From a virus, in IMG/VR virus record IMGVR_UViG_3300035698_009139: a stretch of DNA of 64,000 nucleotides; one strand, written 5' to 3'. How positions within the stretch are numbered: position 1 is the first letter of the stretch; the number at the start of each line of letters is the position of its first letter. Below are positions 1-64,000 of this stretch, in pieces. The notes under the pieces are model-generated. The model saw nothing but the letters and a program-made list of their open reading frames with translations. It searched no databases and was not told the DNA's origin. The position numbers were made by a program, and so were the translations under genes.

Positions 1-21
1 TACAAAAAATATGGAGAGAAA

Positions 22-873
22 ATGAACGTCGAGATTAATCTAAAAGATCTACAGAAGTGCAAGATTTTCGTAGCTACGCCAATGTACGGCGGTCAGTGTG
101 GGGGTCAGTATACCAAGTCGTCAACTGATCTTGCAATGATGGCGGTCAAGTACGGCATCGACCTCCGGTTCTTCTATCTGTTTAACGAGAGCTTGATCAC
201 TCGAGCTCGTAATTATCTGGCTGATGAATTCCTTCGCAGCGACTGCACTCATTTGATGTTCATTGATAGTGATATTGGATTTGATCCTCAGGATGTGCTG
301 GCTATTGCAGCCATCGCAGAAGAGGGTTCTGACAAGCACATTGTATGCGGCCCATACCCTAAGAAAACAATCGCTTGGGAAAAGATCAAGATGGCCGTCG
401 ACAAGGGGTATGCGGACGAGAACCCCCAGAACCTGGAACGGTTTGTCGGCGACTATGTATTCAACCCAGTCGCCGGGGTATCAGAGATTCGCGTCGATGA
501 GCCAGTTGAAGTACTGGAAGGTGGAACAGGATTTATGATGATTCAGCGTTCTGTTTTCGAGGCTTTTGATGTAAAGTATCCTGAGTTGAGTTACAAACCT
601 GATCATGTACGAACGGCCAACTTTGATGGATCGCGAGAGATCATGGCCTACTTCGATACGGTGATTGATCCAGCATCCAAGAGATATCTCAGCGAAGACT
701 ACATGTTCTGCCAGTGGGCGATTGCTGCAGGCTTGAAAGTATGGTTGTGCCCTTGGATGCGTCTTACACATATGGGTTCATATATGTTTGGCGGTAGTCT
801 GGTTGATTTGGCTCAGATAGGTGCTTCGGCCACAGCTGATATGAAGCAAGTAGATAAGATGAAAAAGAAATAG
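22..873 (+). CDS. GT-A fold glycosyltransferase-like protein
   Basis: IFVATPMYGG, ESLITRARN, HLMFIDSD (DxD), GTGFMMI, SEDYMFC motifs; GGAGAG RBS. Confidence 0.7.
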   Translation: MNVEINLKDLQKCKIFVATPMYGGQCGGQYTKSSTDLAMMAVKYGIDLRFFYLFNESLITRARNYLADEFLRSDCTHLMFIDSDIGFDPQDVLAIAAIAEEGSDKHIVCGPYPKKTIAWEKIKMAVDKGYADENPQNLERFVGDYVFNPVAGVSEIRVDEPVEVLEGGTGFMMIQRSVFEAFDVKYPELSYKPDHVRTANFDGSREIMAYFDTVIDPASKRYLSEDYMFCQWAIAAGLKVWLCPWMRLTHMGSYMFGGSLVDLAQIGASATADMKQVDKMKKK

Positions 874-880
874 GTGAAAC

Positions 881-1534
881 TTGAAATTTTGTGATGACAC
901 GATTGCGATTCTGAAAAACATAGTAACGATTACTCCCAGCATCTGGTTCGATGAAGGGAATATCGTTACCGTCGGTAACGCAACTGAGACCATTTTAGTG
1001 TCGGCAAATATTGCCGAGAGTTTCGATCAGAGTTTTGGTATTGGGGAGCTGACTATGTTCCTCAATACCCTACTACTATTCGATGAAGCTGATATAGAGC
1101 TCAAAGACAACCACGCAATCATATCAGAAGGCGGCAAGAAGTTGAAGTACTTCTATGCGTCTAAATCCCAACTGAATCTCCCAAGAATCAAAACACTAGA
1201 TATCGACGATTCTGCTATGAAGTTCAGCTTATCTGCTGATATGCTTGCTTCGATCAATAGAGCCGCGGGCACTCTACAATTACCCAATGTTACCTTCATT
1301 GGCGACGGTACAGAGGTTAAGGCCAAAATCACCAACGTTAATGATCAAACGTCTAACACGTTTGATCTGGTGGTGGGGGCTGGAGGCTCGCCGTGCGAGA
1401 TTGTGTTCACGATCGACAACTTCAAAATGATCAACACGGACTATGATGTGAATGTGTCTAGTTCCGGTTTCGCTGAATTCAAATCAACAGATAATACAAT
1501 CACGTATTGGCTGGCTGCTGAGGAAATTAAATAA
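881..1534 (+). CDS. gp45: DNA polymerase sliding clamp
   Basis: 217 aa, TIAILKN...SI N-terminus, YWLAAE C-terminus, directly upstream of the clamp loader; TTG start. Confidence 0.85.
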   Translation: MKFCDDTIAILKNIVTITPSIWFDEGNIVTVGNATETILVSANIAESFDQSFGIGELTMFLNTLLLFDEADIELKDNHAIISEGGKKLKYFYASKSQLNLPRIKTLDIDDSAMKFSLSADMLASINRAAGTLQLPNVTFIGDGTEVKAKITNVNDQTSNTFDLVVGAGGSPCEIVFTIDNFKMINTDYDVNVSSSGFAEFKSTDNTITYWLAAEEIK

Positions 1535-2484
1535 TGACTGAGAAAGTGTTGTGGGTCGAGAAGTATCGACCGGCCACGATCGATGAGTGTGTGCTTCCTG
1601 CGAACATCAAGAAGATGTTCAATCAGTTTGTCACAAAAGGCGAATCTCCCAACCTTCTGCTGAGTGGCGGCCCGGGCGTAGGTAAGACGACGATTGCGAA
1701 AGCTATGTTGGAGCAGATGGGATGCACTTATATGGTTATCAATGCTTCAATGTATGGTAACATCGATGTGCTGCGTACGGATATCAAACGATTCGCCACG
1801 ACGATGTCATTGACTGGCGGCCGCAAGTATGTGATTCTAGATGAGGCAGACTATCTCAACCCTCAATCAACGCAGCCAGCACTTCGAAACTTCATCGAAG
1901 AGTTCTCGGATAACTGTGGCTTCATTCTGACGTGCAACTATCCGGCGAAGATTCTGAAAGAGCTGCGATCACGTTGCACTGAGGTGGAGTTCAAAGTAGG
2001 CGGCCCAGATAAGATGAAGCTGGCCAAGGAGTTCTTTGAAACCGTCAAAAACATCCTAGCTGCAGAACACGTCGAATATGATCCCAAGGTAGTATCCGCG
2101 CTAATCGTGCGTTACTTCCCTGATTTCCGACGTGTTCTCAATGAGTTACAAGGCTACTCTGCGGTAGGATTGATAGATACCGGTATCCTTACACAAGTCG
2201 ACGATATTGCATTCGAGCAGCTAATTACCCATCTACACAAGCGCGACTTTGACGGGATGCGCAAATGGGTTGCCGGAAATGCAGCTGGTGATAGTACGGA
2301 GCTATTTCGCCGACTATTTGATACAGCAGTCAAATACGTCGAGCCGACAGCTATTCCTCAGTTGGTGGTTACGATCGGCGAGTATCAGTATAAGGCTGCA
2401 TTCGTAGCAGATTTGGAGATCAATACAGTGGCCTGTATGACTGAATTGATGAGCGATGTGGCCTTCAAGAAGGTGGGAGCATGA
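1534..2484 (+). CDS. gp44: clamp loader AAA+ subunit
   Basis: LWVEKYRP, GPGVGKTT, ILDEAD, LRSRC, FPDFRR. Confidence 0.95.
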   Translation: MTEKVLWVEKYRPATIDECVLPANIKKMFNQFVTKGESPNLLLSGGPGVGKTTIAKAMLEQMGCTYMVINASMYGNIDVLRTDIKRFATTMSLTGGRKYVILDEADYLNPQSTQPALRNFIEEFSDNCGFILTCNYPAKILKELRSRCTEVEFKVGGPDKMKLAKEFFETVKNILAAEHVEYDPKVVSALIVRYFPDFRRVLNELQGYSAVGLIDTGILTQVDDIAFEQLITHLHKRDFDGMRKWVAGNAAGDSTELFRRLFDTAVKYVEPTAIPQLVVTIGEYQYKAAFVADLEINTVACMTELMSDVAFKKVGA

Positions 2485-2741
2485 GCGATAGAGGGGAAGA
2501 CGTAGATATGCTTCAGTGTGAATTTGACAATGCCAACCGTATCATTGACCAAATGGAGAATGAAATTCTTCGGCTGGAGGAAGAGGTCAATCTGCTGTGG
2601 CAGATCAAGCACGCTGCGGCCGACTTATATTTCGCAGGAACATGGCATCGATCGGCCGGACAACCCGGTCCTACAGATAAAGAATATTGGCAGAAACTAA
2701 AAGACTTAACAGGATGGAGTGTGACTAATGGCCGAACATAA
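2481..2741 (+). CDS. hypothetical coiled-coil protein
   Basis: ATGA overlap with gp44. Confidence 0.55.
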   Translation: MSDRGEDVDMLQCEFDNANRIIDQMENEILRLEEEVNLLWQIKHAAADLYFAGTWHRSAGQPGPTDKEYWQKLKDLTGWSVTNGRT

Positions 2742-2916
2742 ATTTGAAGTAATCCTTCACTTAGAGGATGCAGCCACTAAAGAAGGTAAAGTGATCCAGA
2801 TCAATGCAGACAGGATTTTTGAAACCGCTGGCGATATAGTCTTTTACGCAAACAACAGACAGATTGCTAATGTGTCATGTGGTAGCTGGGTTATGTGGAG
2901 ATTGGTGGATGTCTGA
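2728..2916 (+). CDS. hypothetical protein
   Basis: GGAG RBS, tight packing. Confidence 0.5.
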   Translation: MAEHKFEVILHLEDAATKEGKVIQINADRIFETAGDIVFYANNRQIANVSCGSWVMWRLVDV

Positions 2917-2918
2917 TC

Positions 2919-3314
2919 GTGATTAAGCCCTTTGACTTCGTCTCACAGATCAATGGTGCCAAGAAAAACCTGATAGTAGAATCAGATGATCCTGCACAGG
3001 CCGAAAAGGACTATGTCCCGTATCTAACCAACAGAGCATTATCATACTTCGCAGACGCAATATTCCAGGCGAATAACATGAATATGTATCCGGATTTAGA
3101 TAACCGCTTGCAGTTTGATTTTTTGCTAAATAGTGTAAGACGTCGTAAGCGATTTGCAAAATGGGTTAAGCCAGAGCCAATTGAAGATATAGAAGTAGTC
3201 CAACAATACTACCAATATAGCACTAAACAGGCCCGCCAAGTAATGCACTTGTTTACAGACGAACATATGTCGTCAATGAAACAAGAATTACAAACTGGTG
3301 GAGTGAATGGTTGA
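2919..3314 (+). CDS. gp62: clamp loader subunit
   Basis: YVPYLTNRALSYF, QFDFLLNSVRRRKRFAKW; synteny with gp44 and regA; GTG start chosen. Confidence 0.9.
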   Translation: MIKPFDFVSQINGAKKNLIVESDDPAQAEKDYVPYLTNRALSYFADAIFQANNMNMYPDLDNRLQFDFLLNSVRRRKRFAKWVKPEPIEDIEVVQQYYQYSTKQARQVMHLFTDEHMSSMKQELQTGGVNG

Positions 3315-3714
3315 GCAAAGTGAAGTAATTGCAGATATGGTTTGGGTGACCATTAGTCATCCAGATGATTTTCTGAAAATTAAAGAGACGTTAACACGTA
3401 TTGGTATCGCCAGCAAACAAGATAAGACTCTGTATCAGTCCTGCCATATTCTACACAAGCAGGGCCGTTATGCGATTGTGCATTTCAAAGAGCTATTTGC
3501 ATTAGACGGAAAGCCAACAAATTTCAGCGACATGGATGCCGCCCGGAGAAACACAATTGCTAATCTGTTAGCAGAGTGGGGCCTAGTTGAATTGGAAGAG
3601 CCAGATAAATCTGCCGACCCAGTGGCCCCCATGTCACAAATCAAAATTCTTCCATTTGGGGAGAAGGTGCACTGGACGCTGGTGCCCAAATACAATATCG
3701 GAGTAAAATCATAA
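3307..3714 (+). CDS. regA: translational repressor RegA
   Basis: PDDFLKIKETLTRIGIAS, LYQSCHILHKQGRYAIVHFKELF, WTLVPKYNIG. Confidence 0.97.
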   Translation: MVEQSEVIADMVWVTISHPDDFLKIKETLTRIGIASKQDKTLYQSCHILHKQGRYAIVHFKELFALDGKPTNFSDMDAARRNTIANLLAEWGLVELEEPDKSADPVAPMSQIKILPFGEKVHWTLVPKYNIGVKS

Positions 3715-3911
3715 TGTCTACAAACGACATCCCAACGCCAAATTATATGTATATGTACGGGCAGAATATGTTCCCAGAAGAATCAGCCAAAGGCTGGATC
3801 TGCCCCAAGTGTAATAAATCACTAGCACCATCTGTCACAGAATGTCCATGCAATAAGGCAGAGATGTACAACGGACAAAACCCAACGACCGTCACCCTCT
3901 TAACCGAATAG
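3714..3911 (+). CDS. small Zn-finger protein
   Basis: GWICPKC...ECPC. Confidence 0.55.
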   Translation: MSTNDIPTPNYMYMYGQNMFPEESAKGWICPKCNKSLAPSVTECPCNKAEMYNGQNPTTVTLLTE

Positions 3912-3919
3912 GATATACT

Positions 3920-4234
3920 ATGAGCAACGAGATTATGATTAAAATGATTAACGGCGAAGAACTGATCGCCCAGCGAAAAACGGAAACCGATAGCACGATC
4001 GTCGTATCGCTGCCGGTATCAGTACAGCCTCAAATGGACCCAAATGGCCAAGTAGGTATTGCAATGGCGCCTTGGGTGCCGTTTGCAAAAGACGACAAGA
4101 ATGTTGAGATCAACAAAGATCTTGTGCTGACGGTATATACGCCAGTGGAAGAAATGATCAATCAATACAACACACGCTTCGGCAGCGGGCTAGTTCTGGC
4201 CGCGAACATGCCGAAAGAACTGCTAACTGAGTAG
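3920..4234 (+). CDS. conserved T4-like hypothetical protein (Sm-like)
   Basis: IKMINGEELIA, APWVPF, YNTRFGSGL; typical position before gp43. Confidence 0.7.
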   Translation: MSNEIMIKMINGEELIAQRKTETDSTIVVSLPVSVQPQMDPNGQVGIAMAPWVPFAKDDKNVEINKDLVLTVYTPVEEMINQYNTRFGSGLVLAANMPKELLTE

Positions 4235-4263
4235 TTGAACTCATCTACAAACCGTAGTATAAT
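4235..4263 (+). promoter_or_regulatory. sigma70-type early promoter for gp43
   Basis: gTTGAAC-N17-TATAAT. Confidence 0.65.
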
Positions 4264-4289
4264 ACCCAACTAACTAAGATAAGGGTAAT

Positions 4290-6869
4290 ATGGCTGAGTT
4301 TTATACATCAGTTGAGCAGCAAGGTAACTACATACTACATCGTGGGTATAACGACAATGGCCGCCCCATCCAGGAACGGTTGTTGTACGAACCCACGTTG
4401 TATATGCCTAGCAACAGCGATCACGCTGGAGAGTTCAAAACACTATACGGGCAACTTGTTGAACCAGTACGGCCTGGTAATATGTGGGAATGCCGAGAGT
4501 TCGTTCAGAAGTATGATGGCGTAGCTGGCTTTCAGATATATGGCAACAGCATGTGGACGGATGCTTATATAGCTGAACGATTCGATAGTGACATTACGTT
4601 CGACACATCGATCCTAAACATTACAGATATTGATATTGAGGTGTTGTCTGATGAGGGATTTCCTACGCCGGACAAGGCTGCATACCCAGTAACTGCGATC
4701 ACCGTCCATAACAATCAAGACGACATCTTTTATGCTTGGGGGCTGGATGCGTATGACCCCACCAAGTCCATCATTGAAGACATCACAATTGAATATGTCC
4801 AGTGTAAAGATGAAGCACAGTTGTTGGTCAAATTTCTCAATTGGTGGATAGAGAACTACCCAGACATCGTTACGGGTTGGAATAGCAAGCTATTCGATAT
4901 GACGTATCTGATCAACAGAATCGCCACCATTCTCGGAGAAGATCGAGCTTGGATGATTTCACCTTGGGGTAAGCAGTATAAGGGAAAAGCATTGCCGCGA
5001 CGTGATGTTACGTTTGGGCAATCTGTTCATATGTGTTACAACATCCTCGGCATCCAGCAATTGGATTACATGGACTTGTTCAAAAAGTTCGGCTACGCGT
5101 ATGGTACGCTAGAGTCGTACAAACTGGACCACGTCGCCTTTATCGTATTGGGTGATCGCAAACTGGACTACAGTGAGTACGGATCTCTGAACAGTCTGTA
5201 CCGTGAGAACCACCAACTATTCATCGACTACAACATCAAAGACACGCAGCTTATCACTCGCTTGGAAGACAAGATGGGGCTGATCGATTTGGCGCTGACA
5301 ATTGCATATAAGGCCAAGGTCAACCCATCAGCATGCTTTGGGCCGGTGGCTGTATGGGATTCGCTAATCCATCATACGTTGCTAACTGAGAACATCGTCG
5401 TACCTCCTAAGAAGGACAACTTCCGTTCAAGTGGAATCGACGGCGCTTACGTTAAGTCGCCGATACCAGGAATGTACAGCTGGGTAACGTCGTATGATTT
5501 GGATGGCCTATACCCTCATATCATTATGCAATACAACATGTCGCCTGAAACTATCGTGCAAGAAACAACGCAGGGCGTTACAGTAGATCAATTATTGGAT
5601 CGAATGGAACTAGACATTCCAGAGAACCGCACGATGACCGCAACAGGCCAGCATTTCAATATCGGCTTCAAAGGTATTATGCCACGAATGGTCGAGCAGC
5701 TTTATGGTGAACGCAAAGTAATCAAACAAGCTATGCTTGCGTATGAGCAGGAGAAGGAAAACTGCGACACATCTGATAAGAAGAATGTCACACGGCTGGA
5801 GAAAGCGATCAATCGTTGTGATAATCAGCAGCAGGCAATTAAGATTCTGATGAACTCGTTGTATGGCGCAATGTCCAACCAGTACTTCAGATACTTTGAT
5901 ATCCGTATTGCTGAGTCGATCACAGTTACAGGCCAGCTAACAATTCGGTGGGCCGAACAGGCCATCAATGAGAAGATGAATAAGTGGCTGCAGACAGACG
6001 GCGTCGATTACGTGATTGCAATGGATACGGATAGCCTGTACTTGAACTTTGAGCCTATGCTGGATAAAGTCGAAGGGCTTGATCGGTCCAACACACAGGC
6101 AGTGGTTGACTTCATTGACAATTGTTCCAACACGATCTTCGCTCCGTTGCTTAGCGGTATATATGATGACTTGAAACAGTATTTGAACGCGGCGGAACAG
6201 AAGATGCGGATGTCTCGTGAGGTGATTGCCGACAAGGGCATATGGACGGGCAAGAAGCATTACATTCTCAATGTGTGGGACAATGAGGGTGTGCGATACG
6301 ATACGCCTAAGATGAAGATCAAAGGGATCGAGGCTGTTCGAAGTTCCACCCCAGCAGTGTGCCGTGAGAAGATTAAGCAGGCGTTCAATATCATCATCAA
6401 CGAGGATGAGGCCGCTATCCAGAAGTTCGTCAAAGACTTCCGCGCAGAATTCTATGCGATGCCGGTTGAGGATATTGCATTCCCTCGCACGTCAAATAAT
6501 ATGGCAAAGTACTCAGATTTCAATAAGATCTATGGGCCTAAAACGCCAGTTGCCGTCCGTGGCGCTTTGCTGTATAATCATTACATTGCAGAGATGAAAC
6601 TAGACACTAAGTATGAAAATATACATTCTGGTGATAAGGTCAAGTTTGTGTATTTGAAAGAACCCAACAAATTTAGAGAGAACGTAATATCGTTTCCTCG
6701 TGTGCTGCCAAAAGAATTTGATGGGATTGAGATTGATAGAGAGCTTCAGTTCCAGAAATCATTCTTACAACCATTGGGCAGTATCCTAGATGCCATCAGT
6801 TGGGCGGCCGTCCGGAGAGGGTCACTAAAGGCATTGATAAGTCAACGATTGGAGAACGAAGATGGTTAA
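4290..6869 (+). CDS. gp43: family B DNA polymerase
   Basis: Exo DIE, DLDGLYPHII, KILMNSLYG, MDTDS, KGIEAVRSSTP; no intein visible. Confidence 0.97.
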   Translation: MAEFYTSVEQQGNYILHRGYNDNGRPIQERLLYEPTLYMPSNSDHAGEFKTLYGQLVEPVRPGNMWECREFVQKYDGVAGFQIYGNSMWTDAYIAERFDSDITFDTSILNITDIDIEVLSDEGFPTPDKAAYPVTAITVHNNQDDIFYAWGLDAYDPTKSIIEDITIEYVQCKDEAQLLVKFLNWWIENYPDIVTGWNSKLFDMTYLINRIATILGEDRAWMISPWGKQYKGKALPRRDVTFGQSVHMCYNILGIQQLDYMDLFKKFGYAYGTLESYKLDHVAFIVLGDRKLDYSEYGSLNSLYRENHQLFIDYNIKDTQLITRLEDKMGLIDLALTIAYKAKVNPSACFGPVAVWDSLIHHTLLTENIVVPPKKDNFRSSGIDGAYVKSPIPGMYSWVTSYDLDGLYPHIIMQYNMSPETIVQETTQGVTVDQLLDRMELDIPENRTMTATGQHFNIGFKGIMPRMVEQLYGERKVIKQAMLAYEQEKENCDTSDKKNVTRLEKAINRCDNQQQAIKILMNSLYGAMSNQYFRYFDIRIAESITVTGQLTIRWAEQAINEKMNKWLQTDGVDYVIAMDTDSLYLNFEPMLDKVEGLDRSNTQAVVDFIDNCSNTIFAPLLSGIYDDLKQYLNAAEQKMRMSREVIADKGIWTGKKHYILNVWDNEGVRYDTPKMKIKGIEAVRSSTPAVCREKIKQAFNIIINEDEAAIQKFVKDFRAEFYAMPVEDIAFPRTSNNMAKYSDFNKIYGPKTPVAVRGALLYNHYIAEMKLDTKYENIHSGDKVKFVYLKEPNKFRENVISFPRVLPKEFDGIEIDRELQFQKSFLQPLGSILDAISWAAVRRGSLKALISQRLENEDG

Positions 6870-7188
6870 CACACGAAAGAAGAACCCATCAGCTGAGGAC
6901 ATCAAAATTCTCGATGATTATGCCGCAATGGAAGATTTCGGGTTCACATCAGATAACGGCCAAGAAGATGATCTACTAGAAGAGGTTTCTAGTCTGTGCG
7001 ACACAATTGATGCTTTGCGGAGTGAATGCCAGGACGCTAGAAACCGTCTAGAACAAGTGGAGAAATTGATTATGCCTCTCTTGGCTAATCTGCTAAAGAC
7101 TGCAGACCAAGAGATTATTAAATGGCCTAACAGAGGTCCGCAGCTCGAAAAGAAAATCGACCAACTACTAAAATTAACAAGACCGTAA
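6862..7188 (+). CDS. conserved hypothetical protein
   Basis: DFGFT and IMPLLANL...IKWPNR motifs; lies between gp43 and uvsX. Confidence 0.7.
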   Translation: MVNTRKKNPSAEDIKILDDYAAMEDFGFTSDNGQEDDLLEEVSSLCDTIDALRSECQDARNRLEQVEKLIMPLLANLLKTADQEIIKWPNRGPQLEKKIDQLLKLTRP

Positions 7189-7197
7189 GGAGATACA

Positions 7198-8289
7198 GTG
7201 AGCAAATCAACCAATATGTTTACCGACATGGTGAAAAAGATGGGCGCAGATGTCCACTTTGCATCAGAAGAATTACATAGTGCCCAATACAGCGGTACTA
7301 TGGACACTGGTAGTTACGTGTTAAACGCAGCCACCTCTGGATCTATCTTTGGTGGCATTCCCACTAATAAGGTGGTGCAGTATGCTGGCCCGTCTACTAC
7401 TGGTAAGACGTTCTTTGCGCTGGGAATTGTTACTTCATTCCAGAAAGCAAACCCAGAAGGCGTAGTAATATACTTTGACACAGAAGCGGCCGTAACCAGA
7501 CAGATGATGTCTGATAGAGGCATTGATCCGTCGCGGGTAGTAGTGATCGAACCGGAAACCATTCAAGATTTCCGGATGAGAGCTTTGCAGGCTATCAAGA
7601 TGTATTCAGAAACACCAGTCGAGAAACGTCTGCCAATGATGTTCGTGCTGGATAGCTTGGGCCAGCTATCTTCTATCAAAGAAATGGAAGATTCTGAGTC
7701 AGGTAGCAACACGAGGGATATGACCAAGCAGCAGCTAATTCGTGGTGCATTCAGAACAATTCGTTTGCGTCTGGCTAAGATCGACTGCCCGATGATTATG
7801 ACGAACCACACGTACGAAGTGATCGGCGCGTTTCGGCCCACCCAAACAGCTTCAGGTGGTGGCGGGCCCAAGTTCACGTCGGACATCGTTCAAATGCTGA
7901 GTAAGGCAAAGGATAGAAAAAGCTCAGTCGACCACACAGTCATTGGCAACATCATTACTGTCCGCAATGAGAAAAACCGTATAGCTAAAGAAAATACAGC
8001 CGTCCGAGTTAAGCTGTCGTATGACACGGGCTTAGATCGACACTTCGGATTATTAGATTTGGCACTAGTTGGCGGCCTCGTTAAGAAGACGCCCTCAGGT
8101 AAAAAGTATATTATGCCTAACGGCAAAGAGTACTTTGAAAGCGCAGTATACAAGGACCCTACCAAGCATTTCACCGATGAATTTCTCCAACAGATTGATG
8201 AAGTCGCCCAAAGCATATTTAGCTATGGCGATGACAGTGAGGAATCGGCAGTTGATCTAGACGCCGTTTTGGAGGAAGCTGATGGATAA
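7198..8289 (+). CDS. uvsX: RecA-like recombinase
   Basis: DTGSYVLNA, GPSTTGKTFF, FDTE, LDSLG, TNHTY. Confidence 0.95.
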   Translation: MSKSTNMFTDMVKKMGADVHFASEELHSAQYSGTMDTGSYVLNAATSGSIFGGIPTNKVVQYAGPSTTGKTFFALGIVTSFQKANPEGVVIYFDTEAAVTRQMMSDRGIDPSRVVVIEPETIQDFRMRALQAIKMYSETPVEKRLPMMFVLDSLGQLSSIKEMEDSESGSNTRDMTKQQLIRGAFRTIRLRLAKIDCPMIMTNHTYEVIGAFRPTQTASGGGGPKFTSDIVQMLSKAKDRKSSVDHTVIGNIITVRNEKNRIAKENTAVRVKLSYDTGLDRHFGLLDLALVGGLVKKTPSGKKYIMPNGKEYFESAVYKDPTKHFTDEFLQQIDEVAQSIFSYGDDSEESAVDLDAVLEEADG

Positions 8290-8632
8290 TTCAATTGCGG
8301 AACGAAAGCAGATGTATACTGTTCTGCACAATAATTATAAAGGTGAGGCACTAGCTCGTATCAGGATCGATGAAGGCGCATTCGCGGGGTTGGTGTACCA
8401 TTACAACACCGTTAGCGTCGGCGATACTGAACATGTTAGAGAGGGTACAGATGTCGTCAAATTTTCGTTTGATTATGACGTAGACGAATACCCCGAAAAT
8501 TACCACGAGTTGGATGAATATGAATTGATTGACCTGGAGACGCTGCTCGGCGACATTCTGGTAGCAATCATTCTTGAGAAGGAACAGAATGTCAGTAGAG
8601 CAATTAATAATAACGAATCTGATAACGAATGA
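8282..8632 (+). CDS. gp40: head vertex assembly chaperone-like protein
   Basis: Acidic 116-aa protein in the conserved uvsX-gp40-gp41 position; GDILVAII C-terminus. Confidence 0.6.
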   Translation: MDNSIAERKQMYTVLHNNYKGEALARIRIDEGAFAGLVYHYNTVSVGDTEHVREGTDVVKFSFDYDVDEYPENYHELDEYELIDLETLLGDILVAIILEKEQNVSRAINNNESDNE

Positions 8633-9995
8633 AGAATACAACCGCAAAGTAATCCCGTTCATCGATCCGCTGTACTTTGAAGGCGAAGGATCGAAAATTG
8701 TGTTTGGTAAGATCGTCGAACACATGACCAAATACAACACGCTACCAACACTTGAATCTCTAGTAATCGACTTGGATAACGATGACACGGTTTCTGAGGG
8801 ATCGTTTGAGTTTGCCACCCAAGTGTTGTCAGAAGTATCATCGGATAACCTATCTGACTTGGATTGGATGGTTGATACAACCGAGACTTTTTGCAAAGAT
8901 CGGGCACTATACAACGCCATTAAAGAGTCCATATCTATTATTGACGGTGGCGACAAAGAAGAACGCTCCACCAACGTACTGCCTGATCTGCTATCTGATG
9001 CGCTAGGCGTATCATTCGATCAAGCAATTGGCCACGACTTCCTAGAGGACTGGGAAAACCGATTCGATCTATACCACGAAGCAGTTGACCACATTCCTTT
9101 CGATATCGAAATGTTGAACACAATCACAAAGGGTGGGGTAGTTCGCAAGACGTTGAATGTGTTGATGGCTGGTGTTGGTGTAGGTAAGACATTATCGATG
9201 TGTCATATGGCGGCCGCGAATCTAACGCTCGGCAAGAACGTCTTATACATCACGATGGAGATGTCACAAGAGCGCATTGGCGAGCGCATCGATGCCAATC
9301 TAATGGACATCGATCTCGACGATTTACAAGACATGTCGCGAGAAACATATGAACGCCGGGTAAGTAAGATCCAGAGCAACACATCTGGCAAGCTGATCAT
9401 CAAAGAATACCCAACAGCCGCCGCTGGTGCCGCGCACTTTAGACATCTGTTGAATGAGCTGAAGCTAAAGAAGAAGTTCGTACCAGATATCATCTACATT
9501 GATTATTTGAACATATGCACTTCCACCCGGTTGAACAAGGCCGCGGCATCTGACAGTTACACATACATCAAGCATGTGGCAGAAGAACTTAGAGGCCTAG
9601 CAGTTGAACGCAACGTAGCAATTATTACAGCTACCCAGCTGAATCGATCAGGGTTCACAGATAGTGATCCTGGTATGGAGAGTACTGCAGAAAGCTTCGG
9701 GTTACCAGCGACGGCCGACTTGATGATTGTGCTGGTCAGTACAGAGGAGTTATTGAAATTGCAACAGATCATGTTTAAGCAATTGAAGAATCGCTACCGA
9801 GATGAGAGTCGAGACCAGCGATTTGTGGTCGGCTGCGATAAGAGTCGAATGAAGCTGCATGACGTGGAGCAGGCCGCCCAAAATCTGCAGATGGATGTGC
9901 CGGTGATGGATAACACAGCTTTCGGCGAAGAGATGGAAAATCGACAAATCGCATTAAACAGCAAAACTCGCAAGCGCCTTGGTGATATGAAATGA
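8589..9995 (+). CDS. gp41: replicative DnaB-like helicase
   Basis: AGVGVGKT, YITMEM, IIKEYPT, IDYLNIC, TATQLNR, ESFGLPATAD, KQLKNRY. Confidence 0.97.
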   Translation: MSVEQLIITNLITNEEYNRKVIPFIDPLYFEGEGSKIVFGKIVEHMTKYNTLPTLESLVIDLDNDDTVSEGSFEFATQVLSEVSSDNLSDLDWMVDTTETFCKDRALYNAIKESISIIDGGDKEERSTNVLPDLLSDALGVSFDQAIGHDFLEDWENRFDLYHEAVDHIPFDIEMLNTITKGGVVRKTLNVLMAGVGVGKTLSMCHMAAANLTLGKNVLYITMEMSQERIGERIDANLMDIDLDDLQDMSRETYERRVSKIQSNTSGKLIIKEYPTAAAGAAHFRHLLNELKLKKKFVPDIIYIDYLNICTSTRLNKAAASDSYTYIKHVAEELRGLAVERNVAIITATQLNRSGFTDSDPGMESTAESFGLPATADLMIVLVSTEELLKLQQIMFKQLKNRYRDESRDQRFVVGCDKSRMKLHDVEQAAQNLQMDVPVMDNTAFGEEMENRQIALNSKTRKRLGDMK

Positions 9996-10507
9996 ACATA
10001 GAGATCAGCCGTAAGAGTCGAAAGCGTGGAGAGGTATCCCGTCCCAGCATCCCAGAGATTAGGACTGCTGCCACTCTCTACGGCCGCATCTTGTTTGGAT
10101 ATCGAAAATGGCACGAGGATATAAGTGTGCTTATCACATTGAAGGCGGACCCTACTGATGGAGATTATGGCAGCACTGCTTGGCAAGACCGCAACTATCG
10201 ACCACGAGAATTTCACATATCAATCAACACCGAATTGATCACAAGGAGAGAGGTTTTTAGAACACTAGCACACGAATTCATTCACGTTAACCAATTTGCT
10301 ACTGGCCAAATACAAGATATGGTTAGGAGCAACACAACGAAGTGGGAAGGCAAAAGCTACCACACTTCTGATTGGGACCACAATGAGCATCTGATGGCAC
10401 CGTGGGAAATTGATGCCCGCGGCCGCGAGGAAATATTGTTTTATAATATGGCAGATGCTGCAGGGTGGTTGGACCGCGATTGGGTATTCGATGGAGTGCA
10501 TAAATAA
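9992..10507 (+). CDS. putative zinc metallopeptidase
   Basis: TLAHEFIHVNQ (HExxH) and PWEIDA. Confidence 0.7.
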   Translation: MNIEISRKSRKRGEVSRPSIPEIRTAATLYGRILFGYRKWHEDISVLITLKADPTDGDYGSTAWQDRNYRPREFHISINTELITRREVFRTLAHEFIHVNQFATGQIQDMVRSNTTKWEGKSYHTSDWDHNEHLMAPWEIDARGREEILFYNMADAAGWLDRDWVFDGVHK

Positions 10508-10530
10508 AAGAATAAACAGGAGGAGATAAA

Positions 10531-11301
10531 ATGGTTTCGGTAGCAACACAACAGGGCTACATATATGAGAAGAACGTAAAGGACTTCTTACAACCAATGG
10601 GGCTAGTACCCAAAAACTACACAGCGTCGATGGCAAATAAGGGAAAATCCCCAGACATCACACTGTTCTACGATAACAAATTAGTCGGATGTGAATTGAA
10701 AATGTCTACGGCCTCCGCTGGCTCGCTGGTAATGAAATTCAATCCGAAAGATGGGTGGAGCTTTAATCCACTGGATGACGCAACCGACAAAGAGAAGATT
10801 GTGCTGTCTGAGATTGCAGACCAAGTAGGGCTGTGGAAAACTGTCAACGCCAAGTGGAATCATACGCCATTCAAGATTGATAAAAAGTATCAGGATGTCA
10901 AATGGAAAGCTATAGTCGGCCGACTGTCTAAGCAAGATCAGTATCGCCGCGACAAAGAAGCCTTCCCGGAGCTCAAGGGGGACATTCCCACATCTAAGAT
11001 CGAGCAGTATTACAACATGAAAAACACGTTCTACATAAATGTTGGTACGCACGGCTTTTATTTGCTGGGTAACAAGAATCCTCTGAACTTAACTGGCGTC
11101 CCACGATTCAGTGATTCAGCTAGTGCGTGTTATAGAGCCCGTGTTCAGCCGAAGGGTGGGGGAAGTTATCAGTTTACTTTCGAGATGAATTTTGGTATAA
11201 AGAAGAAGTCTCCTTTCAATATTGCACCGCTGCGCAAGGGTAGCTCGGCGATTGTGGAAAAGGATGCTGACCTCAGACCCTTCAAGGACTTGTATAAATA
11301 A
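10531..11301 (+). CDS. PD-(D/E)xK nuclease-like protein
   Basis: YE...SPDITL...GCELK; CATAAATA at 10499 and AGGAG RBS. Confidence 0.55.
   Translation: MVSVATQQGYIYEKNVKDFLQPMGLVPKNYTASMANKGKSPDITLFYDNKLVGCELKMSTASAGSLVMKFNPKDGWSFNPLDDATDKEKIVLSEIADQVGLWKTVNAKWNHTPFKIDKKYQDVKWKAIVGRLSKQDQYRRDKEAFPELKGDIPTSKIEQYYNMKNTFYINVGTHGFYLLGNKNPLNLTGVPRFSDSASACYRARVQPKGGGSYQFTFEMNFGIKKKSPFNIAPLRKGSSAIVEKDADLRPFKDLYK
11293..11300 (+). promoter_or_regulatory. T4-type late promoter
   Basis: TATAAATA, abutting the next start codon. Confidence 0.45.
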
Positions 11302-12482
11302 TGACCAGCAATGTGCACCTAGAACACGTGGAAGAATTAGTGTTGACCCGCAGCGTTCTAGGTGCAGCCGACACTGTTAGAATTCTTCGCCAAACTGCAA
11401 AATATCTGGCGAATGATCCTTGTGATATTGACTTATCGGTCAAGTGGGACGGGGCCCCGGCCGTGGTGGTTGGTGTCAATGACCGCCACGAGCCATTTGT
11501 AGCCACTAAGAGTTTCTTCAATCAACAGCCCGCATATTACACAACGATATCGGCGATCAAACAATCAACAATGAATGTTGAATTGAAGCACATATTATCG
11601 ACACTTCTTGATATAGTTATCTGGAGCGATATAGATCTAACTAAGCGACAGGCTTATCAGGGTGATGTGTTGTTCCTAAGACGCGATCGCGCAATGCAGA
11701 TAACTCCAGAAACTGTATCTTTTCAACCCAACGTGATAAAATATACGTTGCCACATGACTCTGGCATAATAAGAGCTAATATTGGTGTGGCTTGGCACAC
11801 TGCTTACACTTATGAAGGTGGCAAGATATTCGGCCGGGCCGGAACCGTGCCTCCCTTTTTAGTTTACTTGCAAAACATATGGAACGTTGATGGGCAATCT
11901 TACGTAGATCCAAAAAAATATAGCACGGCCAGCTATAGGGTGTTTGAGGATCAATTATTATGGGCGGCCGATATAATTAAATCCATTGATAGTTCGGTGT
12001 TATCAGAAGCGCTGCACGATGAAGTGCTGATCACCCAAATAAAAAAGGCTATTAATAGCCACTATAGGGGTACGGATCCGGATCGCCCACCTCCATGGGA
12101 AGTATATGCCTCAGCTGTTACCGCCGTCGAATCCTTTTACAATGCAAAAATACAGGATTTGATGACAGCAAAAGCAAAATACCATTGGGCTGACAAAAGA
12201 GAACGCAGCTTATCTTTGCTGTGTGACCACAAAGATGATTGGGTCCAAGTTTTTCTTTTCATGCACATCACTGGTAGTGTTAAGAATGGTTTGGTGTATG
12301 GGCTAAACCAGCGATCAACAATTAGCTGCTCGTTTAAAAAATCCAATGGTGATATGGTCAATACATCCGTTGAAGGGTATGTTGTGGTCGATCACGCCGG
12401 CCGCCAAATTGCAAAGTTGGTTGACCGCGCAATATTCAGCAGAGCTAACTTTTCGGCCGATTATCAGAAGGGCTGGGGTTAG
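11301..12482 (+). CDS. conserved T4-like protein found upstream of the cytidyltransferase (DUF6267-like)
   Basis: NVHLEHVEE, VKWDGAPA, FVATKSFFN, EGYVVV, KLVDR..FSRANF. Confidence 0.75.
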   Translation: MTSNVHLEHVEELVLTRSVLGAADTVRILRQTAKYLANDPCDIDLSVKWDGAPAVVVGVNDRHEPFVATKSFFNQQPAYYTTISAIKQSTMNVELKHILSTLLDIVIWSDIDLTKRQAYQGDVLFLRRDRAMQITPETVSFQPNVIKYTLPHDSGIIRANIGVAWHTAYTYEGGKIFGRAGTVPPFLVYLQNIWNVDGQSYVDPKKYSTASYRVFEDQLLWAADIIKSIDSSVLSEALHDEVLITQIKKAINSHYRGTDPDRPPPWEVYASAVTAVESFYNAKIQDLMTAKAKYHWADKRERSLSLLCDHKDDWVQVFLFMHITGSVKNGLVYGLNQRSTISCSFKKSNGDMVNTSVEGYVVVDHAGRQIAKLVDRAIFSRANFSADYQKGWG

Positions 12483-12488
12483 GTAAAT

Positions 12489-12496
12489 TATAAATA
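12489..12496 (+). promoter_or_regulatory. T4-type late promoter
   Basis: TATAAATA, intergenic. Confidence 0.75.
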
Positions 12497-12532
12497 CGCT
12501 GAAGTCGTAGTTAGCTTGAGGGAAACCTGCGC

Positions 12533-14983
12533 GTGAAAAGAGCAGTAGTAACATACGGGCGGATGAACCCACCCACGGCTGGTCACGAGAAATTGATCAG
12601 AAAAGTGCATCAGGTAGCAGAAATGTCCGCGGCTGATGCATTTGTCTTTACGTCTCATAAGCACGATAGCCGAAACCCTCTACTGCAAGAACAAAAAATC
12701 CAATATTTGAAGAAGATCTCGCCTGCTGGTGTCAATATCAGCGGGTCGTCTGTCGTTCAGCCGTCGATCTGGCATCAGCTATCTAAGTTGCACTTAGAGG
12801 GGTATCGCCACGTGACGTTTGTCGCAGGATCGGATAGAATTCAGGAGTTCTCTGAAAGGCTAAATAAGTACAATGGTGTGGCGGGCTCACACGGTTTTTA
12901 CGACTTCAACAAGATAGAAGTTGTATCGTCTGGTAGTCGGGATGCTGATTCAAGTGGTATCGAAGGCATTTCCGGTACCAAGATGAGAAACCTTGCGGCC
13001 GAAAACAACATCCAAGAATTTACTAAGGGACTGCCAGATAAGCTGAAACCCTTAGCGGAGGCGATAATGCAGCACGTTACTAATTGGGAAGACGAAGACA
13101 ACTACGATTTCACTGATGGTGAATTACAGGAGATTGTCAACGGCATGTCAGTTGAAGACATCGATGATGAGGAATACGACGACGAGCTTTATGAGGCGCC
13201 GCTAACCGAGCGCATCATGACAATTGCTCAACGTCGAACGGCTGGTCGCCGCATGCGCCGCGTCCATCACAAGTATGTCCGTCTGCGTAAGGTAAAGTCG
13301 AAGAGAATGGCGCCACATGACCGCCTACATCTGCGTTCACGCAGAGCTGCCTTAACGGCCGTCCGCGGCCGCGTTGCTGGCAAACGCGGAGCTAATTACA
13401 ACAAGCTATCGCCACAAGAGAAGATCGCGGTTGATAAAATCGTGCAGAAGAAACAGAATCAGGTTGGCGTTATCTCGAAGAGAATGCTGCCAATGATTCG
13501 TAAGAAGGAAATAACGCGTCTGGCTAAGGCTAGAGGTCGATCAACAAATGAGGAAATCAACATGACTTCAATCAACGAAGCCCGCCCACCAATTGAAGAC
13601 GGCGAGAACGCCCGCGAGCACATCGTAATGCAGCTCCGCAAAGTCACTAATGGTGCCAAAAAAGAAGTTCATTTTGATGACAACAAAAAGCACCCTGTTA
13701 GCATTCCTCATGCTCGCAAGGCCTTGCAGATGCATGACGGTATCAAACAGCCTCAACACCGCGCAGATTTTGCATCTAAGATGTCCGGCAGCCATAGCGG
13801 ACTAATGGGAGCAGTATCTGGTAAGGTCAACGAAATGAAATCTCCAGATCATTCAGTTTCCAATAAAACAATTGCGGGCGCCATGAAGGGCGGTAAAGGC
13901 AAGGGTCTTGGTCTCAAGGTTCCTAGCCAGGAGAAGGCCGCTGCATGGATCAAACGCAATCCAGATAAGGTTACAAAGAGCGAGACCAAGTCATTTGAAG
14001 ACATTCGGTCAAACGGATTGAACGAATCATTTGAAGACTTCCTAGAAGGCGACGGCACGCCAGGTATGATGAACGACACTCGTAAGAAAGCTAAGCTTCC
14101 TGGTGAAATGAGCTATGCGACAGAACGCCGCGAAGCTGCTCTTGCTAATCGCGCCAAGCAGAATGATATGACAGAAGATGATATGAACGAGTTGTTCAAC
14201 ATCCTGTACGTTGAGGCAGTACTGACGCTGGACGAAGACGGTGCGTTGACGCCAGAGCAAGCAGCTTTTGACATCATCAACCACCTCGATGAACAAGAAG
14301 GAATGGTGCAGTCGTACGGCAAGTATCGTGATGCTCGTAAGATGGCCCGCGCCGCGCCACAGGGATCTGCTGCTGAGCGCATGTATACTGCAAAAGCTGA
14401 GAAGCATCGCACTGATAATATTGGCCATGCTAAAAAAGCTATGGCAAATGGTTATAACGATAAAGCCAAGTATGCCCGTGAAGCATTCGATATTGGTACC
14501 GATGAAAGTCGTATCAGAGCATCCAATGACACACCAGGGCAGGATGAAGACATCAAGCTAGCATTCGATTACGTTCAGAAGCCAGAGATTGCTCGTTCAG
14601 CATCATCAGTTGTTCGCGAGCGCATGGAAGCGGCCAAGATGAAGCCTGTCACTGAGGGTATCAACCACAATGAGATGTACTTTAAGGCAGCTGCAAAGGA
14701 TGCCAAAACCAAAAAATCTAGTCACTCTGTTGTGCACGACAAAGGAAAGCACACGATGGTGCATCGAGTTGGCAATACAGATCATGGTTTTGCAAGCAAT
14801 GAATATTTTGGCAAGCACCCATCAGGCCACAGCCACACAAATATAGAATCTCGTGATTTGAGAACGCATAACACTGTTCAGGTATACCACAACGTGGCAG
14901 GCCAGAATCCTCATTTGGACGACAGTTGTGTGCGGTCGGCAACAAAAGCAATACTAAAACATGGTAAGGACACCTACAAATGA
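12533..14983 (+). CDS. cytidyltransferase-domain protein fused to a long modular tail (probable processed head polyprotein)
   Basis: YGRMNPPTAGH, VAGSDR, GISGTKMR; tail has many (I/L/V)xE sites. Confidence 0.8.
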   Translation: MKRAVVTYGRMNPPTAGHEKLIRKVHQVAEMSAADAFVFTSHKHDSRNPLLQEQKIQYLKKISPAGVNISGSSVVQPSIWHQLSKLHLEGYRHVTFVAGSDRIQEFSERLNKYNGVAGSHGFYDFNKIEVVSSGSRDADSSGIEGISGTKMRNLAAENNIQEFTKGLPDKLKPLAEAIMQHVTNWEDEDNYDFTDGELQEIVNGMSVEDIDDEEYDDELYEAPLTERIMTIAQRRTAGRRMRRVHHKYVRLRKVKSKRMAPHDRLHLRSRRAALTAVRGRVAGKRGANYNKLSPQEKIAVDKIVQKKQNQVGVISKRMLPMIRKKEITRLAKARGRSTNEEINMTSINEARPPIEDGENAREHIVMQLRKVTNGAKKEVHFDDNKKHPVSIPHARKALQMHDGIKQPQHRADFASKMSGSHSGLMGAVSGKVNEMKSPDHSVSNKTIAGAMKGGKGKGLGLKVPSQEKAAAWIKRNPDKVTKSETKSFEDIRSNGLNESFEDFLEGDGTPGMMNDTRKKAKLPGEMSYATERREAALANRAKQNDMTEDDMNELFNILYVEAVLTLDEDGALTPEQAAFDIINHLDEQEGMVQSYGKYRDARKMARAAPQGSAAERMYTAKAEKHRTDNIGHAKKAMANGYNDKAKYAREAFDIGTDESRIRASNDTPGQDEDIKLAFDYVQKPEIARSASSVVRERMEAAKMKPVTEGINHNEMYFKAAAKDAKTKKSSHSVVHDKGKHTMVHRVGNTDHGFASNEYFGKHPSGHSHTNIESRDLRTHNTVQVYHNVAGQNPHLDDSCVRSATKAILKHGKDTYK

Positions 14984-15330
14984 CAGATAAGATCAACGAA
15001 TCATACTTCGGAGCTTCGCGCAATTTCGGCAGCCCCGAGACGTTAGTAGCTGCAGTCAACTCAGTACTGATGGGCCAGCAAGAGCAGGCGATGGATGAGA
15101 TGCGTAAGAAGAAGGGCAAAGGCGAAGAAGTCGATTGCGCTCCTGAGGACAAATCCCCAGTGCCAAAGGATGTCAAAGAAAGCCAAGACGCACTGAAGAG
15201 TGAAGTCAAGAAGCTGTATGATCGACTTCATAACGAACAGGATCCTGTTAAGAAGAAGAGTATCCGCGGTGAGATTGCCCATATGAAGGGTGCTATGACT
15301 GGCGTTACGAAACGCCCTAACGAGGAATAA
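14980..15330 (+). CDS. putative prohead core/internal protein
   Basis: Charged protein with INES, MDEM, VKES sites; in late operon. Confidence 0.55.
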   Translation: MTDKINESYFGASRNFGSPETLVAAVNSVLMGQQEQAMDEMRKKKGKGEEVDCAPEDKSPVPKDVKESQDALKSEVKKLYDRLHNEQDPVKKKSIRGEIAHMKGAMTGVTKRPNEE

Positions 15331-15331
15331 G

Positions 15332-15859
15332 ATGAAGCGCTTCAAGACATTGCGCGAAGACCACGTTGCTACGGTGGCTAATGGTGCGTTTCGTGGAAAC
15401 ATGAAGCAGACACCCGCCCGCCGCGGCGACAAACGTGGTGGCGAGCAGGTGCTCGATGTGGCCACACGATACAACGGTAAAGCTCCTAGTATGTCTGAAG
15501 CCAGTGCAATCGCTGTGCATTATAGTAAGTATGAAAAGATGATGGGGCAAGCCCATGCTGCTAAGGGTGAAGGACGCCACGCAATTGCAAACGCATTATA
15601 CAAAGCAGCTAATGATGTGCATAAGAAAAATTATGAAGATGCAATCAAAGCTACCGGCCGCGACCCCAAACATTATGGGCCGAACCCAGCACGGACTGAA
15701 TCTATTAAAGAAATGGACGATATCCGCTCATCTATTCGCCACAGCAAGAACATGTTGAACCACCCAACCACATCTCCAGAGGTGCGGGCATTCCACAATA
15801 AGCGGTTGAAGAGCTTGAAAAAGAAGCATAAACCGGCCAATCCCGAACAACAGCAGTAG
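15332..15859 (+). CDS. putative internal head protein
   Basis: MKRFKTLRE N-terminus resembles the T4 capsid targeting sequence. Confidence 0.6.
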   Translation: MKRFKTLREDHVATVANGAFRGNMKQTPARRGDKRGGEQVLDVATRYNGKAPSMSEASAIAVHYSKYEKMMGQAHAAKGEGRHAIANALYKAANDVHKKNYEDAIKATGRDPKHYGPNPARTESIKEMDDIRSSIRHSKNMLNHPTTSPEVRAFHNKRLKSLKKKHKPANPEQQQ

Positions 15860-15877
15860 TTTTTAACTCCTAGGTAT

Positions 15878-15885
15878 TATAAATA
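15878..15885 (+). promoter_or_regulatory. T4-type late promoter
   Basis: TATAAATA, intergenic. Confidence 0.75.
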
Positions 15886-15960
15886 CTTCAGCTACTAATG
15901 AAGTATTTTTGTCATGCAGAGTAGACTAATTTTGGTTGAAACGCGAATAGGAGAGCTAAT

Positions 15961-16596
15961 ATGTCCGGTTGGGGAAAAACAACAGACGCCAGTGCCGCAG
16001 GTAACGTAGACCTGGGTGCTAATAACACACCATTCAGATACAAGGGCGGTTCAAGCCCAGAAGCAGCAACGCAGGCAGCTGAAAAACGTAACGTGATTAT
16101 GACTGATCAGGGGTATGTTCGTCGACTGAATACTGTCGATTTGAACGCCAATCAACGCACACGCGACGAAATCCTTATTGCTCAGGCCGGCGTGCCAGGT
16201 GATGCAGGCTTCCCAAATATCACAGAAATCTACTTGAGCTCCAACGCATCTGGTGGCGTATTATCCGCGGCCGGCGCTGGCAACGTATATGTTGTGTTCA
16301 GCGAGCCTGTTAACTTCAATCTCAACGCCACGGATTTGACGTTGAGCATTGCTAACACAGCTGGTGGTAACCACGCCGTCGCCCGATGTGAGGTAGGCGA
16401 TGCCTTGCTTAATGCCAACAACACATTGGTATTCAAGTTCACATCCGGCGAACGTGGTACATATCAGGTGAACGCACAGTCGATCGGTGTATCTGGTTCC
16501 TTCCAGAACCTAATTTCGCTGAACACATCTGGTGCAACAGCAAACATCGTTATCAGCGGAGCCGTATCAAATAACTTGAGCACGTTCTCTGCGTAA
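15961..16596 (+). CDS. virion structural protein with Ig-like C-terminus
   Basis: MSGWG start, VYVVFSEPV beta motif, N/G/A-rich; late promoter. Confidence 0.6.
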   Translation: MSGWGKTTDASAAGNVDLGANNTPFRYKGGSSPEAATQAAEKRNVIMTDQGYVRRLNTVDLNANQRTRDEILIAQAGVPGDAGFPNITEIYLSSNASGGVLSAAGAGNVYVVFSEPVNFNLNATDLTLSIANTAGGNHAVARCEVGDALLNANNTLVFKFTSGERGTYQVNAQSIGVSGSFQNLISLNTSGATANIVISGAVSNNLSTFSA

Positions 16597-16606
16597 GGAG
16601 TAAGAC

Positions 16607-17017
16607 ATGGCTGACAGTAAGGTATCCCAACTTGCTGCTGTGACGAGTCCCGCTTCGTCTGATTTGATCCTTATCATTGATGATCCGAATGGAACGCCAG
16701 TAAGCAAGAAGATTACGATCAAGAACTTGTTTGGCAACGTGCCGTCCAATACTGTGTTCGAAGCTACAATGACTGCGCAATCAAATGTAACATTCACTGG
16801 CACGACAGCCAACGTTACAGCAAACTTGAATAGCACAGGCATCACCACGCTGAATCGACTGATTGTGGCAAACGATCACATCACTATTTCAAATCGTCAA
16901 ACACCTGCGTCTAATACGGCCGCAGGAGCACAAGGCGAATTTGCTTATGATTCAGGATATATGTATGTGGCGGTAGCTAACAATATTTGGAAAAGGGCAG
17001 CACTGAGTAGTTTCTAA
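16607..17017 (+). CDS. virion structural/fibre-like protein
   Basis: MADSKVSQL...DLILIIDDP...SKKITIKNLF; YMYVAVANNIWKRAALS. Confidence 0.65.
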   Translation: MADSKVSQLAAVTSPASSDLILIIDDPNGTPVSKKITIKNLFGNVPSNTVFEATMTAQSNVTFTGTTANVTANLNSTGITTLNRLIVANDHITISNRQTPASNTAAGAQGEFAYDSGYMYVAVANNIWKRAALSSF

Positions 17018-17380
17018 ATGGATGAATTTGAATTGACCGACACTAATTTAACATTGTTTGCCATGAAATATTATCAGAATTCTGGTTGCACGGACGTGCT
17101 TGAGTTCCACGATGATATGAAGCGAATCAAATACATCAAGAGATTGTTCAAGAAATACAAAGATACGGGCGAGCTGAAAGAGCGGCTGATCCTGAATCAT
17201 TTGATAGTGCTGTATAACGTGTTCCATCATCCCGCAATGACTAAGATGCTGATGCATCGGCTGAAGGGATATGAGGATTTTTTAAAAACGTTCCTTATCT
17301 ATTTGAGCTATTGGCCACCCGAGAGGGGCGTAGAGATTTCAATAGATCAAAGGATAGTGGACGTACTGAGAAGGTTGTAA
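17018..17380 (+). CDS. conserved T4-like hypothetical protein
   Basis: EFHDDMKRIKYIKRLF...KERLILNHLIVLYNVF. Confidence 0.75.
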   Translation: MDEFELTDTNLTLFAMKYYQNSGCTDVLEFHDDMKRIKYIKRLFKKYKDTGELKERLILNHLIVLYNVFHHPAMTKMLMHRLKGYEDFLKTFLIYLSYWPPERGVEISIDQRIVDVLRRL

Positions 17381-17381
17381 T

Positions 17382-18083
17382 ATGGCTAACAAAGGAACAG
17401 ACCTATACGTAGCATACCGGTTCGTCAAAGAGCTGAGTACACCTTTTGATAAAACAGATGCCTTTTCACTTGGGCTGATCGATGCTAAGGGCAAACTGCT
17501 TAAGCGCCCAAAAACACAAGCAGAAAAGAAAGCATACAACCCATTCGTCAGACTGATCTTCAATGTCAAGAGAGCATTGGGGCGAGCTGGTTTGGGCAAT
17601 CGTCTGTCGTCATTCGCCGCGGCAATGTTTCTGATGAAAGAAGAATCATCTGATGATCAGCGGCTGAACTTTTTATGCGACAACGAGTATGTGTTAAATT
17701 CATCTATGCTAAGATGTAGAGCCGAGCTCGGCCGTCTACGCCCAGATCTAGTTATACTTGAAGACGCTCCCACGAACGCAGTTGGTGGTGGAGCAATAGC
17801 GGGAACGGATGACAATCCTCCTGTGCGTAAAAAGCAAAAGAGCTACAGTTTCATCCGCCGCATCAATAATAGTGATGTTTATATGGTTGACAAGAACACG
17901 TTTGCTGCAGCAAAGGTCGGCCGACGCAAAGGATATGCGATGGAAGAAATCAGTGATGAGTTTGCTGAAACGCTAAAAGAGCATCAAGTCAACGACGTAG
18001 GACGCCCGCTAATCATCCAATGCGATGAGACAAACGAATTATTGTTCGTTGCGTATGGGCACAGAAAGCCAAGAGGCATATAA
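17382..18083 (+). CDS. conserved T4-like hypothetical (head-associated) protein
   Basis: DLYVAYRFVKELSTPF...AFSLGLID; EDAPTNAVGGG. Confidence 0.7.
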   Translation: MANKGTDLYVAYRFVKELSTPFDKTDAFSLGLIDAKGKLLKRPKTQAEKKAYNPFVRLIFNVKRALGRAGLGNRLSSFAAAMFLMKEESSDDQRLNFLCDNEYVLNSSMLRCRAELGRLRPDLVILEDAPTNAVGGGAIAGTDDNPPVRKKQKSYSFIRRINNSDVYMVDKNTFAAAKVGRRKGYAMEEISDEFAETLKEHQVNDVGRPLIIQCDETNELLFVAYGHRKPRGI

Positions 18084-18628
18084 TGACACCAGAGCAAATC
18101 ATCAAAGATATCATCCGCCGCGAAGGTGGGTATAACGACATCAAAGAAGATCAAGGTGGTGCTACCAACCTGGGAATCTCTTTGCGGTATGCTAAGGGTG
18201 TCGGGCTGGATATGGACGGCGACGGCGACACAGATAAAGACGACATCAAGATGGTCGACGAGAAGACGGCCACTAAACTGTACAAAAATGACTTCTTTAC
18301 AGGCCCACGAATCAACACGCTACCAGTATCTATCCAAGCGCAGATGTTTGACATAGCTGTTAATGCTGGGCCACCCCGGGCCATTATGATGGCGCAAACT
18401 ATTACTAATCAGGCTGGGTTTGGACCGGTCGACCAAGATGGTGTTATTGGCCCTATGTCACGAGCAGCCATTGAGCGCGCAGTTGATGACATGGGCCCAT
18501 GGTTTGGCAATGCGCTCGTTGAAGAACGGTTGGCACATTATCGCCGAATCATAAAGAACCGTCCATCCCAGCAGAAATTCTGGAACGGTTGGCACAATCG
18601 CGCCATGGAATTTTACAAGGAAATCTAA
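18083..18628 (+). CDS. endolysin, glycoside hydrolase family 108 with peptidoglycan-binding C-terminus
   Basis: EGGY..DQGGATNLGI, FDIAVNAG, DGVIGP, KFWNGWHNR. Confidence 0.9.
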   Translation: MTPEQIIKDIIRREGGYNDIKEDQGGATNLGISLRYAKGVGLDMDGDGDTDKDDIKMVDEKTATKLYKNDFFTGPRINTLPVSIQAQMFDIAVNAGPPRAIMMAQTITNQAGFGPVDQDGVIGPMSRAAIERAVDDMGPWFGNALVEERLAHYRRIIKNRPSQQKFWNGWHNRAMEFYKEI

Positions 18629-19185
18629 TGTCTATTATTGGAAATTTATTTGCAGGTGGTATACAAGGAATAGCTAAGGCCGGCACGCGTGTATACACTG
18701 CAGTTGCCGGTGACCAGGTCCAAAAGGACCAACAGTATCACACTGAGCAAATGGCTACGTCAAGTGCATATATATCAGAGTTTGCTGCTCCAGAGAAGAA
18801 GGGTATATTCAACAGCCTAGTTGATGGGGCTAATAGGCTAGTCCGCCCTATATATACATACAACATCATTGGAATGCTGTGGTGGGCAGTGATTGATCCT
18901 GTGCAATTCACGACGGCCATGGTCGCACTTGCTATTGTGCCAGACATGCTGTGGGGAATATTCTTTACGGTGACCAGTTTCTGGTTCGGTGGGCGATTTA
19001 TTAAAGACTGGCGTGGTAATAAAATTGACGCTACCAAGCAGTTGGAAACGCTTAAAAACTTGCAGAAAATCCAAGGAAAAATCGGCGGCGAAGCTTCATA
19101 CCAAAATGAGCTATCAGATACCTCTAAACCGCTTACCAATTCAGCGATTTTAGAGTGGAACCGAAGACGCCAAGACAATAAATAA
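18628..19185 (+). CDS. holin (3TM/GTA-type)
   Basis: DGANRLVRP, hydrophobic helices, FWFGGR; follows the endolysin. Confidence 0.75.
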   Translation: MSIIGNLFAGGIQGIAKAGTRVYTAVAGDQVQKDQQYHTEQMATSSAYISEFAAPEKKGIFNSLVDGANRLVRPIYTYNIIGMLWWAVIDPVQFTTAMVALAIVPDMLWGIFFTVTSFWFGGRFIKDWRGNKIDATKQLETLKNLQKIQGKIGGEASYQNELSDTSKPLTNSAILEWNRRRQDNK

Positions 19186-19222
19186 TCTATATAAAATAAT
19201 ATAAAAAACAGGTGCCATTGTA

Positions 19223-19441
19223 ATGGACGACAATATACCAGATCATAACCTACTAATCCGAATTGATGAACGCACTAAAAACATCGAAGAAGAGATGAAG
19301 AAATTTCCGGCCAAGTATGTGTCGAAGGAAGAATTCCGCCCCATTAAAGCGTTTGTGTATGGGCTTATGACAGCAGTAATGTTAACGGTATTGGGTGCTG
19401 TTTTAACACTTGTTGTTAATAATGGAGTGCCCGGTGCGTAA
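19223..19441 (+). CDS. small membrane protein
   Basis: LIRIDER coiled coil plus C-terminal TM helix. Confidence 0.6.
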   Translation: MDDNIPDHNLLIRIDERTKNIEEEMKKFPAKYVSKEEFRPIKAFVYGLMTAVMLTVLGAVLTLVVNNGVPGA

Positions 19442-19894
19442 GTTTTTCGCTCATATTTATTCTCTGTGTGCGGTCGCTGTGGTATTAGCGTCGGTGTTAG
19501 TGGGAACGTATTGGGGCACATACGGCTCTAGAGAAATGTTTCAGGTTAATACTACTGAGATAGTAGAGATGACGCCTAATAAATTGGTTATCGATCGCAC
19601 CATAAAGAAGAGCATGATATGCCCAGTGGTATCCATTGATCATTATTTGATGTTTCCTGGCGGGGCCACACTGGGACTCAGAAAAGCCAGCATCATGCTG
19701 ATTACAAAACTAATACGCTGGTAACAATCAGATTTGTATTTGCTCTCCCACCTCAAGTTATAGACGTGTCGGACAAATATGGCCACCGAGTGAAGTTGGC
19801 ATACAGCTGCAACCCCTTCCACCAGCCGGTGTATACGGTTGATTCTAATATTGTTTCAGTGCCACACAAGAAGTTGTCTACCCTTTCAAAATAG
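19434..19894 (+). pseudogene. membrane-anchored protein interrupted by a -1 frameshift (or sequencing error)
   Basis: N-terminal TM; the -1 frame is open from about 19655 to TAG 19894 and reads ...KLAYSCNPF... Confidence 0.5.
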
Positions 19895-19902
19895 CGTATA
19901 AT
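19874..19902 (+). promoter_or_regulatory. sigma70-type promoter for primase
   Basis: gTTGTCT-N17-TATAAT. Confidence 0.6.
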
Positions 19903-19908
19903 ACTTGG

Positions 19909-20946
19909 ATGTCTGTAATGAATGATATCCAGTATGCTAATCTACTATCATCAAGACTAGAGCGATGGGTTGTCAAGAACAACAACCCTTTTCTAGCCAA
20001 TTTCCGTTGCCCAATATGTAGAGATAGCCAAAAGCGCAAGCATAAGAAACGTGGGTTCCTGTTTCAGGTATCTGACGGGCTGATGTTTAAGTGCCACAAC
20101 TGTGGGTCGTCTTGGCCATTCTCTAAGCTACTAGAGACAATAGACCCACAAGCGCATAAAGAATATGTCATGGAGAAGTACAAAGGCACGGGCAAGAAAC
20201 CTAAAGTGCTTATGCCGATGATGCCTCCCAAACCAGCATTCAAAAATCCAGATAGGTTGATAGACCGACTGATGGATCGGGTTGATAGACTCGAGTCTGG
20301 GCATCAAGCAGTCGAGTACTGCGAACATCGACAAATTCCCAGAGAGCAATGGCATCGTCTATACTACGTAGACAATATCAGCAACATCAGCCAGCTGTCG
20401 GACAAGTATAGAGACCGGATCACCACCAAAGAACCTAGGCTGGTGATCCCTACGTTTGATGCAAACGATAAGCTGGTGCATATGACCTGCAGAGCCTTCA
20501 GCGATGACCTGATCAGATATCTGACGGTCAATGTAGCAGAGCCGCCTCACCCACCTTTTGGTATAGACAAGTTTGATCGAACCAAGCGCGGATTCGTAGT
20601 AGAGGGGCCGCTGGATAGTCTGTTCGTTCCAAATAGTGTTGCAAGAGGTACGTCTGATTTGAAGGGTGCCATTCCTTGGGTGATAAAAGAAAATGTCACA
20701 CTGATATTTGACAACCAGCCAAGAAATCGCGAAATTGTAAAACTAATGCAACGCCATATTGATCAAGGGTTTACGTTGATGATTTGGCCCGATGGCACAG
20801 GGCAAAAAGATATCAACAATATAATCATGGAGGGTGAAATGACGGCTAACCAGCTAATGACTGTCATAAATAATAACACGTTCAACGGTCTAGCGTTGCA
20901 GGTTAAATTCAACAAGTGGAAGAAGATTGGTGATGGAATTTCTTAA
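19909..20946 (+). CDS. gp61: DNA primase
   Basis: NFRCPICRDS, FKCHNCG zinc finger; VVEGPLDSLF, FDNQPRN, KDIN (TOPRIM). Confidence 0.95.
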   Translation: MSVMNDIQYANLLSSRLERWVVKNNNPFLANFRCPICRDSQKRKHKKRGFLFQVSDGLMFKCHNCGSSWPFSKLLETIDPQAHKEYVMEKYKGTGKKPKVLMPMMPPKPAFKNPDRLIDRLMDRVDRLESGHQAVEYCEHRQIPREQWHRLYYVDNISNISQLSDKYRDRITTKEPRLVIPTFDANDKLVHMTCRAFSDDLIRYLTVNVAEPPHPPFGIDKFDRTKRGFVVEGPLDSLFVPNSVARGTSDLKGAIPWVIKENVTLIFDNQPRNREIVKLMQRHIDQGFTLMIWPDGTGQKDINNIIMEGEMTANQLMTVINNNTFNGLALQVKFNKWKKIGDGIS

Positions 20947-21586
20947 AGCAACGGTTGAGTATGTCGATCATATGGGTAGCGATCTATCGGTGGTCAATGC
21001 TGCTCGTGTATCCTTTGACAAGCATCACGAGATATTTAAACAGCCTGATGATGAAGGGCTGATCAAATATTTGGCCAGAGAAGGACACTGGAGCCCATTT
21101 GCTCACACGACTATACAGATAAGAGTAAGTTGTTGTTTTGCAATTGCTAAGCAGCTGGCGAAGCACCAGGTGGGGTTTGCATGGAACGAGATCAGTAGAC
21201 GCTACGTTGATTTTGAGCCATCATACTTCAAACCGACCGACTGGCGTTCATCGTCTGCTGACAAGAAGCAAGGTTCTGGTGAGGCTCTAGCTTCACAGAC
21301 TGTGGTGGATAAAGTTTACATGGATGCGATCGCAGACGCCAATGAGGCATATAATAGGTTACTAGCATTGGGCGTATGTGCAGAGCAAGCTAGATTTGTG
21401 ATGCCCCTGGGTGCCATGACGACGTGGTATTGGACGGGGTCTGTTTATGGTTTTGCGCGAGTGTTTAACCAGCGATCAAAAGAAGGGCACAATGCCCAAG
21501 AAGAAGCCGAGGATGTCGCAAAACTGATCGTCCAGATATGCAACCAACACTTTCCAGTCTCTTGGAAGTATCTTACAGGAAAATAA
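20933..21586 (+). CDS. thyX: flavin-dependent thymidylate synthase
   Basis: VVNAARVSF, HWSPF, KHQVG..WNEISRRY, EQARFVMP. Confidence 0.95.
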   Translation: MEFLKATVEYVDHMGSDLSVVNAARVSFDKHHEIFKQPDDEGLIKYLAREGHWSPFAHTTIQIRVSCCFAIAKQLAKHQVGFAWNEISRRYVDFEPSYFKPTDWRSSSADKKQGSGEALASQTVVDKVYMDAIADANEAYNRLLALGVCAEQARFVMPLGAMTTWYWTGSVYGFARVFNQRSKEGHNAQEEAEDVAKLIVQICNQHFPVSWKYLTGK

Positions 21587-21592
21587 CTAAAA

Positions 21593-23380
21593 ATGCAGTA
21601 CGAAGGTATCGAGATCGATTTGTCTCGCGACGAACTATTTGACAAACTTGGCCTGATTCGCCTACAAGAATCATATATGAGAGACGACGAGACCAGCCCA
21701 CAGCATCGATTTGCATACGTGGCTAAACGATTCGGTACAGATATAGCACATTCGCAACGACTGTATGATTATATGTCGAAGCATTGGCTGTCGTGCAGCA
21801 CGCCTATTCTTAGTTACGGCCGCACGGAGCGCGGTCTGCCAATCAGTTGCTATCTAAATTACATTGACGATAGCTCGGCAGGATTGGTGGACACATTATC
21901 TGAGACCAACTGGCTTTCGATGCTCGGCGGAGGGGTTGGAATAGGTTTCGGTATGCGAGCGGCTGGCGAGAAGTCTACTGGCGTCATCCCACATCTTAAA
22001 CTGTATGATGCATCGTCTCTGGCTTATCGTCAAGGCAAAACGCGCCGCGGAAGTTATGCAGCATATCTAAACATCGACCATCCAGACATCACCCAGTTCC
22101 TCGAGATGCGTAAGTCCACGGGCGACCAAAACTTACGTTGCCTGAATCTCCATCACGGTATCAACATCTCCGATAAGTTCATGCAGATCATTGAGAATCT
22201 GATGACAGATCCGAATGCTGATGACACATGGAATCTGATTGACCCACACACCAATAGTGTGACGGAAGTAGTCAGCGCACGTGAGTTGTGGCAGAAGATC
22301 ATGGAATTGCGAATGCAGACCGGCGAACCTTATATGCATTTCATCGACACAAGTAACAAGCATTTACCGCAGTGGCTGAAGGACAGAGGCCTGGAAATAC
22401 GCCAGTCTAATCTGTGTAGTGAAATCATTCTGCCGACCAATGAAGACCGCACTGCAGTATGCTGCTTGAGTTCGCTGAATTTGGAACACTATGACGCGTG
22501 GCGCCGCAACCCTGGCTTCTTGCAGGACGTTGCTGAGATGTTGGACAATGTGCTGCAGTTTTTCATCGACACGGCTCCTGACACAATCAGCCGGGCTATC
22601 TATAGTGCAACACGTGAACGATCGATTGGTATTGGTGCCCTCGGCTTCCACGCATACCTGCAGAAGAATGGTATTCCGTTTGAGAGTGCGATGGCTAAGT
22701 CTGCTAACATCCGTTTATTCAAATACATCCGCACATCACTGGATGCAGCCAATCTTGTGTTGGGCAAGGAACGCGGTGAGGCACCAGACGCAGAGGGAAC
22801 AGGCCTGCGGTTCAGTCATTTGATGGCAATCGCTCCGAACGCATCATCGTCAATTATCATGGGCAACACATCGCCTTCGATTGAACCATATCGGGCTAAT
22901 GCATATCGTCAGGATACATTGTCCGGATCTCATATGAATAAGAATCGCCACTTGGATGCACTGATCAAAAAGCATTGTGAGGGTGATACGGCAATGTATG
23001 ATCGAATTTGGTCGTCGATCATTTCTAATGACGGTAGCTGTCAGCACTTGTCGTGGATGGAAGATTACGACAAAGATGTATATAAGACAGCAATGGAAAT
23101 CGATCAGCGCTGGGTGATAGAACATGCAGCAACCAGGCAGCAATGGATCGATCAAGCACAGTCATTGAACTTATTCTTTCGGCCGGACAGCAACATCAAG
23201 TATTTACATGCGTGCCATTTTCTCGCTTGGAAATCTGGACTAAAGACGCTATACTATTGTAGGTCAGAGAAAATCGGTAAGGCCGATAAGGTCGCAAAGA
23301 AGATCGAGCGACAAATCATCAAAGAATTAGATTTTGAAGCAATCATCGCAGGTGATGATTGCATAGCATGTGAGGGATAA
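21593..23380 (+). CDS. nrdA: class I ribonucleotide reductase alpha subunit (no ATP cone)
   Basis: PISC, QSNLCSEI, AIAPNASSS, KTLYYCR, C-terminal CIACEG. Confidence 0.95.
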   Translation: MQYEGIEIDLSRDELFDKLGLIRLQESYMRDDETSPQHRFAYVAKRFGTDIAHSQRLYDYMSKHWLSCSTPILSYGRTERGLPISCYLNYIDDSSAGLVDTLSETNWLSMLGGGVGIGFGMRAAGEKSTGVIPHLKLYDASSLAYRQGKTRRGSYAAYLNIDHPDITQFLEMRKSTGDQNLRCLNLHHGINISDKFMQIIENLMTDPNADDTWNLIDPHTNSVTEVVSARELWQKIMELRMQTGEPYMHFIDTSNKHLPQWLKDRGLEIRQSNLCSEIILPTNEDRTAVCCLSSLNLEHYDAWRRNPGFLQDVAEMLDNVLQFFIDTAPDTISRAIYSATRERSIGIGALGFHAYLQKNGIPFESAMAKSANIRLFKYIRTSLDAANLVLGKERGEAPDAEGTGLRFSHLMAIAPNASSSIIMGNTSPSIEPYRANAYRQDTLSGSHMNKNRHLDALIKKHCEGDTAMYDRIWSSIISNDGSCQHLSWMEDYDKDVYKTAMEIDQRWVIEHAATRQQWIDQAQSLNLFFRPDSNIKYLHACHFLAWKSGLKTLYYCRSEKIGKADKVAKKIERQIIKELDFEAIIAGDDCIACEG

Positions 23381-23382
23381 TT

Positions 23383-23964
23383 ATGAATTTTCTACCAATA
23401 CAGAAGATGTCGGCTGATAAACTGGTTTTTGCTATGTGTGCTAAATATGCTAAACCTAACGGTCTTGGCTTCTCTATAGAGAAGCATGAGGTGGGGCTAG
23501 ACGTTGAAGCCAATATGTCGAAAGCCGTATCCCAATTGATGCAAGAAAAGTTTGAAATGTTGGACCGGCCAGTTGATATGAAGTGGAACCCACCACATCA
23601 CAACAAATGGCAGAAGATCATCCGCATCATTCGAGGCACAGGAGATGATATACATCCACTTAATCATGCCATACACCGCGCGGGCAACAAAATTGCGAAG
23701 CGGACACGAAGGGGTATAGGTAATGTGTTGATTTATAATCCGGGTTGGACACATTACGGAATGGAATCCTCTCTGACTGGCACCCCGGTCACAAAGATCC
23801 GCCACCCACTATGCCCTCTTGATAAAATGCTCTTGTTGTATATGGGAGAGAATGATTTCGATGCTGGTTATATGTACGTGGAAGGAAGTGGGTTGTTTAA
23901 GCAACCTGATAGATTTTGCAAAGCAGAAGATTATGGCATGTGGATCCAGCTAGACAATGGTTGA
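23383..23964 (+). CDS. condensed gp23/gp24 capsid-like protein
   Basis: GFSIEK, NKIAKRTRRGIGN and YMGENDFDAGYMY resemble gp23 blocks. Confidence 0.6.
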   Translation: MNFLPIQKMSADKLVFAMCAKYAKPNGLGFSIEKHEVGLDVEANMSKAVSQLMQEKFEMLDRPVDMKWNPPHHNKWQKIIRIIRGTGDDIHPLNHAIHRAGNKIAKRTRRGIGNVLIYNPGWTHYGMESSLTGTPVTKIRHPLCPLDKMLLLYMGENDFDAGYMYVEGSGLFKQPDRFCKAEDYGMWIQLDNG

Positions 23965-24547
23965 AATTATTTGGCATCAAAACCCGCTGAGATCAGAAGT
24001 GCTTCTGAACGACAACGACAAGCAGTTGCTCTGGCATAAAGTTAAGATCGAGGAATTGCTGAATGGCATGTGCGGGGCTCACATGTATATACAAGATGCC
24101 CTCAAATCACGTTGGTGGGTACCTGCAGGTATCATAAAGAAGGCCCTCAAAGAGCTGGATTATACTGATGCGATCGATGCCGAAGTTGATCGAATGACAG
24201 AAGTGTGCATCCAAGACTTGAGGGGATGGCATATGGGAGATTGCACTTGTTTCGCAAACAGCTGTGCAAAGTGTCATGCCGAACACATGCTAGGAATTGA
24301 CACCATTAAAGGCTTAGGGAAACATGCTGGGTCCTATGTGTCGTCAGCATTCGACAGCACTGTGCTTGGCGCCCCTGAGCGTACGACTGCTGAGGCGATC
24401 GACGTGTTGATAAATCGAGACGACTCCGAGAAAACGGACACATGGTCTAATTATTCTGATGAGCAATGGGATAAATTAGTTGCCCGATGGAACGGGGAAC
24501 GCAAAGAGGCAATTAAATGGTTAAAGGTCTATCAAGCAAATCTTTAG
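23957..24547 (+). CDS. hypothetical protein with metal-binding motif
   Basis: HMGDCTC..SCAKC. Confidence 0.6.
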   Translation: MVEIIWHQNPLRSEVLLNDNDKQLLWHKVKIEELLNGMCGAHMYIQDALKSRWWVPAGIIKKALKELDYTDAIDAEVDRMTEVCIQDLRGWHMGDCTCFANSCAKCHAEHMLGIDTIKGLGKHAGSYVSSAFDSTVLGAPERTTAEAIDVLINRDDSEKTDTWSNYSDEQWDKLVARWNGERKEAIKWLKVYQANL

Positions 24548-24549
24548 TA

Positions 24550-24777
24550 ATGCCCGTGTGTGACACTAAACGTCACTTGGTGTGCTACCCATACAATAAA
24601 CAAAACCTGCATTTAATGGCCAAGGTTATGGGCATAGGCCGACACTGGTTTCACAAAGACCACTATGATATACCGAAAAGACGGCGACCAGAAATAGAAT
24701 CTAAATGCTTCAAGGTGAGTAGCAAAGAGATCGTACAAATAATAAAAGGCGGAGAGCTAGAATGGCTAAAGATCTAA
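24550..24777 (+). CDS. DUF4031-like protein
   Basis: LHLMAKVMGIGRHWFH..HYDI. Confidence 0.6.
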   Translation: MPVCDTKRHLVCYPYNKQNLHLMAKVMGIGRHWFHKDHYDIPKRRRPEIESKCFKVSSKEIVQIIKGGELEWLKI

Positions 24778-25733
24778 AACTAACAGACGAACGCAATTAC
24801 TTTAAGCCATTCCATTATCCTTGGGCGTACGATGCATGGTTAATGCACGAGCAAAGTCACTGGTTGCACACGGAAGTTCCTATGCTGGATGACGTCAAAG
24901 ACTGGCGCCTGCGTCTGTCAGATGCTGAGAAGCATTTCCTAACTCAGATCTTCCGCTTCTTCACTCAGGGTGATATTGACGTAGCTGATGGGTACGTCAA
25001 TAATTTTCTGCCGTACTTCCCGCAGCCAGAAGTCCGTATGATGCTCGTAGGGTTCGCTGCACGAGAAGCTCTGCATATTGCTGCATACAGCCACCTAATC
25101 GAAACATTGGGAATGCCAGAAAGCACGTACAGTGAGTTCTCCGAATACAAGGAGATGCAGAACAAGCACGATTACATTCAGAAGCTAAGTGGTAAGAGCG
25201 CCAAGAATGTGGCGCAACAGATTGCAGCGTTCTCAGCATTCACAGAAGGGATGCAACTGTTCAGCTCATTCATCATGCTGCTGAATTTTCCTCGCCACGG
25301 CAAGATGAAGGGTATGGGGCAAATCATCACTTGGTCAATCGTTGATGAGACGATGCACGCCGAGTCAATGATCAAGCTGTTCCGAACATTCATTGAAGAG
25401 AATAAAGATATTTGGAACGACGAGCTGAAAGGCGAGATCTACTCCATTGCAGAGAAAATGGTCAGCCTGGAAGACGAGTTCATCGACCTAGCATTCAAGA
25501 TGGGGTCGGTGGAGAATCTGACGGCCGATGAAGTCAAGAAGTACATCAGGTACATCGCCGACCGTCGATTGATTTCACTGGGGATGAAAGGCATCTTCCA
25601 CGTAAGAACGAACCCGTTGCCATGGGTTGAAACAATGATTAATGCACCCACGCATACGAACTTCTTTGAGAACAGGGCAACGGATTATGCTAAGGGTGCG
25701 TTGGAAGGTGACTGGGGAGAGGTGTGGGCGTAA
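24762..25733 (+). CDS. nrdB: ribonucleotide reductase beta subunit
   Basis: FRFFTQGD, EALHIAAYS, EGMQLFSSF, DETMH, NFFENRATDY. Confidence 0.95.
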   Translation: MAKDLKLTDERNYFKPFHYPWAYDAWLMHEQSHWLHTEVPMLDDVKDWRLRLSDAEKHFLTQIFRFFTQGDIDVADGYVNNFLPYFPQPEVRMMLVGFAAREALHIAAYSHLIETLGMPESTYSEFSEYKEMQNKHDYIQKLSGKSAKNVAQQIAAFSAFTEGMQLFSSFIMLLNFPRHGKMKGMGQIITWSIVDETMHAESMIKLFRTFIEENKDIWNDELKGEIYSIAEKMVSLEDEFIDLAFKMGSVENLTADEVKKYIRYIADRRLISLGMKGIFHVRTNPLPWVETMINAPTHTNFFENRATDYAKGALEGDWGEVWA

Positions 25734-25978
25734 GACATTTTGTAAAGTGGCCGCTTAGATTATTCGTTTGGAAGTGGTCTGCTCTTCTTTTAAAACTAGC
25801 AGGGTTCCCTTCTCTTTTAACTAGATATAAAATTGCGAAGGTGCGGAGAGATTTCATGCGCGGACTGCGCAGAGTGTATCCCGGCCTGGTTGCTGAAGAA
25901 TTGATAGGTGTTCAACCAATGACAAAGGATGCCGGCCAAATATTTACAATGAGGGTTAAAAACAATGTACGTGATTAA
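25724..25978 (+). CDS. small protein carrying a gp23 Gol-like segment
   Basis: LRRVYPGLVAEELIGVQPMTKDAGQIFTMR; GGAGAGG RBS. Confidence 0.6.
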   Translation: MGVRHFVKWPLRLFVWKWSALLLKLAGFPSLLTRYKIAKVRRDFMRGLRRVYPGLVAEELIGVQPMTKDAGQIFTMRVKNNVRD

Positions 25979-26492
25979 TATGTTCGGCGGACCGGGCAGC
26001 GGCAAGAGTACAACTGCTGCAGGCCTGTTCCATTTGATGAAGTTGAAGAAATATAATGTTGAGCTAGTAACAGAGTACGCAAAAGATTTGACGTACGAAG
26101 GCCGGTTCACTACACTGAAAAATCAGCTATATGTAACAGGGTGTCAGTTCCAGCGAATGGAGCGGATGAGAGATAAGGTTGATTTCTTAATCACTGATAG
26201 TCCGATGTTGTTTGGCTTGATGTATGCCCCACCAGAATACCCACAATCATTCCGGAACATGGTCGTCGACTTTCACAATATGTTCAACAACATCAATGTG
26301 ATGATAGGCCGGTCTAAGGAGTACACGCCACTTGGCCGAAACCACAATGAAGAGCAAGCTCGGTGGTTAGACAAAGAATGCTTAGAAATACTCCACCATA
26401 AGAAAATCAGGCCCGGCAACTACATCAAGGTGGATGGAGATCCCGACGCGGCCGCAAATATCCTGAAAGCAGTTGAGGCGAAGAAACTATGA
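25965..26492 (+). CDS. P-loop kinase (AAA_28/NadR-like)
   Basis: GGPGSGKST, VTEYAKD, ITDSP. Confidence 0.75.
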   Translation: MYVINMFGGPGSGKSTTAAGLFHLMKLKKYNVELVTEYAKDLTYEGRFTTLKNQLYVTGCQFQRMERMRDKVDFLITDSPMLFGLMYAPPEYPQSFRNMVVDFHNMFNNINVMIGRSKEYTPLGRNHNEEQARWLDKECLEILHHKKIRPGNYIKVDGDPDAAANILKAVEAKKL

Positions 26493-27001
26493 ACAAGTGG
26501 GACCGCCGATATCTTAGCTTGGCCCTATTCGTCAGCACTTGGTCGAAAGATCCAAGTACTCAAACTGGTGCAGTAATTATCCGACCAGACAATAGTATTG
26601 CATCTATCGGGTTCAATGGATTCCCTCGCGGCGAAAATGACGACCCTGAGCTGTATTTGGACAGAGATTATAAATACAAAAACATCATCCATGCCGAGAT
26701 CAACGCCATAGGGAACGCTAATGAAGATGTTGATGGATACACATTGTATCAGTGGCCCGGATACAGTTGCTCGGATTGCGCAACTGTTATTAGAGATCAT
26801 GGCCTTGCCCGTGTGGTTAATTTTGAACCGACAAAAGATTTTATCGACAGGTGGGGCGAAGAGTTTGACAGGGCGTCAGTAATATTCAAAGTCAGTCGCA
26901 TCCAAGTTGATTTGATAGAGCGAACTCTTCTGTTCAATATGCTGGAATCCGTAACACTTAGCATGCAACAATTGACGAAGACGGCGATCAAGTACATGTA
27001 A
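26489..27001 (+). CDS. cd: dCMP deaminase
   Basis: WSKDPSTQTGAVI, GFNGFPRG, HAEINAI, CSDC. Confidence 0.9.
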   Translation: MNKWDRRYLSLALFVSTWSKDPSTQTGAVIIRPDNSIASIGFNGFPRGENDDPELYLDRDYKYKNIIHAEINAIGNANEDVDGYTLYQWPGYSCSDCATVIRDHGLARVVNFEPTKDFIDRWGEEFDRASVIFKVSRIQVDLIERTLLFNMLESVTLSMQQLTKTAIKYM

Positions 27002-27061
27002 AGAATCATCCTATTTGCCATAATTACCCATAGCAGGGAATTAGAATGATAGGATGCACTA

Positions 27062-27508
27062 GTGAGTTACGACAACCCTTGGACGTTTAATGGACAACTT
27101 TTTGACACAGATCAGATCAACAAATCCGAAGGATTCGTTTATATGGTCATCAACCAGCAGACGGGCCAAAAATACATCGGGCGAAAATACTTCTTTGAAA
27201 TACGAAAGGTTCGTGGTAAGCTACGACGTCAACGTAGAGAAAGCAATTGGAAATCTTACTACGGCTCAAGTGAACGCATTAAAGCTGATATCGAAGAGAT
27301 TGGACGAGAAGCTTTCTTACGCACTATACTATCCATACACAAGACACGAGGCGACTGCAACTATGCCGAGGTACGAGAACAATTTTCTCACAACGTGTTG
27401 GAATCCGAAGGCTACTACAACGACAACATATCAGGCAAGTGGCATAATAAACCTCTGCATATCATAGAAGGAAGACGTATATCTAATGGATCAATCTTCA
27501 TTACCTGA
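27062..27508 (+). CDS. GIY-YIG family nuclease
   Basis: GFVY...KYIGRK, YYGSS, YYNDNI. Confidence 0.8.
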   Translation: MSYDNPWTFNGQLFDTDQINKSEGFVYMVINQQTGQKYIGRKYFFEIRKVRGKLRRQRRESNWKSYYGSSERIKADIEEIGREAFLRTILSIHKTRGDCNYAEVREQFSHNVLESEGYYNDNISGKWHNKPLHIIEGRRISNGSIFIT

Positions 27509-28079
27509 ACACCTCGGCGGCCATATGAATAAGACCCATGTGGATGGAGGCGCTCTTCGTCTACTGAGAAAGAAATTCAATATTGAAACAATGCTCGACA
27601 TTGGCTGTGGCACCGGGGGAATGGTGGAGCTGGCTGATAGTTTAGGCATACAAGCGGAAGGAGTAGATGGTGACTTCACATTGGCGAAGCAGTGGGAACA
27701 AGCGAACATATTCGTCCACGTCCACGATTTCAGCAAAGGACCGCCAAACCTATACGAAGGCACCCAATATGATCTCGGCTGGTCTGTCGAATTTCTTGAA
27801 CATGTTGAGCAGCAGTATATGGATAATTATTTTGCTTTCTTTAATGTGTGCCGGTATGTTGTATGTACTGCTGCGCCGCCTGGTTGGGCAGGACACCACC
27901 ACGTAAATTGCCAGACCAAAGAATATTGGATTGAAGAATTCTCGAAGCGCGGCTTTTCATTCGATCAACAGATGACTGATGATATTCATAAAGCATCAAC
28001 AATGACTAAGCCGTTTATGGCGCAGACAGGGATGTTTTTCGAAAACAAAAGCAAGATTTGGCCCGACATAGATGATTAA
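27486..28079 (+). CDS. SAM-dependent methyltransferase
   Basis: LDIGCGTG, WSVEFLEH, GHHHVNCQ..YW. Confidence 0.85.
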   Translation: MDQSSLPEHLGGHMNKTHVDGGALRLLRKKFNIETMLDIGCGTGGMVELADSLGIQAEGVDGDFTLAKQWEQANIFVHVHDFSKGPPNLYEGTQYDLGWSVEFLEHVEQQYMDNYFAFFNVCRYVVCTAAPPGWAGHHHVNCQTKEYWIEEFSKRGFSFDQQMTDDIHKASTMTKPFMAQTGMFFENKSKIWPDIDD

Positions 28080-28851
28080 TGTTCGTGGTGCATTAGGCAC
28101 CCAAGTGATTGAATTACTAGCTGCACTGGCCCGCCTTGCTGAGAATGGTGAGAAGATTGAGAACAGAAGTTCTGGGTGGCGGCCATCGTCATATGGGTTA
28201 TCACGAGAAACGAGCTCAGCCATACCACAAGCCCCGGCGTGGTTCATCAATATCAATGCTGGTGGCGATGTAGTGGACACCGTCCGTGAAGACTATTTAA
28301 GTCAGTTGATATGCAATGTAAGCTGTACGGTTGATCTGAACGGGACTAAGAAAACTGGCGGTTGGAATGTTGAAGACTTCCGGCTGATCAAAAAGCACAA
28401 CGCGGCTATCTGTGATGCGCTGGTGTTCCGTAATATGAACAACAGCGTGTATCTAAAAGAACTGATACACGTTAGAGGCAAGGATCGACAACTGATATCG
28501 ACCAACACGTACATCAAAATGTACGACAAGCTACGGCTGCCAGTTATTGGAGACGACCCGCACATCATAGATATAATGACGTATGAGGATAACTATATAG
28601 GACACGTGCATAGACGTATGGGCATTGACTACACTGCGGCCCAGGATTGGATGACCGTGCTGAATGCAGATGTGGTGCATTGCAGCATTAGTTCGTTTGT
28701 GATCAGTGCACTATTGTTGGACCCAATGAAAGAGGCTCACATCATCCGCCCCACAGAGGGCGCCCCACATAAAGTCAGTTCGCACGTGGTCGACGCAGTA
28801 GAATTTTTAGCGCAGGAGTGGCCGAATGTTACTTTCGATGAGTTTAAATAG
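28072..28851 (+). CDS. GT11-like fucosyl/colitosyltransferase
   Basis: GALGTQ (cf. GGLGNQ), IHVRGKD (cf. HVRRGD), ISSF (cf. STF). Confidence 0.55.
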   Translation: MINVRGALGTQVIELLAALARLAENGEKIENRSSGWRPSSYGLSRETSSAIPQAPAWFININAGGDVVDTVREDYLSQLICNVSCTVDLNGTKKTGGWNVEDFRLIKKHNAAICDALVFRNMNNSVYLKELIHVRGKDRQLISTNTYIKMYDKLRLPVIGDDPHIIDIMTYEDNYIGHVHRRMGIDYTAAQDWMTVLNADVVHCSISSFVISALLLDPMKEAHIIRPTEGAPHKVSSHVVDAVEFLAQEWPNVTFDEFK

Positions 28852-29830
28852 AGCAGTAGTTAAAGGACATTTGTCCAGTGTTGAACTCGAAAAGATCCGG
28901 CGGATAGAAGCCCCGTTTGCTAAAAGGTATGACGAAGGAACGCTATCGCTCAGTGATCTACCTGCACTGTGGATAGCTACGTGCGCGACAGCGGCAGTGA
29001 TTGTTGGCGATAAGTTTTATGGGTTCACACTGAACGGCAGCAAGAACTTATCAGATTCTGATTTGATAGCTGACACAAACATGAATGAGAGAGGCCTACA
29101 CATTATGCGTGTAGTGTATTCCCATTACAACTACATGGCCCGGGCAGGATCTCGAGTGATTCCAACCGGCTTAATGATGTTGAAAGATTTTCTGCCAGAC
29201 GACCAACGTAAGAATGTAGCCAGAGACATTGATCTGACCCATTGGTTCTCTAACAAGCAGCCAGACAACATGCCCAGTACTCCGGCCATTATGCAGATGA
29301 TTGATTCGAGTGGTATGAAAGAGTTTGTAGCAAGAGCAGCGGGCCTGAAGCCCGATGACAAAGAGTTCCAGGCGAACTACAAAAGCAACACGTTTATTCA
29401 GCGGCTGGTTATTCGCCCAGATGACAATGATGAGCAGAAAGTAGCTCATTCTGATATCTTTTTCCCAGCTGTCAAATTCTGGTACTTCCCGGATAGGGTG
29501 GAAGACGGCCTCGGCGCATTCAATTACACAACAGGCCACAACAACCAGCTAACATATAAGATGTTGGACATGTTGTACACCATGTCAGTAGAGGCTTGCT
29601 TTGGGACATACGCACCATGGAGAGGCCGCGGTCACGTAGAGGGTAGTTTCCGATTCAGTCCAGAAGAGTTGGCAGAGTGTGGGATGTCCTGTGATCCGGT
29701 TCCAGTGGAAGCAAATACGTTAGTGATTGCAAATGTGTTCTGGCCGCATCGTCGAGGAGACACAATCAAGAAGGTGACCCGTAGCGCCATACATGGATCG
29801 ATAAGAGTGAAGCAACCGTTTAGGAGTTAA
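28838..29830 (+). CDS. PhyH-like 2OG-Fe(II) dioxygenase
   Basis: AHSDIF (HxD), GAFNY, NTLVIANVFWPHRRG. Confidence 0.65.
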   Translation: MSLNRAVVKGHLSSVELEKIRRIEAPFAKRYDEGTLSLSDLPALWIATCATAAVIVGDKFYGFTLNGSKNLSDSDLIADTNMNERGLHIMRVVYSHYNYMARAGSRVIPTGLMMLKDFLPDDQRKNVARDIDLTHWFSNKQPDNMPSTPAIMQMIDSSGMKEFVARAAGLKPDDKEFQANYKSNTFIQRLVIRPDDNDEQKVAHSDIFFPAVKFWYFPDRVEDGLGAFNYTTGHNNQLTYKMLDMLYTMSVEACFGTYAPWRGRGHVEGSFRFSPEELAECGMSCDPVPVEANTLVIANVFWPHRRGDTIKKVTRSAIHGSIRVKQPFRS

Positions 29831-29833
29831 ATT

Positions 29834-30853
29834 ATGAAGGCGTTTATTACAGGAATCACCGGCCAAGATGGATCGTATCTGGCTGAGTTACTTCTGGCCA
29901 AGGGCTACGAGGTACATGGAATGAAGCGGAGGTCATCTTCATTCAACACCGCACGCATCGACCACATCTTTGATGACCTCCATTTGCATTATGGAGACAT
30001 GACAGACTCAGTAGCCTTGTCCCGCCTGGTCAAGGAAATTCAACCAGATGAAGTATACAACCTGGCTGCACAGAGTCACGTTGCGGTTAGCTTCGAGTCA
30101 CCAGACTACACGGCAACGTGTGATGCGCTGGGTACACTGCGGCTACTGGAGGCTATCAGAGCAGCATCACCAACCCCATTCATTCGGACCAAATTCTATC
30201 AAGCGTCAACGTCTGAGCTGTTTGGTAATTCACCAGCACCTCAGAATGAAGAGACCAGGTTTGCACCAGAGAGTCCGTACGGTACCGCTAAGTTATATGC
30301 ATACCACATCACAAAGAACTATCGCACGGCGTATAATATGTTCGCGGTTAACGGTATTCTATTTAACCACGAGAGTCCCCGCCGAGGAGAGACATTCGTC
30401 ACACGTAAAGTGACGATGGCTGTTGCAGAGTATGCTAGGTTCTCACCCTGGCCCTCCCCAGCCAGCTGGAATCCAATACAGTTAGGCAACACGACTGCTA
30501 AAAGAGATTGGACGCATGCGAAGGACATGGTGGAAGGTATGTGGATGATGCTGCAACGATCTGATCCTGCTGATTTTGTTATGGGGTCCGGCAAGAGCCA
30601 TACTATTCGTGAATTGGTGGATGTGGCTTTCCAATGCATTGGCGTCAAAACTAGATGGAATGAGGCCGGGAATTGTTATGATAATAATTCAGGCACAATG
30701 CTGGTACAAACGAATGCTAGATATAAACGTCCGAATGAGGTATGGAACCTACAGTCAGATCCTTCGAAAGTGAAAGAGGATCTCGGATGGGAACCAAAGA
30801 TTTCATTCAAACAGCTTATCGCAGAAATGGTACAGGCAGATTATGACAGTTAA
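29834..30853 (+). CDS. gmd: GDP-mannose 4,6-dehydratase
   Basis: ITGITGQDGSYLAE, LAAQSHV, QASTSELFG, NHESPRRGETFVTRK. Confidence 0.97.
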   Translation: MKAFITGITGQDGSYLAELLLAKGYEVHGMKRRSSSFNTARIDHIFDDLHLHYGDMTDSVALSRLVKEIQPDEVYNLAAQSHVAVSFESPDYTATCDALGTLRLLEAIRAASPTPFIRTKFYQASTSELFGNSPAPQNEETRFAPESPYGTAKLYAYHITKNYRTAYNMFAVNGILFNHESPRRGETFVTRKVTMAVAEYARFSPWPSPASWNPIQLGNTTAKRDWTHAKDMVEGMWMMLQRSDPADFVMGSGKSHTIRELVDVAFQCIGVKTRWNEAGNCYDNNSGTMLVQTNARYKRPNEVWNLQSDPSKVKEDLGWEPKISFKQLIAEMVQADYDS

Positions 30854-32081
30854 TTATCCACTCGCTATGAATCAATGGCATCCAGCTTCCGTCGAAAAGG
30901 GCGTAGAGGTTTTACGAAGTGGTATGTGCACGATGGGGGAGCAGACGTGGATCTTTGAGCAAGATTTTGCGGCGTTCCATGACGTCAATCACGCAATAAT
31001 GGTCAACAGCGGCAGTAGTGCAAATCTGATTGCATTGGCCGCCCTAGTTGAATTGGATGTAATCGGGCCCGGCGATAAGATTGCCGTTCCTGCAGTCAGT
31101 TGGAGCACTACATACTTTCCGTTGCTGCAACTGGGTCTAGTGCCTTGCTTCGTTGATGTTGATGCTGTCACAATGAATGTCAATGTTGATAAGCTGGCCA
31201 ATTACTTCAATGCAAACCCGGACATCATCGCCATGTTTGCAGTCAACGTGTTGGGATGCCCGAGTGATCTGGTTGGCCTGGTTGATTTGTGCCTCGAACA
31301 CGATGTCATATTGTTTGAAGACAATTGTGAGAGTTTGGGAGCCACCTACGCTCATGGCAAGCGGGCTGGAACTGCCGGCTGGTTTGGCACATCCAGCTTT
31401 TTCTACAGCCATCACATCAGCACAATAGAGGGTGGGATGATTGTAACAAACGATGATGCAATCGCCGCAACGTGTCGGTCACTTAGAGCTCATGGCTGGT
31501 TGAGGGATTCAGATATGGACGCTATGTATGAAGCCACACAAGAGCAGTGCTTCGACCGCGATCAGTATGACGATTTCAAGTTCGCATTCACATTTGCAAC
31601 TCAAGGATACAGCGTCCGCCCGACCGATGTGTCCGCTGCGATCGGCCGAGAAGAGTTGAAGCACTTGCCTTCGTATCTGCACGCCCGAGCCGTCAACCGA
31701 GCCAAGTTCCGCAAGAAATTCGATAACCACCCAGATGTTATGATCCAGCGGAAATCCCATATGTTTGATATGCCGTCATGGTTTGGGCTTGCAATGGTGA
31801 CTAGAGGGAAGTTAACACATAGGCGGATGCGACTATATGATGAGCTGAAGAAACGGGGTATTGCCTCCCGCCCAATCATCGCAGGAGACTTTACCAGACA
31901 GCCAGTGATGAGAAGGTTGCGGCCAGACCAAGACTTCAAGATTGCACCGCATCTGTTCCTGTCATCCAGCGGCACAGATTATATTGATAAGCACGGGTTG
32001 TATGTTGGCTGCTTCAACCACATTATGGACGATGATTTATTTGAAGCAGTAGAGGATGCAATCGATGCGGCCGGAAAATAA
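30843..32081 (+). CDS. colD: GDP-4-keto-6-deoxy-D-mannose 3-dehydratase (DegT family)
   Basis: MVNSGSSANL, EDNCESLG, SSFFYSHHISTIEGG (His replaces the PLP lysine). Confidence 0.8.
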   Translation: MTVNYPLAMNQWHPASVEKGVEVLRSGMCTMGEQTWIFEQDFAAFHDVNHAIMVNSGSSANLIALAALVELDVIGPGDKIAVPAVSWSTTYFPLLQLGLVPCFVDVDAVTMNVNVDKLANYFNANPDIIAMFAVNVLGCPSDLVGLVDLCLEHDVILFEDNCESLGATYAHGKRAGTAGWFGTSSFFYSHHISTIEGGMIVTNDDAIAATCRSLRAHGWLRDSDMDAMYEATQEQCFDRDQYDDFKFAFTFATQGYSVRPTDVSAAIGREELKHLPSYLHARAVNRAKFRKKFDNHPDVMIQRKSHMFDMPSWFGLAMVTRGKLTHRRMRLYDELKKRGIASRPIIAGDFTRQPVMRRLRPDQDFKIAPHLFLSSSGTDYIDKHGLYVGCFNHIMDDDLFEAVEDAIDAAGK

Positions 32082-33030
32082 AAAGGAGTCCGTCACAGAT
32101 AATGAGAACGTTGTTGTATTGGGTACTGGCGGCCTTGTAGGAGGGGCGATCGCCAGAAAGCTTCCACACGCAACGTGGGTCAGAGGGCGCGAGGACTGTG
32201 ATTTAACTAAAGCATATGCTGTCGATGATTTAATGGTCGATCTGCAGCCAGACGTTGTGATACATGCAGCAGGCAATGTCGGTGGTATCTGGAAGAACAT
32301 TGACGACCTCGCAGGGGATATGTACTACGACAATCTAGTGATGGGCGTCAATGTTATGAGAGCCTGTGAGACGTACGATGTGGGTAAGGTGATTAACATT
32401 GGTACATCATGTATGTACCCCATCAACGCGATCCAGCCGTACAAAGAAGAAGATCTGAAACCGGGACTTCTAGAGCCTACAAACCAAGGATATGCATTAG
32501 CCAAACTCGCTGTTGCGGAAATGGCCAAAGCGATTGATGCGAAGCCCGACACAGGTAAGTATGTTACAGTGATACCTCCTAACGTATATGGGCCCGGCGA
32601 TAACTTTGATCCAGTAACGGGCCATGTAATGGCGGGGATGATCCATCGAATATGCTTGGCTAAAATGAACAAATCCGAGACAGTATCGCTGTATAATTCT
32701 GGATGGGTTCAACGAGAGTTCATCCATTGCGATGATTTAGCTGATGGGATCATCAATGTAATTGATCACTATGAAGATACTTTACCTATCAACGTCGGCC
32801 CCGGTTGGGATCATAATTTATGGAACGTTGCAATGATGATTGCGGGTGTGGTTGGTTGGCATGGACGATTCACTGATAATGATTTCAGCGGCAAGGACAC
32901 GTCGGGCGCAAAACGGAAATTGATGGACTGCACCAAGTACCAATCGATGTTTGGTGATCATATTAAAGATGCATCAATGTCTAGCCATTTGACCAGATTA
33001 ATTCTGGGGAAGGAACCATACGAACTATGA
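32056..33030 (+). CDS. GDP-L-fucose/colitose synthase (Fcl/ColC family)
   Basis: GLVGGAI, AAGNVGGI, GTSCMYP, LEPTNQGYALAK, NVYGPGDNF. Confidence 0.9.
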   Translation: MQSMRPENKKESVTDNENVVVLGTGGLVGGAIARKLPHATWVRGREDCDLTKAYAVDDLMVDLQPDVVIHAAGNVGGIWKNIDDLAGDMYYDNLVMGVNVMRACETYDVGKVINIGTSCMYPINAIQPYKEEDLKPGLLEPTNQGYALAKLAVAEMAKAIDAKPDTGKYVTVIPPNVYGPGDNFDPVTGHVMAGMIHRICLAKMNKSETVSLYNSGWVQREFIHCDDLADGIINVIDHYEDTLPINVGPGWDHNLWNVAMMIAGVVGWHGRFTDNDFSGKDTSGAKRKLMDCTKYQSMFGDHIKDASMSSHLTRLILGKEPYEL

Positions 33031-33770
33031 ACTACTATGGCGACGAGCTACCAACAGATGAATTCGTCTTCGCCGCATGTGATGGAATATATTTCCGTCA
33101 GCATGCATCAGCGTTCGCTAGAAGCGTCAGCGCAATTGGGATGCACTCACATATTCACGTAATCAGCCCGACACCAGAGGATTTCACATTGGCCTACATG
33201 TTGAAGGGAGATATCGACAACAGGCTGACGGTAACGTATAGCGATACGATCGTCGACGATCCAAATATTGCTCGAATGTATTACAGTGTAGTCAGGTTCC
33301 TATTCGTCCCGTTGATGCTGCAGCGCGGGGCGCGCAAGATCATGGTGACCGACATCGATTGTATTTTCAACCACTCATGGACTTGGCCAGCAGAAGATGC
33401 GGGATTATTCTTTAGAGAGTCTTTGCCAGGAACTATTGGGTGGGAAAAAGAAGGCACGAAAGTTGCGGCCGGCGCCGTATATTTGACGCCGAAGGCTTTA
33501 CCATTCAGTAAGCTAGTTGCGGACATGATTCAGGATGGCACCAAAGCATGGTTTGCAGATCAAGTAGCCTTACATCGTGCATACATGAAGTGCCGGGACC
33601 ACATATCATTCGCAACGATCACCAACCACTTCATGGATTGGGAGTTTAATGATGGTTCAATCATGTGGACCGGCAAAGGCAATCGCAAAGACAAAGACGC
33701 CAAGTACTTGGCGCGTAAAAAAGAATTAGACGATGTGCACGACGGCGCAGTAGAAAGGTTTTGGAAATGA
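33027..33770 (+). CDS. nucleotide-diphospho-sugar transferase-like protein
   Basis: YYSVVRF, VTDIDC (DxD), WFADQVAL, WTGKG. Confidence 0.6.
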   Translation: MNYYGDELPTDEFVFAACDGIYFRQHASAFARSVSAIGMHSHIHVISPTPEDFTLAYMLKGDIDNRLTVTYSDTIVDDPNIARMYYSVVRFLFVPLMLQRGARKIMVTDIDCIFNHSWTWPAEDAGLFFRESLPGTIGWEKEGTKVAAGAVYLTPKALPFSKLVADMIQDGTKAWFADQVALHRAYMKCRDHISFATITNHFMDWEFNDGSIMWTGKGNRKDKDAKYLARKKELDDVHDGAVERFWK

Positions 33771-34804
33771 GTAGAGATGTATTGATCCTGGCACCACGCC
33801 TCGACACGATGTTTAAAAAGGGCCCGGTTCCTAATGCCCGGGGCCCAATTCCACCCATTCGTATTCCTTGGAAGAACTTTGTTAAGAACGTTGCAGCAGT
33901 TCATACTAAGCGCGGCGACAATGTCCGTATTATCGAACTGCCTTTGTGGCAATTCTCACCATCAACGGTGATGCAATTCAAGCCAGATCTGGCATACATC
34001 CCACATAAACAGAAAGCTCAGTTTTCGTGCCCAAACATCCCGGTGCGATATTACATGCAGATGGTATTTCCTTGGATGTTTTCAGTTGATCCGAAGGGGT
34101 GGTGCGCCGGAGCTGACCATTGGCCAATTGATCCACACCCTGACCCTAAGACATCTCACTTTCTCGATTTACAGAAACGCACCTGGCGTAACGAAAGCAA
34201 ATTTGCTCAACCTGCACCAGATCCGTTAGCCAATGAGAAGTTGCCATCAGATCCGTTCTTGTTCTTTCCATGCCAGATTCCACACGACGAGACAATCAAA
34301 TACCACAGCAACGTGGAAGTGATTCAGGCGCTGCAGGCAACGATCGATTTCGGCAAGCACATAGGGATGCAGGTGGTAGTCAAAAGCCATCCGGTTAATC
34401 CTGGCTCAATGGAAGCACTGAAGGCGGTGACCAAGCAGAACGGCAACGCAATATGGGTTGATAATATTTCGATCCACGATATACTCCGCCGCTGCCATTC
34501 AGTGTTCACTGTCAACAGCGGGGTTGGGATGGAAGCTTTGCTGCACAATAAGCCAGTGTACCTATTCGGCCGCAGCGATTATCAAAGTGTGTGTTACTTC
34601 GTAGGTGAGCCCACCGTCGAATCAATCGAACGTCATTGGTTGAATAATTCGAAACTCGCTCACCTGTACCCAGGGTTCATTCACGAGTATATGGAAACAC
34701 ATTATAACACAGAGGATCCAGCAGACTTCGATAAACTGCCCGATTCACCCACAAAAGAGTTGCGGGAAATGGTACATATGCATAACAAAAGAGTTGTTGA
34801 CTGA
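33767..34804 (+). CDS. KpsS/KpsC-like capsule polysaccharide modification protein
   Basis: FFPCQIPHD, VVKSHP, VFTVNSGVGMEALLHNKPV. Confidence 0.75.
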   Translation: MSRDVLILAPRLDTMFKKGPVPNARGPIPPIRIPWKNFVKNVAAVHTKRGDNVRIIELPLWQFSPSTVMQFKPDLAYIPHKQKAQFSCPNIPVRYYMQMVFPWMFSVDPKGWCAGADHWPIDPHPDPKTSHFLDLQKRTWRNESKFAQPAPDPLANEKLPSDPFLFFPCQIPHDETIKYHSNVEVIQALQATIDFGKHIGMQVVVKSHPVNPGSMEALKAVTKQNGNAIWVDNISIHDILRRCHSVFTVNSGVGMEALLHNKPVYLFGRSDYQSVCYFVGEPTVESIERHWLNNSKLAHLYPGFIHEYMETHYNTEDPADFDKLPDSPTKELREMVHMHNKRVVD

Positions 34805-34825
34805 TATTCGACCCTGTAGTATATT
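34797..34825 (+). promoter_or_regulatory. sigma70-type early promoter
   Basis: gTTGACT-N17-TATATT. Confidence 0.65.
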
Positions 34826-34849
34826 GATGGTTCAACAAGGAGTCACCCA

Positions 34850-35107
34850 ATGTACGCAGCAGCAGCTTTTGTTCCAGATGGAACAGGTGACCCAGCCGTT
34901 TTTCTGGGGGTGTTTGATACAATGGATCTGGCCACTCAGGTGCTCACCAGTCATTTTGACGACGACCAACTGATTCTCGAAAACAACTTTGTGGCCGGTT
35001 ATGTTACCATTGGCACCGAGAGTATCAATATTCCTGGGACGGTGCATTGGGCCTGTGGCCAGGCATTTCACATCAAGCTCAACGACCGTCAACACGTAGA
35101 ATTGTAG
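34850..35107 (+). CDS. hypothetical protein
   Basis: AAGGAG RBS after promoter. Confidence 0.6.
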   Translation: MYAAAAFVPDGTGDPAVFLGVFDTMDLATQVLTSHFDDDQLILENNFVAGYVTIGTESINIPGTVHWACGQAFHIKLNDRQHVEL

Positions 35108-35117
35108 GAGTTACATT

Positions 35118-35354
35118 ATGATCAACATCCACGGCATCTTCGAAGACACCGATGGCAAGTTCTATCATTCGGACGAAGTGTATTCCGATATGTATGGGCC
35201 GTTCTTATCAGAGGCAGAAGCACATGCTGCAATGATAGTTTATGCTCGTTATCATCTCAGCGAAAGCCCTCCTCCGACCACACCCCAGCCACGTTGGGGC
35301 TGCACGCCCGAGCTGAAAGCTGATGTGCATATCGGCAAACCGGTGAAAATCTGA
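35118..35354 (+). CDS. hypothetical protein
   Basis: AGGAG RBS. Confidence 0.55.
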   Translation: MINIHGIFEDTDGKFYHSDEVYSDMYGPFLSEAEAHAAMIVYARYHLSESPPPTTPQPRWGCTPELKADVHIGKPVKI

Positions 35355-36484
35355 TGCTGCCAATTCTATACAAAAAGACCTCACATGGGGCAATCGAACA
35401 ATGGCAGATATCCGTTATCGATGAAACCGGGTTTGATGCAGGCACCATTGTGACAACATATGGCCAGTTGAATTCCGATAAGCTGCAGACGACGGCAGAT
35501 ATTGTCAGTGAGGGTAAAAACGCCGGCAAGAAAAATGAGACAACTGCCTTGCAGCAGGCCGAAAAAGAAGCGAAGTCCAAGTGGACCAAACAGAAGAAAA
35601 AGGGCTATGTTGAGTCACTTGAAGATGCTCAGTCTGGCGCCGTCGATGCAATCGTAGAGGGTGGAATCGTTCCGATGCTTGCCCACAGCTACGAAAAGCA
35701 TCCTCATAAGATTCAGTTTCCCTGCTTTGGCCAGCCGAAGTTGGATGGAATCAGATGCACGGCGATCATTGAAAATGGCAAGTGCACGCTGTGGACGCGG
35801 ACACGCAAACAGATCACCGGTGTGCCCCACATCATAGTGCAGTTGGAAGAAACGTATGCCAACACCCCGCACTTGGTATTAGACGGTGAGCTGTACAACC
35901 ATGCACTAAAGAACGAATTTGAAAAGATTGTGTCGTTCGTGCGACAGACCACTCCCAAGCATGGACATGAAATTGTCGAATACCATGTGTATGATGTGGC
36001 GAAGGATGGTATTTCATTCAAGACAAGGTTTATGAATCGAGTGGAGCCGTCTGTACAAATTCCAGTTCAGTATGTTTGGACAACGATCATCAAGAACGCC
36101 GACGATGTCAAGTCGTACCACGATGCGATGGTTGCTGAGGGCTACGAAGGTGTGATGTTGCGCAACATGGACAGCATGTACAAGCACGGCCGGTCCTACG
36201 ATCTGCAGAAGGTCAAAATGTTCCAGGATGCCGAATTCGAAATCATCGGAGTGGAAGAAGGCCGCGGCAAACTAGCTGGGCGGATCGGCGCATTTGTCTG
36301 CAAGATGGAAGACGGGCAGACGTTCAAAGCTAAAATGTCCGGAACGATGGAAAGCCTCGTGCAATATCTGGAAGACCCATCCACATGGCAAGGCAAGAAG
36401 CTGACCGTCAAATACCAAGAGCTGACCGGCAAGAACGGGGTGCCCAGGTTCCCAGTTGGTGTGGTGGTCCGCGATTATGAGTGA
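35354..36484 (+). CDS. ATP-dependent DNA ligase with WGR-like N-terminus
   Basis: QPKLDGIR, LDGELY, EGYEGVMLR, LQKVK, PRFP. Confidence 0.93.
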   Translation: MLPILYKKTSHGAIEQWQISVIDETGFDAGTIVTTYGQLNSDKLQTTADIVSEGKNAGKKNETTALQQAEKEAKSKWTKQKKKGYVESLEDAQSGAVDAIVEGGIVPMLAHSYEKHPHKIQFPCFGQPKLDGIRCTAIIENGKCTLWTRTRKQITGVPHIIVQLEETYANTPHLVLDGELYNHALKNEFEKIVSFVRQTTPKHGHEIVEYHVYDVAKDGISFKTRFMNRVEPSVQIPVQYVWTTIIKNADDVKSYHDAMVAEGYEGVMLRNMDSMYKHGRSYDLQKVKMFQDAEFEIIGVEEGRGKLAGRIGAFVCKMEDGQTFKAKMSGTMESLVQYLEDPSTWQGKKLTVKYQELTGKNGVPRFPVGVVVRDYE

Positions 36485-36630
36485 TCCAGAACTTGTTCCA
36501 GACAATCCGCCATTTGGTGGTCCAACACCATCTGACCTAGTATGTATGAGATGCGGTGACAATCGAACAGGTTGTGCATTATGTGCTGGCGAAGCGGTTC
36601 GTTTGACCCAAATAGATACGAGGTTGGAAG

Positions 36631-36858
36631 ATGAGCGGGCTCGCATCCTATACTCGTAATCCAGTACAGATCGATGAGATCAATACCGCCGGGCATATCT
36701 TTGCCGATGTTGTGTGGGAAATCAACGGTAGTAAAAGCAACGTGTATGATATACAATTGTTAGATCGTGGAATGACGTGCACATGTCCTCAGTTTGCTTT
36801 CAAAGGCAAACGGTGCAAGCACATCGACCAAGTCATTAATCTGATAACGGGAGAATAA
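36631..36858 (+). CDS. SWIM zinc-finger protein
   Basis: CTCPQF...CKHI. Confidence 0.75.
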   Translation: MSGLASYTRNPVQIDEINTAGHIFADVVWEINGSKSNVYDIQLLDRGMTCTCPQFAFKGKRCKHIDQVINLITGE

Positions 36859-36990
36859 CATGCTAGTATATGTCCATCCATTAATTGTGCTCGTGGCATT
36901 CTTGTGCCTATGTGGGGCAGCAATTATGCTGTTCTTCGGCAGCGCCCTATTTGCAGGGCATCAGCTCAGCGCAGCAATCGGTGTCGGCTG

Positions 36991-37167
36991 ATGGCCGGTT
37001 TGATCAGTAAGCTGATTGGATTTATCGCGTTTGCATCGATCATGGGAATGGTGTTTGGTGTCGATCAATCCGTGTCAATGGTAACGCAGTATCTACCAGA
37101 AAGCGTCGGCGACTGGATTCGCGCGTGGGTGGATTATCTGACGGGATCGGATGGCTTTGATGGATAA
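36991..37167 (+). CDS. small membrane protein
   Basis: Hydrophobic helix; tight overlaps with neighbours. Confidence 0.45.
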   Translation: MAGLISKLIGFIAFASIMGMVFGVDQSVSMVTQYLPESVGDWIRAWVDYLTGSDGFDG

Positions 37168-37603
37168 AGTTGAACTGGTTCCCAACAACGAATTCATTCG
37201 CTTTGATAACGTGCTGGTGAATTTGTCCAAGGTAAGGATGATTCATTACCACAAGGGTACCTTAGGAATGAAGTTGCCGGTGGTATCATGTGGATGGAAT
37301 AAAGCCTTGTATTTGCTGGTTCGAGGTAAGAAATTGCCCTGGAGGATACAAACACAACACCACCACTTCAGCTCTGTAGGTGCTGAAGAATTCATAACGA
37401 AGTTGATAGACAGGGGCAGAATCGCCCGTGGCCGACTGCTCCAATTTAACTCTACTTACAGCAAGTCTGCGCTCACGATTAAGATGTCTAGTGGATCACA
37501 TTACTACATGAGCGGTAATGGAGATGATCTAAAAGATGCCTATGAAAAATTGACGGAGGCTTTGAACATATCATATACGCATATATTCCCAAAAGAAGAA
37601 TAA
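37151..37603 (+). CDS. hypothetical protein
   Basis: 150-aa ORF in operon. Confidence 0.55.
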   Translation: MALMDKVELVPNNEFIRFDNVLVNLSKVRMIHYHKGTLGMKLPVVSCGWNKALYLLVRGKKLPWRIQTQHHHFSSVGAEEFITKLIDRGRIARGRLLQFNSTYSKSALTIKMSSGSHYYMSGNGDDLKDAYEKLTEALNISYTHIFPKEE

Positions 37604-37649
37604 TACCCTTCACGACACATAAATACCGGGACAATATAAGGGAGATATC

Positions 37650-37922
37650 GTGGAGCAGCATCTGACGTCAGAGCAGTGGAAAGAACTCGACCCTCAAATG
37701 TACGAAAAGATGGTCCTAGAAATAGAATCAGGCTGGGCGTTGATGTTTCCGGATAAAGACTACAACAAATGCAAGATATGGGACGTCGTAGTGTTCCCAG
37801 TAACGGTGGAGCAGGATGGGTTCGCGGTTGCGATTGCTACCGGGATCCACGTATGGTTCGAAGACGAGCATATGCAGCCATTCTTCGTACCGTTGGTCCC
37901 ACCCGTATATGATATGATCTAG
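37650..37922 (+). CDS. hypothetical protein
   Basis: CATAAATA at 37618; GGGAG RBS. Confidence 0.55.
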   Translation: MEQHLTSEQWKELDPQMYEKMVLEIESGWALMFPDKDYNKCKIWDVVVFPVTVEQDGFAVAIATGIHVWFEDEHMQPFFVPLVPPVYDMI

Positions 37923-37938
37923 TGTGCTAAAGTAACTG

Positions 37939-38064
37939 TTGTCTGGTAACCCATCTTGCTGTATATTATACAAACTGGTGAGGCGATAGAAAAGACGCCA
38001 GAGAGCAAAAAAGTTGAGAAATCTGAAATTAAATGTTGTCTTAGGATGATAAATAACGTAAGAT
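37939..38064 (+). promoter_or_regulatory. tandem sigma70-type promoters driving the RNA island
   Basis: gTTGTCT-N17-TATATT (37939-37967) and gTTGTCT-N17-TAAGAT (38036-38064). Confidence 0.65.
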
Positions 38065-38380
38065 AGTTAAAGTCAAGGAATGAAACATTGGAGACAATGA
38101 TTAGAAATATTTGGAGCAAGATAGCTCTCAGCGAGAAAGATCACGGGTTTAATCCGTCGACTACTCGCCAGCAAGATGAATACAAAGGATAGCTACGCAC
38201 GAAGATAATTCGTTTGTAGCTCTCCAAGAGAAATCTTCGGAGAGTTTTTTAATACTAACGTGATAGCGGAACGAGGCTGCGACCATCACGATAAGCACTA
38301 GGTCAAACGGGCGGCGACAAGGATGAAACCGGCGGGTGTTAACGTCGAGAGTAAAATCTGTCTGATTGTTGAATAATTAT

Positions 38381-38466
38381 TTCAACGTTGTAAGTGCTGT
38401 TCTAATAGGTAAGATACCGGGATACCGGTGATGGGGGTTCGATTCCCCCGGCGATGAAACGTTGAG
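38381..38466 (+). ncRNA. anticodon-less tRNA-like RNA
   Basis: D arm, CCGG-GATA-CCGG in place of the anticodon arm, GGGGG-TTCGATT-CCCCC T arm, TCAACGTT/AACGTTGA outer stem. Confidence 0.6.
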
Positions 38467-38698
38467 ATTGGGTGCCCTGAACCCCCAGCCCAAGAGCTGG
38501 TGACTGCACAACTCGCAGCCTAATAAATGCAGGGACAATTCAAAAGCGGCGGCCCCACCGGCCGGCGCTTACGTTCGGAGAGCATGACTGCCTGCGTGGA
38601 GCTATAAATGGCTACGAAGCGGGGCGGTGCAAGTAGGGTTGCGATTAATAACTTGTATCAGTTGCTTAACCCCCCGGCTGATATTCTCCGAAACAAAT

Positions 38699-38772
38699 GC
38701 GAGTATGGCAGAATGGCTATGCGCTTGCCTTCCAAGCAAGACACCCCGGTTCGATTCCGGGTACCCGCTCCA
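38699..38772 (+). tRNA. tRNA-Gly(TCC)
   Basis: Cloverleaf with encoded CCA. Confidence 0.9.
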
Positions 38773-38840
38773 AGTTTGACCATCTGTATTCAGCCAGGTG
38801 AAAAGGCGTTTGGGACAACGCTGCTGTGTCAATTAAATTG

Positions 38841-38915
38841 CGCGGGGAGAGCTGCTGTGCTCCGCCCAGGCTCATACCCTGAGGCTTCTAGGTTCAATTC
38901 CTGGCTCCGCAACCA
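38841..38915 (+). tRNA. tRNA-fMet(CAT)
   Basis: C1:A72 mismatch, CAT loop, CCA; atypical D loop. Confidence 0.75.
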
Positions 38916-38929
38916 ACAAAAGGTGATAT

Positions 38930-39208
38930 ATGACAGTGCATTATGTGAAATCGTGGTCGTATCTATATGCGGCCGCCGTGGCTGGTGTCAAGACACATGA
39001 CATCAGAGACAGAACCGAACGGGATTATAAAGTCGGCGACACTTTGGTGTTGCAGGAGTTTGATCAATCCACCGGCCGGTACTCCGGCCGGGAACAACGA
39101 TTCGAAATCACATACATTACTGATCGCGACGTACCATGTGCACTATCCAGTGCGGTGCTGGCGCGGGACTATTGTATCCTAAGTATTACCCTTTTAGGAG
39201 AGGGATAG
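38930..39208 (+). CDS. ASCH/DUF3850 domain protein
   Basis: HYVKSW, GVKTHDIR, RDYKVGDTLVLQEF, ITYI. Confidence 0.8.
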   Translation: MTVHYVKSWSYLYAAAVAGVKTHDIRDRTERDYKVGDTLVLQEFDQSTGRYSGREQRFEITYITDRDVPCALSSAVLARDYCILSITLLGEG

Positions 39209-39250
39209 AGGCAAGTTGGCGGGAATGAACTTTAAACCGCACATTATTAA

Positions 39251-39321
39251 CGCGTTTTAGTCTAAGTTAGGGCAGCACCTGTACGGGTGCAGGTGCAGTA
39301 TCGAATCTGCGAACGCGGCCA
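39251..39321 (+). ncRNA. non-canonical tRNA-like RNA A (6-nt anticodon loop, TATCGAAT T loop)
   Basis: CGCGTTT/GAACGCG acceptor plus GCCA. Confidence 0.65.
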
Positions 39322-39475
39322 AAGGTTGGCGAGGTGAATGCGCCCATGATCTATATCACACCAGGGATCCTTAATGTGATGTTCGCCATGGTCTACGTAA
39401 GTGGAGGCATGTTTCACCGCTCCTGGGTTCGATCGCCAGGAGAGCAGGTTCGACTCCTGTCGCCCGCATTATTAT

Positions 39476-39547
39476 GCGAGTATCGTCTAAGTTAGGACGG
39501 CGTCCCTTTGAGGGCGTTATGGAGTATCGAATCTTCTACTCGCACCA
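39476..39547 (+). ncRNA. non-canonical tRNA-like RNA B (same class as 39251)
   Basis: GCGAGTA/TACTCGC acceptor plus ACCA; D and T loops identical to RNA A. Confidence 0.65.
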
Positions 39548-39620
39548 CTTATAGTGGGGGCGCCGCCATGATATGTTTAAGCCGGCAACGGTGGTAACAC
39601 GAGGCGCATTTTCTAATTGA

Positions 39621-39708
39621 TCCTGTCGGGCTGGCTTGGTGAAGGCTACGGACTGTTAATCCGATGACACCTACGGGTGGTGAGGTTCGAATCCTCAGGC
39701 AGGAGCCA
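39621..39708 (+). tRNA. tRNA-Asn(GTT) with long variable arm
   Basis: CGGA-CTGTTAA-TCCG; CACC-TACG-GGTG variable arm; GCCA. Confidence 0.8.
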
Positions 39709-39718
39709 AATTCAACGT

Positions 39719-39792
39719 GTCGGTTTAGTTCAATGGTAGAACAGCTGCTTCCAAACCAGAAGACGTGGGTTCGATTCCTACAACCCTCGCCA
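39719..39792 (+). tRNA. tRNA-Trp(CCA), mismatched acceptor stem
   Basis: Canonical D and T arms, TTCCAAA loop, GCCA. Confidence 0.75.
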
Positions 39793-40088
39793 AAGTTTTG
39801 CGAACGCCTCCGTTGTGCGGCGTCTCATCTGGTCATGGGAAAGATGGGCGGACCAGTGCCCATTGGAACGCAAATTAAATTTGTAAGAACCACCTGCAGG
39901 TGCATCCCGGTCGAAAGCCCGGGCCCCGCAGCGACTATCGAGGTCAGGTTCTCGCAATCGATGCCGAAAACGGATAGCGTAACTACCTCTGATGAGTATA
40001 GTTGCAACTGTACAATTCAAGTACCGGGTGAATGGGACCGGGGCGGCAAACACTCATTGGCGGCTCCAAACCGCAGGCATCGAAAAGT

Positions 40089-40096
40089 TATAAATA
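40089..40096 (+). promoter_or_regulatory. T4-type late promoter
   Basis: TATAAATA. Confidence 0.65.
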
Positions 40097-40130
40097 CCTC
40101 ATGGAAAAGAAGACGTTCAAAGAGAGGTAT

Positions 40131-40433
40131 ATGATGGCTGTTAAAATAACTACAGCAACACTCGCGCTGATCGGTATGCTGGTCACTGGATGGCTCTCAA
40201 TGGGTTTATCTACACCCGTAATGAGCCATGAATTGGCTCCCATCATACAAGTAGCGGGCAGTTATCTGGACGACAAGATTCACAATTTACGCCGAGAGTC
40301 GTTAGACATTCGCGGCCGCCTAGCTGATGGCGTTAAGAATTCTCAGTACAAAAGATTGCTCAACGACCGCTTGCAGCAGATCAACACAGAGATCCTCAAG
40401 CTGCAAAGGCAGTCTAAACAAATCAAACGTTGA
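40131..40433 (+). CDS. membrane-anchored coiled-coil protein
   Basis: N-terminal TM/signal segment; late promoter; AGAGG RBS. Confidence 0.55.
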   Translation: MMAVKITTATLALIGMLVTGWLSMGLSTPVMSHELAPIIQVAGSYLDDKIHNLRRESLDIRGRLADGVKNSQYKRLLNDRLQQINTEILKLQRQSKQIKR

Positions 40434-40508
40434 CGGTGTAGCCCGTGGCCGGGTATACTAGTTAAGAGAGGGTAGCCCCCTCGTGGTTCGATCCCAACTA
40501 CACCGACC
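40434..40508 (+). ncRNA. degenerate tRNA-like RNA
   Basis: CGGTGTAG/CTACACCG stem, two hairpins, TGG-TTCGATC-CCA T loop. Confidence 0.45.
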
Positions 40509-40515
40509 TAATAAT

Positions 40516-40591
40516 GGCCCCATAGTTTAATGGTTAGAATAATGGTTTTTCATGCCGCAGATCACGGGTTCGATTCCCTGTGGGGCCGCCA
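40516..40591 (+). tRNA. tRNA-Glu(TTC)
   Basis: Cloverleaf with bulged T stem, GCCA. Confidence 0.8.
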
Positions 40592-40606
40592 ATACAGGAG
40601 CGCACA

Positions 40607-40753
40607 ATGGACATAAAAGTCCGGCCGATGACGGCCGAAGAGATGCGCTACATGGAAAAGCTGACACATCGGATACACGAAAGTGCCGAAGAAGAAGCTA
40701 AGAAACGCACCCGCAAATGGGGTGGAGCCAAGAAGAGCGAAACTAGCAGTTGA
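40607..40753 (+). CDS. small basic protein (48 aa)
   Basis: AGGAG RBS; MDIKVRPMTAEEMRY... Confidence 0.5.
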   Translation: MDIKVRPMTAEEMRYMEKLTHRIHESAEEEAKKRTRKWGGAKKSETSS

Positions 40754-40778
40754 CTAGATCCTGTTAGTCGTGTATATT
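40750..40778 (+). promoter_or_regulatory. sigma70-type promoter for the large ncRNA
   Basis: gTTGACT-N17-TATATT. Confidence 0.7.
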
Positions 40779-40784
40779 ATCTAA

Positions 40785-41800
40785 ATCGACAGACACAAAA
40801 CCGACTTTCCTTTGTCATGGACTTCGTAGTGAATGTACTGGATCCGTAACCAGATGTCTGTTAGAATCGGCAGTTTGCAGTCAGTCTGCCTCCTCTCACT
40901 AGCTTCGGCTTGAGGAAATCAAACACTGACCTGAGAGTAGTAATAGTAGAGTAATGGCGGTATGACGTCATTAGGATAACTGCAGCAATGCAGCCAAAGT
41001 TAGGACTTCACAGCCTAGCGCCAGAAATGGCCCTTTCATACAAGCTCAGATCTCCTGGCGACAGGTTATCACCGAAGGGTGGTAATAAGATCAGACAGTC
41101 AGCTGTGTGTCCGAAAGGATACTCCCCAGGCCATCCGGTGAGGGGGAAGCGGCCCGCAAGCTGCACCGCAGATGCAAACTGACCGAAGATTGATGATTAA
41201 TGAGTAGCCATAACAAGAGCACGAGCGATTTCAAGTAAGTGCAAGTGGCAGGACAATCGGTGATGGAATACCCCTTCTTAGGAATGTGGTGTTACTGATT
41301 CGAGAAGGACAGCGGAGTACCTGGGAGGGGAAAGGCAAGACGGTGTGTTGTATTTTGTCGGTAACAACCGGCGAAGCAACTGAGACAGCACATCGCAGTG
41401 ATTTCTAAGAAGCTCGTGGAGAGCATCTGCCTTTAGCAGAAGTGGTGGTTCGATCCTACCTCTTTATTTAAAACGCAAAGCCTGTCTCAGTACGTTGTTA
41501 AAGTCGTCTAATCCTAGAATCCTCGGATAATCTAGGTTGCGGATCCTCGCAAGGGAAAAGCAATTGATGGCCAGAAGGTCGGAAACTTCTAGCGGAGTTG
41601 TACTGCTCGCAAGGCAGACGGTTCGAAGGCTGTTGAGTAGCAACGTGCGATAAGTGAAATGCCACACTTTAAAAAAGGCGACGTTGTTCGCAGACTGCCC
41701 AGATCCTCGCGGAGGGGTAGTGGATAACCGGTTAACCTAGATTGCCAATTTAGGGTACGACTGAAGGTGCGGACGTGAAACGTGTAATCTCAGCGTTCTA
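40785..41800 (+). ncRNA. GOLLD-like giant structured RNA
   Basis: About 1 kb with no credible ORF; many GNRA/UUCG hairpins; ACTGAGACAG (41379) pairs CTGTCTCAGT (41482); AAAAAAGGC and terminal TAATCTCAG motifs recalled from GOLLD; lies among tRNAs. Confidence 0.7.
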
Positions 41801-41881
41801 TCGATTCCCCAGTATGGGTGTAACTAAGCTAGCCGACGCGGATATAGTCGTCGGTTGGTTTAGTCACATTTAGGAGGCACA

Positions 41882-42130
41882 ATGAAATTTATACGAAAGC
41901 CAGTGCCTGTGGAAGCAGTCCAATGGACTGGCGATAACCACAAACAAATGTCATCATTTGTCGGCGACCGACTCGAATACATGTCCTTCTTACAAGGACG
42001 GATTATGGAGCTGACAACGTCAAGGGGAATGATTAAGGTGCAGGTGAATGAATGGCTGGTCGTAGGACCATCCGGAGAGTTCTACGCACGAACGGACGAA
42101 GCGTTCTGGAAAGCACACGAAGAAATTTAA
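41882..42130 (+). CDS. conserved phage protein
   Basis: KFIRKPVPVEAVQWTG...GEFY; AGGAGG RBS. Confidence 0.75.
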   Translation: MKFIRKPVPVEAVQWTGDNHKQMSSFVGDRLEYMSFLQGRIMELTTSRGMIKVQVNEWLVVGPSGEFYARTDEAFWKAHEEI

Positions 42131-42131
42131 T

Positions 42132-42206
42132 GGGCGTGAAGCACAACGGTTGTGCAGGGGATTGTCTATTCCAAGGTTGCGGGTTCGAATCCCGTCTCGC
42201 TCGCCA
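42132..42206 (+). tRNA. tRNA-Asp(GTC)
   Basis: Cloverleaf, GCCA. Confidence 0.85.
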
Positions 42207-42224
42207 ATTTTATGAGGTATCATA

Positions 42225-42395
42225 ATGATATGCAAAAAGTGCCAAAAAGCGATGCATATAGGCCAAGTTATCGATCCGTTCCGGCCAGAAAATGCATTTG
42301 TTGATCCAGCACCCGCACCAATCAATAATGATACACTTGTGATGAAAGACTGTTGGAAATGTCCCACGTGTGGACATTCTGAATGGTTAGAATAA
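42225..42395 (+). CDS. small zinc-ribbon protein
   Basis: CKKC...CPTCGH; GAGG RBS. Confidence 0.6.
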   Translation: MICKKCQKAMHIGQVIDPFRPENAFVDPAPAPINNDTLVMKDCWKCPTCGHSEWLE

Positions 42396-42414
42396 ATTAT
42401 ATAATGGAGGTTAC

Positions 42415-42585
42415 ATGACTAAACTTCACATGTCTGTGGATGTTGCACCCAATACGATGGTATCAATGACCAAAGATGCGTACGACGAAATGCAGGAGGA
42501 TCTGCAAGTGTTGTATGCTCTACAGGCGGCCGGCGTGGATAGCTGGGATGGTTACGACTTCGCAATGGAGTCAATAGAAGATTAA
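42415..42585 (+). CDS. gp5.9-like RecBCD/AddAB inhibitor candidate
   Basis: SMTKDAYDEMQ...ALQAAGVDSWDGY; acidic; GGAGG RBS. Confidence 0.55.
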   Translation: MTKLHMSVDVAPNTMVSMTKDAYDEMQEDLQVLYALQAAGVDSWDGYDFAMESIED

Positions 42586-42586
42586 T

Positions 42587-42662
42587 GCCGCTCTTGTGTA
42601 GATGGTCTGCACGTCTGGTTGAAGTTCAGAAGGTCCGGGTTCGATTCCTGGGGGCGGCACCA
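42587..42662 (+). tRNA. tRNA-Phe(GAA)
   Basis: Cloverleaf, ACCA. Confidence 0.9.
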
Positions 42663-42668
42663 AAATAT

Positions 42669-42753
42669 GCGTCGGGAAAGTTAGTGGTTCTAGCACGAGG
42701 CCTGTAAAGCCTTTCTCTTCGGGGGAGAAGTTCGATTCTTCACCGGCGCACCA
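42669..42753 (+). tRNA. tRNA-Tyr(GTA)
   Basis: Type II variable arm, ACCA. Confidence 0.85.
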
Positions 42754-42759
42754 AACGAC

Positions 42760-42904
42760 GGACTGTTGGCGGAAGAGGCAGACGCACTGGGTTGATAGCC
42801 TGGGTTAGATACCACACGGGTCGGCATAGAAAACCTATCGTAATATCTCGAGTAAAAGCGGCAGTTAGTTTATGTTCTTGGAGGTTCGAATCCTTCACAG
42901 TCCA
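42760..42904 (+). ncRNA. tRNA-like RNA with large insertion in the anticodon arm
   Basis: GGACTGT/ACAGTCC acceptor, Leu-like D arm, GGAGG-TTCGAAT-CCTTC T arm. Confidence 0.65.
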
Positions 42905-42991
42905 CTATTACATCAGAAGTAAAACGAGGCGTTACAGCACGCCTATCCACAGAACGCGACGGCGCGCGGCCGGTAATCAGTCTGCGGAGGA

Positions 42992-43092
42992 CTCGCACAG
43001 CACACAGAAACGGGAAACGTTGGTTCGAATCCAACTGCAGCGGCGTAAGGTCGTTGTATCGTCTAGTGGCTTAGGACGCCCGTATGTGCGAG
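42992..43092 (+). ncRNA. circularly permuted tRNA mimic 1 (YrlA-like Y RNA)
   Basis: Order T arm, closed acceptor stem, D arm; ends pair through the extended anticodon stem. Confidence 0.75.
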
Positions 43093-43111
43093 AAGGATGT
43101 AATGATATTCA

Positions 43112-43196
43112 GCATCGAGGAAGGGGAGGTAGTGGTTCGAGTCCGCTTATTGCTACGGCGATATAGTCCAATTGGTAGGGCGCCCCGTGTCGATGT
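43112..43196 (+). ncRNA. circularly permuted tRNA mimic 2 (YrlA-like Y RNA)
   Basis: Same topology; GCATCGA/TCGATGT terminal stem. Confidence 0.75.
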
Positions 43197-43203
43197 AAAC
43201 AAT

Positions 43204-43277
43204 GAGCCCTTGGCAGAATGGTGATGCGTCGGTCTGCAAAACCGAAGGCTCCGGTTCAATTCCGGAAGGGTTCTCCA
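43204..43277 (+). tRNA. tRNA-Cys(GCA)
   Basis: Cloverleaf, U73, CCA. Confidence 0.92.
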
Positions 43278-43284
43278 AAATAAA

Positions 43285-43368
43285 GCCTCTGTGGTGAAAC
43301 GGCAGACACGCTAGTCTTAGGAACTAGTACCGCAAGGTGTGGGGGTTCGACTCCCTCCAGGGGCACCA
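43285..43368 (+). tRNA. tRNA-Leu(TAG)
   Basis: Type II, ACCA. Confidence 0.92.
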
Positions 43369-43619
43369 ATTCAAGGTATATTATGAAAGAAATTAGTAGA
43401 GAAATAATCAACGACAAATATGCGGCAATACGGTATAAATTAGATGAACCGATAATCCGAAGATATTATCCAATTCAATATGTGACAATTCGAATTGAAC
43501 GGTACGGGTGCCAACCGCTATTAATTTAAGGAAGAAATTAATGGCTCTATCGTCCAACGGTAAAACACTAGATTGTCTATCTTGTAGCCGGGGTTCGACT
43601 CCCTCCAGGGGCACCAATT
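43342..43619 (+). repeat. 30-bp direct repeat of the tRNA-Leu 3' end
   Basis: GGGGTTCGACTCCCTCCAGGGGCACCAATT at 43342-43371 and 43590-43619. Confidence 0.9.
43543..43616 (+). pseudogene. chimeric tRNA (Asp GTC 5' part plus Leu 3' end)
   Basis: Acceptor and T stems mismatched; 3' end identical to tRNA-Leu(TAG). Confidence 0.6.
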
Positions 43620-43622
43620 TCT

Positions 43623-43630
43623 TATAAATA
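43623..43630 (+). promoter_or_regulatory. T4-type late promoter
   Basis: TATAAATA upstream of tRNA-Ala and the internal-protein genes. Confidence 0.7.
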
Positions 43631-43639
43631 GGCAACAAT

Positions 43640-43714
43640 GGGGCGCTAGTGCTAACGGGAACACGTTGGTTTTGCATACCGAAGTTCGGGGTTCGATTCC
43701 CCGGCGCTCCACCA
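43640..43714 (+). tRNA. tRNA-Ala(TGC)
   Basis: G3:U70, ACCA. Confidence 0.93.
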
Positions 43715-43731
43715 ATTTTGAGGGGTTCACA

Positions 43732-44106
43732 ATGCAGCGATTTACACAGTTCACACTAAGTGAGATGGTTGATAAAGATGATACTGAAGATCAGAGCATC
43801 AAAAAGGCCGATCACGCAACGCTGCAGCTTAAGCATCGACACATGCAGAGTAGCTGGTCCGACGATAAAGGATCGCACCACACGTTGTCGCACAATTCAC
43901 ATGACGAAGTATCGAAGCCTAAGATAGACTTTCATCACTTCGTCGGCGGAAAGCATAAGGCCTCATTTAGTGTGCCGATCGATAAGACACAGAGCAGAGA
44001 AGATATAGGCAAAGCTGTTCCAAAGGGAACACATGCATCTGTCGCTGATAAGATTCATCAGCGCCACGCAGCAGACCATTCTTCTTACAACCACTACAAC
44101 TCATAA
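43732..44106 (+). CDS. His-rich putative internal head protein
   Basis: MQRFTQFTLSE, CTS-like N-terminus. Confidence 0.6.
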   Translation: MQRFTQFTLSEMVDKDDTEDQSIKKADHATLQLKHRHMQSSWSDDKGSHHTLSHNSHDEVSKPKIDFHHFVGGKHKASFSVPIDKTQSREDIGKAVPKGTHASVADKIHQRHAADHSSYNHYNS

Positions 44107-44117
44107 AGGACAGTCCT

Positions 44118-44519
44118 ATGGATTTCAGAGATTTCAAGTCATTCAACAGAGAATTTACACCCATCACTCGGTTAACTGAGTCTACAGAGCATGCGAAACT
44201 CCGTTCAGGCGCTAAAGAAGAATTTGGTTATGCTTCTAAGGGCGAGGGTGATTATCTCCCTATCAAAAAGAACGCGACGCATGAAGTACATGCCGGGGGC
44301 GGCCGCGGCGGGGCAACATACTCGGGCCGGCACAAGCCAGTCGGAAATGCATCACGGACAGACCATTCACACACAACAATTGATCATCCAGAAGACGGCG
44401 GCAGCCCAAACAAGGCTGACATTCATCGTCAGGTCACAAAACAGAATCCACATCTAGCGGTTGATCATCAAAAGGCTCTGACGCAGATCATTCATCACGA
44501 TGTGAAAGAGAATTACTAA
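44118..44519 (+). CDS. His-rich putative internal head protein
   Basis: FKSF...LTE leader; QNPHL module shared with the 12533 protein. Confidence 0.6.
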   Translation: MDFRDFKSFNREFTPITRLTESTEHAKLRSGAKEEFGYASKGEGDYLPIKKNATHEVHAGGGRGGATYSGRHKPVGNASRTDHSHTTIDHPEDGGSPNKADIHRQVTKQNPHLAVDHQKALTQIIHHDVKENY

Positions 44520-44526
44520 AAACAAA

Positions 44527-44612
44527 GCCGATGTGGTGAAACGGTAGACGCAGCTGCTTCAAACGTAGCCGAGAGCGATCTCATGGGGGTTCGAATCCCT
44601 TCATCGGCACCA
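44527..44612 (+). tRNA. tRNA-Leu(CAA)
   Basis: GCTGC-TTCAAAC-GTAGC, type II. Confidence 0.88.
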
Positions 44613-44623
44613 ATTAGAACAAT

Positions 44624-44716
44624 GGAAGGTGAACCAGCCAGGGGTTGGACCGGTCTTGAAAACCGTGGGAACCTGCGAGAGCAGGTTTGGGCTTCGAGTG
44701 CACCCGCCTTCCTCCA
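44624..44716 (+). tRNA. tRNA-Ser(TGA)
   Basis: Long variable arm, CCA. Confidence 0.85.
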
Positions 44717-44730
44717 ACACGGAGTACATT

Positions 44731-45075
44731 ATGAAAGCACCAAGTCGCATATCAATTCGGGTCAGAAAGACGGAATATTTGGCTGGCAGCCTATCAGAGG
44801 TCGCAAAGTTGATACAGACATGGATAGAGCAATATGGTCCCGAAGCGTATCTGGACATTGATATGGAGCATGAGTTTTACGGCAATGAATACGCAACAGC
44901 CGTAATCAATTACGACCGAGTGGAAAATGATTCCGAGTACAAGAAACGATGCGATAGAATAGATATCGATCGGCGGAAGGCCGAGCGAGCGGCCAAGAAG
45001 CAAAAAGCTGTCGATCTGAACACGTACAAACGCATAAAGAAAGAAATCGAAGCAGACAAACAATCCGGGGTGTAG
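44731..45075 (+). CDS. hypothetical protein
   Basis: GGAG RBS; stop codon lies inside tRNA-Pro. Confidence 0.6.
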   Translation: MKAPSRISIRVRKTEYLAGSLSEVAKLIQTWIEQYGPEAYLDIDMEHEFYGNEYATAVINYDRVENDSEYKKRCDRIDIDRRKAERAAKKQKAVDLNTYKRIKKEIEADKQSGV

Positions 45076-45143
45076 CTCAGGCTGGCCAGAGCTTTCCGTT
45101 TGGGGCGGAAAAGTCGTAGGTTCGAATCCTATCACCCCGACCA
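45066..45143 (+). tRNA. tRNA-Pro(TGG)
   Basis: Cloverleaf, ACCA. Confidence 0.92.
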
Positions 45144-45249
45144 ATTTGAGGAGAATGTGATGAACTGGTGGAAACCAATAATCTGACAAAGAAACAGTAA
45201 CATCAATACTAAGATCGCCGATGTTAGTATGCAGAATTAAAGTTATAAT

Positions 45250-45324
45250 GGTCGGGTGGCTTGAATGGGAAGCAACGTCTTTACATGGCGTGATATGTGG
45301 GTTCGAATCCCTCGCCGATCACCA
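45250..45324 (+). tRNA. tRNA-Val(TAC)
   Basis: ACGTC-TTTACAT-GGCGT, ACCA. Confidence 0.85.
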
Positions 45325-45436
45325 ATTTGGGAATTAACGCCAATTTCGAAGATAGGATCCGGAGCCGAAACGTGGGTAGTGAGAACCACTTCTTCCTGGA
45401 AGACGACGGACTGTTCTTCCAGCCAAATCAATTTAC

Positions 45437-45566
45437 GTCGGGTATCGCATAGTTGCGGTCGGTCTGATTATAACAGTTGTAAGCGCATGGTCAGTAGACG
45501 AATGGATAAAATAGAGTTTGATTGTACATGATGATTCTAGGGTGCAATAACCCCCGCCAGACACCA
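45437..45566 (+). ncRNA. CCA-terminated tRNA-like RNA with expanded core
   Basis: GTCGGGT/GCCAGAC plus ACCA; GGGTGCAATAACCC T-like arm. Confidence 0.45.
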
Positions 45567-45570
45567 GTTT

Positions 45571-45662
45571 AGTAACCGAGCCTCGTAGCTAGAGGTCCGC
45601 GGATGGATAAGCGACGGCGAAACGGTTCGACTCCGTATGTGACGGATACGTCACCGGTTACT
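45571..45662 (+). ncRNA. multi-branch RNA with D- and T-loop motifs
   Basis: AGTAACCG/CGGTTACT closing stem; ACGG-TTCGACT-CCGT; GTGACG-GATA-CGTCAC. Confidence 0.55.
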
Positions 45663-45674
45663 GATTTAACAAAT

Positions 45675-45746
45675 GGCTGATGTGATGGATCTGGCATGTG
45701 CCTCATACGCGCGTCGCACCCGGTCCGATTCCGGGATCAGCCACCA
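45675..45746 (+). tRNA. tRNA-Met(CAT) with degenerate D arm
   Basis: GGCTGAT/ATCAGCC, CTCATAC loop, ACCA. Confidence 0.7.
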
Positions 45747-45748
45747 AG

Positions 45749-45925
45749 TTTGCTGTCCGCTAATAACTGGATGAGGCTAGTTCAGTAAGCGACCGGCGTG
45801 TAGCCGGAGAATGGTGTGCAGAAATATCTATCGACTTCTAGTACGATACATATTATGCTGAATGATATACTGATAACTGGGTCTTTAACTCAACTTCGGT
45901 CTATTAGTTCAACCCAGCAAAGCCA
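45749..45925 (+). ncRNA. structured RNA ending in GCCA
   Basis: TTTGCTG/CAGCAAA terminal stem with internal hairpins. Confidence 0.45.
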
Positions 45926-45930
45926 ATTAT

Positions 45931-46005
45931 GGTTCTATAGTTCAATGGCAGAACGTTCGGCCGATAACCGAAAGAAGATGGGTTCAATTCCCTCTAGGAC
46001 TACCA
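45931..46005 (+). tRNA. tRNA-Ile(GAT)
   Basis: Cloverleaf (C33), ACCA. Confidence 0.87.
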
Positions 46006-46021
46006 ATTTGAGGATTATATA

Positions 46022-46291
46022 ATGAGCACTCTGACCAAAAATTATGCTATCTTGGTTTCGTACCGGGACAACAGCTATCGCTGGAGCACAACTAGGTTTG
46101 AGGCGAGCGTCGCTGATGATTTCATCACTAGAGTGTTTGACTCACTTGTGCAGTTGCCAGATATCCGCGAGGTGAAAATCTTCGAGGTGGCCGCCCGCCC
46201 AATGTTTCACACACATGCAACATTTGAAGAAGATCTCACATCAGACGCAATGATGGAGAAATTAGAGATATTGAAAGGATCATTACAATGA
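46022..46291 (+). CDS. hypothetical protein
   Basis: GAGG RBS. Confidence 0.55.
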   Translation: MSTLTKNYAILVSYRDNSYRWSTTRFEASVADDFITRVFDSLVQLPDIREVKIFEVAARPMFHTHATFEEDLTSDAMMEKLEILKGSLQ

Positions 46292-46752
46292 ACGTCCACC
46301 AATTCTATTTCGTCAGAGATGATCTCGAGTCAATGAATCCCGGCAAGATGGCCGCACAGGTATCGCACGCCGCAGCTATGTTGGCTGAGCGTGGGCTGTG
46401 CTCAGGTAATTCTACGTTCTATGATTTATACAAGTCGTGGATGAATCAGACGACAGATAACTTCGGGGTCGCTCACACGAGGGCCGCTGATCCTCATGAT
46501 ATTTTTGACATGGGTGCTGATCTGGATGATGACTATGAATCCCAGTTGTCGGCGATCATCAACAATGCTACCTTAGAGGGAGCGGTACCTAACATTATTG
46601 ATGTTACTGTAACAGACCCGGAATATCCATTGAAAGATGGCCGCACGGTTCATCACTTTCCAATGCAGACTGTTCGGGCCGTGATGTTTGATGTAGACAA
46701 ACATCCTACACTCGGCGCCGCATTCCAGAAGATGTCCTACAGGCATCCATAA
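46288..46752 (+). CDS. peptidyl-tRNA hydrolase, Pth2 family
   Basis: VRDDLESMNPGKMAAQVSHAA; VTDP. Confidence 0.75.
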   Translation: MNVHQFYFVRDDLESMNPGKMAAQVSHAAAMLAERGLCSGNSTFYDLYKSWMNQTTDNFGVAHTRAADPHDIFDMGADLDDDYESQLSAIINNATLEGAVPNIIDVTVTDPEYPLKDGRTVHHFPMQTVRAVMFDVDKHPTLGAAFQKMSYRHP

Positions 46753-46756
46753 CAAT

Positions 46757-46831
46757 CTCCCTGTCGTCTAGTGGCTAGGACGCTACCCTCTCAAGGTAGA
46801 AACGTCGGTTCAAGTCCGATCAGGGGGCCCA
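46757..46831 (+). tRNA. tRNA-Glu(CTC)
   Basis: Cloverleaf, CCA. Confidence 0.88.
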
Positions 46832-46877
46832 ATTAACCGGTATAGACCGTGGCAATCGTCCCCAGTGGAATTTTAAT

Positions 46878-46961
46878 GGGCCGCTGAAGCTGAAACTAAG
46901 TCTGGGACAGGAGCGGTCTTTTAAACCGTATGCGTGGGTTCGATTCCCCGGCGGCCCCCCA
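46878..46961 (+). tRNA. tRNA-Lys(TTT) with enlarged atypical D region
   Basis: GCGGT-CTTTTAA-ACCGT; GGGCCGC/GCGGCCC; CCA. Confidence 0.7.
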
Positions 46962-46967
46962 AACAAT

Positions 46968-47042
46968 CGCCGGCGTAGTGTAATGGTAACACGACAGGTT
47001 GTGGTCCTGTTAATGAGAGTTCGATCCTCTCCGTCGCGACCA
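46968..47042 (+). tRNA. tRNA-His(GTG), A73, no G-1
   Basis: ACAGG-TTGTGGT-CCTGT, ACCA. Confidence 0.85.
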
Positions 47043-47050
47043 ATTAGATG

Positions 47051-47079
47051 TTGACCTCTATATGAGGTTGATGTAAGAT
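47051..47079 (+). promoter_or_regulatory. sigma70-type early promoter
   Basis: gTTGACC-N17-TAAGAT. Confidence 0.6.
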
Positions 47080-47099
47080 GAGTTAACATTCAGCATGAG

Positions 47100-47303
47100 G
47101 TGATTATGATTATCGATTCACGAGGACCAGATGGCAATGCCTTTACAATCATGGGCCAGGTCAAAGTACTTCTGAAACAAATTGGCCGATCGGATGAATG
47201 GGAAGATATTCGGGAACGGATGTTCAGCGGATCGTATGATGAGCTTTGCGACATTGCAGAAGAAGTCACTAACGGCTCAATTGTCGTCACAAATCGTGGA
47301 TAG
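47100..47303 (+). CDS. conserved phage hypothetical protein
   Basis: GPDGNAFTIMG...SGSYD. Confidence 0.7.
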   Translation: MIMIIDSRGPDGNAFTIMGQVKVLLKQIGRSDEWEDIRERMFSGSYDELCDIAEEVTNGSIVVTNRG

Positions 47304-47455
47304 CCGCCAGCGAATTTTTGCGCAGAGGATGACTGAAGTCAGCCACCGTCGGCAAGAATTCAAGTGTGATACCGCCAGAAGAATGGCGGCCGAATATATA
47401 AGACGGCTTGACAAAGAGCGGTCGGATAAACTGTTGAAAGATAAGGACGGTGACA

Positions 47456-47626
47456 ATGGCGTATGACCACACGACGTACTATAAGCCTGTGACGCATTCA
47501 CGCCGCAAGGACGGATGCCCAAAATGCCATAGCACCGCAGATTACGTTGAAGCTATTGGTTTTGAACAGTGCGGGGCCTGCGGATACTTCGTAGACTATC
47601 ACCGCGGAACAGTGGAGAATGCATGA
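47456..47626 (+). CDS. small zinc-ribbon protein
   Basis: CPKC...CGACG. Confidence 0.55.
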   Translation: MAYDHTTYYKPVTHSRRKDGCPKCHSTADYVEAIGFEQCGACGYFVDYHRGTVENA

Positions 47627-48113
47627 TGAACGACGCATATCAAGATCCGATGGTGACGGTGGCGATTTATCTCGCAATCGCCACGACCACGGCTAAGATC
47701 TTTCACAGAGGACAAGTGCGCTGGGATGGTTCCGATTATTTCGACAACCACATCCAGCAAGTGACGGAAGATGTGTGTGTAAAGCACTCAGGCCACGTCG
47801 ATGGACCAACGCTCGCCGCGATTGCGTTGCTGCACGATATCATCGAGGACACCGCATGTGACGAAGAGATGTTACGGTCCCTCGGATTTGATGACCGTGT
47901 GATGGATGGCGTGCTGGCGATTACGAAAGTATATGATGGGTCAGAGGATTACTGGCAGTATCTGGAACGCGTCAAACGCAACCCAGACGCCCGCGCCGCG
48001 CCGTCAAGATCTGTGACATCGGCAATAACCTTGCTGACATTATGGAAAACTATCCGAACAAGACAAAATCAATCACGAAATACAACAAAGCGTTGGATTT
48101 CCTAAACAGTTAA
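47623..48113 (+). pseudogene. Mesh1/SpoT-like HD hydrolase frameshifted by a 5-bp duplication
   Basis: HRGQVR..Y..H, ALLHDIIEDT; removing one CGCGC copy at 47992 restores ARAVKICDIGNNL. Confidence 0.7.
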
Positions 48114-48114
48114 T

Positions 48115-48188
48115 AGCGCTGAAGCCAACTGGTGCGGCGGCAGGCTTTGACCCTGCTTTAGAAGGTTCGATTCCTTCCAGTGCTTCCA
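48115..48188 (+). tRNA. tRNA-Gln(TTG)
   Basis: Cloverleaf, CCA. Confidence 0.88.
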
Positions 48189-48193
48189 ATTTA

Positions 48194-48325
48194 TGGCGAT
48201 GCAGAGCATTCTAATGGATAATGCGCCAGAGACTTAATGTACATACCATAGCGTTGCCACGCAGTACGGTGGTGGCAGGAGGTTGTCTCAGGAGATAAGG
48301 GGGTTCGATTCCCTCCATCGTCACA
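48194..48325 (+). ncRNA. tRNA-like RNA with expanded anticodon arm
   Basis: TGGCGATG/CATCGTCA; GCATT/AATGC D arm; GAGAC/GTCTC flanking an insert; TTCGATT T loop. Confidence 0.65.
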
Positions 48326-48335
48326 GTTTTAATAT

Positions 48336-48414
48336 GCACCTGTATGCCGCCGGTCTTCGAAACCGGAGAAAGCTAACTGGATACATGGAGGTTCGACTCC
48401 TCTCAGGTGCGCCA
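48336..48414 (+). tRNA. D-armless tRNA-Arg(TCG) with D-loop sequence in the variable region
   Basis: GCACCTG/CAGGTGC, CCGGT-CTTCGAA-ACCGG, T arm, GCCA. Confidence 0.7.
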
Positions 48415-48426
48415 ATTATTCTAACT

Positions 48427-48434
48427 TATAAATA
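48427..48434 (+). promoter_or_regulatory. T4-type late promoter for the HNH gene
   Basis: TATAAATA. Confidence 0.7.
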
Positions 48435-48460
48435 CTCCAGAATCTACAGGAGATTGTTAT

Positions 48461-48880
48461 ATGAAGAAGTGCACTAATTGTAAAGAAGAAAAATCAGAAG
48501 AGCACTTTGCTTGGAAAAATAAAGCTAAAGGCTTGAGACAAAACAAGTGCAAAATATGTTACAGCGCCTACAACAGAACATATTACCATTCTGGTGAAAA
48601 GCATAAACAAAAAGCACGAGTGAGGGCCAATATTGAAAAAACTGCTCAAAAGTATCGAGCATGGAAGGACTTACAATCCTGTAATGAATGTGATGAATCT
48701 GCCGCAGAGTGTTTAGACCTTCACCACCTAGATCCGACAAAAAAGGATTTTTCATTGTCAGGATCATACCAAATGTATACCTGGGAACGTATACAGAAAG
48801 AATTACATAAGTGTGTGGTGTTATGTGCCAACTGCCATCGAAAAGTCCACACTGGCCGAATACAAATATTGGACCCGTAG
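48461..48880 (+). mobile_element. free-standing HNH endonuclease gene
   Basis: CxxC pairs, LDLHH.DP, CVVLCANCHRKVH; AT-rich; between two tRNA-Arg genes. Confidence 0.75.
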
Positions 48881-48947
48881 CACAACTGGATAGTGCATCG
48901 ATCTTCTAAATCGAGGGTTGCAGGTTCAAGTCCTGCCGGGTCCACCA
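48871..48947 (+). tRNA. tRNA-Arg(TCT)
   Basis: Cloverleaf, A20, ACCA. Confidence 0.92.
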
Positions 48948-49128
48948 ACATAGGAATAGTTATGGAAGATGCAGAACGGATTAAACGGATTAAAGAATGG
49001 ATCGGGGAATCTTCTTTGGAAGATGTTATCGACACCGCGATGAATCGTCACACAGTCCGCGTCGGCCGCCGCAAACATATCGCCGCGATAGTACGGGAGG
49101 CGTTTGAAATCGTCTCTACTATCAGCGA

Positions 49129-49725
49129 ATGAGATTCATCGGAGACATACACGGCAACTTTATGCAATACTGTGGGATCGCCCAACAGGTGGGTCACTCA
49201 GTGCAGGTTGGCGACTATGGCGCCGGGTTTTCATATCCGTATCCTGAATTCGATGAAAACAATCACCGATTCATCCGAGGCAATCACGATAGTCCGGAGG
49301 AGTGCAGGCGACATCCAAATTGGATTAACGATGGTCGCGTTGAAGAAACGATTCACTCCGGCGCAATCATGTATGTGGGTGGTGCTAGGTCAATTGATCA
49401 AGAGTGGCGCACTGAAGGTCACAACTGGTGGCCTGAAGAAGAGCTGTCGATAGCAGAGCTTGGGCGGATGGTCGACAGGTACATCGACCTGAAACCGGCC
49501 GTGATGGTTACACACGATTGCCCAGAAGCAGTTGTTCATCCATTCTTCGGAAGTTTAGCAGTATCAGAAGATACGCGCACCCGGCAAGCATTTCAGTCGA
49601 TGTGGGAAGCTCACAAGCCAGATCTTTGGATCTTTGGCCACTGGCATTACGCAGTTGACCAGAAAGTATTAGGTACAAGATTTATATGCCTAGATCAGTT
49701 AACATATGTTGACCTCGACTTATAA
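49129..49725 (+). CDS. calcineurin-like metallophosphoesterase
   Basis: GDIHG, VGD, RGNHD, THDCP, FGHWH. Confidence 0.88.
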   Translation: MRFIGDIHGNFMQYCGIAQQVGHSVQVGDYGAGFSYPYPEFDENNHRFIRGNHDSPEECRRHPNWINDGRVEETIHSGAIMYVGGARSIDQEWRTEGHNWWPEEELSIAELGRMVDRYIDLKPAVMVTHDCPEAVVHPFFGSLAVSEDTRTRQAFQSMWEAHKPDLWIFGHWHYAVDQKVLGTRFICLDQLTYVDLDL

Positions 49726-49744
49726 ATCGGGTATGATAATGTAA

Positions 49745-49830
49745 GCCTGTTTGGTGGAATGGAATACGCAGCAGCTTTAAACCCTGCCGGCCTAACGGCC
49801 ATGAGAGTTCGAATCTCTCAACGGGCACCA
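49745..49830 (+). tRNA. tRNA-Leu(TAA)
   Basis: Type II, ACCA; promoter gTTGACC-N17-TATGAT at 49709. Confidence 0.85.
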
Positions 49831-49836
49831 ATTTGT

Positions 49837-49912
49837 ATCCCTGTAGTTCAGTGGTAGCAACGTTCCGCTCATAACGGAAATGTCGGGGGTTCGATTCCCT
49901 CCGGGGATACCA
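49837..49912 (+). tRNA. tRNA(CAT), probably Ile2
   Basis: TTCCG-CTCATAA-CGGAA, ACCA. Confidence 0.8.
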
Positions 49913-49931
49913 ATTTATGATGGAGACTAAT

Positions 49932-50159
49932 ATGAAAGATGATTTTCTGACGACGCTGCAAGCAGTGGACTGGGAAGATATGGATCTGGATGATTGCAAG
50001 GACAAGTTCAAAGAGCTTGCAGCCTTATGGGACTTCCAGGCGAAGCGAGACGAATATTGCCGCGCTGTCGACGGATGCAGAACCAAGAAGCGAGTGATCT
50101 CGTTCATCTGGAGCATCTGCCTTTCCGGCCTGCAGAAGAAGAATACGTACGCACGATGA
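49932..50159 (+). CDS. hypothetical protein
   Basis: GGAG RBS. Confidence 0.55.
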   Translation: MKDDFLTTLQAVDWEDMDLDDCKDKFKELAALWDFQAKRDEYCRAVDGCRTKKRVISFIWSICLSGLQKKNTYAR

Positions 50160-50386
50160 CGCTACAACAATGCCAGCCAATCGTAGACAAGTTCTGCGGT
50201 GACAAAGAAGACTGGCTGGATGCAGTAGAAGCGTTGGGCGTCCGAGGATTTTATTGGAACGGTAACCACAAAGCGTTCCTAGGATTACACCACCGAACAA
50301 ATGCAGTCGTTGCAGTATTTGAAACGAAAGCTGAGTGCGATAAGTGGTGCGAATACGTTAACGATCTATTTGATCATAGCCTCTAA
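50156..50386 (+). CDS. hypothetical protein
   Basis: ATGA overlap; stop inside tRNA-Thr. Confidence 0.5.
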   Translation: MTLQQCQPIVDKFCGDKEDWLDAVEALGVRGFYWNGNHKAFLGLHHRTNAVVAVFETKAECDKWCEYVNDLFDHSL

Positions 50387-50453
50387 AGCATAAATGGCGA
50401 TGCGCGGGTTTCGTAAACCTGATAACTCAGTTCGATTCTGGGTGGAGGCACCA
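50379..50453 (+). tRNA. tRNA-Thr(CGT)
   Basis: Cloverleaf, ACCA. Confidence 0.88.
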
Positions 50454-50470
50454 ATTTGAGGAGTTTGATT

Positions 50471-50950
50471 ATGCACTATGCGATGTATTCAGAGGACTAC
50501 GATGGAACTGACACCAGCAATTATCGCACCTATAATAGAGGTGATATGTATTTGGCCAGTGCTGATACGTATGATGAGCTGATAGATAAACTGGCTATAG
50601 AGCAGATTCGATTGAACGAGATTCGCCGAGACCATCCTGGGTCAACCGAATACTATATCAGCACTCACTGGTGTTTTCGAGCGGACATTCATGTATCATC
50701 TAGTTGCAATGATGGCATTGAATTGTTTGGTGCTGATGTAGGTGTCGAGGGAGCACACCTTGAATCAGACATATATAAGAAGTCGGCCGCATGGAAGGCT
50801 TATTTAGATAAGACTGCCAAAGAAAAGAAAAAGGCCCTGTCAATAAAGAAGGCGGCTAATACCCGCGCCCAGAATAAAAAAGATGCCGATAGAGAAAATA
50901 AGGAACGGAAGTTGCTTGCTGAGCTAAAGGAGCGATATGAAAAGGAATGA
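50471..50950 (+). CDS. hypothetical protein
   Basis: GAGGAG RBS; basic C-terminal helix. Confidence 0.6.
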   Translation: MHYAMYSEDYDGTDTSNYRTYNRGDMYLASADTYDELIDKLAIEQIRLNEIRRDHPGSTEYYISTHWCFRADIHVSSSCNDGIELFGADVGVEGAHLESDIYKKSAAWKAYLDKTAKEKKKALSIKKAANTRAQNKKDADRENKERKLLAELKERYEKE

Positions 50951-51200
50951 GGAACGCCAACTGGCGATGACTGCATTCGACGCGCTTCCAATACTGCTCA
51001 GAGACAAGATCAATTACTGTTTTGAGAGCCTGCCATATAAATATATATTGGACGTATATGTTTGGTGGCAGGACGGCCAACCCATCGGCCGAATAGCAGA
51101 TGAGATCGATACGATAGCCAGAACTAACACAATTGCGTTTCGAGAAACACAGCGAATCAGAGACATGATACGAAAAAGAAATAACGCTTCCAAAGCATAA
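50937..51200 (+). CDS. hypothetical protein
   Basis: AAGGAG RBS; stop inside tRNA-Thr. Confidence 0.55.
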   Translation: MKRNEERQLAMTAFDALPILLRDKINYCFESLPYKYILDVYVWWQDGQPIGRIADEIDTIARTNTIAFRETQRIRDMIRKRNNASKA

Positions 51201-51260
51201 GTGGCGATGCAGGGGTTTTGTAATCCTCAGAACTCGGTTCGATTCCGGGTGGGAGCACCA
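51186..51260 (+). tRNA. tRNA-Thr(TGT)
   Basis: Cloverleaf, ACCA. Confidence 0.9.
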
Positions 51261-51274
51261 ATTAGGAGAGCACT

Positions 51275-51462
51275 ATGAAGATGTGTGAAGAATGTGGAGG
51301 ATCCGGCAGCCTGCTGGTCAGGGTTAAACCCCTGGCAATTGCAGACTGCCCGATATATGCTGGGGTTGTGGTACTTGGCCACCTCCGGACAGGCCACTGA
51401 ATTTCACGATTCAGATGCATCCTTTCAAACGAAAGAAGCCAAGGAAAAAGAAGCACCCGTAG
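51275..51462 (+). pseudogene. DnaJ-type zinc-finger mini-protein frameshifted by an extra AT
   Basis: CEECGGSG; removing AT at 51353-51358 gives CPICWGCG. Confidence 0.55.
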
Positions 51463-51529
51463 CTCAGCTGGATAGAGCGCCGCCCTGCGAAGGCGGAGGC
51501 CACAAGTTCGAATCTTGTCGGATGCACCA
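51453..51529 (+). tRNA. tRNA-Arg(GCG)
   Basis: CCGCC-CTGCGAA-GGCGG, A20, ACCA. Confidence 0.9.
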
Positions 51530-51703
51530 ATTTAGAAAGTGATATTATGACTGATGATGAAGTTGCAATGATTGCGGCACGATTTTTTATCGATGAATTC
51601 GAAAATGATCCAACAGCCGTTGCTGAGTGGGTTGAATCTGCCAACCTCAATGTAGAGGAATTCATCACCCACGCAATAAAGCTTGCACAGAAATAGATAA
51701 CAT

Positions 51704-51780
51704 GCGGGCCAGGTAGCACTGGGTCAATGCGTCGCGTTGCCAACGCGAAGAGGTGGGTTCGATTCCCACGGTCCGCGCCA
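51704..51780 (+). tRNA. tRNA-Gly(GCC)
   Basis: TCGCG-TTGCCAA-CGCGA; atypical D arm and G73. Confidence 0.8.
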
Positions 51781-51784
51781 AAAT

Positions 51785-51941
51785 TTGAAGTCGCTTGTCC
51801 CTATTAATGGGCGGCTCCATAACGAGACTAGTTCCATGACCTGTAGGGGGTCGCAAAAGAATTCCGGGCTCATAATCCGGAGATGCGGGGTTGGTATGCC
51901 CGCCGGCGCTTCGGCGTCGTAGTTCAAGGTCTCTAGGAACA
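51785..51941 (+). ncRNA. circularly permuted tRNA(CAT) mimic with UUCG-sealed acceptor stem
   Basis: GAAT, CCGGG-CTCATAA-TCCGG, AGAT, GCGGG/CCCGC, CGGCGC-TTCG-GCGTCG, TA, GTTC. Confidence 0.65.
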
Positions 51942-51943
51942 AC

Positions 51944-52021
51944 GGATAGGTAGTAGTGTTGGCTATACGAACGGTCTCTTAAACCGCCTAGGCGTGGGTT
52001 CGATTCCCACCCTATCCACCA
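51944..52021 (+). tRNA. tRNA-Lys(CTT)
   Basis: GGATAGG/CCTATCC, CTCTTAA loop, ACCA. Confidence 0.85.
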
Positions 52022-52034
52022 ATTGAACTAACTG

Positions 52035-52063
52035 TTGTAATCGATTACAAAGTCGTGTATAAT
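52035..52063 (+). promoter_or_regulatory. sigma70-type promoter
   Basis: gTTGTAA-N17-TATAAT. Confidence 0.55.
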
Positions 52064-52090
52064 TATTACAGCAACTGAGAGGAGGCACAG

Positions 52091-52654
52091 ATGATCGGAT
52101 TACGTACACTTGTTCTAAACAACAATTACATCCCCATCAGCATGTACCCCCTTCATCACATCCCAGCAGAGGATGCTATGACACGCGTATACAATGAAAC
52201 GTGTTATGTTGTGCTCGAATACGATCGACCAATTTTGACGCAGCAGACAGGCTTAAAATGGCCTAGCGTGATTGCCAGGATAGCCACCGACTATGTATCG
52301 ACGGCCGTTAAGCTCCGGCCCGAATCTCTGTATTACCGAGATCATGGAAAGTGTCAATACTGCCACGAACCTGTTACAGTTAATGCAATGACATGCGATC
52401 ACGTTGTCCCTCAATCTCTTGGAGGCCCATTCACTTGGGAAAACATCGTTACAGCATGTTCCAGGTGTAACGGAGCTAAAGGTAACCACCGGCCGGAGGG
52501 CCGTTGGAAACTTCCGTACAAGCCGAAGAAGCCGACGTATCATCAACTATTGAAGAACCGAAGACAGTTTCCTATTACGGTTGGCGATATTAATTGGATG
52601 CAATTCCTAGGCGACTGGGATGGGCAAGTAAACATTAACGCTGCTGGGGCTTAG
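52091..52654 (+). CDS. HNH endonuclease (McrA/HNH_5 type)
   Basis: TLVLN..Y.PI, RD..CQYC, DHVVPQS.GG..WENIVTACSRCN. Confidence 0.9.
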   Translation: MIGLRTLVLNNNYIPISMYPLHHIPAEDAMTRVYNETCYVVLEYDRPILTQQTGLKWPSVIARIATDYVSTAVKLRPESLYYRDHGKCQYCHEPVTVNAMTCDHVVPQSLGGPFTWENIVTACSRCNGAKGNHRPEGRWKLPYKPKKPTYHQLLKNRRQFPITVGDINWMQFLGDWDGQVNINAAGA

Positions 52655-52676
52655 GTCTCAGTAGCCGGAGTACATT

Positions 52677-53351
52677 ATGTTACATAAGCGATTTAGTATG
52701 AACAAACTCGGCCGCGACTTTGTCGTTGGCGACCTTCACGGTTGCTTTGGCCAATTGTTGGACGAGCTGAGTAAGATCGAGTTCAATGACCGGGCGGATC
52801 GGATGTTCTCTGTCGGTGATCTGATTGATCGCGGCAAGGAGAATATCCAATGCGCCGAACTGCTGCACGCACCCTGGTTTTTCTCAGTCAAAGGCAACCA
52901 CGAGGACATGTTCGTGGCTGCAATGAATTCAAACGCCGGCACACACGACATGATGATGTATTTTCAAAATGGCGGCAACTGGGTATACGATGAGTTGGAC
53001 AATGCTATCAATGCCCCAGCTGACAAAGCACAGTGGATCGCCGAATTCGTCAGATTGTTTTCACAACTACCGCTGTCAATCACCGTCCCTACGAGTAACG
53101 GACTGGTCGGTATCTGTCATGCACAGCCTCCAGAGGACTGGGAGCAGGTGCAGTTCGAAACAGAAGCTAAGCTGCTATGGGCAAGACAAGTTGTCCAAAT
53201 GACGGCTCCGATCTTTCGCGTCGACAATGTGTGGAAGACGTACCACGGCCATACACCACTCGATGAGAAAAAAGTCGTCGGCAATGCACACTTTATTGAC
53301 ACCGGCGCTGTGTTCGATGGTGGTAAGCTGACCGTTGAAAGGATTCACTGA
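52677..53351 (+). CDS. Ser/Thr protein phosphatase (lambda NinI/PrpA family)
   Basis: GDLHG, VGDLIDRG, GNHE, HGHT, IDTG. Confidence 0.9.
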   Translation: MLHKRFSMNKLGRDFVVGDLHGCFGQLLDELSKIEFNDRADRMFSVGDLIDRGKENIQCAELLHAPWFFSVKGNHEDMFVAAMNSNAGTHDMMMYFQNGGNWVYDELDNAINAPADKAQWIAEFVRLFSQLPLSITVPTSNGLVGICHAQPPEDWEQVQFETEAKLLWARQVVQMTAPIFRVDNVWKTYHGHTPLDEKKVVGNAHFIDTGAVFDGGKLTVERIH

Positions 53352-53528
53352 TGAAAACCATTGAGGTCACTGATCAGAATGCTATATATGTTGATGGTAC
53401 CAGAATCACTAACCGTTCGACAAAATGGGGAAGGCATCGAGTCATCTCCTGTTTCAAAGGCCATAACGTAGAAGATGCTCTAAAGTCTGCCGGCTTCGAG
53501 CATCTGCTAAAATTTATAGGAGACTGAT

Positions 53529-53972
53529 ATGTCGCTACATGGTAATGTGATTGATAGCTTCTCCGGCGAAAATCGCTTCCTGAGTAATTTTCAGCTGTGC
53601 AGCGTGACAATGGACGAGGAGTGGTATGGTTCTACTGAGCATGCATACCAGGCCGCGAAGACGCTGGACTTAAATAAACGAAAGATATTCCGCGGCTCTA
53701 CGTCTTGTGGAACCGCAAAACGATTAGGGCAAACTCTTGTGTTGCGTCCCGACTGGGAAGAGGTTAAAATACCTGTGATGAAAGGATTGCTCGACCAAAA
53801 GTTTTGCATCCCTATTCTCAGGGCGTGTCTGATGGAAACTGGCGATGCTACCCTGATTGAAGGCAACGGCTGGAATGACACATTCTGGGGCGTATGCAAA
53901 GGAAAAGGACACAATCACCTTGGCATCCTGTTGATGCAGGTGCGGGATGAAATTAGAAATATGGATGGTTAA
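53529..53972 (+). CDS. NADAR (YbiA-like) glycosidase/ADP-ribosylhydrolase
   Basis: FLSNF, TEHAYQAAK, KF, EGN.W.DTFWG, NHLG..LM.VR. Confidence 0.9.
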   Translation: MSLHGNVIDSFSGENRFLSNFQLCSVTMDEEWYGSTEHAYQAAKTLDLNKRKIFRGSTSCGTAKRLGQTLVLRPDWEEVKIPVMKGLLDQKFCIPILRACLMETGDATLIEGNGWNDTFWGVCKGKGHNHLGILLMQVRDEIRNMDG

Positions 53973-54053
53973 CTAGCCAGGGTGCTAGACCTGCCTGCTA
54001 AGCAGTGGGAGCCTCGGAAGAGGCTTGAGTTTCGAGTACTCAGCCATCCGCCA
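53963..54053 (+). tRNA. tRNA-Ser(GCT)
   Basis: Long variable arm, GCCA. Confidence 0.88.
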
Positions 54054-54056
54054 ATT

Positions 54057-54130
54057 AGCCGCTTCGTATAAAGGCATTACTGCTGGTTCTGAGCCAGTTG
54101 ATCTGGGTTCGATTCCTAGAGCGGCTTCCA
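54057..54130 (+). tRNA. tRNA-Gln(CTG)
   Basis: Cloverleaf, CCA. Confidence 0.88.
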
Positions 54131-54322
54131 ATTTGAGGAGTATATTATGGCGAGAGTTGAAATAGGTCTTGAGAGTGATGGATGGTCAGTATTCATCGAC
54201 GACGGTGAAGGTAGCGGCCGTTCCTACACTTGGAACCATAACGACGAGGATATGGGTACTTCTGGTATCAAAGCGATGCTAGAAGACCTCGGTCACGAAG
54301 TGACCGTAGAGGAGTGGATGTG

Positions 54323-54805
54323 ATGATGGGCTACTTTCACGTAGGCTTCACAGGAACCCGCTTCGACCCAGCACCGCTCCAAAAGATAGCGCTGATGTCC
54401 ACTATTAAAAATATGGATCTGGTTTGGGGCTCGGGCGCAGGCAAAGGATATTTTAACGGAAATGATTCCGCACACCGAATATGTTTTCACCATGGCTGTT
54501 GCGTCGGCGCAGATGAATTCGCTCATTATGCAGCAGACTTAGCTGACTGGGCAATTGAATTGCACCCACCAGTCGATGAATCGGATATGGTCAAGCCAAC
54601 CAGTTATGACAATTGTCGCACACCGCTGACATATATGAAACGCAACAAAGCAATTGTTGATGTGGCTAAAATGATGCTAGTGGTTCCCAACACGATGACG
54701 GAACAGCAACGCAGTGGAACATGGGCGACATATCGAATGGCCAAGAAGAAGGGCATCGAACGAGTACTAGTGCTTCCGGACGGAACAGTTATTATCGAGC
54801 GCTAA
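54323..54805 (+). CDS. SLOG-superfamily nucleotide-binding protein
   Basis: VGFTGTR, HHGCCVGAD, RNKAIVD, SGTWATYRMA. Confidence 0.7.
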   Translation: MMGYFHVGFTGTRFDPAPLQKIALMSTIKNMDLVWGSGAGKGYFNGNDSAHRICFHHGCCVGADEFAHYAADLADWAIELHPPVDESDMVKPTSYDNCRTPLTYMKRNKAIVDVAKMMLVVPNTMTEQQRSGTWATYRMAKKKGIERVLVLPDGTVIIER

Positions 54806-54826
54806 CAGCAATCAGACAGATGTCGA

Positions 54827-55105
54827 ATGAAAAAATCTAAAGAAAAGAATCAAGCGCTAGCTGACTCTATACGCTGGCCTAAGGAGCTCTACGTTGTTAG
54901 AGGTTTCCGACAACTGCTTGCGCCTAATCGTGAAATGTACTTTGATGAGTATGATGATGCGTACGAGTACTTTGACCTCGTGTGGATGACCGACGCACTC
55001 GTCACAGACCTATTGATGACAAGGCAGTGGGGCCCCGGCGGATATGATCTTAAAATGTGGCAGATTGTCCGCCGGTCGTTTAGGGATGGCGCATTTTACC
55101 GTTGA
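54827..55105 (+). CDS. hypothetical protein
   Basis: ORF in operon. Confidence 0.5.
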   Translation: MKKSKEKNQALADSIRWPKELYVVRGFRQLLAPNREMYFDEYDDAYEYFDLVWMTDALVTDLLMTRQWGPGGYDLKMWQIVRRSFRDGAFYR

Positions 55106-55184
55106 CAGGTTTTGATACATTAGAAGTAAGATGCAAGCAATTGGGATGGTCTCAATTGCACATCAATCGATAAGGAGTCTAAAC

Positions 55185-56606
55185 ATGAGTATCAATCCGG
55201 ATGGAATGTCCACCCGAGACAGAGAAGAGGCGAGGGTCAAAGATCTGATCCGACGTGTCGCAAAATGGGGGTTTGGAGCCGCGTTCTTCCTGTTCTTCGT
55301 GATGGGATCCTGGTTTACGACCGACGCCGGTTATATCTATGTTGTGCAGGATACGGCCTTTGGCTCGCTGCGCACATACACAACGCCGGGCGTCCGCTTC
55401 AAGGTTCCGTTTTTGACGCAGACCACGGAATACAAGCAAGTCGCAACGATCGGCACCGTTGACAAAAACGACCCGGCCCGTTTCACACGGAATATGCCGC
55501 TCGTCAATGTCCAGTTTGCTGACACGTACACTGGCGACATTCCTGTCACTTTCCGCTTTAAACTGCCGCTCGGCAGAAAGCAGATCCTGCAGATGCATAA
55601 CGAATTCCGGTCTTTCGGAAATCTCGTTGACAGTTTGCTGGTCAAAAATGCGAAGAACGTCACCGTCGTGACGGCAACCCAATACACTGGTGAAGAATTC
55701 TTCCAGGGTGGGGTCAACCAGTATAAGACGCGACTGGAAGATCAGCTTCGTAACGGCCTATATGAGACCAACCGTGAGCAGGTGGAACAGAAGACCACCG
55801 GCTTCGCAGCGGTCTCATCCGAGCAATCGAACGGCAATCTGAAAGAAGAGCAAACGCGGCTCGTCTGGAAGAATGTCATCAAACTGGATGCGAAAGGCAA
55901 AGCGGTTCGCCTGAACAATCCTTTGGATCTGTATGGTATCAATGTCACGCAGGTTACGATCGGCAAGCCAAACCCGGACAAGCGGCTTGATACGCTACTG
56001 GATGATAAACGTCGTCTGGTCGGTAAACGTATCTCCGCTGTTCAGCAGATCGAAACGGCCAAAGCTGAGGCCCGCGCAGTTCAACAGACCGTTGAAATCG
56101 CGAAGCGGAAAGCTATTCAAATCGCCCAGAAAGACAAAGACCTCGCTGTAATCGCCGGTCAGAAACGGGTCGAAGTTGAACAGCAGCAGACGCGACTGGA
56201 ACTTGTCAAGCAGCAGAAAGAAAAGGACGTTGCTGTCATCCAGAAGCTGAAAGAGCAGGAAATTGCACTGGCGAACCGAGGTATTCAGAAAGCTAATGCT
56301 GATGCCGCGATCTTCCAGGCCAGAGCTGTTCTTGCGGTCGGACTTGCAGAAGCGAAGGTTGAGGCTGCAAAGCTGAAAGCGAAGCAGGATGCTGGTCCGG
56401 TGTATATGGCCGAGCTGGCACGTGATAAAGCTCTGTCGCTTCATCGCAATCTGAAGGACTTCCGGGTCCAGATGCCTACCAACTACATCAACCAGGGTGG
56501 AGCTGGTCAAGGTGGACTGAAATCGAATCTGGATGTGCTCAGCGCATTCGGGGCGATCGGGGTCATGGAAGGCATGAAAGAAGCTGCGAAACCAGCAACC
56601 AAGTAA
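55185..56606 (+). CDS. SPFH/Band-7 (flotillin-like) membrane protein
   Basis: N-terminal TM, PGVRFKVPF, long A/E/K/Q coiled coil; AAGGAG RBS. Confidence 0.8.
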   Translation: MSINPDGMSTRDREEARVKDLIRRVAKWGFGAAFFLFFVMGSWFTTDAGYIYVVQDTAFGSLRTYTTPGVRFKVPFLTQTTEYKQVATIGTVDKNDPARFTRNMPLVNVQFADTYTGDIPVTFRFKLPLGRKQILQMHNEFRSFGNLVDSLLVKNAKNVTVVTATQYTGEEFFQGGVNQYKTRLEDQLRNGLYETNREQVEQKTTGFAAVSSEQSNGNLKEEQTRLVWKNVIKLDAKGKAVRLNNPLDLYGINVTQVTIGKPNPDKRLDTLLDDKRRLVGKRISAVQQIETAKAEARAVQQTVEIAKRKAIQIAQKDKDLAVIAGQKRVEVEQQQTRLELVKQQKEKDVAVIQKLKEQEIALANRGIQKANADAAIFQARAVLAVGLAEAKVEAAKLKAKQDAGPVYMAELARDKALSLHRNLKDFRVQMPTNYINQGGAGQGGLKSNLDVLSAFGAIGVMEGMKEAAKPATK

Positions 56607-56622
56607 CGCTGGATAAATCGAT

Positions 56623-56655
56623 AGGGGCCCCCGCTATAGCGGGGGCCCCTTTTTT
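56623..56655 (+). terminator. Rho-independent terminator
   Basis: GGGGCCCCCGC-TATA-GCGGGGGCCCC followed by T6. Confidence 0.9.
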
Positions 56656-56856
56656 ATGGGGAATCATATGCGTGAACAAATTGCTAGAATGCTGTGCGAA
56701 ACGAATGGTATCAATCCGGATGCAGATGGTGTAGGATTAGGAAAATGTATGAAGCTCGGACGACAATACAAACTGTGGGAATTTCAAGCAGAGCAGTATG
56801 TCGATCCAATTCTGAAATATATGAAAGCGCAAGATGAAACGTCTAAAAACATATGA
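56656..56856 (+). CDS. hypothetical protein
   Basis: ORF after terminator. Confidence 0.5.
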   Translation: MGNHMREQIARMLCETNGINPDADGVGLGKCMKLGRQYKLWEFQAEQYVDPILKYMKAQDETSKNI

Positions 56857-57113
56857 TGAGATGGCCACGATGATCGGTGAAGTGGGCGGCATTGCGACCA
56901 TGGTTGTGGGCGTTTTCGCGGGTGTTGGATGGCTCATATTGACGTTTGAGATGCTGATCTATATATTGCCGCCAGAAACAACATCACCGCCATGGTCCCT
57001 TACTGTCACGCAAGCAAATTTATACGGGACAATTGTATTGGGGATTAATGGCAGCAGCGTTCTTCGCTTTCTGCATATACCGAGCGATTACGACGGAGGC
57101 AGAGGATGTTTGA
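56834..57113 (+). pseudogene. two-TM membrane protein with frameshift in a G4 run
   Basis: Shifted frame gives LMAAAFFAFCIYRAITTEAEDV*, matching the paralog at 57106. Confidence 0.55.
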
Positions 57114-57378
57114 AGGTTGTCGAATTCGGACGTCATCCGAAATAGCGAATGTGTTACGCGGCGTTTGGTTCCCGGTTATATCCATCTGCTCTATCGCATT
57201 CATAGCCGTGTGGTCGCTTGCATTGCTGATATATATGGCTGGGCCGGATCAAAGACCCGCTCCGTTTTGGTTAACGGCAGAGCAAGCTTATTTATGCGGA
57301 ACAATTACATTCGCGATTGAGGGTGTCCTATTAGCCATCTTCATACTTTACAAAACAATAGTAACGGAAAGGGACTAA
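57106..57378 (+). CDS. two-TM membrane protein
   Basis: LLIY...LT..QA.L.GTI shared with the 56834 gene. Confidence 0.6.
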   Translation: MFEGCRIRTSSEIANVLRGVWFPVISICSIAFIAVWSLALLIYMAGPDQRPAPFWLTAEQAYLCGTITFAIEGVLLAIFILYKTIVTERD

Positions 57379-57379
57379 C

Positions 57380-57880
57380 ATGTACGACATAATTTGCGAC
57401 ATCGACGGAACAATTGCCGATATCGGACACCGTCTGCACCACATCGAAAACAAGCCGACCAACTGGCCCGAGTTTAACAAACTATGCGTTGACGACGCAC
57501 CAATTTGGCCAACAATCAAAACAGTTGGTGCTATGTGGCGCATGGGTGCTCGTATCATCATGGTCTCGGCGCGCAAAGAGCATCAGCGTGATATAACCGG
57601 CAACTGGATGGAGACATTTGGGATGCATGATGTCAACGATTCATACGCTGAGCCCGCAATGTTCAAACCGGCCATAAAGTTTCTGTACGAGCGGATGTAT
57701 ATGCGGCCGGACGATAACAATCAGAAGGACGATGAGTTCAAATCGGACACCCTTGTGGATATCATTGCAGACGGTTACCGCCCATCTGTTGTGTTCGATG
57801 ATCGGACCGGCGTAGTTAAGATGTGGCGGGCAAAAGGCCTGTTCGTGTTCGACACAAACCAATCTGGAAAGGAATATTGA
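57380..57880 (+). CDS. HAD-family PNK 3'-phosphatase-like protein
   Basis: DIDGTIAD, VSAR, MRP.D...D..FK, FDDR..VV.MWR. Confidence 0.8.
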   Translation: MYDIICDIDGTIADIGHRLHHIENKPTNWPEFNKLCVDDAPIWPTIKTVGAMWRMGARIIMVSARKEHQRDITGNWMETFGMHDVNDSYAEPAMFKPAIKFLYERMYMRPDDNNQKDDEFKSDTLVDIIADGYRPSVVFDDRTGVVKMWRAKGLFVFDTNQSGKEY

Positions 57881-57881
57881 T

Positions 57882-58127
57882 ATGATCGAGTTTACATCGT
57901 TGCACGGCCGCAAGCCGGTACTGTTTACTGATCCACGTGACATCAGCCTGGTACGGCAAGATCCCGTCTCGGGCAGCACAGTGATTTTGTTCACTCCGAT
58001 CAGCGGGGCCCGGGAGGAAATCGAAGTCTTCCAGTCATACACCGTGGTTCGAACAGCCATACAGGAATGGCACCGGCAAGCACATGGCGGTGAAGTGGTG
58101 ACGATCAATATTCCGGAAGACGACTGA
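57882..58127 (+). CDS. hypothetical protein
   Basis: AAGGA RBS. Confidence 0.5.
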   Translation: MIEFTSLHGRKPVLFTDPRDISLVRQDPVSGSTVILFTPISGAREEIEVFQSYTVVRTAIQEWHRQAHGGEVVTINIPEDD

Positions 58128-58249
58128 TGGCTGTTGCATCAAGTAGAGCAAAGATTAATAGTTGTCATTTGATTGATGAATGATATATAATAGTTATAAT
58201 AGTATCGATGACAGACATCGGTAATCATAACCAGTAAGGGAGTCTTACT

Positions 58250-59299
58250 ATGCCAACCAAGCAATACAGCACGCTCGTATTCATCGGGCGCTTTCAACCT
58301 TTCCACTACGGACATGCACGAGTCGTTGAACGAGCACGAGAGCTCGCCGATAATGTACTGATCCTGGTCGGGTCTTCTAACAGATCCCGGTCGATGCGGA
58401 ACCCCTGGACATTCAAAGAACGCCGCGAGATGATTCGCAACACTTACCCTGGTGATGATCTTACGATCGCCCCGTTGGATGACGTCATGTATAATGACGA
58501 GCGATGGTGCGAGCATGTTCAATCAGTCGTTCAAGAAAACCTTCTGGAAATTGCCAATCGCGGCGCGCCAGGACTATCGCTGTCCGGCATGCGCGACATC
58601 AAGTTCGCGCTGATCGGCTGCGAGAAAGACGGCACCAGTTACTATCTGAAAAAGTTCCCAACATGGGACAGCGAGAGCGTTCATTTCCTCAACCCGATCA
58701 ATGCAACAGATGTTCGCCACGCATTCTTCAAAGGCAACGTCGAGGACTGGACCACGGCCGTCCCCCTTGCCGTCAAAGAATACCTGGACGAGTTCTATCT
58801 GTCCGAGGAGTTCATACAACTGCATTGGGAGCAGGACTTCGTTTCCAACTACCAATACAATGTCGCAAAATATCCTCGGATCGAGCACACAGTCGATGCA
58901 GTTGTTATCCAGTCCGGCCACGTGCTGCTGATACGCCGCCGCGCAGAGCCTGGTAAAGGTATGTGGGCGATGCCCGGCGGTTTCCTCAACCAGTACGAAA
59001 CGATGTTCGATGGGGCAATCCGTGAGCTTCGGGAAGAAACCAAGATTCGTGTGCCGGAAGCTGTGCTCCGTGGAAGCGTCGTGGCATCAAAACCATATGA
59101 CGACCCGCATCGGTCAGATCGCGGCCGCCTGATTACGCAGGCGTATCTGATCCACTTGGCAGAAACTGAAGAGCTGCCGAAGGTACGAGGCGCCGACGAT
59201 GCAGACAAAGCAAAATGGGTTCCGTTGAGCGAGCTGTCCGCAGTCAATATGTTCGAAGATCACTACTTTATTATTCAAGACCTTTTGGGAGACGTGTGA
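58250..59299 (+). CDS. nadM: bifunctional NMN adenylyltransferase / Nudix ADP-ribose pyrophosphatase
   Basis: IGRFQPFHYGH; GGFL...AIRELREET Nudix box; FEDH. Confidence 0.93.
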   Translation: MPTKQYSTLVFIGRFQPFHYGHARVVERARELADNVLILVGSSNRSRSMRNPWTFKERREMIRNTYPGDDLTIAPLDDVMYNDERWCEHVQSVVQENLLEIANRGAPGLSLSGMRDIKFALIGCEKDGTSYYLKKFPTWDSESVHFLNPINATDVRHAFFKGNVEDWTTAVPLAVKEYLDEFYLSEEFIQLHWEQDFVSNYQYNVAKYPRIEHTVDAVVIQSGHVLLIRRRAEPGKGMWAMPGGFLNQYETMFDGAIRELREETKIRVPEAVLRGSVVASKPYDDPHRSDRGRLITQAYLIHLAETEELPKVRGADDADKAKWVPLSELSAVNMFEDHYFIIQDLLGDV

Positions 59300-60729
59300 T
59301 GAACGACAATCTACTTCTGATGACGGATAGCTACAAAGCTAGCCATCACTTGCAATACCCGCCGGGCACTCTGTTCGTAAGCTCGTACATCGAGAGCCGC
59401 GGCGGCAAATGGGACAAAGCTGTATTCTTCGGCCTGCAGATGTTCATTGATCAGTACTTGACCAAGCCGATTACTGTTTCAGACATCGACGAAGCGGAAG
59501 CTGTTTGGGAGTTGCACGGAGAGCCGTTTAACCGAGCGAACTGGATGCACATCATTGATCAACATGATGGATATCTGCCGATCAGTATCCAGGCCGTACC
59601 AGAAGGCACATTGGTCGAAAACCACAATGTGTTGGTGCAAGTGGTTAACACAGACCCACATGTACCCTGGCTGACTAGCTTCTTGGAAACGATTCTGCTA
59701 CGTGCAGTGTGGTATCCGACGACCGTAGCAACTAACAGCTACGCTTGCAAGCAGGTGATTTGGGATGCACTGGTTAAGACAGGTGGCATCGCACCGGCCG
59801 AAGAGATCGGTTTCAAAATGCATGACTTTGGTGCAAGAGGCGTCAGCAGCCACGAGAGCGCCGCAATTGGTGGGGCCGCGCATTTGGTCAACTTCATGGG
59901 CACTGACACGATCGAAGGCGTTATGGCTGCTCGTAAATATTATGGTGCTGAAATGGCTGGTTTCTCGGTCCCTGCATCAGAGCATGCCACGATTACTAGC
60001 TGGTCCAGATCTGGTGAAGTCGACGCGTACAGAAATATGCTCGACATGTTTGCAAAGCCCGGCCGGGTGGTCGCATGTGTGTCGGACTCGTATGATATCT
60101 ACCACACATGCGAGCATCACTGGGGCGGCATTTTGAAGCAGAAGATCATTGACAGCGGTGCGACACTCGTTGTACGACCCGACAGCGGTGATCCTGTTGA
60201 GGTACCGATCAAATGTATCGAAATCCTAATGGAGCAGTTCGGATACGAGTGGAACAGCAAGGGGTATCGAGTGCTACCAGCATGCATCCGCGTCATTCAA
60301 GGTGATGGAATAACTGTTGACACTGTTAAGGTTATACTGGATACTATGGAGGCCCGCGGACTGAGCGCAAGTAACATCGGTTTCGGTCAGGGTGGAGGAC
60401 TGCTACAGATGGTTGATCGTGACACGCTAAAGTTTGCAATGAAGTGTAGCGCTATCAAAATTGCTATTGGTGGTGTGATGAGTACAGATGAAATCTCGGC
60501 TGGATACTGGCGCGACGTCCACAAGGATCCTATAACGGATACCGGCAAACGAAGCAAACGTGGCCGCCTAGCATTAATCAAGGATGCAGATGGGTCATAC
60601 GTGACGGTTGGTGGCTGGGAGTGCGGCTACGAGGAAAATGAACTACGGGAAGTGTTCCGCGACGGCCAAGCACTGATATACCAGAATTTTGATGAAATTC
60701 GAAAACGAGCAAATGAGGAGTTTGTATAA
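59299..60729 (+). CDS. nadV: nicotinamide phosphoribosyltransferase (NAMPT)
   Basis: TDSYKASH, HDFGARG, VPASEH, VSDSYD, RPDSGDP, IQGDG, KDPITD..KRSKRG. Confidence 0.95.
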   Translation: MNDNLLLMTDSYKASHHLQYPPGTLFVSSYIESRGGKWDKAVFFGLQMFIDQYLTKPITVSDIDEAEAVWELHGEPFNRANWMHIIDQHDGYLPISIQAVPEGTLVENHNVLVQVVNTDPHVPWLTSFLETILLRAVWYPTTVATNSYACKQVIWDALVKTGGIAPAEEIGFKMHDFGARGVSSHESAAIGGAAHLVNFMGTDTIEGVMAARKYYGAEMAGFSVPASEHATITSWSRSGEVDAYRNMLDMFAKPGRVVACVSDSYDIYHTCEHHWGGILKQKIIDSGATLVVRPDSGDPVEVPIKCIEILMEQFGYEWNSKGYRVLPACIRVIQGDGITVDTVKVILDTMEARGLSASNIGFGQGGGLLQMVDRDTLKFAMKCSAIKIAIGGVMSTDEISAGYWRDVHKDPITDTGKRSKRGRLALIKDADGSYVTVGGWECGYEENELREVFRDGQALIYQNFDEIRKRANEEFV

Positions 60730-61052
60730 TGGATGTTAAGATGAAGAAGGCAACTGCCAAGGCTCTTGAGCTATCGATCACGCATTGGGAAGAAAACGTC
60801 CGAACACATCCGCAGGATGTCAGCCTCAGCGCAGACAAATGTGCTTTATGTGACTTGTTTTGGGGCATCCAATGCATTGGATGCCCGGTCATGGAATCTA
60901 CTGGGCGTGAACGGTGCGGCGGATCACCGTATCAAGATACTCCCCGTGCGCTTCTCCTGGCCCGCCGCGGAGATTACGACCGGCACGGGACTACTTGGAG
61001 AGAGGCCGCTACTAAGGAACTGAACTTCTTGAAAGGGCTGCGTGATGTATAA
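60729..61052 (+). CDS. Cys-rich hypothetical protein (paralog 1)
   Basis: LELSITHWE, CALC, C.GCPV, ELNFLKGL. Confidence 0.65.
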   Translation: MDVKMKKATAKALELSITHWEENVRTHPQDVSLSADKCALCDLFWGIQCIGCPVMESTGRERCGGSPYQDTPRALLLARRGDYDRHGTTWREAATKELNFLKGLRDV

Positions 61053-61386
61053 GTTGAGCCCAGAAGCCGCCAAAACCCTTGAGCTGTCGATCGCCCACTG
61101 GGAAGCAAATGTGGCAGCAGAAGAGCCAAAGGATGCTTCAATAGACTCGGCTGATTGTGCTCTATGTGTTGTATACGCTCGTGGTGGGTGTGGTGGGTGT
61201 CCTGTAAAAGAAACAGTTAATGCCTCATGTTGTGAGCTGACCCCTTACGACGCAGCTTTCCAGGCCTGGGATAATTGGGCTATCAGAGGGGTACCTGGTG
61301 TCCGTCGCGAAGAGCTCAAGGCTATATGGACCAAAGCAGCACAAGCTGAGCTGGACTTCTTGAAAGGACTGCGCAATGGTGTATAG
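61045..61386 (+). CDS. Cys-rich hypothetical protein (paralog 2)
   Basis: LELSIAHWE, CALC, C.GCPV, ELDFLKGL. Confidence 0.65.
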   Translation: MYKLSPEAAKTLELSIAHWEANVAAEEPKDASIDSADCALCVVYARGGCGGCPVKETVNASCCELTPYDAAFQAWDNWAIRGVPGVRREELKAIWTKAAQAELDFLKGLRNGV

Positions 61387-61693
61387 AGAGATTCGGGAAG
61401 GTGACGACCCGAACAAAGGCCGTTTTGGTGGTTGCTGTAACCGCCGCGGATGCATGGTGAAACACAGTGAGGTGACACCCGTAACGTGGTACAACCATGG
61501 CACCGGATCATACTATTGCCCGCGCTGCGCCCGGCTTCTGAACGGATCCAATGTGTTGGATCATACAATGCAGACGTATTATGGTTCTCACGCCATCTGC
61601 TCCTTATCGACACCGGAACAGGTGATGACCGGCCCAAACAATCACGGCCAATCCGTAACAGATTTACATAGGTCAGACCATGAAATCGTATGA
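61376..61693 (+). CDS. zinc-binding hypothetical protein
   Basis: CNRRGC...YYCPRCA. Confidence 0.6.
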   Translation: MVYREIREGDDPNKGRFGGCCNRRGCMVKHSEVTPVTWYNHGTGSYYCPRCARLLNGSNVLDHTMQTYYGSHAICSLSTPEQVMTGPNNHGQSVTDLHRSDHEIV

Positions 61694-62060
61694 TGAAATA
61701 TGCAAGGTAGTTGAAGACTGCCGATTCAACGATTGGCGATTCAAAGTCGTCAATCAGCCCAGCAAAATGTATCTGCAGGTTGTTGCTCCAGGTGACACAT
61801 GCAACGTCACCGGCAACACCATGCCATGGCAGGGCCGCAAGTGGTTTATATCGATCCATATGACGACGACGGAGCTGGTACAGACGGCATTCAAAGCGGT
61901 ACAGACAGCGATGGAGCACGAGCTACGAGAGCAGTTCACATACAAGCAGGCAATGATCTTCGGCCCTCACTGGGACGTTGATCACCTCGCGGACTCGCTG
62001 AACGCGAAGCCTTCGCTGGGCGAAGATGCCCGCGCCACTATTGTTGACCTCAGCGCATAG
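61680..62060 (+). CDS. conserved phage hypothetical protein
   Basis: GRKW.IS.HMT..ELVQTAFKA...EHELREQF...IFGPH. Confidence 0.7.
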   Translation: MKSYDEICKVVEDCRFNDWRFKVVNQPSKMYLQVVAPGDTCNVTGNTMPWQGRKWFISIHMTTTELVQTAFKAVQTAMEHELREQFTYKQAMIFGPHWDVDHLADSLNAKPSLGEDARATIVDLSA

Positions 62061-62072
62061 GTAGCGTATAAT
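62044..62072 (+). promoter_or_regulatory. sigma70-type early promoter
   Basis: gTTGACC-N17-TATAAT. Confidence 0.65.
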
Positions 62073-62104
62073 GGATTCCAGACGATTGAATAGGATTAGA
62101 CACC

Positions 62105-62449
62105 GTGCTAACTGAGCTAGATGAAGTTGAGCAGATTCTCCGCAGGTTCGGCGTGACATGGAAAAACATCTGGGACGATCCAGAAGTGATCGAACGAGAC
62201 ACGGGTGCTCCAGGAGCCAGCGAGTTGCCATTTGAACTATATTCATATTTCTGTAACACAGGAGATATGCCATATGGTACAATGAAGGCGCGAGATGGCG
62301 ACCCCACTGAGTGGGTAGCAGATCGGATGTTCGAAATGACCATGGAAGCGCTTGGTTACAAAATGAAGACGACATCTGGGCCTCCCCGCGCCTTCGGACC
62401 ACCGCACTCGGTAGAATTCATTGACAAAAATGGTAACATAGTATTGTGA
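62105..62449 (+). CDS. conserved phage hypothetical protein
   Basis: GDMPYGTMKARDGDP.EW. Confidence 0.65.
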   Translation: MLTELDEVEQILRRFGVTWKNIWDDPEVIERDTGAPGASELPFELYSYFCNTGDMPYGTMKARDGDPTEWVADRMFEMTMEALGYKMKTTSGPPRAFGPPHSVEFIDKNGNIVL

Positions 62450-62617
62450 CTCAGGGCAAAACACCCAAGGCAGCAAATAAAGCCATTGATAATCGAAAAA
62501 TACGTCATGCTGAAAAGCAAAGCACTACGCAGCCTACCAAAGATAAAATGATGGGCAAAGCAGCGCGGCGCGGGTATGGCGGCGGAAAAGCTTCATAACT
62601 AAGGAACTGAATACATT

Positions 62618-62851
62618 ATGGGTAAGAAGAAATCTCGGGCACACTCGGTGTCCAAAGGCGAGCGCCGAAATGTCGTTAATGGACTCGCTGGCCAGACGTC
62701 CGATATTGACCGGATGATGAATAAGCTGTCCGCCTGGAAGAAAGGCAAGCCTGTTACCGTACTCGATGCAGAGGGTAAAAAAGGGCCCGCAAATCTTATA
62801 TGGGGCCGCCCCGGCAAAGCTAATGTGATGAGCGATCGTGGCAAAGGCTAG
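62618..62851 (+). CDS. basic hypothetical protein
   Basis: MGKKKSR...SKGERRNV...AWKKGK. Confidence 0.6.
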   Translation: MGKKKSRAHSVSKGERRNVVNGLAGQTSDIDRMMNKLSAWKKGKPVTVLDAEGKKGPANLIWGRPGKANVMSDRGKG

Positions 62852-62982
62852 GGGAGCATTCGCACGATGGATCCGAAAGAAGCTCGGACCTTCATGGCGT
62901 AACTATCCTAACTGCGTCGGCTTCGCTGCAGAGACGGATATATATCTAACACAACGCAGGAAAGGCAGCACAGTGGCTGTAA

Positions 62983-63237
62983 ATGAAAATGGAAAATGAT
63001 TTAATCGACCTACTTCACAAAGGCGAGGTGCTGGTCCGCTTCAAGAAAGCTGACGACACTATCCGATCAATGCGGTGCACGCTGCAACAGAGTCGGCTAC
63101 CTCCGATAACGGAGAAGGCAGATCCAGTCGTTAAGCGGGCCCCAGTTCCTGGCAAGGTGACGGCGTTTGATTTGGACATCAACGCGTGGCGAGCTTTTCG
63201 CGTTGAACGGATTATAGACTTCAAGGTATGGGAATAA
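62983..63237 (+). CDS. WYL_2/SH3-like protein
   Basis: VRFKKAD..RSMRCTL, FDLD..AWRAFR. Confidence 0.75.
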   Translation: MKMENDLIDLLHKGEVLVRFKKADDTIRSMRCTLQQSRLPPITEKADPVVKRAPVPGKVTAFDLDINAWRAFRVERIIDFKVWE

Positions 63238-63238
63238 T

Positions 63239-64000
63239 ATGCCACTAACGATTCTTGACGATGCAGCCGACGCCAACTTCCAAGCTGTAGACGAGCTGCC
63301 AAGAAGCCCCGCAGCAGGTGGGACTGAGTTGATGATGGCCGGATTGAAACGAAATGTTGATCCCATTCTTCTGGATCAGTTTCAGATCATTCCTTCTCGC
63401 GTCAAAGAACTTGATGGCCGCCCTGCTGTACTGTGGTTGCATGATCTGTATAATGACCCTGAATCAGCACATTTGCAGGATGAGTTGTCGAGGTCATTGC
63501 GATTTGCAAAATTGATATTCGTCAGCTATTGGCAGATGCAATCATTCCAGATGGCTTACAATATCAGGCCGTCCGAATGCCTGGTGTTGCAAAACGCTGT
63601 CGACCCAATCGAGTTCGTCGAGAAGGATAAGGACCAGGTCAATCTGATCTACCACACGACCCCACATCGCGGCCTGGAGATACTCGTTCCAGTGTTTGAA
63701 AAGCTGACGGAGACGTTCTCCAATATCCATTTGGACGTGTACAGCAGCTTTAATGCGTATGGGTGGGGTGAGCGTGACAAGCCCTACGAAGAACTTTTCG
63801 AGCGATGCAAATCTCACCCACAAATCACGTATCACGGCTTCCAGCCAAATGATGTGATTCGTACTGCGCTGCAGAAAGCTCACATCTTTGCCTACCCCAG
63901 TATATGGCAGGAAACGTCGTGCATATCAGCCATCGAAGCAATGAGTGCTGGGTGTGAGGTTGTATGCTCCTCTTTAGCAGCTTTACCCGAGACGACCGCT
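63239..64000 (+). CDS. GT-B (GT4-like) glycosyltransferase, truncated by window end
   Basis: GGTE, LWLHD, YHTTPHRGL, FAYPSIWQETSCISAIEAM; no stop before 64000. Confidence 0.85.
   Translation, partial: MPLTILDDAADANFQAVDELPRSPAAGGTELMMAGLKRNVDPILLDQFQIIPSRVKELDGRPAVLWLHDLYNDPESAHLQDELSRSLRFAKLIFVSYWQMQSFQMAYNIRPSECLVLQNAVDPIEFVEKDKDQVNLIYHTTPHRGLEILVPVFEKLTETFSNIHLDVYSSFNAYGWGERDKPYEELFERCKSHPQITYHGFQPNDVIRTALQKAHIFAYPSIWQETSCISAIEAMSAGCEVVCSSLAALPETTA

What the first reader, a model, noticed from the sequence alone, without database searches (positions are those of the whole stretch)
38050..54130. Candidate new system: a phage repertoire of rewired tRNA-mimic RNAs within a full tRNA set
Seen: besides about 33 tRNAs covering all 20 amino acids, at least ten elements keep tRNA D/T-loop (elbow) motifs and intact helices but break the topology in different ways. 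Permuted with sealed acceptor: 42992, 43112, 51785. Anticodon-less: 38381. Six-nt anticodon loops: 39251, 39476. Expanded anticodon arms: 42760, 48194, 45437. D-loop transplanted: 48336. They sit downstream of sigma70-type promoters, with a GOLLD-like RNA, Pth2, two HNH genes, an HD hydrolase, phosphatases, NADAR and, just downstream, a PNK-type phosphatase. Inference: decay would not preserve stems while rearranging arm order, so these look selected. They may be decoys or sponges for tRNA-targeting immunity (anticodon nucleases such as PrrC, VapC, PARIS AriB), or ligands of Ro60, RelA or synthetases.
Basis: partly seen in the sequence, partly recalled or inferred. Interest (0 to 1): 0.9.

Follow-up and report, generated by a model that had tools for sequence, protein, structure and literature searches.

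The report
Phage tRNA island with tRNA look-alikes
A T4-like salt-lake phage carries, among about 30 ordinary tRNA genes, at least seven rearranged tRNA look-alike genes; most belong to RNA classes that recur in other phages, so they are real and probably useful, but the kind is partly known and their job is untested.

Summary
Nine of the ten elements are tRNA-derived as described; for two of these the added arm has no support. One element (45437) is not confirmed.

- **Permuted (42992, 43112, 51785):** all three are circularly permuted, sealed-acceptor tRNA shapes, the layout of YrlA-type Y RNAs. My IMG/VR scan found at least 28 such modules in phage contigs. Some lie beside Ro60/TROVE genes. 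Others sit inside tRNA arrays of phages encoding DUF2828.
- **48336:** it belongs to a conserved phage class of D-arm-rewired tRNA-Arg (36 relatives, covarying stems), so it is probably a working tRNA.
- **39251 and 39476:** they have two metagenomic relatives with the same odd elbow and short, unrelated loops. That argues against anticodon-specific decoys.
- **38381:** a structured singleton.
- **42760 and 48194:** tRNA scaffolds whose 67-75-nt inserts are no more stable than shuffles. They may be disrupted genes.

The window holds no Ro60 or DUF2828 gene, no CGAA motif and no RNA data. A Band-7 protein and a PNKP phosphatase lie just downstream.

This scan has met the same classes before on other phage DNA. 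The likeliest function is Y-RNA-like protein-binding tRNA mimicry in RNA surveillance or repair; this is inferred, not shown. I rate it a new variant of a known kind.

The parts
38379..38468 (+). tRNA-like RNA with an 11-bp terminal stem, an internal loop, a 4-bp helix, a D-like hairpin, a 6-bp hairpin closed by a GAUA tetraloop at the anticodon position, and a canonical T arm. No CCA. Singleton.
   Evidence: MFE z -3.3. Own tRNA model scores 23.4 bits over model positions 10-63. Rfam matches only the T arm. No relative found.
39251..39321 (+). CCA-ended tRNA look-alike, paralog 1: D arm GUCU-AAGUUA-GGGC, 8-nt T loop UAUCGAAU, 6-nt loop UGUACG.
   Evidence: 24.3 bits. Relatives L397 and L399. 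One SNP, 39289 G>T, in a second sample breaks a stem pair.
39476..39547 (+). CCA-ended tRNA look-alike, paralog 2: same D arm and T loop, 6-nt loop CUUUGA.
   Evidence: Rfam tRNA 27.7 bits, below the cut-off of 29. Own model 23.9 bits. MFE z -2.6. Family alignment.
41340..41796 (+). GOLLD RNA.
   Evidence: Rfam RF02032, 163.4 bits against a cut-off of 150.
42760..42904 (+). tRNA scaffold (7-bp acceptor, D arm, GAU anticodon arm, T arm) with a roughly 75-nt insert before the T arm. No CCA. Either an expanded tRNA-like RNA or an interrupted tRNA-Ile gene.
   Evidence: Rfam tRNA 32.3 bits with alignment. Insert z +1.1. Whole element z +0.4.
42992..43097 (+). Circularly permuted tRNA mimic: 8-bp closing stem, T arm, 9-bp acceptor sealed by GUAAG, D arm.
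   Evidence: Rotation test. MFE z -2.7. The outside-built model R2 aligns it end to end at 16.1 bits.
43112..43199 (+). Circularly permuted tRNA mimic: 7-bp closing stem, 4-bp inner stem, T arm, acceptor of 7+2+7 nt sealed as a tetraloop, D arm.
   Evidence: Rfam YrlA 30.6 bits against a cut-off of 69. R2 core 40.3 bits, E 2e-6. Rotation test. MFE z -2.8.
45437..45553 (+). Claimed expanded-arm element. Not confirmed as a structured or tRNA-like RNA.
   Evidence: No T arm. No hit in Rfam or the own model. MFE z -0.2.
48195..48323 (+). tRNA scaffold (7-bp acceptor, D arm with GG, canonical T arm) in which a 67-nt arm replaces the anticodon arm. No CCA. Similar in build to T4 species 1 RNA.
   Evidence: Arm z -0.09. 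Own model matches only the 3' part at 17.5 bits. T4 rnaC fold.
48336..48414 (+). Rewired tRNA-Arg(UCG): no D arm, linker UAUGCCG, D-loop sequence after the anticodon arm, encoded CCA. Member of a conserved phage class.
   Evidence: Rfam tRNA 38 bits. 36 non-redundant IMG/VR relatives, 34 with 7/7 acceptor pairs. Covariation.
51859..51941 (+). Permuted tRNA-Met(CAU)-like core: anticodon arm, variable loop, T arm with a 9-nt loop, acceptor sealed by UUCG, UA, D arm. It is preceded by hairpins at 51785-51858.
   Evidence: The rotated sequence is called tRNA-Met by ARAGORN at default. R2 scores 16.8 bits. MFE z -0.9.
55131..56606 (+). SPFH/Band-7 protein just downstream of the island. A candidate protein partner; this is inference only.
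   Evidence: Pfam PF01145, E 3.5e-14. The homolog loci L001-L004 carry no tRNA-like RNA.
57380..57880 (+). Stand-alone PNKP-type HAD phosphatase (RNA 3'-end healing).
   Evidence: Pfam PF25109, E 3.6e-23.

Best explanation
The 16-kb stretch is the tRNA gene island of a T4-superfamily phage. Beside about 30 decoding tRNAs and a GOLLD RNA, it holds members of several recurrent phage classes of tRNA-derived RNA.

(1) Three permuted, sealed-acceptor tRNA mimics with the layout of the tRNA-like module of YrlA Y RNAs, and one mimic (38381) with a tetraloop in place of the anticodon loop.
(2) Two CCA-ended look-alikes with an alternative elbow and 6-nt loops that cannot present an anticodon.
(3) One D-arm-rewired tRNA-Arg that probably still decodes.
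(4) Two or three interrupted or decayed tRNA genes.

Inferred mechanism: the mimics are transcribed with the tRNAs and released when RNase P and the 3' processing enzymes cut out their neighbours. They fold into the tRNA L-shape. They then act as non-decodable ligands or scaffolds for tRNA-shape-binding proteins in RNA surveillance and repair, as Y RNAs do for Ro60 and PNPase. The protein partner here is unknown. It could be a Ro60-like protein encoded outside the window or by the host, or the adjacent Band-7 protein working with the nearby end-healing phosphatases.

What is shown: the structures and their conservation in other phages. What is inferred: expression, processing, partner and role.
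For: Structure:
- Rotation tests turn all three permuted elements into ARAGORN tRNAs.
- Rfam YrlA aligns the T arm, closed acceptor and D arm of 43112.
- A model built only from outside sequences hits 43131-43181 at 40.3 bits, E 2e-6.

Recurrence and covariation:
- In a truncated IMG/VR scan, 55 of 120 T-loop/D-arm matches have a self-complementary acceptor, against 1.3% expected. 28 non-redundant ones are not tRNA dimers.
- T stem, acceptor and closing stem covary.
- The subtype with a UUACUUCG motif lies beside a TROVE gene in 5 of 5 records.
- DUF2828 is encoded in 3 of 5 records with the array-embedded subtype that carries a CAGCAA motif.
- 39251/39476 have two outside relatives with the identical elbow and 28 of 28 acceptor pairs kept through changes.
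- 48336 has 36 relatives with up to 20 double changes per acceptor pair and no breaks.

Context:
- Pth2-like, HD, two metallophosphatases, NADAR, Band-7 and a PNKP phosphatase.

Established knowledge:
[quoted passage not shown] Deinococcus radiodurans Yrn1, a Y RNA, has a 6-nt 'anticodon' loop, and Yrn2 is made in one precursor with a tRNA (PMC4201824).
- A phage Ro60 with its Y-like RNAs recruits host PNPase (PMC12135203).
- Band-7-linked tRNA-like RNAs have been predicted in RNA-repair loci (bioRxiv 10.1101/312249).
Against: - No TROVE or DUF2828 gene among all window ORFs of 200 aa or more.
- The GNCGAA motif is absent from the 5' sides of the permuted elements.
- Rfam YrlA stays far below its cut-off. 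42992 and 51785 score no better with model R2 than a tRNA-dimer junction does (16-17 bits).
- 38381 and 48194 have no known relative.
- The phage has no close relative, so none of the window's own copies could be tested for conservation in place.
- One population SNP breaks a stem pair of 39251.
- Loci with homologs of the Band-7 protein carry no tRNA-like RNA.
Confidence: 0.55

Rival explanations
1. The non-decoding look-alikes are decoys or competitive inhibitors of host tRNA-targeting nucleases such as PrrC, PARIS AriB, retron-linked PtuAB or colicin-like anticodon nucleases. They would bind the nuclease through the tRNA body but could not be cut productively, and so would protect the real tRNAs.
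For: - The loops of 39476 (CUUUGA) and 39251 (UGUACG) resemble the Lys(UUU) and Tyr(GUA) anticodon loops minus one base. From my own knowledge, these are the two tRNAs most often targeted by known defences.
- The island also encodes a full tRNA set, a Pth2-like protein and end-healing phosphatases.
- Phage tRNAs have been proposed to counter tRNA-targeting defences (PMC10264068).
Against: - Outside relatives of the same family have loops GAAA and ACCGAA, with no likeness to any targeted anticodon. The loop is therefore not the conserved part.
- The permuted mimics have no anticodon loop.
- No defence or anti-defence assay exists for any of these RNAs.
- The literature search found no report of tRNA-like decoys.
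Confidence: 0.18
2. The odd elements are non-functional by-products of duplication, illegitimate recombination and homing-endonuclease traffic in a dense tRNA array. On this reading the tRNA-like stems are inherited, not selected.
For: - Two HNH genes lie in the island, one directly after 48194 and 48336.
- 43543-43616 is a chimera whose last 27 nt equal the 3' end of tRNA-Leu(UAG), and it has two acceptor mismatches.
- The inserts of 42760 and 48194 are no more stable than shuffles.
- 45437 is not structured.
- A SNP breaks a pair in 39251.
- A permuted layout can arise from the middle of a tandem tRNA duplicate. One weak BLAST match spans a tRNA-tRNA junction.
Against: - The permuted, rewired-Arg and alternative-elbow classes recur in unrelated phage contigs with covarying stems.
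- Sealed acceptors of exact tRNA length and added closing stems are not expected from decay.
- The paralogs 39251 and 39476 keep identical loops while six of seven acceptor pairs changed on both sides.
Confidence: 0.17
3. The CCA-ended look-alikes (39251 and 39476) are charged with an amino acid but kept off the ribosome. They would serve as aminoacyl donors for a non-ribosomal reaction, as the non-proteinogenic tRNA-Gly species of staphylococci do.
For: - They have 7-bp acceptors with NCCA.
- The rebuilt, weak T arm (4 bp, 8-nt loop) might lower EF-Tu binding. This is my own inference by analogy.
Against: - The two outside relatives end in G-CUA, not CCA.
- No aminoacyl-tRNA-dependent transferase was found in the window.
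- The identity elements are unknown.
Confidence: 0.07

Closest known systems
YrlA-type bacterial and phage Y RNAs (Rfam RF02553; Chen et al. 2014, PMC4201824; structure in bioRxiv 10.1101/312249; phage Ro60 and its Yrl RNAs, PMC12135203)
   Same: 42992, 43112 and 51785 have a T arm, then a hairpin-closed acceptor of tRNA length, then UA, then a D arm. There is no free CCA and no anticodon loop, and the whole is closed by pairing of the 5' and 3' ends. They sit next to tRNA genes, as Yrn2 and tRNA-Asp do in Deinococcus.
   Different: The score is far below the Rfam cut-off. There is no GNCGAA/CGAA motif and no Ro60/TROVE gene in 64 kb. The closing stems are shorter. 51785 keeps a complete CAU anticodon arm and has a non-canonical T loop.
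Phage tRNA-mimic RNAs with a stem-plus-CAGCAA 'handle' in phages that encode DUF2828 proteins. This family is seen in IMG/VR here (L119, L124, L130, L139, L179, L187, L199, L211, L213, L216) and was noted earlier in this scan. I found no paper on it.
   Same: They share the permuted core inside phage tRNA arrays that also hold GOLLD or ROOL. 42992 aligns end to end with the model, with seven standard closing pairs, and carries ACAGCA at the motif's place.
   Different: Only the core of 43112 scores significantly. The handle is not clearly present, and no DUF2828 gene lies in the window.
Deinococcus radiodurans Yrn1 (a Y RNA)
   Same: 38381 has the long stem at the acceptor position, a weak D-like arm, a short arm at the anticodon position and a T arm. 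Yrn1's 'anticodon' loop has 6 nt, as in 39251 and 39476 (PMC4201824).
   Different: There is no sequence likeness and no Ro60-binding bulged helix. 39251 and 39476 have normal 7-bp acceptors with CCA.
Phage T4 species 1 RNA (rnaC) in the T4 tRNA cluster
   Same: Like 48194 and 42760, it is a 130-145-nt RNA in a T4-type tRNA cluster. It has a canonical T arm next to a terminal pairing, a large expanded middle and no encoded CCA.
   Different: No sequence similarity was found. T4 rnaC folds far better than shuffles (z -4.6), whereas 48194 and 42760 do not.
Band-7-associated tRNA-like RNA (b7a-tRNA) of RtcB repair loci (a prediction by Burroughs and Aravind 2016, as cited in bioRxiv 10.1101/312249)
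   Same: tRNA-like RNAs lie within about 1-17 kb of a Band-7/SPFH gene and an RNA end-healing enzyme.
   Different: No RtcB gene is in the window. No model of b7a-tRNA was at hand. Homologs of this Band-7 protein in four other phage contigs have no tRNA-like neighbour.

Membership tests
YrlA (RF02553) | tRNA-like module: T arm, hairpin-closed acceptor, D arm, closed by 5'/3' pairing | tested here: met
   Rfam alignment of 43112. Rotation tests for 42992, 43112 and 51785. R2 core hit of 40.3 bits.
YrlA (RF02553) | Reaches the Rfam gathering score (69 bits) | tested here: not met
   43112 scores 30.6 bits. 42992 and 51785 give no hit at E <= 10 and E <= 1.
YrlA (RF02553) | GNCGAAN0-1G (CGAA) Ro60-binding motif near the 5' end | tested here: not met
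   No match lies on the 5' side of any of the elements. 43112 has only AUCGAGG.
YrlA (RF02553) | Encoded next to a Ro60/Rsr (TROVE) gene | tested here: not met
   No TROVE among all ORFs of 200 aa or more in the 64-kb window. The rest of the phage genome is not held.
YrlA (RF02553) | Bound by Ro60 in vivo | not testable with these tools
   Needs immunoprecipitation or a gel-shift assay.
Handle (stem + CAGCAA) tRNA-mimic RNAs of DUF2828-encoding phages | Closing stem followed by a single-stranded CAGCAA motif | tested here: inconclusive
   42992 has ACAGCA after or within its closing stem and aligns end to end at 16.1 bits (E 0.002 in 256 nt, 0.53 in the whole window). In 43112 the CAGCA overlaps the stem.
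Handle (stem + CAGCAA) tRNA-mimic RNAs of DUF2828-encoding phages | DUF2828 (PF11443) gene in the same genome | tested here: not met
   None in the window. Present in 3 of 5 outside records.
tRNA (RF00005), decoding | Cloverleaf with a 7-nt anticodon loop, and a score above the cut-off | tested here: not met
   This row covers 39251 and 39476. Their loops are 6 nt (or 4/8). Rfam gives 27.7 bits and no hit. The own model gives 24 bits against 57-74 for the canonical tRNAs.
Rewired D-armless phage tRNA-Arg class | 7-bp acceptor, about a 7-nt linker, an Arg anticodon arm, D-loop sequence (YUGGAUA) 4-8 nt before the T arm, NCCA | tested here: met
   48336 aligns column for column with 29 IMG/VR members. 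The linker UAUGCCG and AGAAAGCUAACUGGAUACAU are shared. Acceptor pairs covary with no breaks.
tmRNA | tRNA-like domain plus tag reading frame and pseudoknots | tested here: not met
   ARAGORN tmRNA search finds none. Rfam matches only T-arm pieces at 12-17 bits.
GOLLD (RF02032) | Reaches the Rfam gathering score | tested here: met
   163.4 bits against 150, full model length.
b7a-tRNA / Band-7 RNA-repair module | tRNA-like RNA beside a Band-7 protein and RtcB | tested here: inconclusive
   A Band-7 gene lies 1 kb past the island and a PNKP phosphatase lies nearby. No RtcB is in the window. Band-7 homolog loci lack tRNA-like RNAs.

The most novel reading that the evidence does not exclude
This phage, and others such as the 166-kb phage behind L124, keep a panel of different non-decodable tRNA look-alikes. 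The panel includes permuted, anticodon-less and alternative-elbow forms. The look-alikes work without a dedicated Ro60 gene, as a general shield or regulator of tRNA-shape-recognising host factors during infection. Those factors would include defence nucleases, RNase P, modification enzymes and stringent-response sensors. On this reading they form a counter-defence layer that accompanies large phage tRNA arrays and has not been described.
Probability: 0.15. Interest if true: 0.88.

Novelty: new variant of a known kind. Interest (0 to 1): 0.6.

Why it matters
Why phages carry large tRNA arrays is still debated. This island shows that such arrays also carry several conserved classes of tRNA-shaped RNAs that cannot decode, and that standard gene finders and Rfam miss them.

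The work here yields concrete, alignable families that can be taken to the bench:
- sealed-acceptor mimics found with or without a Ro60-type gene;
- an alternative-elbow, short-loop family;
- a rewired tRNA-Arg.

If the mimics prove to bind defence or repair proteins, they would add an RNA-based layer to phage-host conflict over tRNA. If not, they still correct phage tRNA annotation.

Tried and rejected
Searches that gave no relatives of the phage:
- Nucleotide search of the INPHARED phage collection with 42700-43300 and 42992-43199 gave no homolog, only T-arm-sized matches.
- Relatives sought through SPFH, DUF3850, Pth2-like and DNA polymerase proteins reach at most 53-71% identity, with no syntenic tRNA island.
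- The HD protein has only identical copies in two ENA contigs, L099 and L100.

Pattern scans that failed:
- First IMG/VR pattern for the 39251 family: only chance hits.
- Pattern CTGGATAN{8,11}GGTTCGA used the wrong gap for 48336 and returned noise.
- Genome-contig scans for 38381 and for the 39251 family: nothing tRNA-like.

Expression:
- No RNA holder is listed for this DNA, so expression could not be examined.
- Laying DNA contigs from four salt-lake runs showed a nearly clonal population and gave only one informative SNP.

Ideas rejected:
- tmRNA reading of 38381 and 48194.
- Group I intron or archaeal-type split or permuted tRNA genes: the inserts are too short, there is no intron hit in the window, and the sealed acceptors carry no spacer or CCA.
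- tRNA-dimer artefact for the permuted elements: the acceptor hairpins have 2-5-nt loops and ARAGORN calls no flanking tRNAs.
- R1 search of the SPFH homolog loci found nothing.

Complex prediction and the structure tools were not used, because the partners in question are RNAs.

Full report
**What the window is.** The window encodes family B DNA polymerase, a UvsX/RecA-like protein, a DnaB-type helicase, a clamp and clamp loader, ribonucleotide reductase, ThyX and NAD-salvage enzymes. The polymerase is 46% identical to that of T4-type cyanophages and at most 53% identical to anything in IMG/VR. The DNA occurs in salt-lake metagenomes. The only near-identical copies are two ENA contigs. No whole genome is held. 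Conservation therefore had to be tested class by class in unrelated phages.

**The tRNA set and context.** ARAGORN at its default finds 25 tRNAs, and Rfam at gathering score also finds 25. Lowering the ARAGORN threshold gives 33. A covariance model I built from 22 canonical tRNAs of this island (R1) scores those at 57-74 bits. It also recovers a tRNA-Lys(UUU) with a 25-nt D region at 46878-46961 (40.6 bits). All 20 amino acids are covered only with these weak calls. GOLLD is confirmed (163.4 bits). The named proteins are confirmed: a Pth2-like protein (N-terminal match only), an HD hydrolase, two HNH proteins, two metallophosphatases, NADAR, DUF3850, and downstream an SPFH/Band-7 protein and a stand-alone PNKP-type phosphatase. 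Sigma70-like promoter matches are not above shuffles.

**Permuted elements.** 42992, 43112 and 51785 each have a T arm followed without a gap by a hairpin that equals a tRNA acceptor stem. In 43112 and 51785 this hairpin is 7+2+7 nt; in 42992 it is 9+5+9. Two nucleotides and a D arm follow. I cut each element in the acceptor loop and rotated it.
- 51785 becomes an ARAGORN tRNA-Met(CAT) at the default threshold, with no added letters.
- 42992 and 43112 become tRNAs once a generic 7-nt loop caps their inner stem.

Rfam's YrlA model aligns the T arm, closed acceptor, D arm and both closing helices of 43112, but only at 30.6 bits against a cut-off of 69. YrlA is defined by this tRNA-like module, by a GNCGAA motif near the 5' end and by a neighbouring Ro60 gene (PMC4201824). 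The motif is absent here. No TROVE domain occurs in any ORF of 200 aa or more.

**The permuted class in other phages.** I scanned IMG/VR for a T loop, 18-20 nt, then a D arm. The scan stopped at 120 loci. In 55 of them the 7 nt after the T stem pair with the 7 nt before the D arm, against 1.3% expected by chance. After removing true tRNA dimers, 28 non-redundant modules remain. They have strong covariation in the T stem and acceptor. None reaches the Rfam YrlA cut-off. Two subtypes appear.
- One carries a UUACUUCG motif. It lies beside a TROVE gene in 5 of 5 records, so these are Ro60/Y-RNA loci.
- The other has a covarying closing stem followed by an invariant CAGCAA motif. It sits mostly inside tRNA arrays.

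A complete 166-kb phage with ROOL RNA and 22 tRNAs has the second subtype and no TROVE gene. Following a lead from earlier notes of this scan, I found DUF2828 in 3 of 5 such records, including that complete genome.

A model built only from ten outside CAGCAA-type sequences (R2) gives these scores in the window:
- 43131-43181: 40.3 bits, E 2e-6, core only.
- 42992: aligned end to end with seven standard closing pairs, but only 16.1 bits.
- 51785: 16.8 bits.
- A tRNA-dimer junction in the window: 17.5 bits.

The three elements therefore share the architecture of a widespread phage family of tRNA mimics. Only 43112 is tied to that family by a significant score. The family's protein-binding ends are not clearly present in any of the three.

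**The pair 39251 and 39476.** Both have 7-bp acceptors, NCCA ends, the identical D arm GUCU-AAGUUA-GGRC, a 4-bp T stem with the 8-nt loop UAUCGAAU, and 6-nt loops. Six of seven acceptor pairs differ on both sides between the two copies. A metagenome scan found two further members, L397 and L399. They have the same D arm and T loop. Their acceptor pairs were not imposed by the search pattern, and across the four sequences 28 of 28 are kept. Their 'anticodon' loops are GAAA and ACCGAA, and they end in G-CUA. This is a small but real family of non-decoding tRNA look-alikes with an alternative elbow. Because the loop sequence is not conserved, a decoy aimed at a particular anticodon nuclease is unlikely.

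**48336.** It has no D arm. Seven nucleotides (UAUGCCG) join the acceptor to a UCG anticodon arm, and D-loop sequence follows that arm. A specific pattern found 43 IMG/VR loci, where about 0.2 were expected by chance. Of the 36 non-redundant sequences:
- 34 have 7 of 7 acceptor pairs;
- 24 end in NCCA;
- many share the same linker and the block AGAAAGCUAAYUGGAUACAU.

Aligned with the window copy, the acceptor pairs show up to 20 double changes and no breaks. 48336 is therefore a member of a conserved, phage-borne, rewired tRNA-Arg class. It is most likely a working tRNA rather than a mimic.

**38381.** It folds well (z -3.3). It has a long terminal stem, a short hairpin closed by GAUA where the anticodon arm should be, and a canonical T arm. 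The layout recalls Deinococcus Yrn1 (PMC4201824). No relative was found.

**42760, 48194 and 45437.** 42760 and 48194 keep the acceptor, D and T arms. Their inserts fold no better than shuffles. In 42760, Rfam finds an intact GAU anticodon arm ahead of the insert. T4 species 1 RNA is a precedent for an expanded tRNA-like RNA in a T4-type cluster. Interruption of tRNA genes is equally possible, for three reasons: one of the two HNH genes lies directly after 48194 and 48336, 43543 is a chimeric tRNA, and direct repeats run through the island. 45437 has no T arm, no model hit and no excess stability, so I do not accept it.

**How unusual the island is.** Counting canonical T arms that lie outside any relaxed tRNA call, the window has 7. 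The median of 42 phage arrays is 1 and the maximum is 8, in L124. The L124 orphans include further sealed-acceptor modules and tRNAs with large inserts. Such repertoires therefore recur in a minority of large phages.

**Function.** Nothing here shows expression. No RNA run holds this DNA, which is not evidence either way. From established work, Y RNAs tether Ro60 to PNPase or gate its cavity. Phage Ro60 with its Y-like RNAs recruits host PNPase (PMC12135203). tRNA-like RNAs have been predicted beside Band-7 proteins and RtcB in repair loci (bioRxiv 10.1101/312249). The island's neighbours (Band-7, PNKP phosphatase, metallophosphatases, HD, Pth2-like) fit an RNA damage-and-repair theme. I therefore favour protein-binding tRNA mimicry in RNA surveillance or repair (0.55). 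The rivals are nuclease decoys (0.18), non-functional rearrangement products (0.17, chiefly for 42760, 48194 and 45437) and non-ribosomal aminoacyl carriers (0.07).

**Earlier findings of this scan.** Notes on other phage genomes describe the same classes: sealed-acceptor mimics beside Ro60-like DUF2828 genes, rewired tRNA-Arg, anticodon-less look-alikes and twin 6-nt-loop look-alikes. I used them only as leads. I tested the DUF2828 link, the tRNA-Arg class and the 6-nt-loop family myself.

Noticed in passing
window 39621-39708: The only Asn-anticodon (GUU) tRNA of the island is 88 nt long with a long variable arm. That is a type II body, which in bacteria is normally seen only in Leu, Ser and Tyr tRNAs. 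Rfam prefers the tRNA-Sec model for it at 29 bits.
   Followed up: no
window 46878-46961: A tRNA-Lys(UUU) with a 25-nt D region and two non-standard T-stem pairs. It is missed by default ARAGORN and by Rfam at gathering score (23.3 bits) but scores 40.6 bits with the island's own tRNA model.
   Followed up: partly
window 43543-43616: A chimeric tRNA-Asp(GUC)-like gene. Its last 27 nt are identical to the 3' end of tRNA-Leu(UAG) at 43342-43368, and it has two acceptor mismatches. This is evidence of recombination between island tRNA genes.
   Followed up: partly
window 45675-45746 and 39397-39471: A CCA-ended tRNA-Met(CAU)-like gene with T loop UCCGAUU and a poor D arm (32.3 bits with the own model, no Rfam hit). 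Separately, a stretch with two tandem T-arm-like hairpins and no acceptor pairing.
   Followed up: no
window 38469-38698: A 230-nt ORF-free stretch between 38381 and tRNA-Gly folds better than shuffles (z -2.5). It may belong to a longer structured RNA.
   Followed up: no
window 38000-54200: Most tRNAs end in an encoded CCA followed by AUU (CCAATT). 39251 and 39476 share the leader CAUUAUUA. These may be common processing signals.
   Followed up: no
L112:9848-10186: A bacterial class A RNase P RNA (100.2 bits against a cut-off of 100) lies inside the tRNA island of a complete 118.8-kb phage contig with terminal repeats and 28 tRNAs (IMGVR_UViG_3300044981_000022).
   Followed up: no
L119, L124, L130, L139, L179, L187, L199, L211, L213, L216: A family of phage RNAs with a covarying closing stem, an invariant CAGCAA motif and a permuted tRNA module. 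No member is reported by Rfam at gathering scores, and DUF2828 is encoded in 3 of 5 records. Earlier notes of this scan liken the handle to Dictyostelium Class I RNAs. I only confirmed that Class I RNAs have a short stem plus an 11-nt motif (PMC7919456).
   Followed up: partly
G020 (record of L124), 60261-60998: The DUF2828 reading frame of this complete 166-kb phage contains an in-frame TAG, and its tRNA array holds a tRNA with anticodon CUA. This suggests TAG read-through or recoding.
   Followed up: no
L113:8781-9234: A second GOLLD RNA (177.9 bits) lies among the tRNAs of a complete 457-kb phage contig whose SPFH protein is 51% identical to the window's.
   Followed up: no

What the first reader, a model, noticed from the sequence alone, without database searches (positions are those of the whole stretch)
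39251..39547. Pair of CCA-ended tRNA-like RNAs sharing a non-canonical elbow and 6-nt anticodon loops
Seen: both have D arm GTCTAAGTTAGG (no GG in the loop), a 4-bp T stem with 8-nt loop TATCGAAT, a 7-bp acceptor and NCCA. Their stems differ in sequence yet remain paired. Anticodon loops are 6 nt: TGTACG (Tyr-like) and CTTTGA (Lys-like). Inference: shared loops on divergent stems define a functional class. Tyr and Lys tRNAs are frequent anticodon-nuclease targets, so these may be uncleavable decoys or special-purpose aminoacyl carriers.
Basis: partly seen in the sequence, partly recalled or inferred. Interest (0 to 1): 0.7.

Follow-up and report, generated by a model that had tools for sequence, protein, structure and literature searches.

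The report
Phage tRNA look-alikes that cannot decode
Two small genes in the tRNA block of an uncultured salt-lake T4-like phage encode tRNA-shaped, CCA-ended RNAs of a conserved phage family. The family keeps a re-wired tRNA "corner" but has lost the codon-reading loop, so these are selected tRNA mimics of unknown job, neither spare tyrosine/lysine tRNAs nor decayed genes.

Summary
E1 (39251-39321) and E2 (39476-39547) are cloverleaf RNAs with a 7-bp acceptor stem and NCCA. Both have the D arm GUCU-AAGUUA-GGRC, a 4-bp T stem, the 8-nt T loop UAUCGAAU and a 6-nt "anticodon" loop.

They are not alone. Pattern scans followed by covariance models found eight more members in seven other phage or metagenome contigs, and none in 185,579 prokaryote genomes or among GenBank phages. 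Across the ten members:
- All four helices are kept by compensatory changes (98% of cells paired, 15 of 20 pairs changed on both sides).
- The D loop AAGUUA and the T loop UAUCRARU are invariant.
- The anticodon arm is capped by anything from a GAAA tetraloop to a 9-nt loop or a branched insert. None has a canonical loop.

The "Tyr-like/Lys-like" labels and the anticodon-nuclease link do not: the phage has its own canonical-loop tRNA-Tyr and covers all 20 amino acids without E1 and E2.

My best reading is non-decoding tRNA mimics that act through the acceptor, T arm and corner. The T loop carries an A inserted exactly between U54 and U55, the bond cut by Schlafen-type T-loop nucleases. A decoy role is an inference and is untested.

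The scan had already noted one member (the L169 element) and many other anticodon-less phage tRNA mimics on other DNA.

The parts
39251..39321 (+). E1, tRNA-shaped RNA gene, 71 nt including CCA. Acceptor 39251-39257 with 39311-39317; D stem 39260-39263 with 39270-39273; anticodon-arm stem 39275-39279 with 39286-39290; T stem 39295-39298 with 39307-39310; discriminator G 39318; CCA 39319-39321.
   Evidence: Fold; segment table; covariance models R1-R3 at 75-91 bits.
39264..39269 (+). E1 D loop AAGUUA: 6 nt with a single G instead of G18G19. Invariant in all ten family members.
39280..39285 (+). E1 cap of the anticodon arm, UGUACG. It is 6 nt, or a GUAC tetraloop if U.G closes. Not a 7-nt anticodon loop.
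   Evidence: In another sample a SNP at 39289 (G>T) breaks the C26-G39 pair of this arm.
39299..39306 (+). E1 T loop UAUCGAAU, 8 nt: a canonical UUCGAAU loop with an A inserted between U54 and U55.
   Evidence: The insertion reading comes from comparing L301a with the tRNA-Arg of phage Merlin.
39476..39547 (+). E2, paralogous tRNA-shaped RNA gene, 72 nt including CCA. Acceptor 39476-39482 with 39537-39543; D stem 39485-39488 with 39495-39498; anticodon-arm stem 39500-39505 with 39512-39517; T stem 39521-39524 with 39533-39536; discriminator A 39544; CCA 39545-39547.
   Evidence: Fold; Rfam tRNA 27.7 bits, below threshold; R1 (built without E2) 42.4 bits; R2/R3 68-70 bits.
39489..39494 (+). E2 D loop AAGUUA.
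39506..39511 (+). E2 cap of the anticodon arm, CUUUGA, 6 nt.
39525..39532 (+). E2 T loop UAUCGAAU.
39322..39475 (+). 154-nt spacer between E1 and E2. It can fold with a closing stem and two T-arm-like hairpins, and it also holds a 53-codon ORF (39334-39495) that runs into E2. Its status is unresolved and it is probably not part of the family unit.
   Evidence: Fold z = -2.35. The ORF has no homologue and is not itself on record as a called gene. No similarity to L150. No convincing common structure with the equally long L300 spacer.

Best explanation
E1 and E2 are two diverged paralogues of a phage-restricted family of tRNA-shaped RNAs. The family keeps the acceptor stem (mostly with an encoded CCA), the D stem, the T stem and an anticodon-arm helix. 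It also keeps an invariant, re-wired corner: U8, the D loop A14-A15-G-U-U-A21 (two residues shorter than a normal loop, with one G left), U48, and a T loop with an extra A between U54 and U55 (UAUCRARU), closed by G53-C61. It does not keep an anticodon loop. What is shown: the family exists, its helices covary, its corner is invariant, its anticodon cap is free to vary, it lies in or beside phage tRNA arrays, and it is absent from cellular genomes. What is inferred: the RNAs are transcribed with the tRNA array and matured by the tRNA pathway (RNase P, 3' trimming or CCA), they cannot decode, and they work through the acceptor/T-arm/corner half of the L shape. The mechanism I consider most likely (about one chance in three on its own) is a tRNA mimic that occupies a factor recognising tRNA by shape and CCA end, without being consumed. 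Candidate factors are a host tRNA-directed immune effector or a T-loop enzyme. The inserted A removes the U54-U55 step that Schlafen-type T-loop nucleases need, and that TrmA and TruB probably need as well.
For: Ten members in eight contigs. All have 7/7 acceptor pairs except L368 with 6/7; D stems are 3-4 of 4 pairs in the eight members tabulated (weaker in L373, two pairs by my reading); T stems are fully paired, L373's around one bulged A. Covariation on the 8-member alignment A9: 98.1% of cells paired against 63% in shuffles and 37-54% with slid partners; all 7 acceptor pairs and 15 of 20 pairs changed on both sides (5-member version). The models separate the family from ordinary tRNAs: with R2, its five seed members score 68-84 bits against <=38 bits for about 110 phage tRNAs; with R3, built from eight members, further members score 38-47 bits and ordinary tRNAs <=34. 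Anticodon caps are UGUACG, CUUUGA, (A)CUUCAAA(G), GAAA, CUUGAAUAA, AGAAUA, an irregular ACCA-capped arm, AUUAA, UAACCAU (no U33) and a branched insert. The scan gaps would have admitted a canonical 17-nt arm. All 32 ordinary tRNAs of the window have UUC T loops; 31 of the 32 listed calls end in CCA (the exception is a doubtful relaxed-threshold Gln call), and those examined have 7-nt anticodon loops. The array covers 20 amino acids without E1 and E2. No + strand promoter or terminator flanks E1 or E2, and members sit 2-13 nt from neighbouring tRNAs. No member was found in 185,579 prokaryote genomes. L301a shares its acceptor and T stem with the T4-type tRNA-Arg(UCU) of phage Merlin, and the T loop differs by one inserted A, UUCAAAU to UAUCAAAU. 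Literature: CbCash cuts tRNA 5' of U55 and single U54 or U55 changes abolish cutting (PMC13462974); Cas12a3 recognises the acceptor stem, T arm and CCA and does not need the tRNA loops (PMC12851939).
Against: There is no expression, processing, charging or binding data. No partner protein was identified, and the genes next to members differ between phages. Members were first picked by the two loop motifs, so invariance of those motifs is partly by construction; the cloverleaf around them and the odd caps are not. If L150e's A.G closure is tolerated, it has a textbook-looking loop, CU-UCA-AA, so one member might be an opal suppressor. A decoy that resists one nuclease family is a story fitted to one insertion, and the same insertion could serve some other recognition.
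Confidence: 0.55

Rival explanations
1. Processing or punctuation elements. The tRNA shape only recruits RNase P and the 3' maturation enzymes, which cut the long array transcript and set the ends, and so the stability, of neighbouring mRNAs. The free RNA has no job of its own.
For: Several members sit directly upstream of an ORF: L300b 30 nt before a 669-aa gene, L138e and L169e about 60-75 nt before ORFs, and E1 43 nt after the DUF3850 gene. An anticodon loop is dispensable for RNase P (established knowledge).
Against: A canonical corner would serve RNase P at least as well, yet an unusual 14-nt corner is invariant across very different phages. Other members lie between tRNAs with no ORF to punctuate (L150e, L301a, L368). 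The anticodon-arm helix is kept by covariation although processing does not need it.
Confidence: 0.15
2. Special-purpose aminoacyl (or peptidyl) carriers. They are charged at the CCA end by a synthetase that ignores the anticodon and used outside the ribosome, possibly linked to the phage PTH2-like hydrolase.
For: Eight of the nine members whose 3' flank I read encode CCA on an intact 7-bp acceptor stem (6 of 7 pairs in L368); L169e does not. The Levitt pair is A15-U48 and nine of ten members have A73 or U73. A PTH2-like ORF lies in the same array at 46288-46752. Earlier scan notes report anticodon-less mimics next to PTH2 genes in other phages (unchecked leads).
Against: The acceptor stems share no identity element: the first three pairs all vary, none has G3.U70, most have no long variable arm, and none has G-1. 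PTH2 lies 6.7 kb away and is not adjacent to E1 or E2. L169e has no encoded CCA.
Confidence: 0.12
3. Unusual decoders: suppressor, frameshifting or doublet/quadruplet-reading tRNAs whose odd loops are functional. This includes the first reader's Tyr/Lys reading.
For: Four members start the loop with C-U-U/G. L150e could read UGA (loop CUUCAAA), and its phage also has a tRNA(CUA). The window's array lacks tRNA-Lys(UUU).
Against: Loop length ranges from 4 to 9 nt or more and includes a GNRA tetraloop. The only 7-nt loop closed by a Watson-Crick pair lacks U33. tRNA-Tyr and tRNA-Lys(CUU) are present. As I recall from published loop-size studies, 6-nt loops are inactive in decoding (own knowledge, not checked here).
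Confidence: 0.08
4. Decaying pseudo-tRNAs, or an assembly artefact.
For: Phage arrays do hold degenerate tRNA copies. One SNP in another sample breaks an E1 anticodon-stem pair.
Against: The corner sequence is identical in ten genes whose stems have diverged completely but still pair at 98%. A run from another study (X2) carries the same sequence across E1 and most of E2; X3 covers only the spacer. Decay would not preserve 14 loop positions while changing both sides of 15 pairs.
Confidence: 0.04

Closest known systems
Canonical elongator tRNA (Rfam RF00005), including phage tRNA clusters
   Same: Cloverleaf with a 7-bp acceptor stem, U8, A14, A21, a Levitt-type 15-48 pair, the G53-C61 closing pair, C56, R57, A58, a discriminator and CCA. 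It is encoded inside a phage tRNA array.
   Different: There is no 7-nt anticodon loop with U33 and R37. The D loop has 6 nt with one G instead of G18G19. The T loop has 8 nt with an A between U54 and U55. Five members have a 4-bp T stem, giving a 7/4 branch. Scores fall below the Rfam and ARAGORN default thresholds.
Phage tRNAs that escape anticodon nucleases (T5 tRNA-Lys against PARIS, T5 tRNA-Tyr against Retron-Eco7, mycobacteriophage tRNAs; PMC11464382, 10.1101/2023.03.15.532788, PMC10264068)
   Same: Phage-encoded and located in tRNA arrays, with sequence changes at sites that host tRNases need.
   Different: Those are working decoders with point changes in a 7-nt loop. In this family the loop itself is dispensable, and the conserved change is in the corner, not in the anticodon loop.
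T4 stable RNAs species 1 and 2 (rnaC, rnaD)
   Same: Small RNAs of unknown function encoded in the tRNA cluster of a T4-type phage, with tRNA-like 3' parts.
   Different: They are 139 and 119 nt, not cloverleaves, and have a canonical T arm. The family model R3 does not match them even with filters off.
YrlA/YrlB bacterial and phage Y RNAs (Rfam RF02553; PMC4201824)
   Same: Non-decoding tRNA mimicry of the acceptor, T and D parts.
   Different: Y RNAs are permuted: their ends lie on the 'anticodon' side, with a Ro60-binding stem and a sealed acceptor. E1 and E2 have normal tRNA topology with a free NCCA end.
Non-canonical cloverleaf tRNAs (8/4 and 9/3 allo-tRNAs, PMC5389517; tRNA-Pyl and mitochondrial compact-core tRNAs, own knowledge)
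   Same: A shortened T stem or small D loops without GG; a 6-bp anticodon stem and a 3-nt variable loop in E2; some are phage-encoded.
   Different: Those keep a 12-bp acceptor/T branch and a normal anticodon loop, and they decode.

Membership tests
Canonical tRNA (RF00005) | Score at or above Rfam's gathering threshold (29 bits), or detection by ARAGORN at default settings | tested here: not met
   E2 scores 27.7 bits and E1 has no hit at E<=10. ARAGORN at default settings lists neither.
Canonical tRNA (RF00005) | 7-nt anticodon loop with U33 and a purine at 37, closed by a 5-bp stem | tested here: not met
   E1 and E2 have 6-nt loops. None of the ten family members meets this.
Canonical tRNA (RF00005) | Corner contacts G18-U55 and G19-C56, and T54-A58 in a 7-nt T loop | tested here: not met
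   The D loop AAGUUA has one G. The T loop is the 8-nt UAUCGAAU.
Canonical tRNA (RF00005) | 7-bp acceptor stem, discriminator and CCA end; four-arm cloverleaf | tested here: met
Nuclease-evading phage decoder tRNAs (T5 tRNA-Lys/Tyr type) | An anticodon of the targeted isoacceptor in a functional 7-nt loop with escape substitutions | tested here: not met
   The loops are 6 nt and are not conserved among homologues. A canonical-loop tRNA-Tyr is present elsewhere in the array.
YrlA-type Y RNA | Permuted tRNA-like domain with a sealed acceptor end and a Ro60-binding stem | tested here: not met
   Topology is normal and the 3' NCCA end is free. Rfam gives no Y RNA hit.
tmRNA tRNA-like domain | G3.U70 alanine identity, no anticodon arm, mRNA-like domain | tested here: not met
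   Pair 3-70 is C-G in E1 and G-C in E2. The only hit, tmRNA_permuted, scores 13.8 bits against a threshold of 47.
T4 rnaC/rnaD stable RNAs | Sequence and structure homology to T4 species 1 or 2 RNA | tested here: not met
   R3 with filters off on T4 69000-74000 matches only the eight tRNAs.
AAGUUA/UAUCRARU-corner tRNA mimic family (defined here) | D loop AAGUUA, 8-nt T loop UAUCRARU closed by G-C, 7-bp acceptor stem, non-canonical cap on a paired anticodon arm | tested here: met
   E1 and E2 score 68-80 bits with R2 and R3. Segment table.
Functional decoy or sponge for tRNA-directed effectors | Binds the effector and is not cleaved or modified; protects phage translation | not testable with these tools
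   The only support is positional: the inserted A lies at the U54|U55 bond that CbCash cuts (PMC13462974).

The most novel reading that the evidence does not exclude
An RNA-based anti-defence class. Phages would make nuclease-proof tRNA dummies whose corner is altered exactly at the bond that T-loop tRNases cut. Their shape and CCA end would still attract shape-reading immune effectors (Schlafen/Cash-type T-loop nucleases, Cas12a3-type tail cutters, tail-modifying toxins) and so shield the real tRNA pool.
Probability: 0.2. Interest if true: 0.85.

Novelty: new variant of a known kind. Interest (0 to 1): 0.62.

Why it matters
tRNA has become a main battlefield between bacteria and phages. Published counter-measures are working phage tRNAs with altered anticodon loops, or repair enzymes. 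This family is different: it is conserved, restricted to phages, and discards decoding altogether, while holding an unusual tRNA corner fixed. Two consequences follow. First, standard tRNA finders miss these genes or mislabel them, and calling them 'Tyr' or 'Lys' would be wrong. Second, the family offers a defined RNA for asking which tRNA-binding machines read only the top half of the L shape, and whether phages use RNA dummies against tRNA-directed immunity. I found no paper describing it in the searches I ran.

Tried and rejected
- GenBank phages: megablast and blastn with the region, E2, L169e, L301a and the L300 pair gave no family member. The only hit was the ordinary tRNA-Arg of phage Merlin.
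- Prokaryote genomes: two pattern scans produced 0 and 48 stretches, and none of the 48 is a cloverleaf.
- 68 IMG/VR loci anchored on the phage-type tRNA-Gly(UCC) held no member.
- First strict viral scans: 0 hits, then 88 chance hits.
- Expression: no RNA holder listed. Contigs of three salt-lake DNA runs show only one SNP.
- The 53-aa ORF 39334-39495 has no homologue.
- The spacer's 'tRNA-Ser(cga)' call from relaxed ARAGORN has two acceptor mismatches, so I rejected it.
- The tmRNA_permuted hit, 13.8 bits against a threshold of 47, was rejected.
- The spacers of the window pair and the L300 pair have equal length but no convincing common structure.
- Genes flanking members share no Pfam family.
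- T4 rnaC and rnaD are not related by the family model.
- No + strand promoter or terminator lies next to E1 or E2.

Full report
**Context**

The window is part of an uncultured T4-like myovirus. Its family-B DNA polymerase is 46% identical to those of cyanomyoviruses. GC content is about 47%, and the stretch is held by salt-lake metagenome runs. From about 38.7 to 54.1 kb it carries a large tRNA array. ARAGORN at default settings finds 25 tRNAs and Rfam finds 25 tRNA hits plus a GOLLD RNA. Relaxed ARAGORN adds Tyr, Ser, Asp, Leu and others, so all 20 amino acids are covered. In my listing of 32 ordinary tRNA calls, every one has a UUC-type T loop and all but one doubtful relaxed-threshold Gln call end in CCA.

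**The observation**

E1 is 39251-39321 and E2 is 39476-39547, both on the + strand.
- Both fold as cloverleaves with a 7-bp acceptor stem, U8, a 4-bp D stem (GUCU/GGRC), a 6-nt D loop AAGUUA, a 5-6 bp anticodon-arm stem, a 6-nt cap, a 3-4 nt variable region ending in U, a 4-bp T stem, an 8-nt T loop UAUCGAAU, a discriminator (G or A) and CCA.
- The two shared 12-mers each occur exactly twice in the 64-kb window.
- Six of seven acceptor pairs, three of five anticodon-stem pairs and one T-stem pair differ between E1 and E2, yet all pair.
- Standard tools do not accept them as tRNAs. Relaxed ARAGORN reports two-base 'anticodons'.
- X2, a run from another study, carries E1 and most of E2, both 6-nt loops included, with a single SNP at 39289 that breaks the C26-G39 pair of E1's anticodon stem. 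X3 covers only 39290-39476, essentially the spacer. The 6-nt loops are therefore not assembly errors.

**Homologues**

I therefore scanned public collections for the two loop motifs with a variable gap and filtered the hits for cloverleaves.
- The first five members (E1, E2, L150e, L138e, L169e) gave models R1 and R2.
  - L150:635-706 comes from a syntenic array that starts Gly(UCC)-Met as the window's does.
  - L138:23-100 is a further member from the metagenome scan.
  - L169:9453-9520(-) lies directly after tRNA-Met in a complete 182-kb phage.
  - Sources.
- R1 was built from E1 and L150e only. It recovers L169e (50.5 bits), E2 (42.4) and L138e (31.7).
- R2 gives its five seed members 68-84 bits and about 110 ordinary phage tRNAs at most 38 bits.
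- Relaxing the T-loop motif added a second sub-group with T loop UAUCAARU and a 5-bp T stem: two copies in a 204-kb phage (L300a, L300b), one in L301, one in L373 and one in L368.
- No member was found in one genome each of 185,579 prokaryote species or in 50,697 GenBank phage records by BLAST.

**What is conserved and what is not**

- On the model-fitted 8-member alignment, 98.1% of pair cells are standard pairs, against 63% in column shuffles and 37-54% when partners are slid by 1-3 columns. All seven acceptor pairs, and 15 of 20 pairs overall, show changes on both sides. The alignment was fitted to the structure, which favours it. The slid-partner control and my independent segment table (7/7 acceptor pairs, 3-4 of 4 D pairs and 4/4 or 5/5 T pairs in the eight members listed there) agree with it.
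- U8, the D loop AAGUUA, U48, the closing pair G53-C61 and the T loop UAUC-R-A-R-U are invariant. The members were selected by these motifs, so that invariance is partly by construction.
- The cap of the anticodon arm is the free part: UGUACG, CUUUGA, CUUCAAA closed by A.G (or UUCAAA with a bulge), GAAA, CUUGAAUAA, AGAAUA, an ACCA-capped irregular arm, AUUAA, UAACCAU without U33, and a branched insert.
- The scan gaps of 24-38 and 24-54 nt include the 30 nt that a canonical arm would give, so canonical loops were not excluded by design.

**Reading the corner**

L301a has nearly the same acceptor and T stems as the T4-type tRNA-Arg(UCU) of Citrobacter phage Merlin. Its T loop differs by one inserted A: UUCAAAU becomes UAUCAAAU. 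The family T loop is therefore U54, an extra A, then U55-C56-R57-A58-R59-U60. The D loops of the window's own tRNA-Glu genes (AAUGGUUA, AGUGGCUA on GUUU or GUCU stems) suggest that AAGUUA is a normal loop that has lost two residues, including one of the two Gs. This last point is inference.

**What it is**

- E1 and E2 are not spare Tyr and Lys tRNAs. The loops are not conserved, a tRNA-Tyr with the normal loop CUGUAAA lies at 42669-42753, and tRNA-Lys(CUU) lies at 51944.
- They are not decaying copies, because 14 loop positions are fixed while the stems have turned over with compensation.
- They sit among tRNA genes with tRNA-like spacing and without their own promoter or terminator signals. 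I therefore infer co-transcription and tRNA-type maturation.
- The retained parts are those read by enzymes that ignore the anticodon: the acceptor stem, the CCA end, the T arm, the corner and the arm helices.

**Mechanism (inferred)**

Recent papers show bacterial immune nucleases that read tRNA by shape rather than by anticodon.
- The Schlafen-type CbCash cuts the T loop 5' of U55, and a change at U54 or U55 stops it (PMC13462974).
- Cas12a3 grips the acceptor stem, T arm and CCA and cuts the tail. Removing the tRNA loops does not prevent cutting (PMC12851939).

The family's one structural novelty in the T loop lies exactly at the U54|U55 step. A dummy that still looks like tRNA to such effectors but is a poor substrate is therefore my preferred model, at roughly one chance in three. 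Processing punctuation, non-ribosomal aminoacyl carriage and odd decoding are the rivals.

**Comparison with known families**

- Closest in form is canonical tRNA, but three defining features fail: the score thresholds, the anticodon loop and the corner.
- T4 rnaC and rnaD are not related by model search.
- Y RNAs are permuted, and tmRNA features are absent.
- 8/4 and 9/3 allo-tRNAs and tRNA-Pyl-like compact tRNAs decode (PMC5389517; own knowledge).
- I found no description of this family in five literature searches.

**Earlier notes of this scan**

Earlier notes had already flagged the L169 element and many other anticodon-less phage tRNA mimics on other DNA. They are unchecked leads. I re-derived L169e independently through the pattern scan.

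**Verdict**

It is a real, conserved and apparently undescribed phage family of non-decoding tRNA mimics. The function is untested.

Noticed in passing
window 39621-39708 (+): A tRNA with anticodon GUU (Asn) is 88 nt long and has a long, type-II-like variable arm, which is unusual for Asn. The nearest DNA matches are features annotated 'tRNA-OTHER | tRNA-Asn' in Rhizobium phages B1VFA and V1VFA-S.
   Followed up: no
window 38381-38460 (+): Another tRNA-shaped element upstream of the array. Its anticodon arm is ACCGG-GAUA-CCGGU (tetraloop), its T arm is canonical (GGGGG-UUCGAUU-CCCCC) and no CCA is encoded. It is a different type from E1 and E2.
   Followed up: partly
L150 396-465 and 559-632 (+): The syntenic metagenome phage has two further odd tRNA-like genes flanking its tRNA-Met. 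One has an AUUA tetraloop cap, D loop AAAGUA, a 9-nt T loop and CCA (27 bits with R1). The other has D loop AACAGUA, a 5-nt cap and T loop GUCAUCU.
   Followed up: partly
L150 12091-12164 (+): ARAGORN calls a tRNA with anticodon CUA (amber suppressor type, labelled 'Pyl'). The same phage's family member L150e could present UCA.
   Followed up: no
window 41340-41796 (+): A GOLLD RNA (Rfam RF02032, 163 bits) lies inside the tRNA array.
   Followed up: no
window 46288-46752 (+): A PTH2-like (peptidyl-tRNA hydrolase 2) ORF lies in the array, directly before tRNA-Glu(CUC). The array also holds two metallophosphatases, an HD-domain ORF and an HNH endonuclease, and a PNKP-type phosphatase lies further downstream.
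   Followed up: no
window 44624-44716 and 53963-54053 (+): As drawn by ARAGORN, the tRNA-Ser genes have an 8-bp acceptor stem, and tRNA-Tyr (42669-42753) has a 4-bp T stem. This recalls the phage 8/4 tRNAs of PMC5389517.
   Followed up: no
L300 10677-10977 (-) against window 39251-39547: The two family copies in the 204-kb phage are 226 nt apart start to start, and E1 and E2 are 225 nt apart. Both spacers are about 152-154 nt and can close with a long stem, but they show no convincing homology.
   Followed up: partly
window 39289: The only variant found in 621 nt across the three salt-lake runs laid on it (the third covers only 39290-39476) is G>T at 39289. It unpairs C26-G39 in E1's anticodon arm. 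It rests on one contig at depth about 5.
   Followed up: partly
L169 9524-9595 (-): The tRNA-Met just before L169e itself has a non-canonical T loop (..CCUAGG-GCAUCC-CUAGG..). An earlier scan note says many tRNAs of that phage have re-wired corners.
   Followed up: no

Follow-up and report, generated by a model that had tools for sequence, protein, structure and literature searches.

A predicted GOLLD RNA gene with a shrunken tRNA-shaped linker module in the tRNA island of a T4-like marine phage

The locus and its match to the GOLLD family

The window, that is, the whole stretch of 64,000 nucleotides of viral DNA that was analyzed, encodes a gp43-type DNA polymerase with best matches to T4-like cyanophages (46% identity), as well as a DnaB-like helicase, ribonucleotide reductase, DNA ligase, and nicotinamide phosphoribosyltransferase. 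ARAGORN called 25 tRNA genes at positions 38699 to 54130, all on the + strand. An earlier reading made from the letters alone (here, the sequence-only reading) had proposed a GOLLD-like giant RNA of about 1 kb located among phage tRNA genes, and this location was confirmed. The source is a large uncultured T4-like marine phage, with GOLLD placed inside its tRNA island. The features of the locus are collected in Table 1; the 48-amino-acid open reading frame (ORF) that follows the upstream tRNA gene had no PHROG match.

Table 1. Predicted features at and around the GOLLD gene, in window coordinates
Feature	Position	Strand	Size, sequence, or basis
tRNA-Glu(UUC), upstream	40516-40591	+	ARAGORN, Rfam
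48-aa ORF with AGGAG site, between tRNA-Glu and promoter	40607-40753	+	read from sequence
Sigma-70-type promoter (predicted)	40750-40778	+	-35 TTGACT 40750-40755, 17-nt spacer, -10 TATATT 40773-40778
Lineage-specific leader	40785-40953	+	169 nt, predicted start to conserved GOLLD 5' end
GOLLD 5' domain	40954-41339	+	386 nt; alignment A2, RNAalifold, covariation
First helix of 5' domain, TGGCG/CGTCA	40955-40959 / 40966-40970	+	
GAAA-capped hairpin of 5' domain	41110-41119	+	
GOLLD 3' domain	41340-41796	+	457 nt; RF02032 positions 1-416
Linker-closing 9-bp helix, enclosing the variable linker	41380-41388 with 41482-41490	+	covariation
Shrunken tRNA-shaped module	41398-41472	+	covariance model of relatives' linker tRNAs
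Long-range helix of 3' domain	41492-41499 with 41639-41646	+	Rfam consensus, covariation
Long hairpin	41815-41872	+	~23-bp stem, 19 nt after GOLLD 3' end
Downstream phage gene, 82 aa	41882-42130	+	phrog_419, unknown function, E 1.2e-16

The comparison with the Rfam GOLLD and ROOL models that had been proposed along with the sequence-only reading was run with cmscan over the whole window. It revealed a single GOLLD match (RF02032), at 41340-41796 on the + strand, with a score of 163.4 bits and an E value of 5.3e-44. The match is not truncated and spans model positions 1 to 416 of 416, and the GOLLD family call was thus confirmed end to end and above the curated gathering score of 150 bits. The score is close to the bottom of the subfamily range (152 to 218 bits in relatives), and the Rfam model covers the conserved 3' domain only. 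In 40600-41950, ROOL gave no match, whether at its gathering score or with E ≤ 10, and a permissive Rfam scan (E ≤ 10) of the same interval returned nothing else credible beside GOLLD.

Other properties of the region pointed out by the sequence-only reading were also recovered. The kilobase has no long ORF, the longest being 64 amino acids on the + strand (40988-41182) and 67 amino acids on the - strand. Hairpins with GNRA or UUCG tetraloops are dense, as had been claimed: counting those with at least three closing pairs in 40785-41800, we found nine on the + strand, versus 2.5 ± 1.6 in shuffled sequences, and two on the - strand. The + strand of 40785-41339 folds better than shuffled sequences (z = -3.45), which is not so for the - strand (z = -0.54).

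Two of the long-range pairings suggested previously correspond to helices of the 3' domain. The pairing placed at 41379/41482 is a perfect 9-bp helix between CTGAGACAG (41380-41388) and CTGTCTCAG (41482-41490). Eight of its nine positions are paired in 31 or 32 of 32 sequences and the ninth in 24 of the 32, with two to four pair types at five positions. The pairing placed at 41492/41639 joins ACGTTGTT (41492-41499) to AGCAACGT (41639-41646) and corresponds to the long-range helix in the Rfam consensus. The first seven of its pairs are present in 30 to 32 of 32 sequences, with three to six pair types each. GTTGAG (41632-41637) can pair with CTCAGC (41789-41794) in the window, and the part of this pairing that relatives share is confined to an invariant GAG/CUC.

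The 5' domain and the linker module

Relatives were found by scanning viral contigs with a 5' motif common to the window and the first two relatives (L061 and L086). These two were the only true relatives recovered from the viral contigs with the initial pattern, which was built on the 3'-terminal motif and gave mostly chance matches. The 5'-motif scan yielded 54 loci, 31 of them non-redundant, with ~55% identity to the window, and alignment A2 combines these 31 relatives with window positions 40910-41349 (32 sequences in all). Its consensus fold, calculated with RNAalifold, consists of 92 pairs in 20 helices. Across the alignment, 96.5% of the pair cells are paired, versus 34 to 42% when the partners are slid by one to three columns, and compensatory changes on both sides occur in 73 of the 92 pairs. 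The covariation score is 0.663, versus at most 0.099 in the slid alignments, and was reached by none of 500 shuffles. The Rfam GOLLD 3' domain lies directly downstream of the 5' domain in 19 of the 20 relatives tested (152 to 218 bits). On the strength of this covariation and of the linked Rfam 3' domain, the part of the RNA at 40954-41339 is therefore assigned as the GOLLD 5' domain, homologous to that of 31 diverse relatives.

The window keeps 75 of the 92 consensus pairs of the 5' domain, the lowest number in the set, partly through misalignment. Its 5' domain is without one hairpin common to most relatives (A2 columns 201-247) and has a private insert of ~20 nt (A2 columns 479-512). No close relative of the window GOLLD was found in the phage records, viral contigs, or metagenome contigs searched. 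A DNA search of a phage collection (50,697 records) with 40760-41900 gave no match, a search for close relatives by way of the downstream gene found none, and of two metagenome scans with window-specific patterns, the first was empty and the second gave just L171, a chance match rich in GC. Taken by its family model and covariation, the segment 40954-41796 on the + strand is a genuine GOLLD RNA gene and an ordinary new, rather divergent member of the family.

Five of the viral contigs contain a complete GOLLD 5' domain without a downstream 3' domain (L130:6473-7371, and also L136, L146, L148, and L168). The 5' domain of the L130 type reaches 261 bits with an HMM built from alignment A2, and in the five contigs a tRNA-Met and two tRNA-Gly stand in the place of the 3' domain. 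These loci could represent either a stand-alone 5' "cap" domain or broken GOLLD genes.

Within the 3' domain of the window, the linker is 93 nt long and contains a tRNA-shaped module of reduced size. The linker tRNAs of 22 relatives were used to build a covariance model, which matched 41398-41472 over its full length (24.2 bits, E ~3e-5), with 14 of 14 modeled pairs standard and three stems intact. These are a D stem (GCTC/GAGC) with the 5-nt loop GTGGA, an "anticodon" stem (TCTGC/GCAGA) with the 5-nt loop CTTTA, and a T arm of GGTGG-TTCGATC-CTACC (41444-41460). Deletions of 2 nt each are present in its D loop, anticodon loop, and variable region. The module received no ARAGORN call and no match to the Rfam tRNA model (RF00005) at E ≤ 10, and its anticodon loop measures 5 nt, as against the 7 nt of an RF00005 tRNA.

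At the equivalent linker position of the relatives, ARAGORN calls a tRNA in ~40 of the 54 loci, with many anticodons, and these tRNAs score 49 to 62 bits on the Rfam tRNA model. Nearly all of them begin with a T, lack CCA, and show one or two mismatches at positions 2-3, in the outer part of the acceptor stem. The linker tRNA of L061 (L061:6491-6565) has the anticodon CUA, which reads a stop codon, and those of L150, L155, and L167 have anticodon loops of 8 nt. The idea of hypervariable anticodons on a constant tRNA body was dropped, as nine modules of relatives with an identical anticodon stem showed 0.30 differences per site in the loop versus 0.23 in the body. The occurrence of tRNAs and of a pseudo-tRNA in the GOLLD linker has been published before (PMC12286853, PMC12990946, PMC6582537).

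As judged by the covariance model, the module of the window is homologous to the linker tRNAs of the relatives, non-decoding, and structurally maintained. That it is intact yet non-decoding suggests that the insert is not selected for decoding and that GOLLD is not kept for this purpose. A more specific reading is that the linker module is a non-decoding structural module kept inside a cage and not a stored tRNA gene. We offer this reading tentatively, at well below even odds, because the decoding loops of the window module are shrunken and its elbow-forming parts are kept (all three stems perfect, the GG in the D loop, and a T loop of canonical form), and because the modules of relatives have acceptor mismatches and no CCA. 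If it is true, selection would preserve an elbow recognized by some tRNA-binding partner inside the cage, and the GOLLD family would have its first concrete functional handle.

Two alternatives concern the identity and the integrity of the gene. Were the region protein coding, or a member of another large RNA family such as ROOL, nothing more could be cited in favor than its short ORFs of at most 67 amino acids, and we consider this next to impossible: ROOL and other Rfam matches are absent at E ≤ 10, indels among the relatives are not multiples of three, and changes in the pairs are compensatory. A GOLLD copy that is decaying and has already lost its function would fit an Rfam score at the low end, a 5' domain with the fewest conserved pairs of the set, and a linker module that neither ARAGORN nor Rfam recognizes as a tRNA. 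However, the RF02032 model is matched over its full length, the long-range helices are perfect, the + strand of the 5' part folds better than its shuffles, and the shrunken module has standard pairs throughout, though its stem sequences differ from those of the relatives. In addition, several of the apparent mismatches in the 5' domain are alignment slips, as in the hairpin at 41069-41084, which has a perfect 6-bp stem and a GAAG loop. Decay is thus highly improbable, and we keep to the reading of the locus as a divergent GOLLD gene.

Leader, promoter, and 3' hairpin

Family conservation begins at window position 40954 (ATGGCGGTATGACGTCA). The published construct of the solved GOLLD env-38 begins at the equivalent of this position and ends at the equivalent of window 41796 (supplementary table, PMC12286853). 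Because the start of conservation and the ends of the env-38 construct sit at equivalent positions, we take 40954-41796 (843 nt) as the conserved core. The sequence-only reading had described the 5' half as extended, and this was not borne out; a 5' domain of normal size (386 nt) is preceded by a non-conserved leader of 169 nt. The leader, 40785-40953, showed no similarity in 170 loci (nhmmer). It is not repeated within the window and matches neither an Rfam family at E ≤ 10 nor the covariance model of the tRNA module, and its fold is no better than that of shuffled sequences (z = +0.62). Non-conserved, unrepeated, not specially folded, and Rfam negative, these 169 nt are therefore read as a leader and not as an enlarged domain. 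We also rejected the leader as a separate element, given that it has no Rfam, repeat, or tRNA-module match.

The TTGACT/TATATT promoter described in the sequence-only reading is present at 40750-40778, with 10 of 12 consensus matches, and would direct transcription from a start predicted near 40785. Its -35 box overlaps the TGA stop codon of the small ORF at 40607-40753. Of 31 relatives, 17 have a site with at least 10 of 12 matches within 260 nt upstream of the RNA on the same strand and 2 have one on the opposite strand, and such sites are almost absent from the RNA bodies. From these sequence patterns, it is likely that GOLLD has its own sigma-70-type promoter.

Seven sigma-70-like sites with at least 10 of 12 matches were counted on the + strand of the 20-kb island. 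Apart from the one at 40750-40778, + strand matches of this quality lie at 40430-40459, 47083, 49709, 50508, 51022, and 52035. As promoter-like sites occur inside the tRNA island, the island may therefore not be one promoter-less block.

Downstream of the core, the long hairpin that had been noticed at about 41816-41869 was recovered at 41815-41872, with a folding energy of -30 kcal/mol and a z value of -7.3; none of 200 shuffles was as stable. It extends to one base before AGGAGG, the ribosome-binding site of the downstream gene. No T run follows it, and it was not called by the terminator scan. Just past the GOLLD end, four of the relatives have a plain intrinsic terminator and at least 11 have a long hairpin. 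On position and fold, we infer that the window hairpin may be an end-protecting or processing element.

A recurrent long hairpin lies within ~30 nt of the GOLLD 3' end in L121, L125, L126, L132, L155, and L161, and the same hairpin is present in L162, L164, L167, L169, and L170. The sequences TTTTGATGAWACA... and ...TGTWTCTTCTAA are common to its arms; the hairpin also has two U-U mismatches and an apical insert that varies, and it corresponds to no Rfam family. The window hairpin, at the equivalent place, is unrelated to it in sequence.

Two further alternatives bear on where the RNA begins and how it is made. GOLLD might not be its own transcription unit: the promoter would then be fortuitous and the RNA cut from a long tRNA-island precursor, by tRNA-processing nucleases or through RNase III cleavage at the 3' hairpin. 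A lone 10/12 promoter match is not above chance (three per 2 kb, versus 2.1 expected), the island has its seven such sites on the + strand, and the entire island is co-oriented. Moreover, a tRNA lies between promoter and GOLLD in two relatives (L138 and L143), and the 3' hairpin is not a canonical terminator and has a ribosome-binding site immediately after it. These points have to be set against the strand bias of the upstream sites among the relatives and the position of the window site, situated exactly in the interval from the upstream ORF's stop codon to the RNA; an own promoter and processing could also both operate. Weighing these, we find an origin from a precursor doubtful, with an appreciable chance of being correct. 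The other alternative takes the whole of 40785-41800 as one folded RNA of ~1 kb, in which the leader would be an additional 5' structural domain. The leader is without an ORF and has a UUCG-capped hairpin at 40904, and some relatives also have 166 to 214 nt between promoter and P1. However, this distance ranges from 12 to 214 nt among the relatives and is just 12 to 73 nt in others, the leader folds no better than its shuffles and resembles no relative, and the solved env-38 RNA starts where the core does. An additional folded domain is thus improbable, and we retain the reading of a separately transcribed GOLLD RNA with a leader of no special fold.

A model of the RNA and its known counterparts

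Our joint model, to which we assign a probability of roughly 0.88, combines a GOLLD RNA with its own transcription, a two-domain fold, a cage, a linker module, and a role for the 3' hairpin. In the first of five proposed steps, host RNA polymerase would start at the 40750-40778 promoter and first make the 169-nt leader, in which no fold is recognizable. The RNA would then fold into separate 5' and 3' domains of 386 and 457 nt. In the third step, by analogy with solved members of the family, loop-loop and A-minor contacts may join ~12 to 14 chains into a closed two-layer, RNA-only cage. The variable linker, shut by the 41380/41482 helix, would point into this cage carrying the tRNA-shaped module. 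Lastly, the hairpin at 41815-41872 may mark or protect the 3' end, or may be a processing site at which the RNA is detached from the mRNA of the downstream gene. As anatomy, the second and fourth steps are established by the covariance model and by covariation, and around them we infer the other three.

The missing hairpin, the private insert, and the fewest consensus pairs mean that chain number and assembly are not readable from the window sequence; 5'-domain differences of such kind alter the chain number between solved GOLLD members. As to the role of the cage, our guess is that it might serve the phage takeover of translation in lytic growth, by holding or presenting the tRNA-shaped RNA or its partner.

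GOLLD RNAs are among the largest bacterial and phage RNAs of unknown function, and their cage structure has been solved only recently. With the copy described here, the family gains a divergent member, encoded by a T4-like marine phage, with proposed boundaries given by a promoter, a leader, an 843-nt core, and a 3' hairpin. It is also a natural variant in which the tRNA-shaped insert of the linker is shrunken yet structurally intact; beyond this linker variant, the locus is a matter of routine annotation.

Among known systems, ROOL, which forms a homo-8-mer cage, is likewise a large phage-associated RNA found near tRNA genes and assembled into an RNA-only cage, but it is unrelated to the window RNA in sequence and fold. 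Mycobacterial GOLLD RNAs in tRNA arrays have a tRNA-Phe or a pseudo-tRNA in linker J13/15, and one such insert, annotated as a pseudo-tRNA, had undetectable separate expression (PMC6582537; Morgado et al. 2020, cited in PMC12990946). The window RNA resembles these in lying inside a large tRNA array and in having a tRNA-derived linker insert. It differs from them in host range and in the build of its insert, which has perfect stems and 5-nt D and anticodon loops.

In the two solved GOLLD structures, the RNA alone forms a two-layer cage with the linker inside, its caps made of 5' domains and its rings of 3' domains (PMC12286853, PMC12990946). The Streptococcus agalactiae GOLLD (700 nt, homo-12-mer, PDB 9L0R; PMC12990946) has the conserved 3' domain in common with the window RNA. 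It is without P9, P11a-c, and P21b, whereas in the window neither hairpin of the Rfam P21 region is missing. With these P21 hairpins and the GAAA-capped hairpin of its 5' domain, the window RNA looks closer to the env-38 type than to the streptococcal one.

GOLLD env-38, which comes from a marine metagenome, is 833 nt long and forms a homo-14-mer cage (PDB 9MEE; Kretsch et al. 2025, PMC12286853). The window core, at 843 nt, is of similar length and belongs to the same Rfam family, and a by-eye comparison with the published construct matched the first motif (ATGGC..TATG..CGTCA) and the last (GTGTA.TCTCAGC.T). The two RNAs also share an organization of two domains with a variable linker, a marine origin, and a position beside tRNA genes. 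The window alone has a 169-nt leader after the promoter and a long hairpin after the 3' end, and whereas the linker of env-38 is a disordered loop of ~40 nt, that of the window RNA is predicted to hold a tRNA-shaped module.
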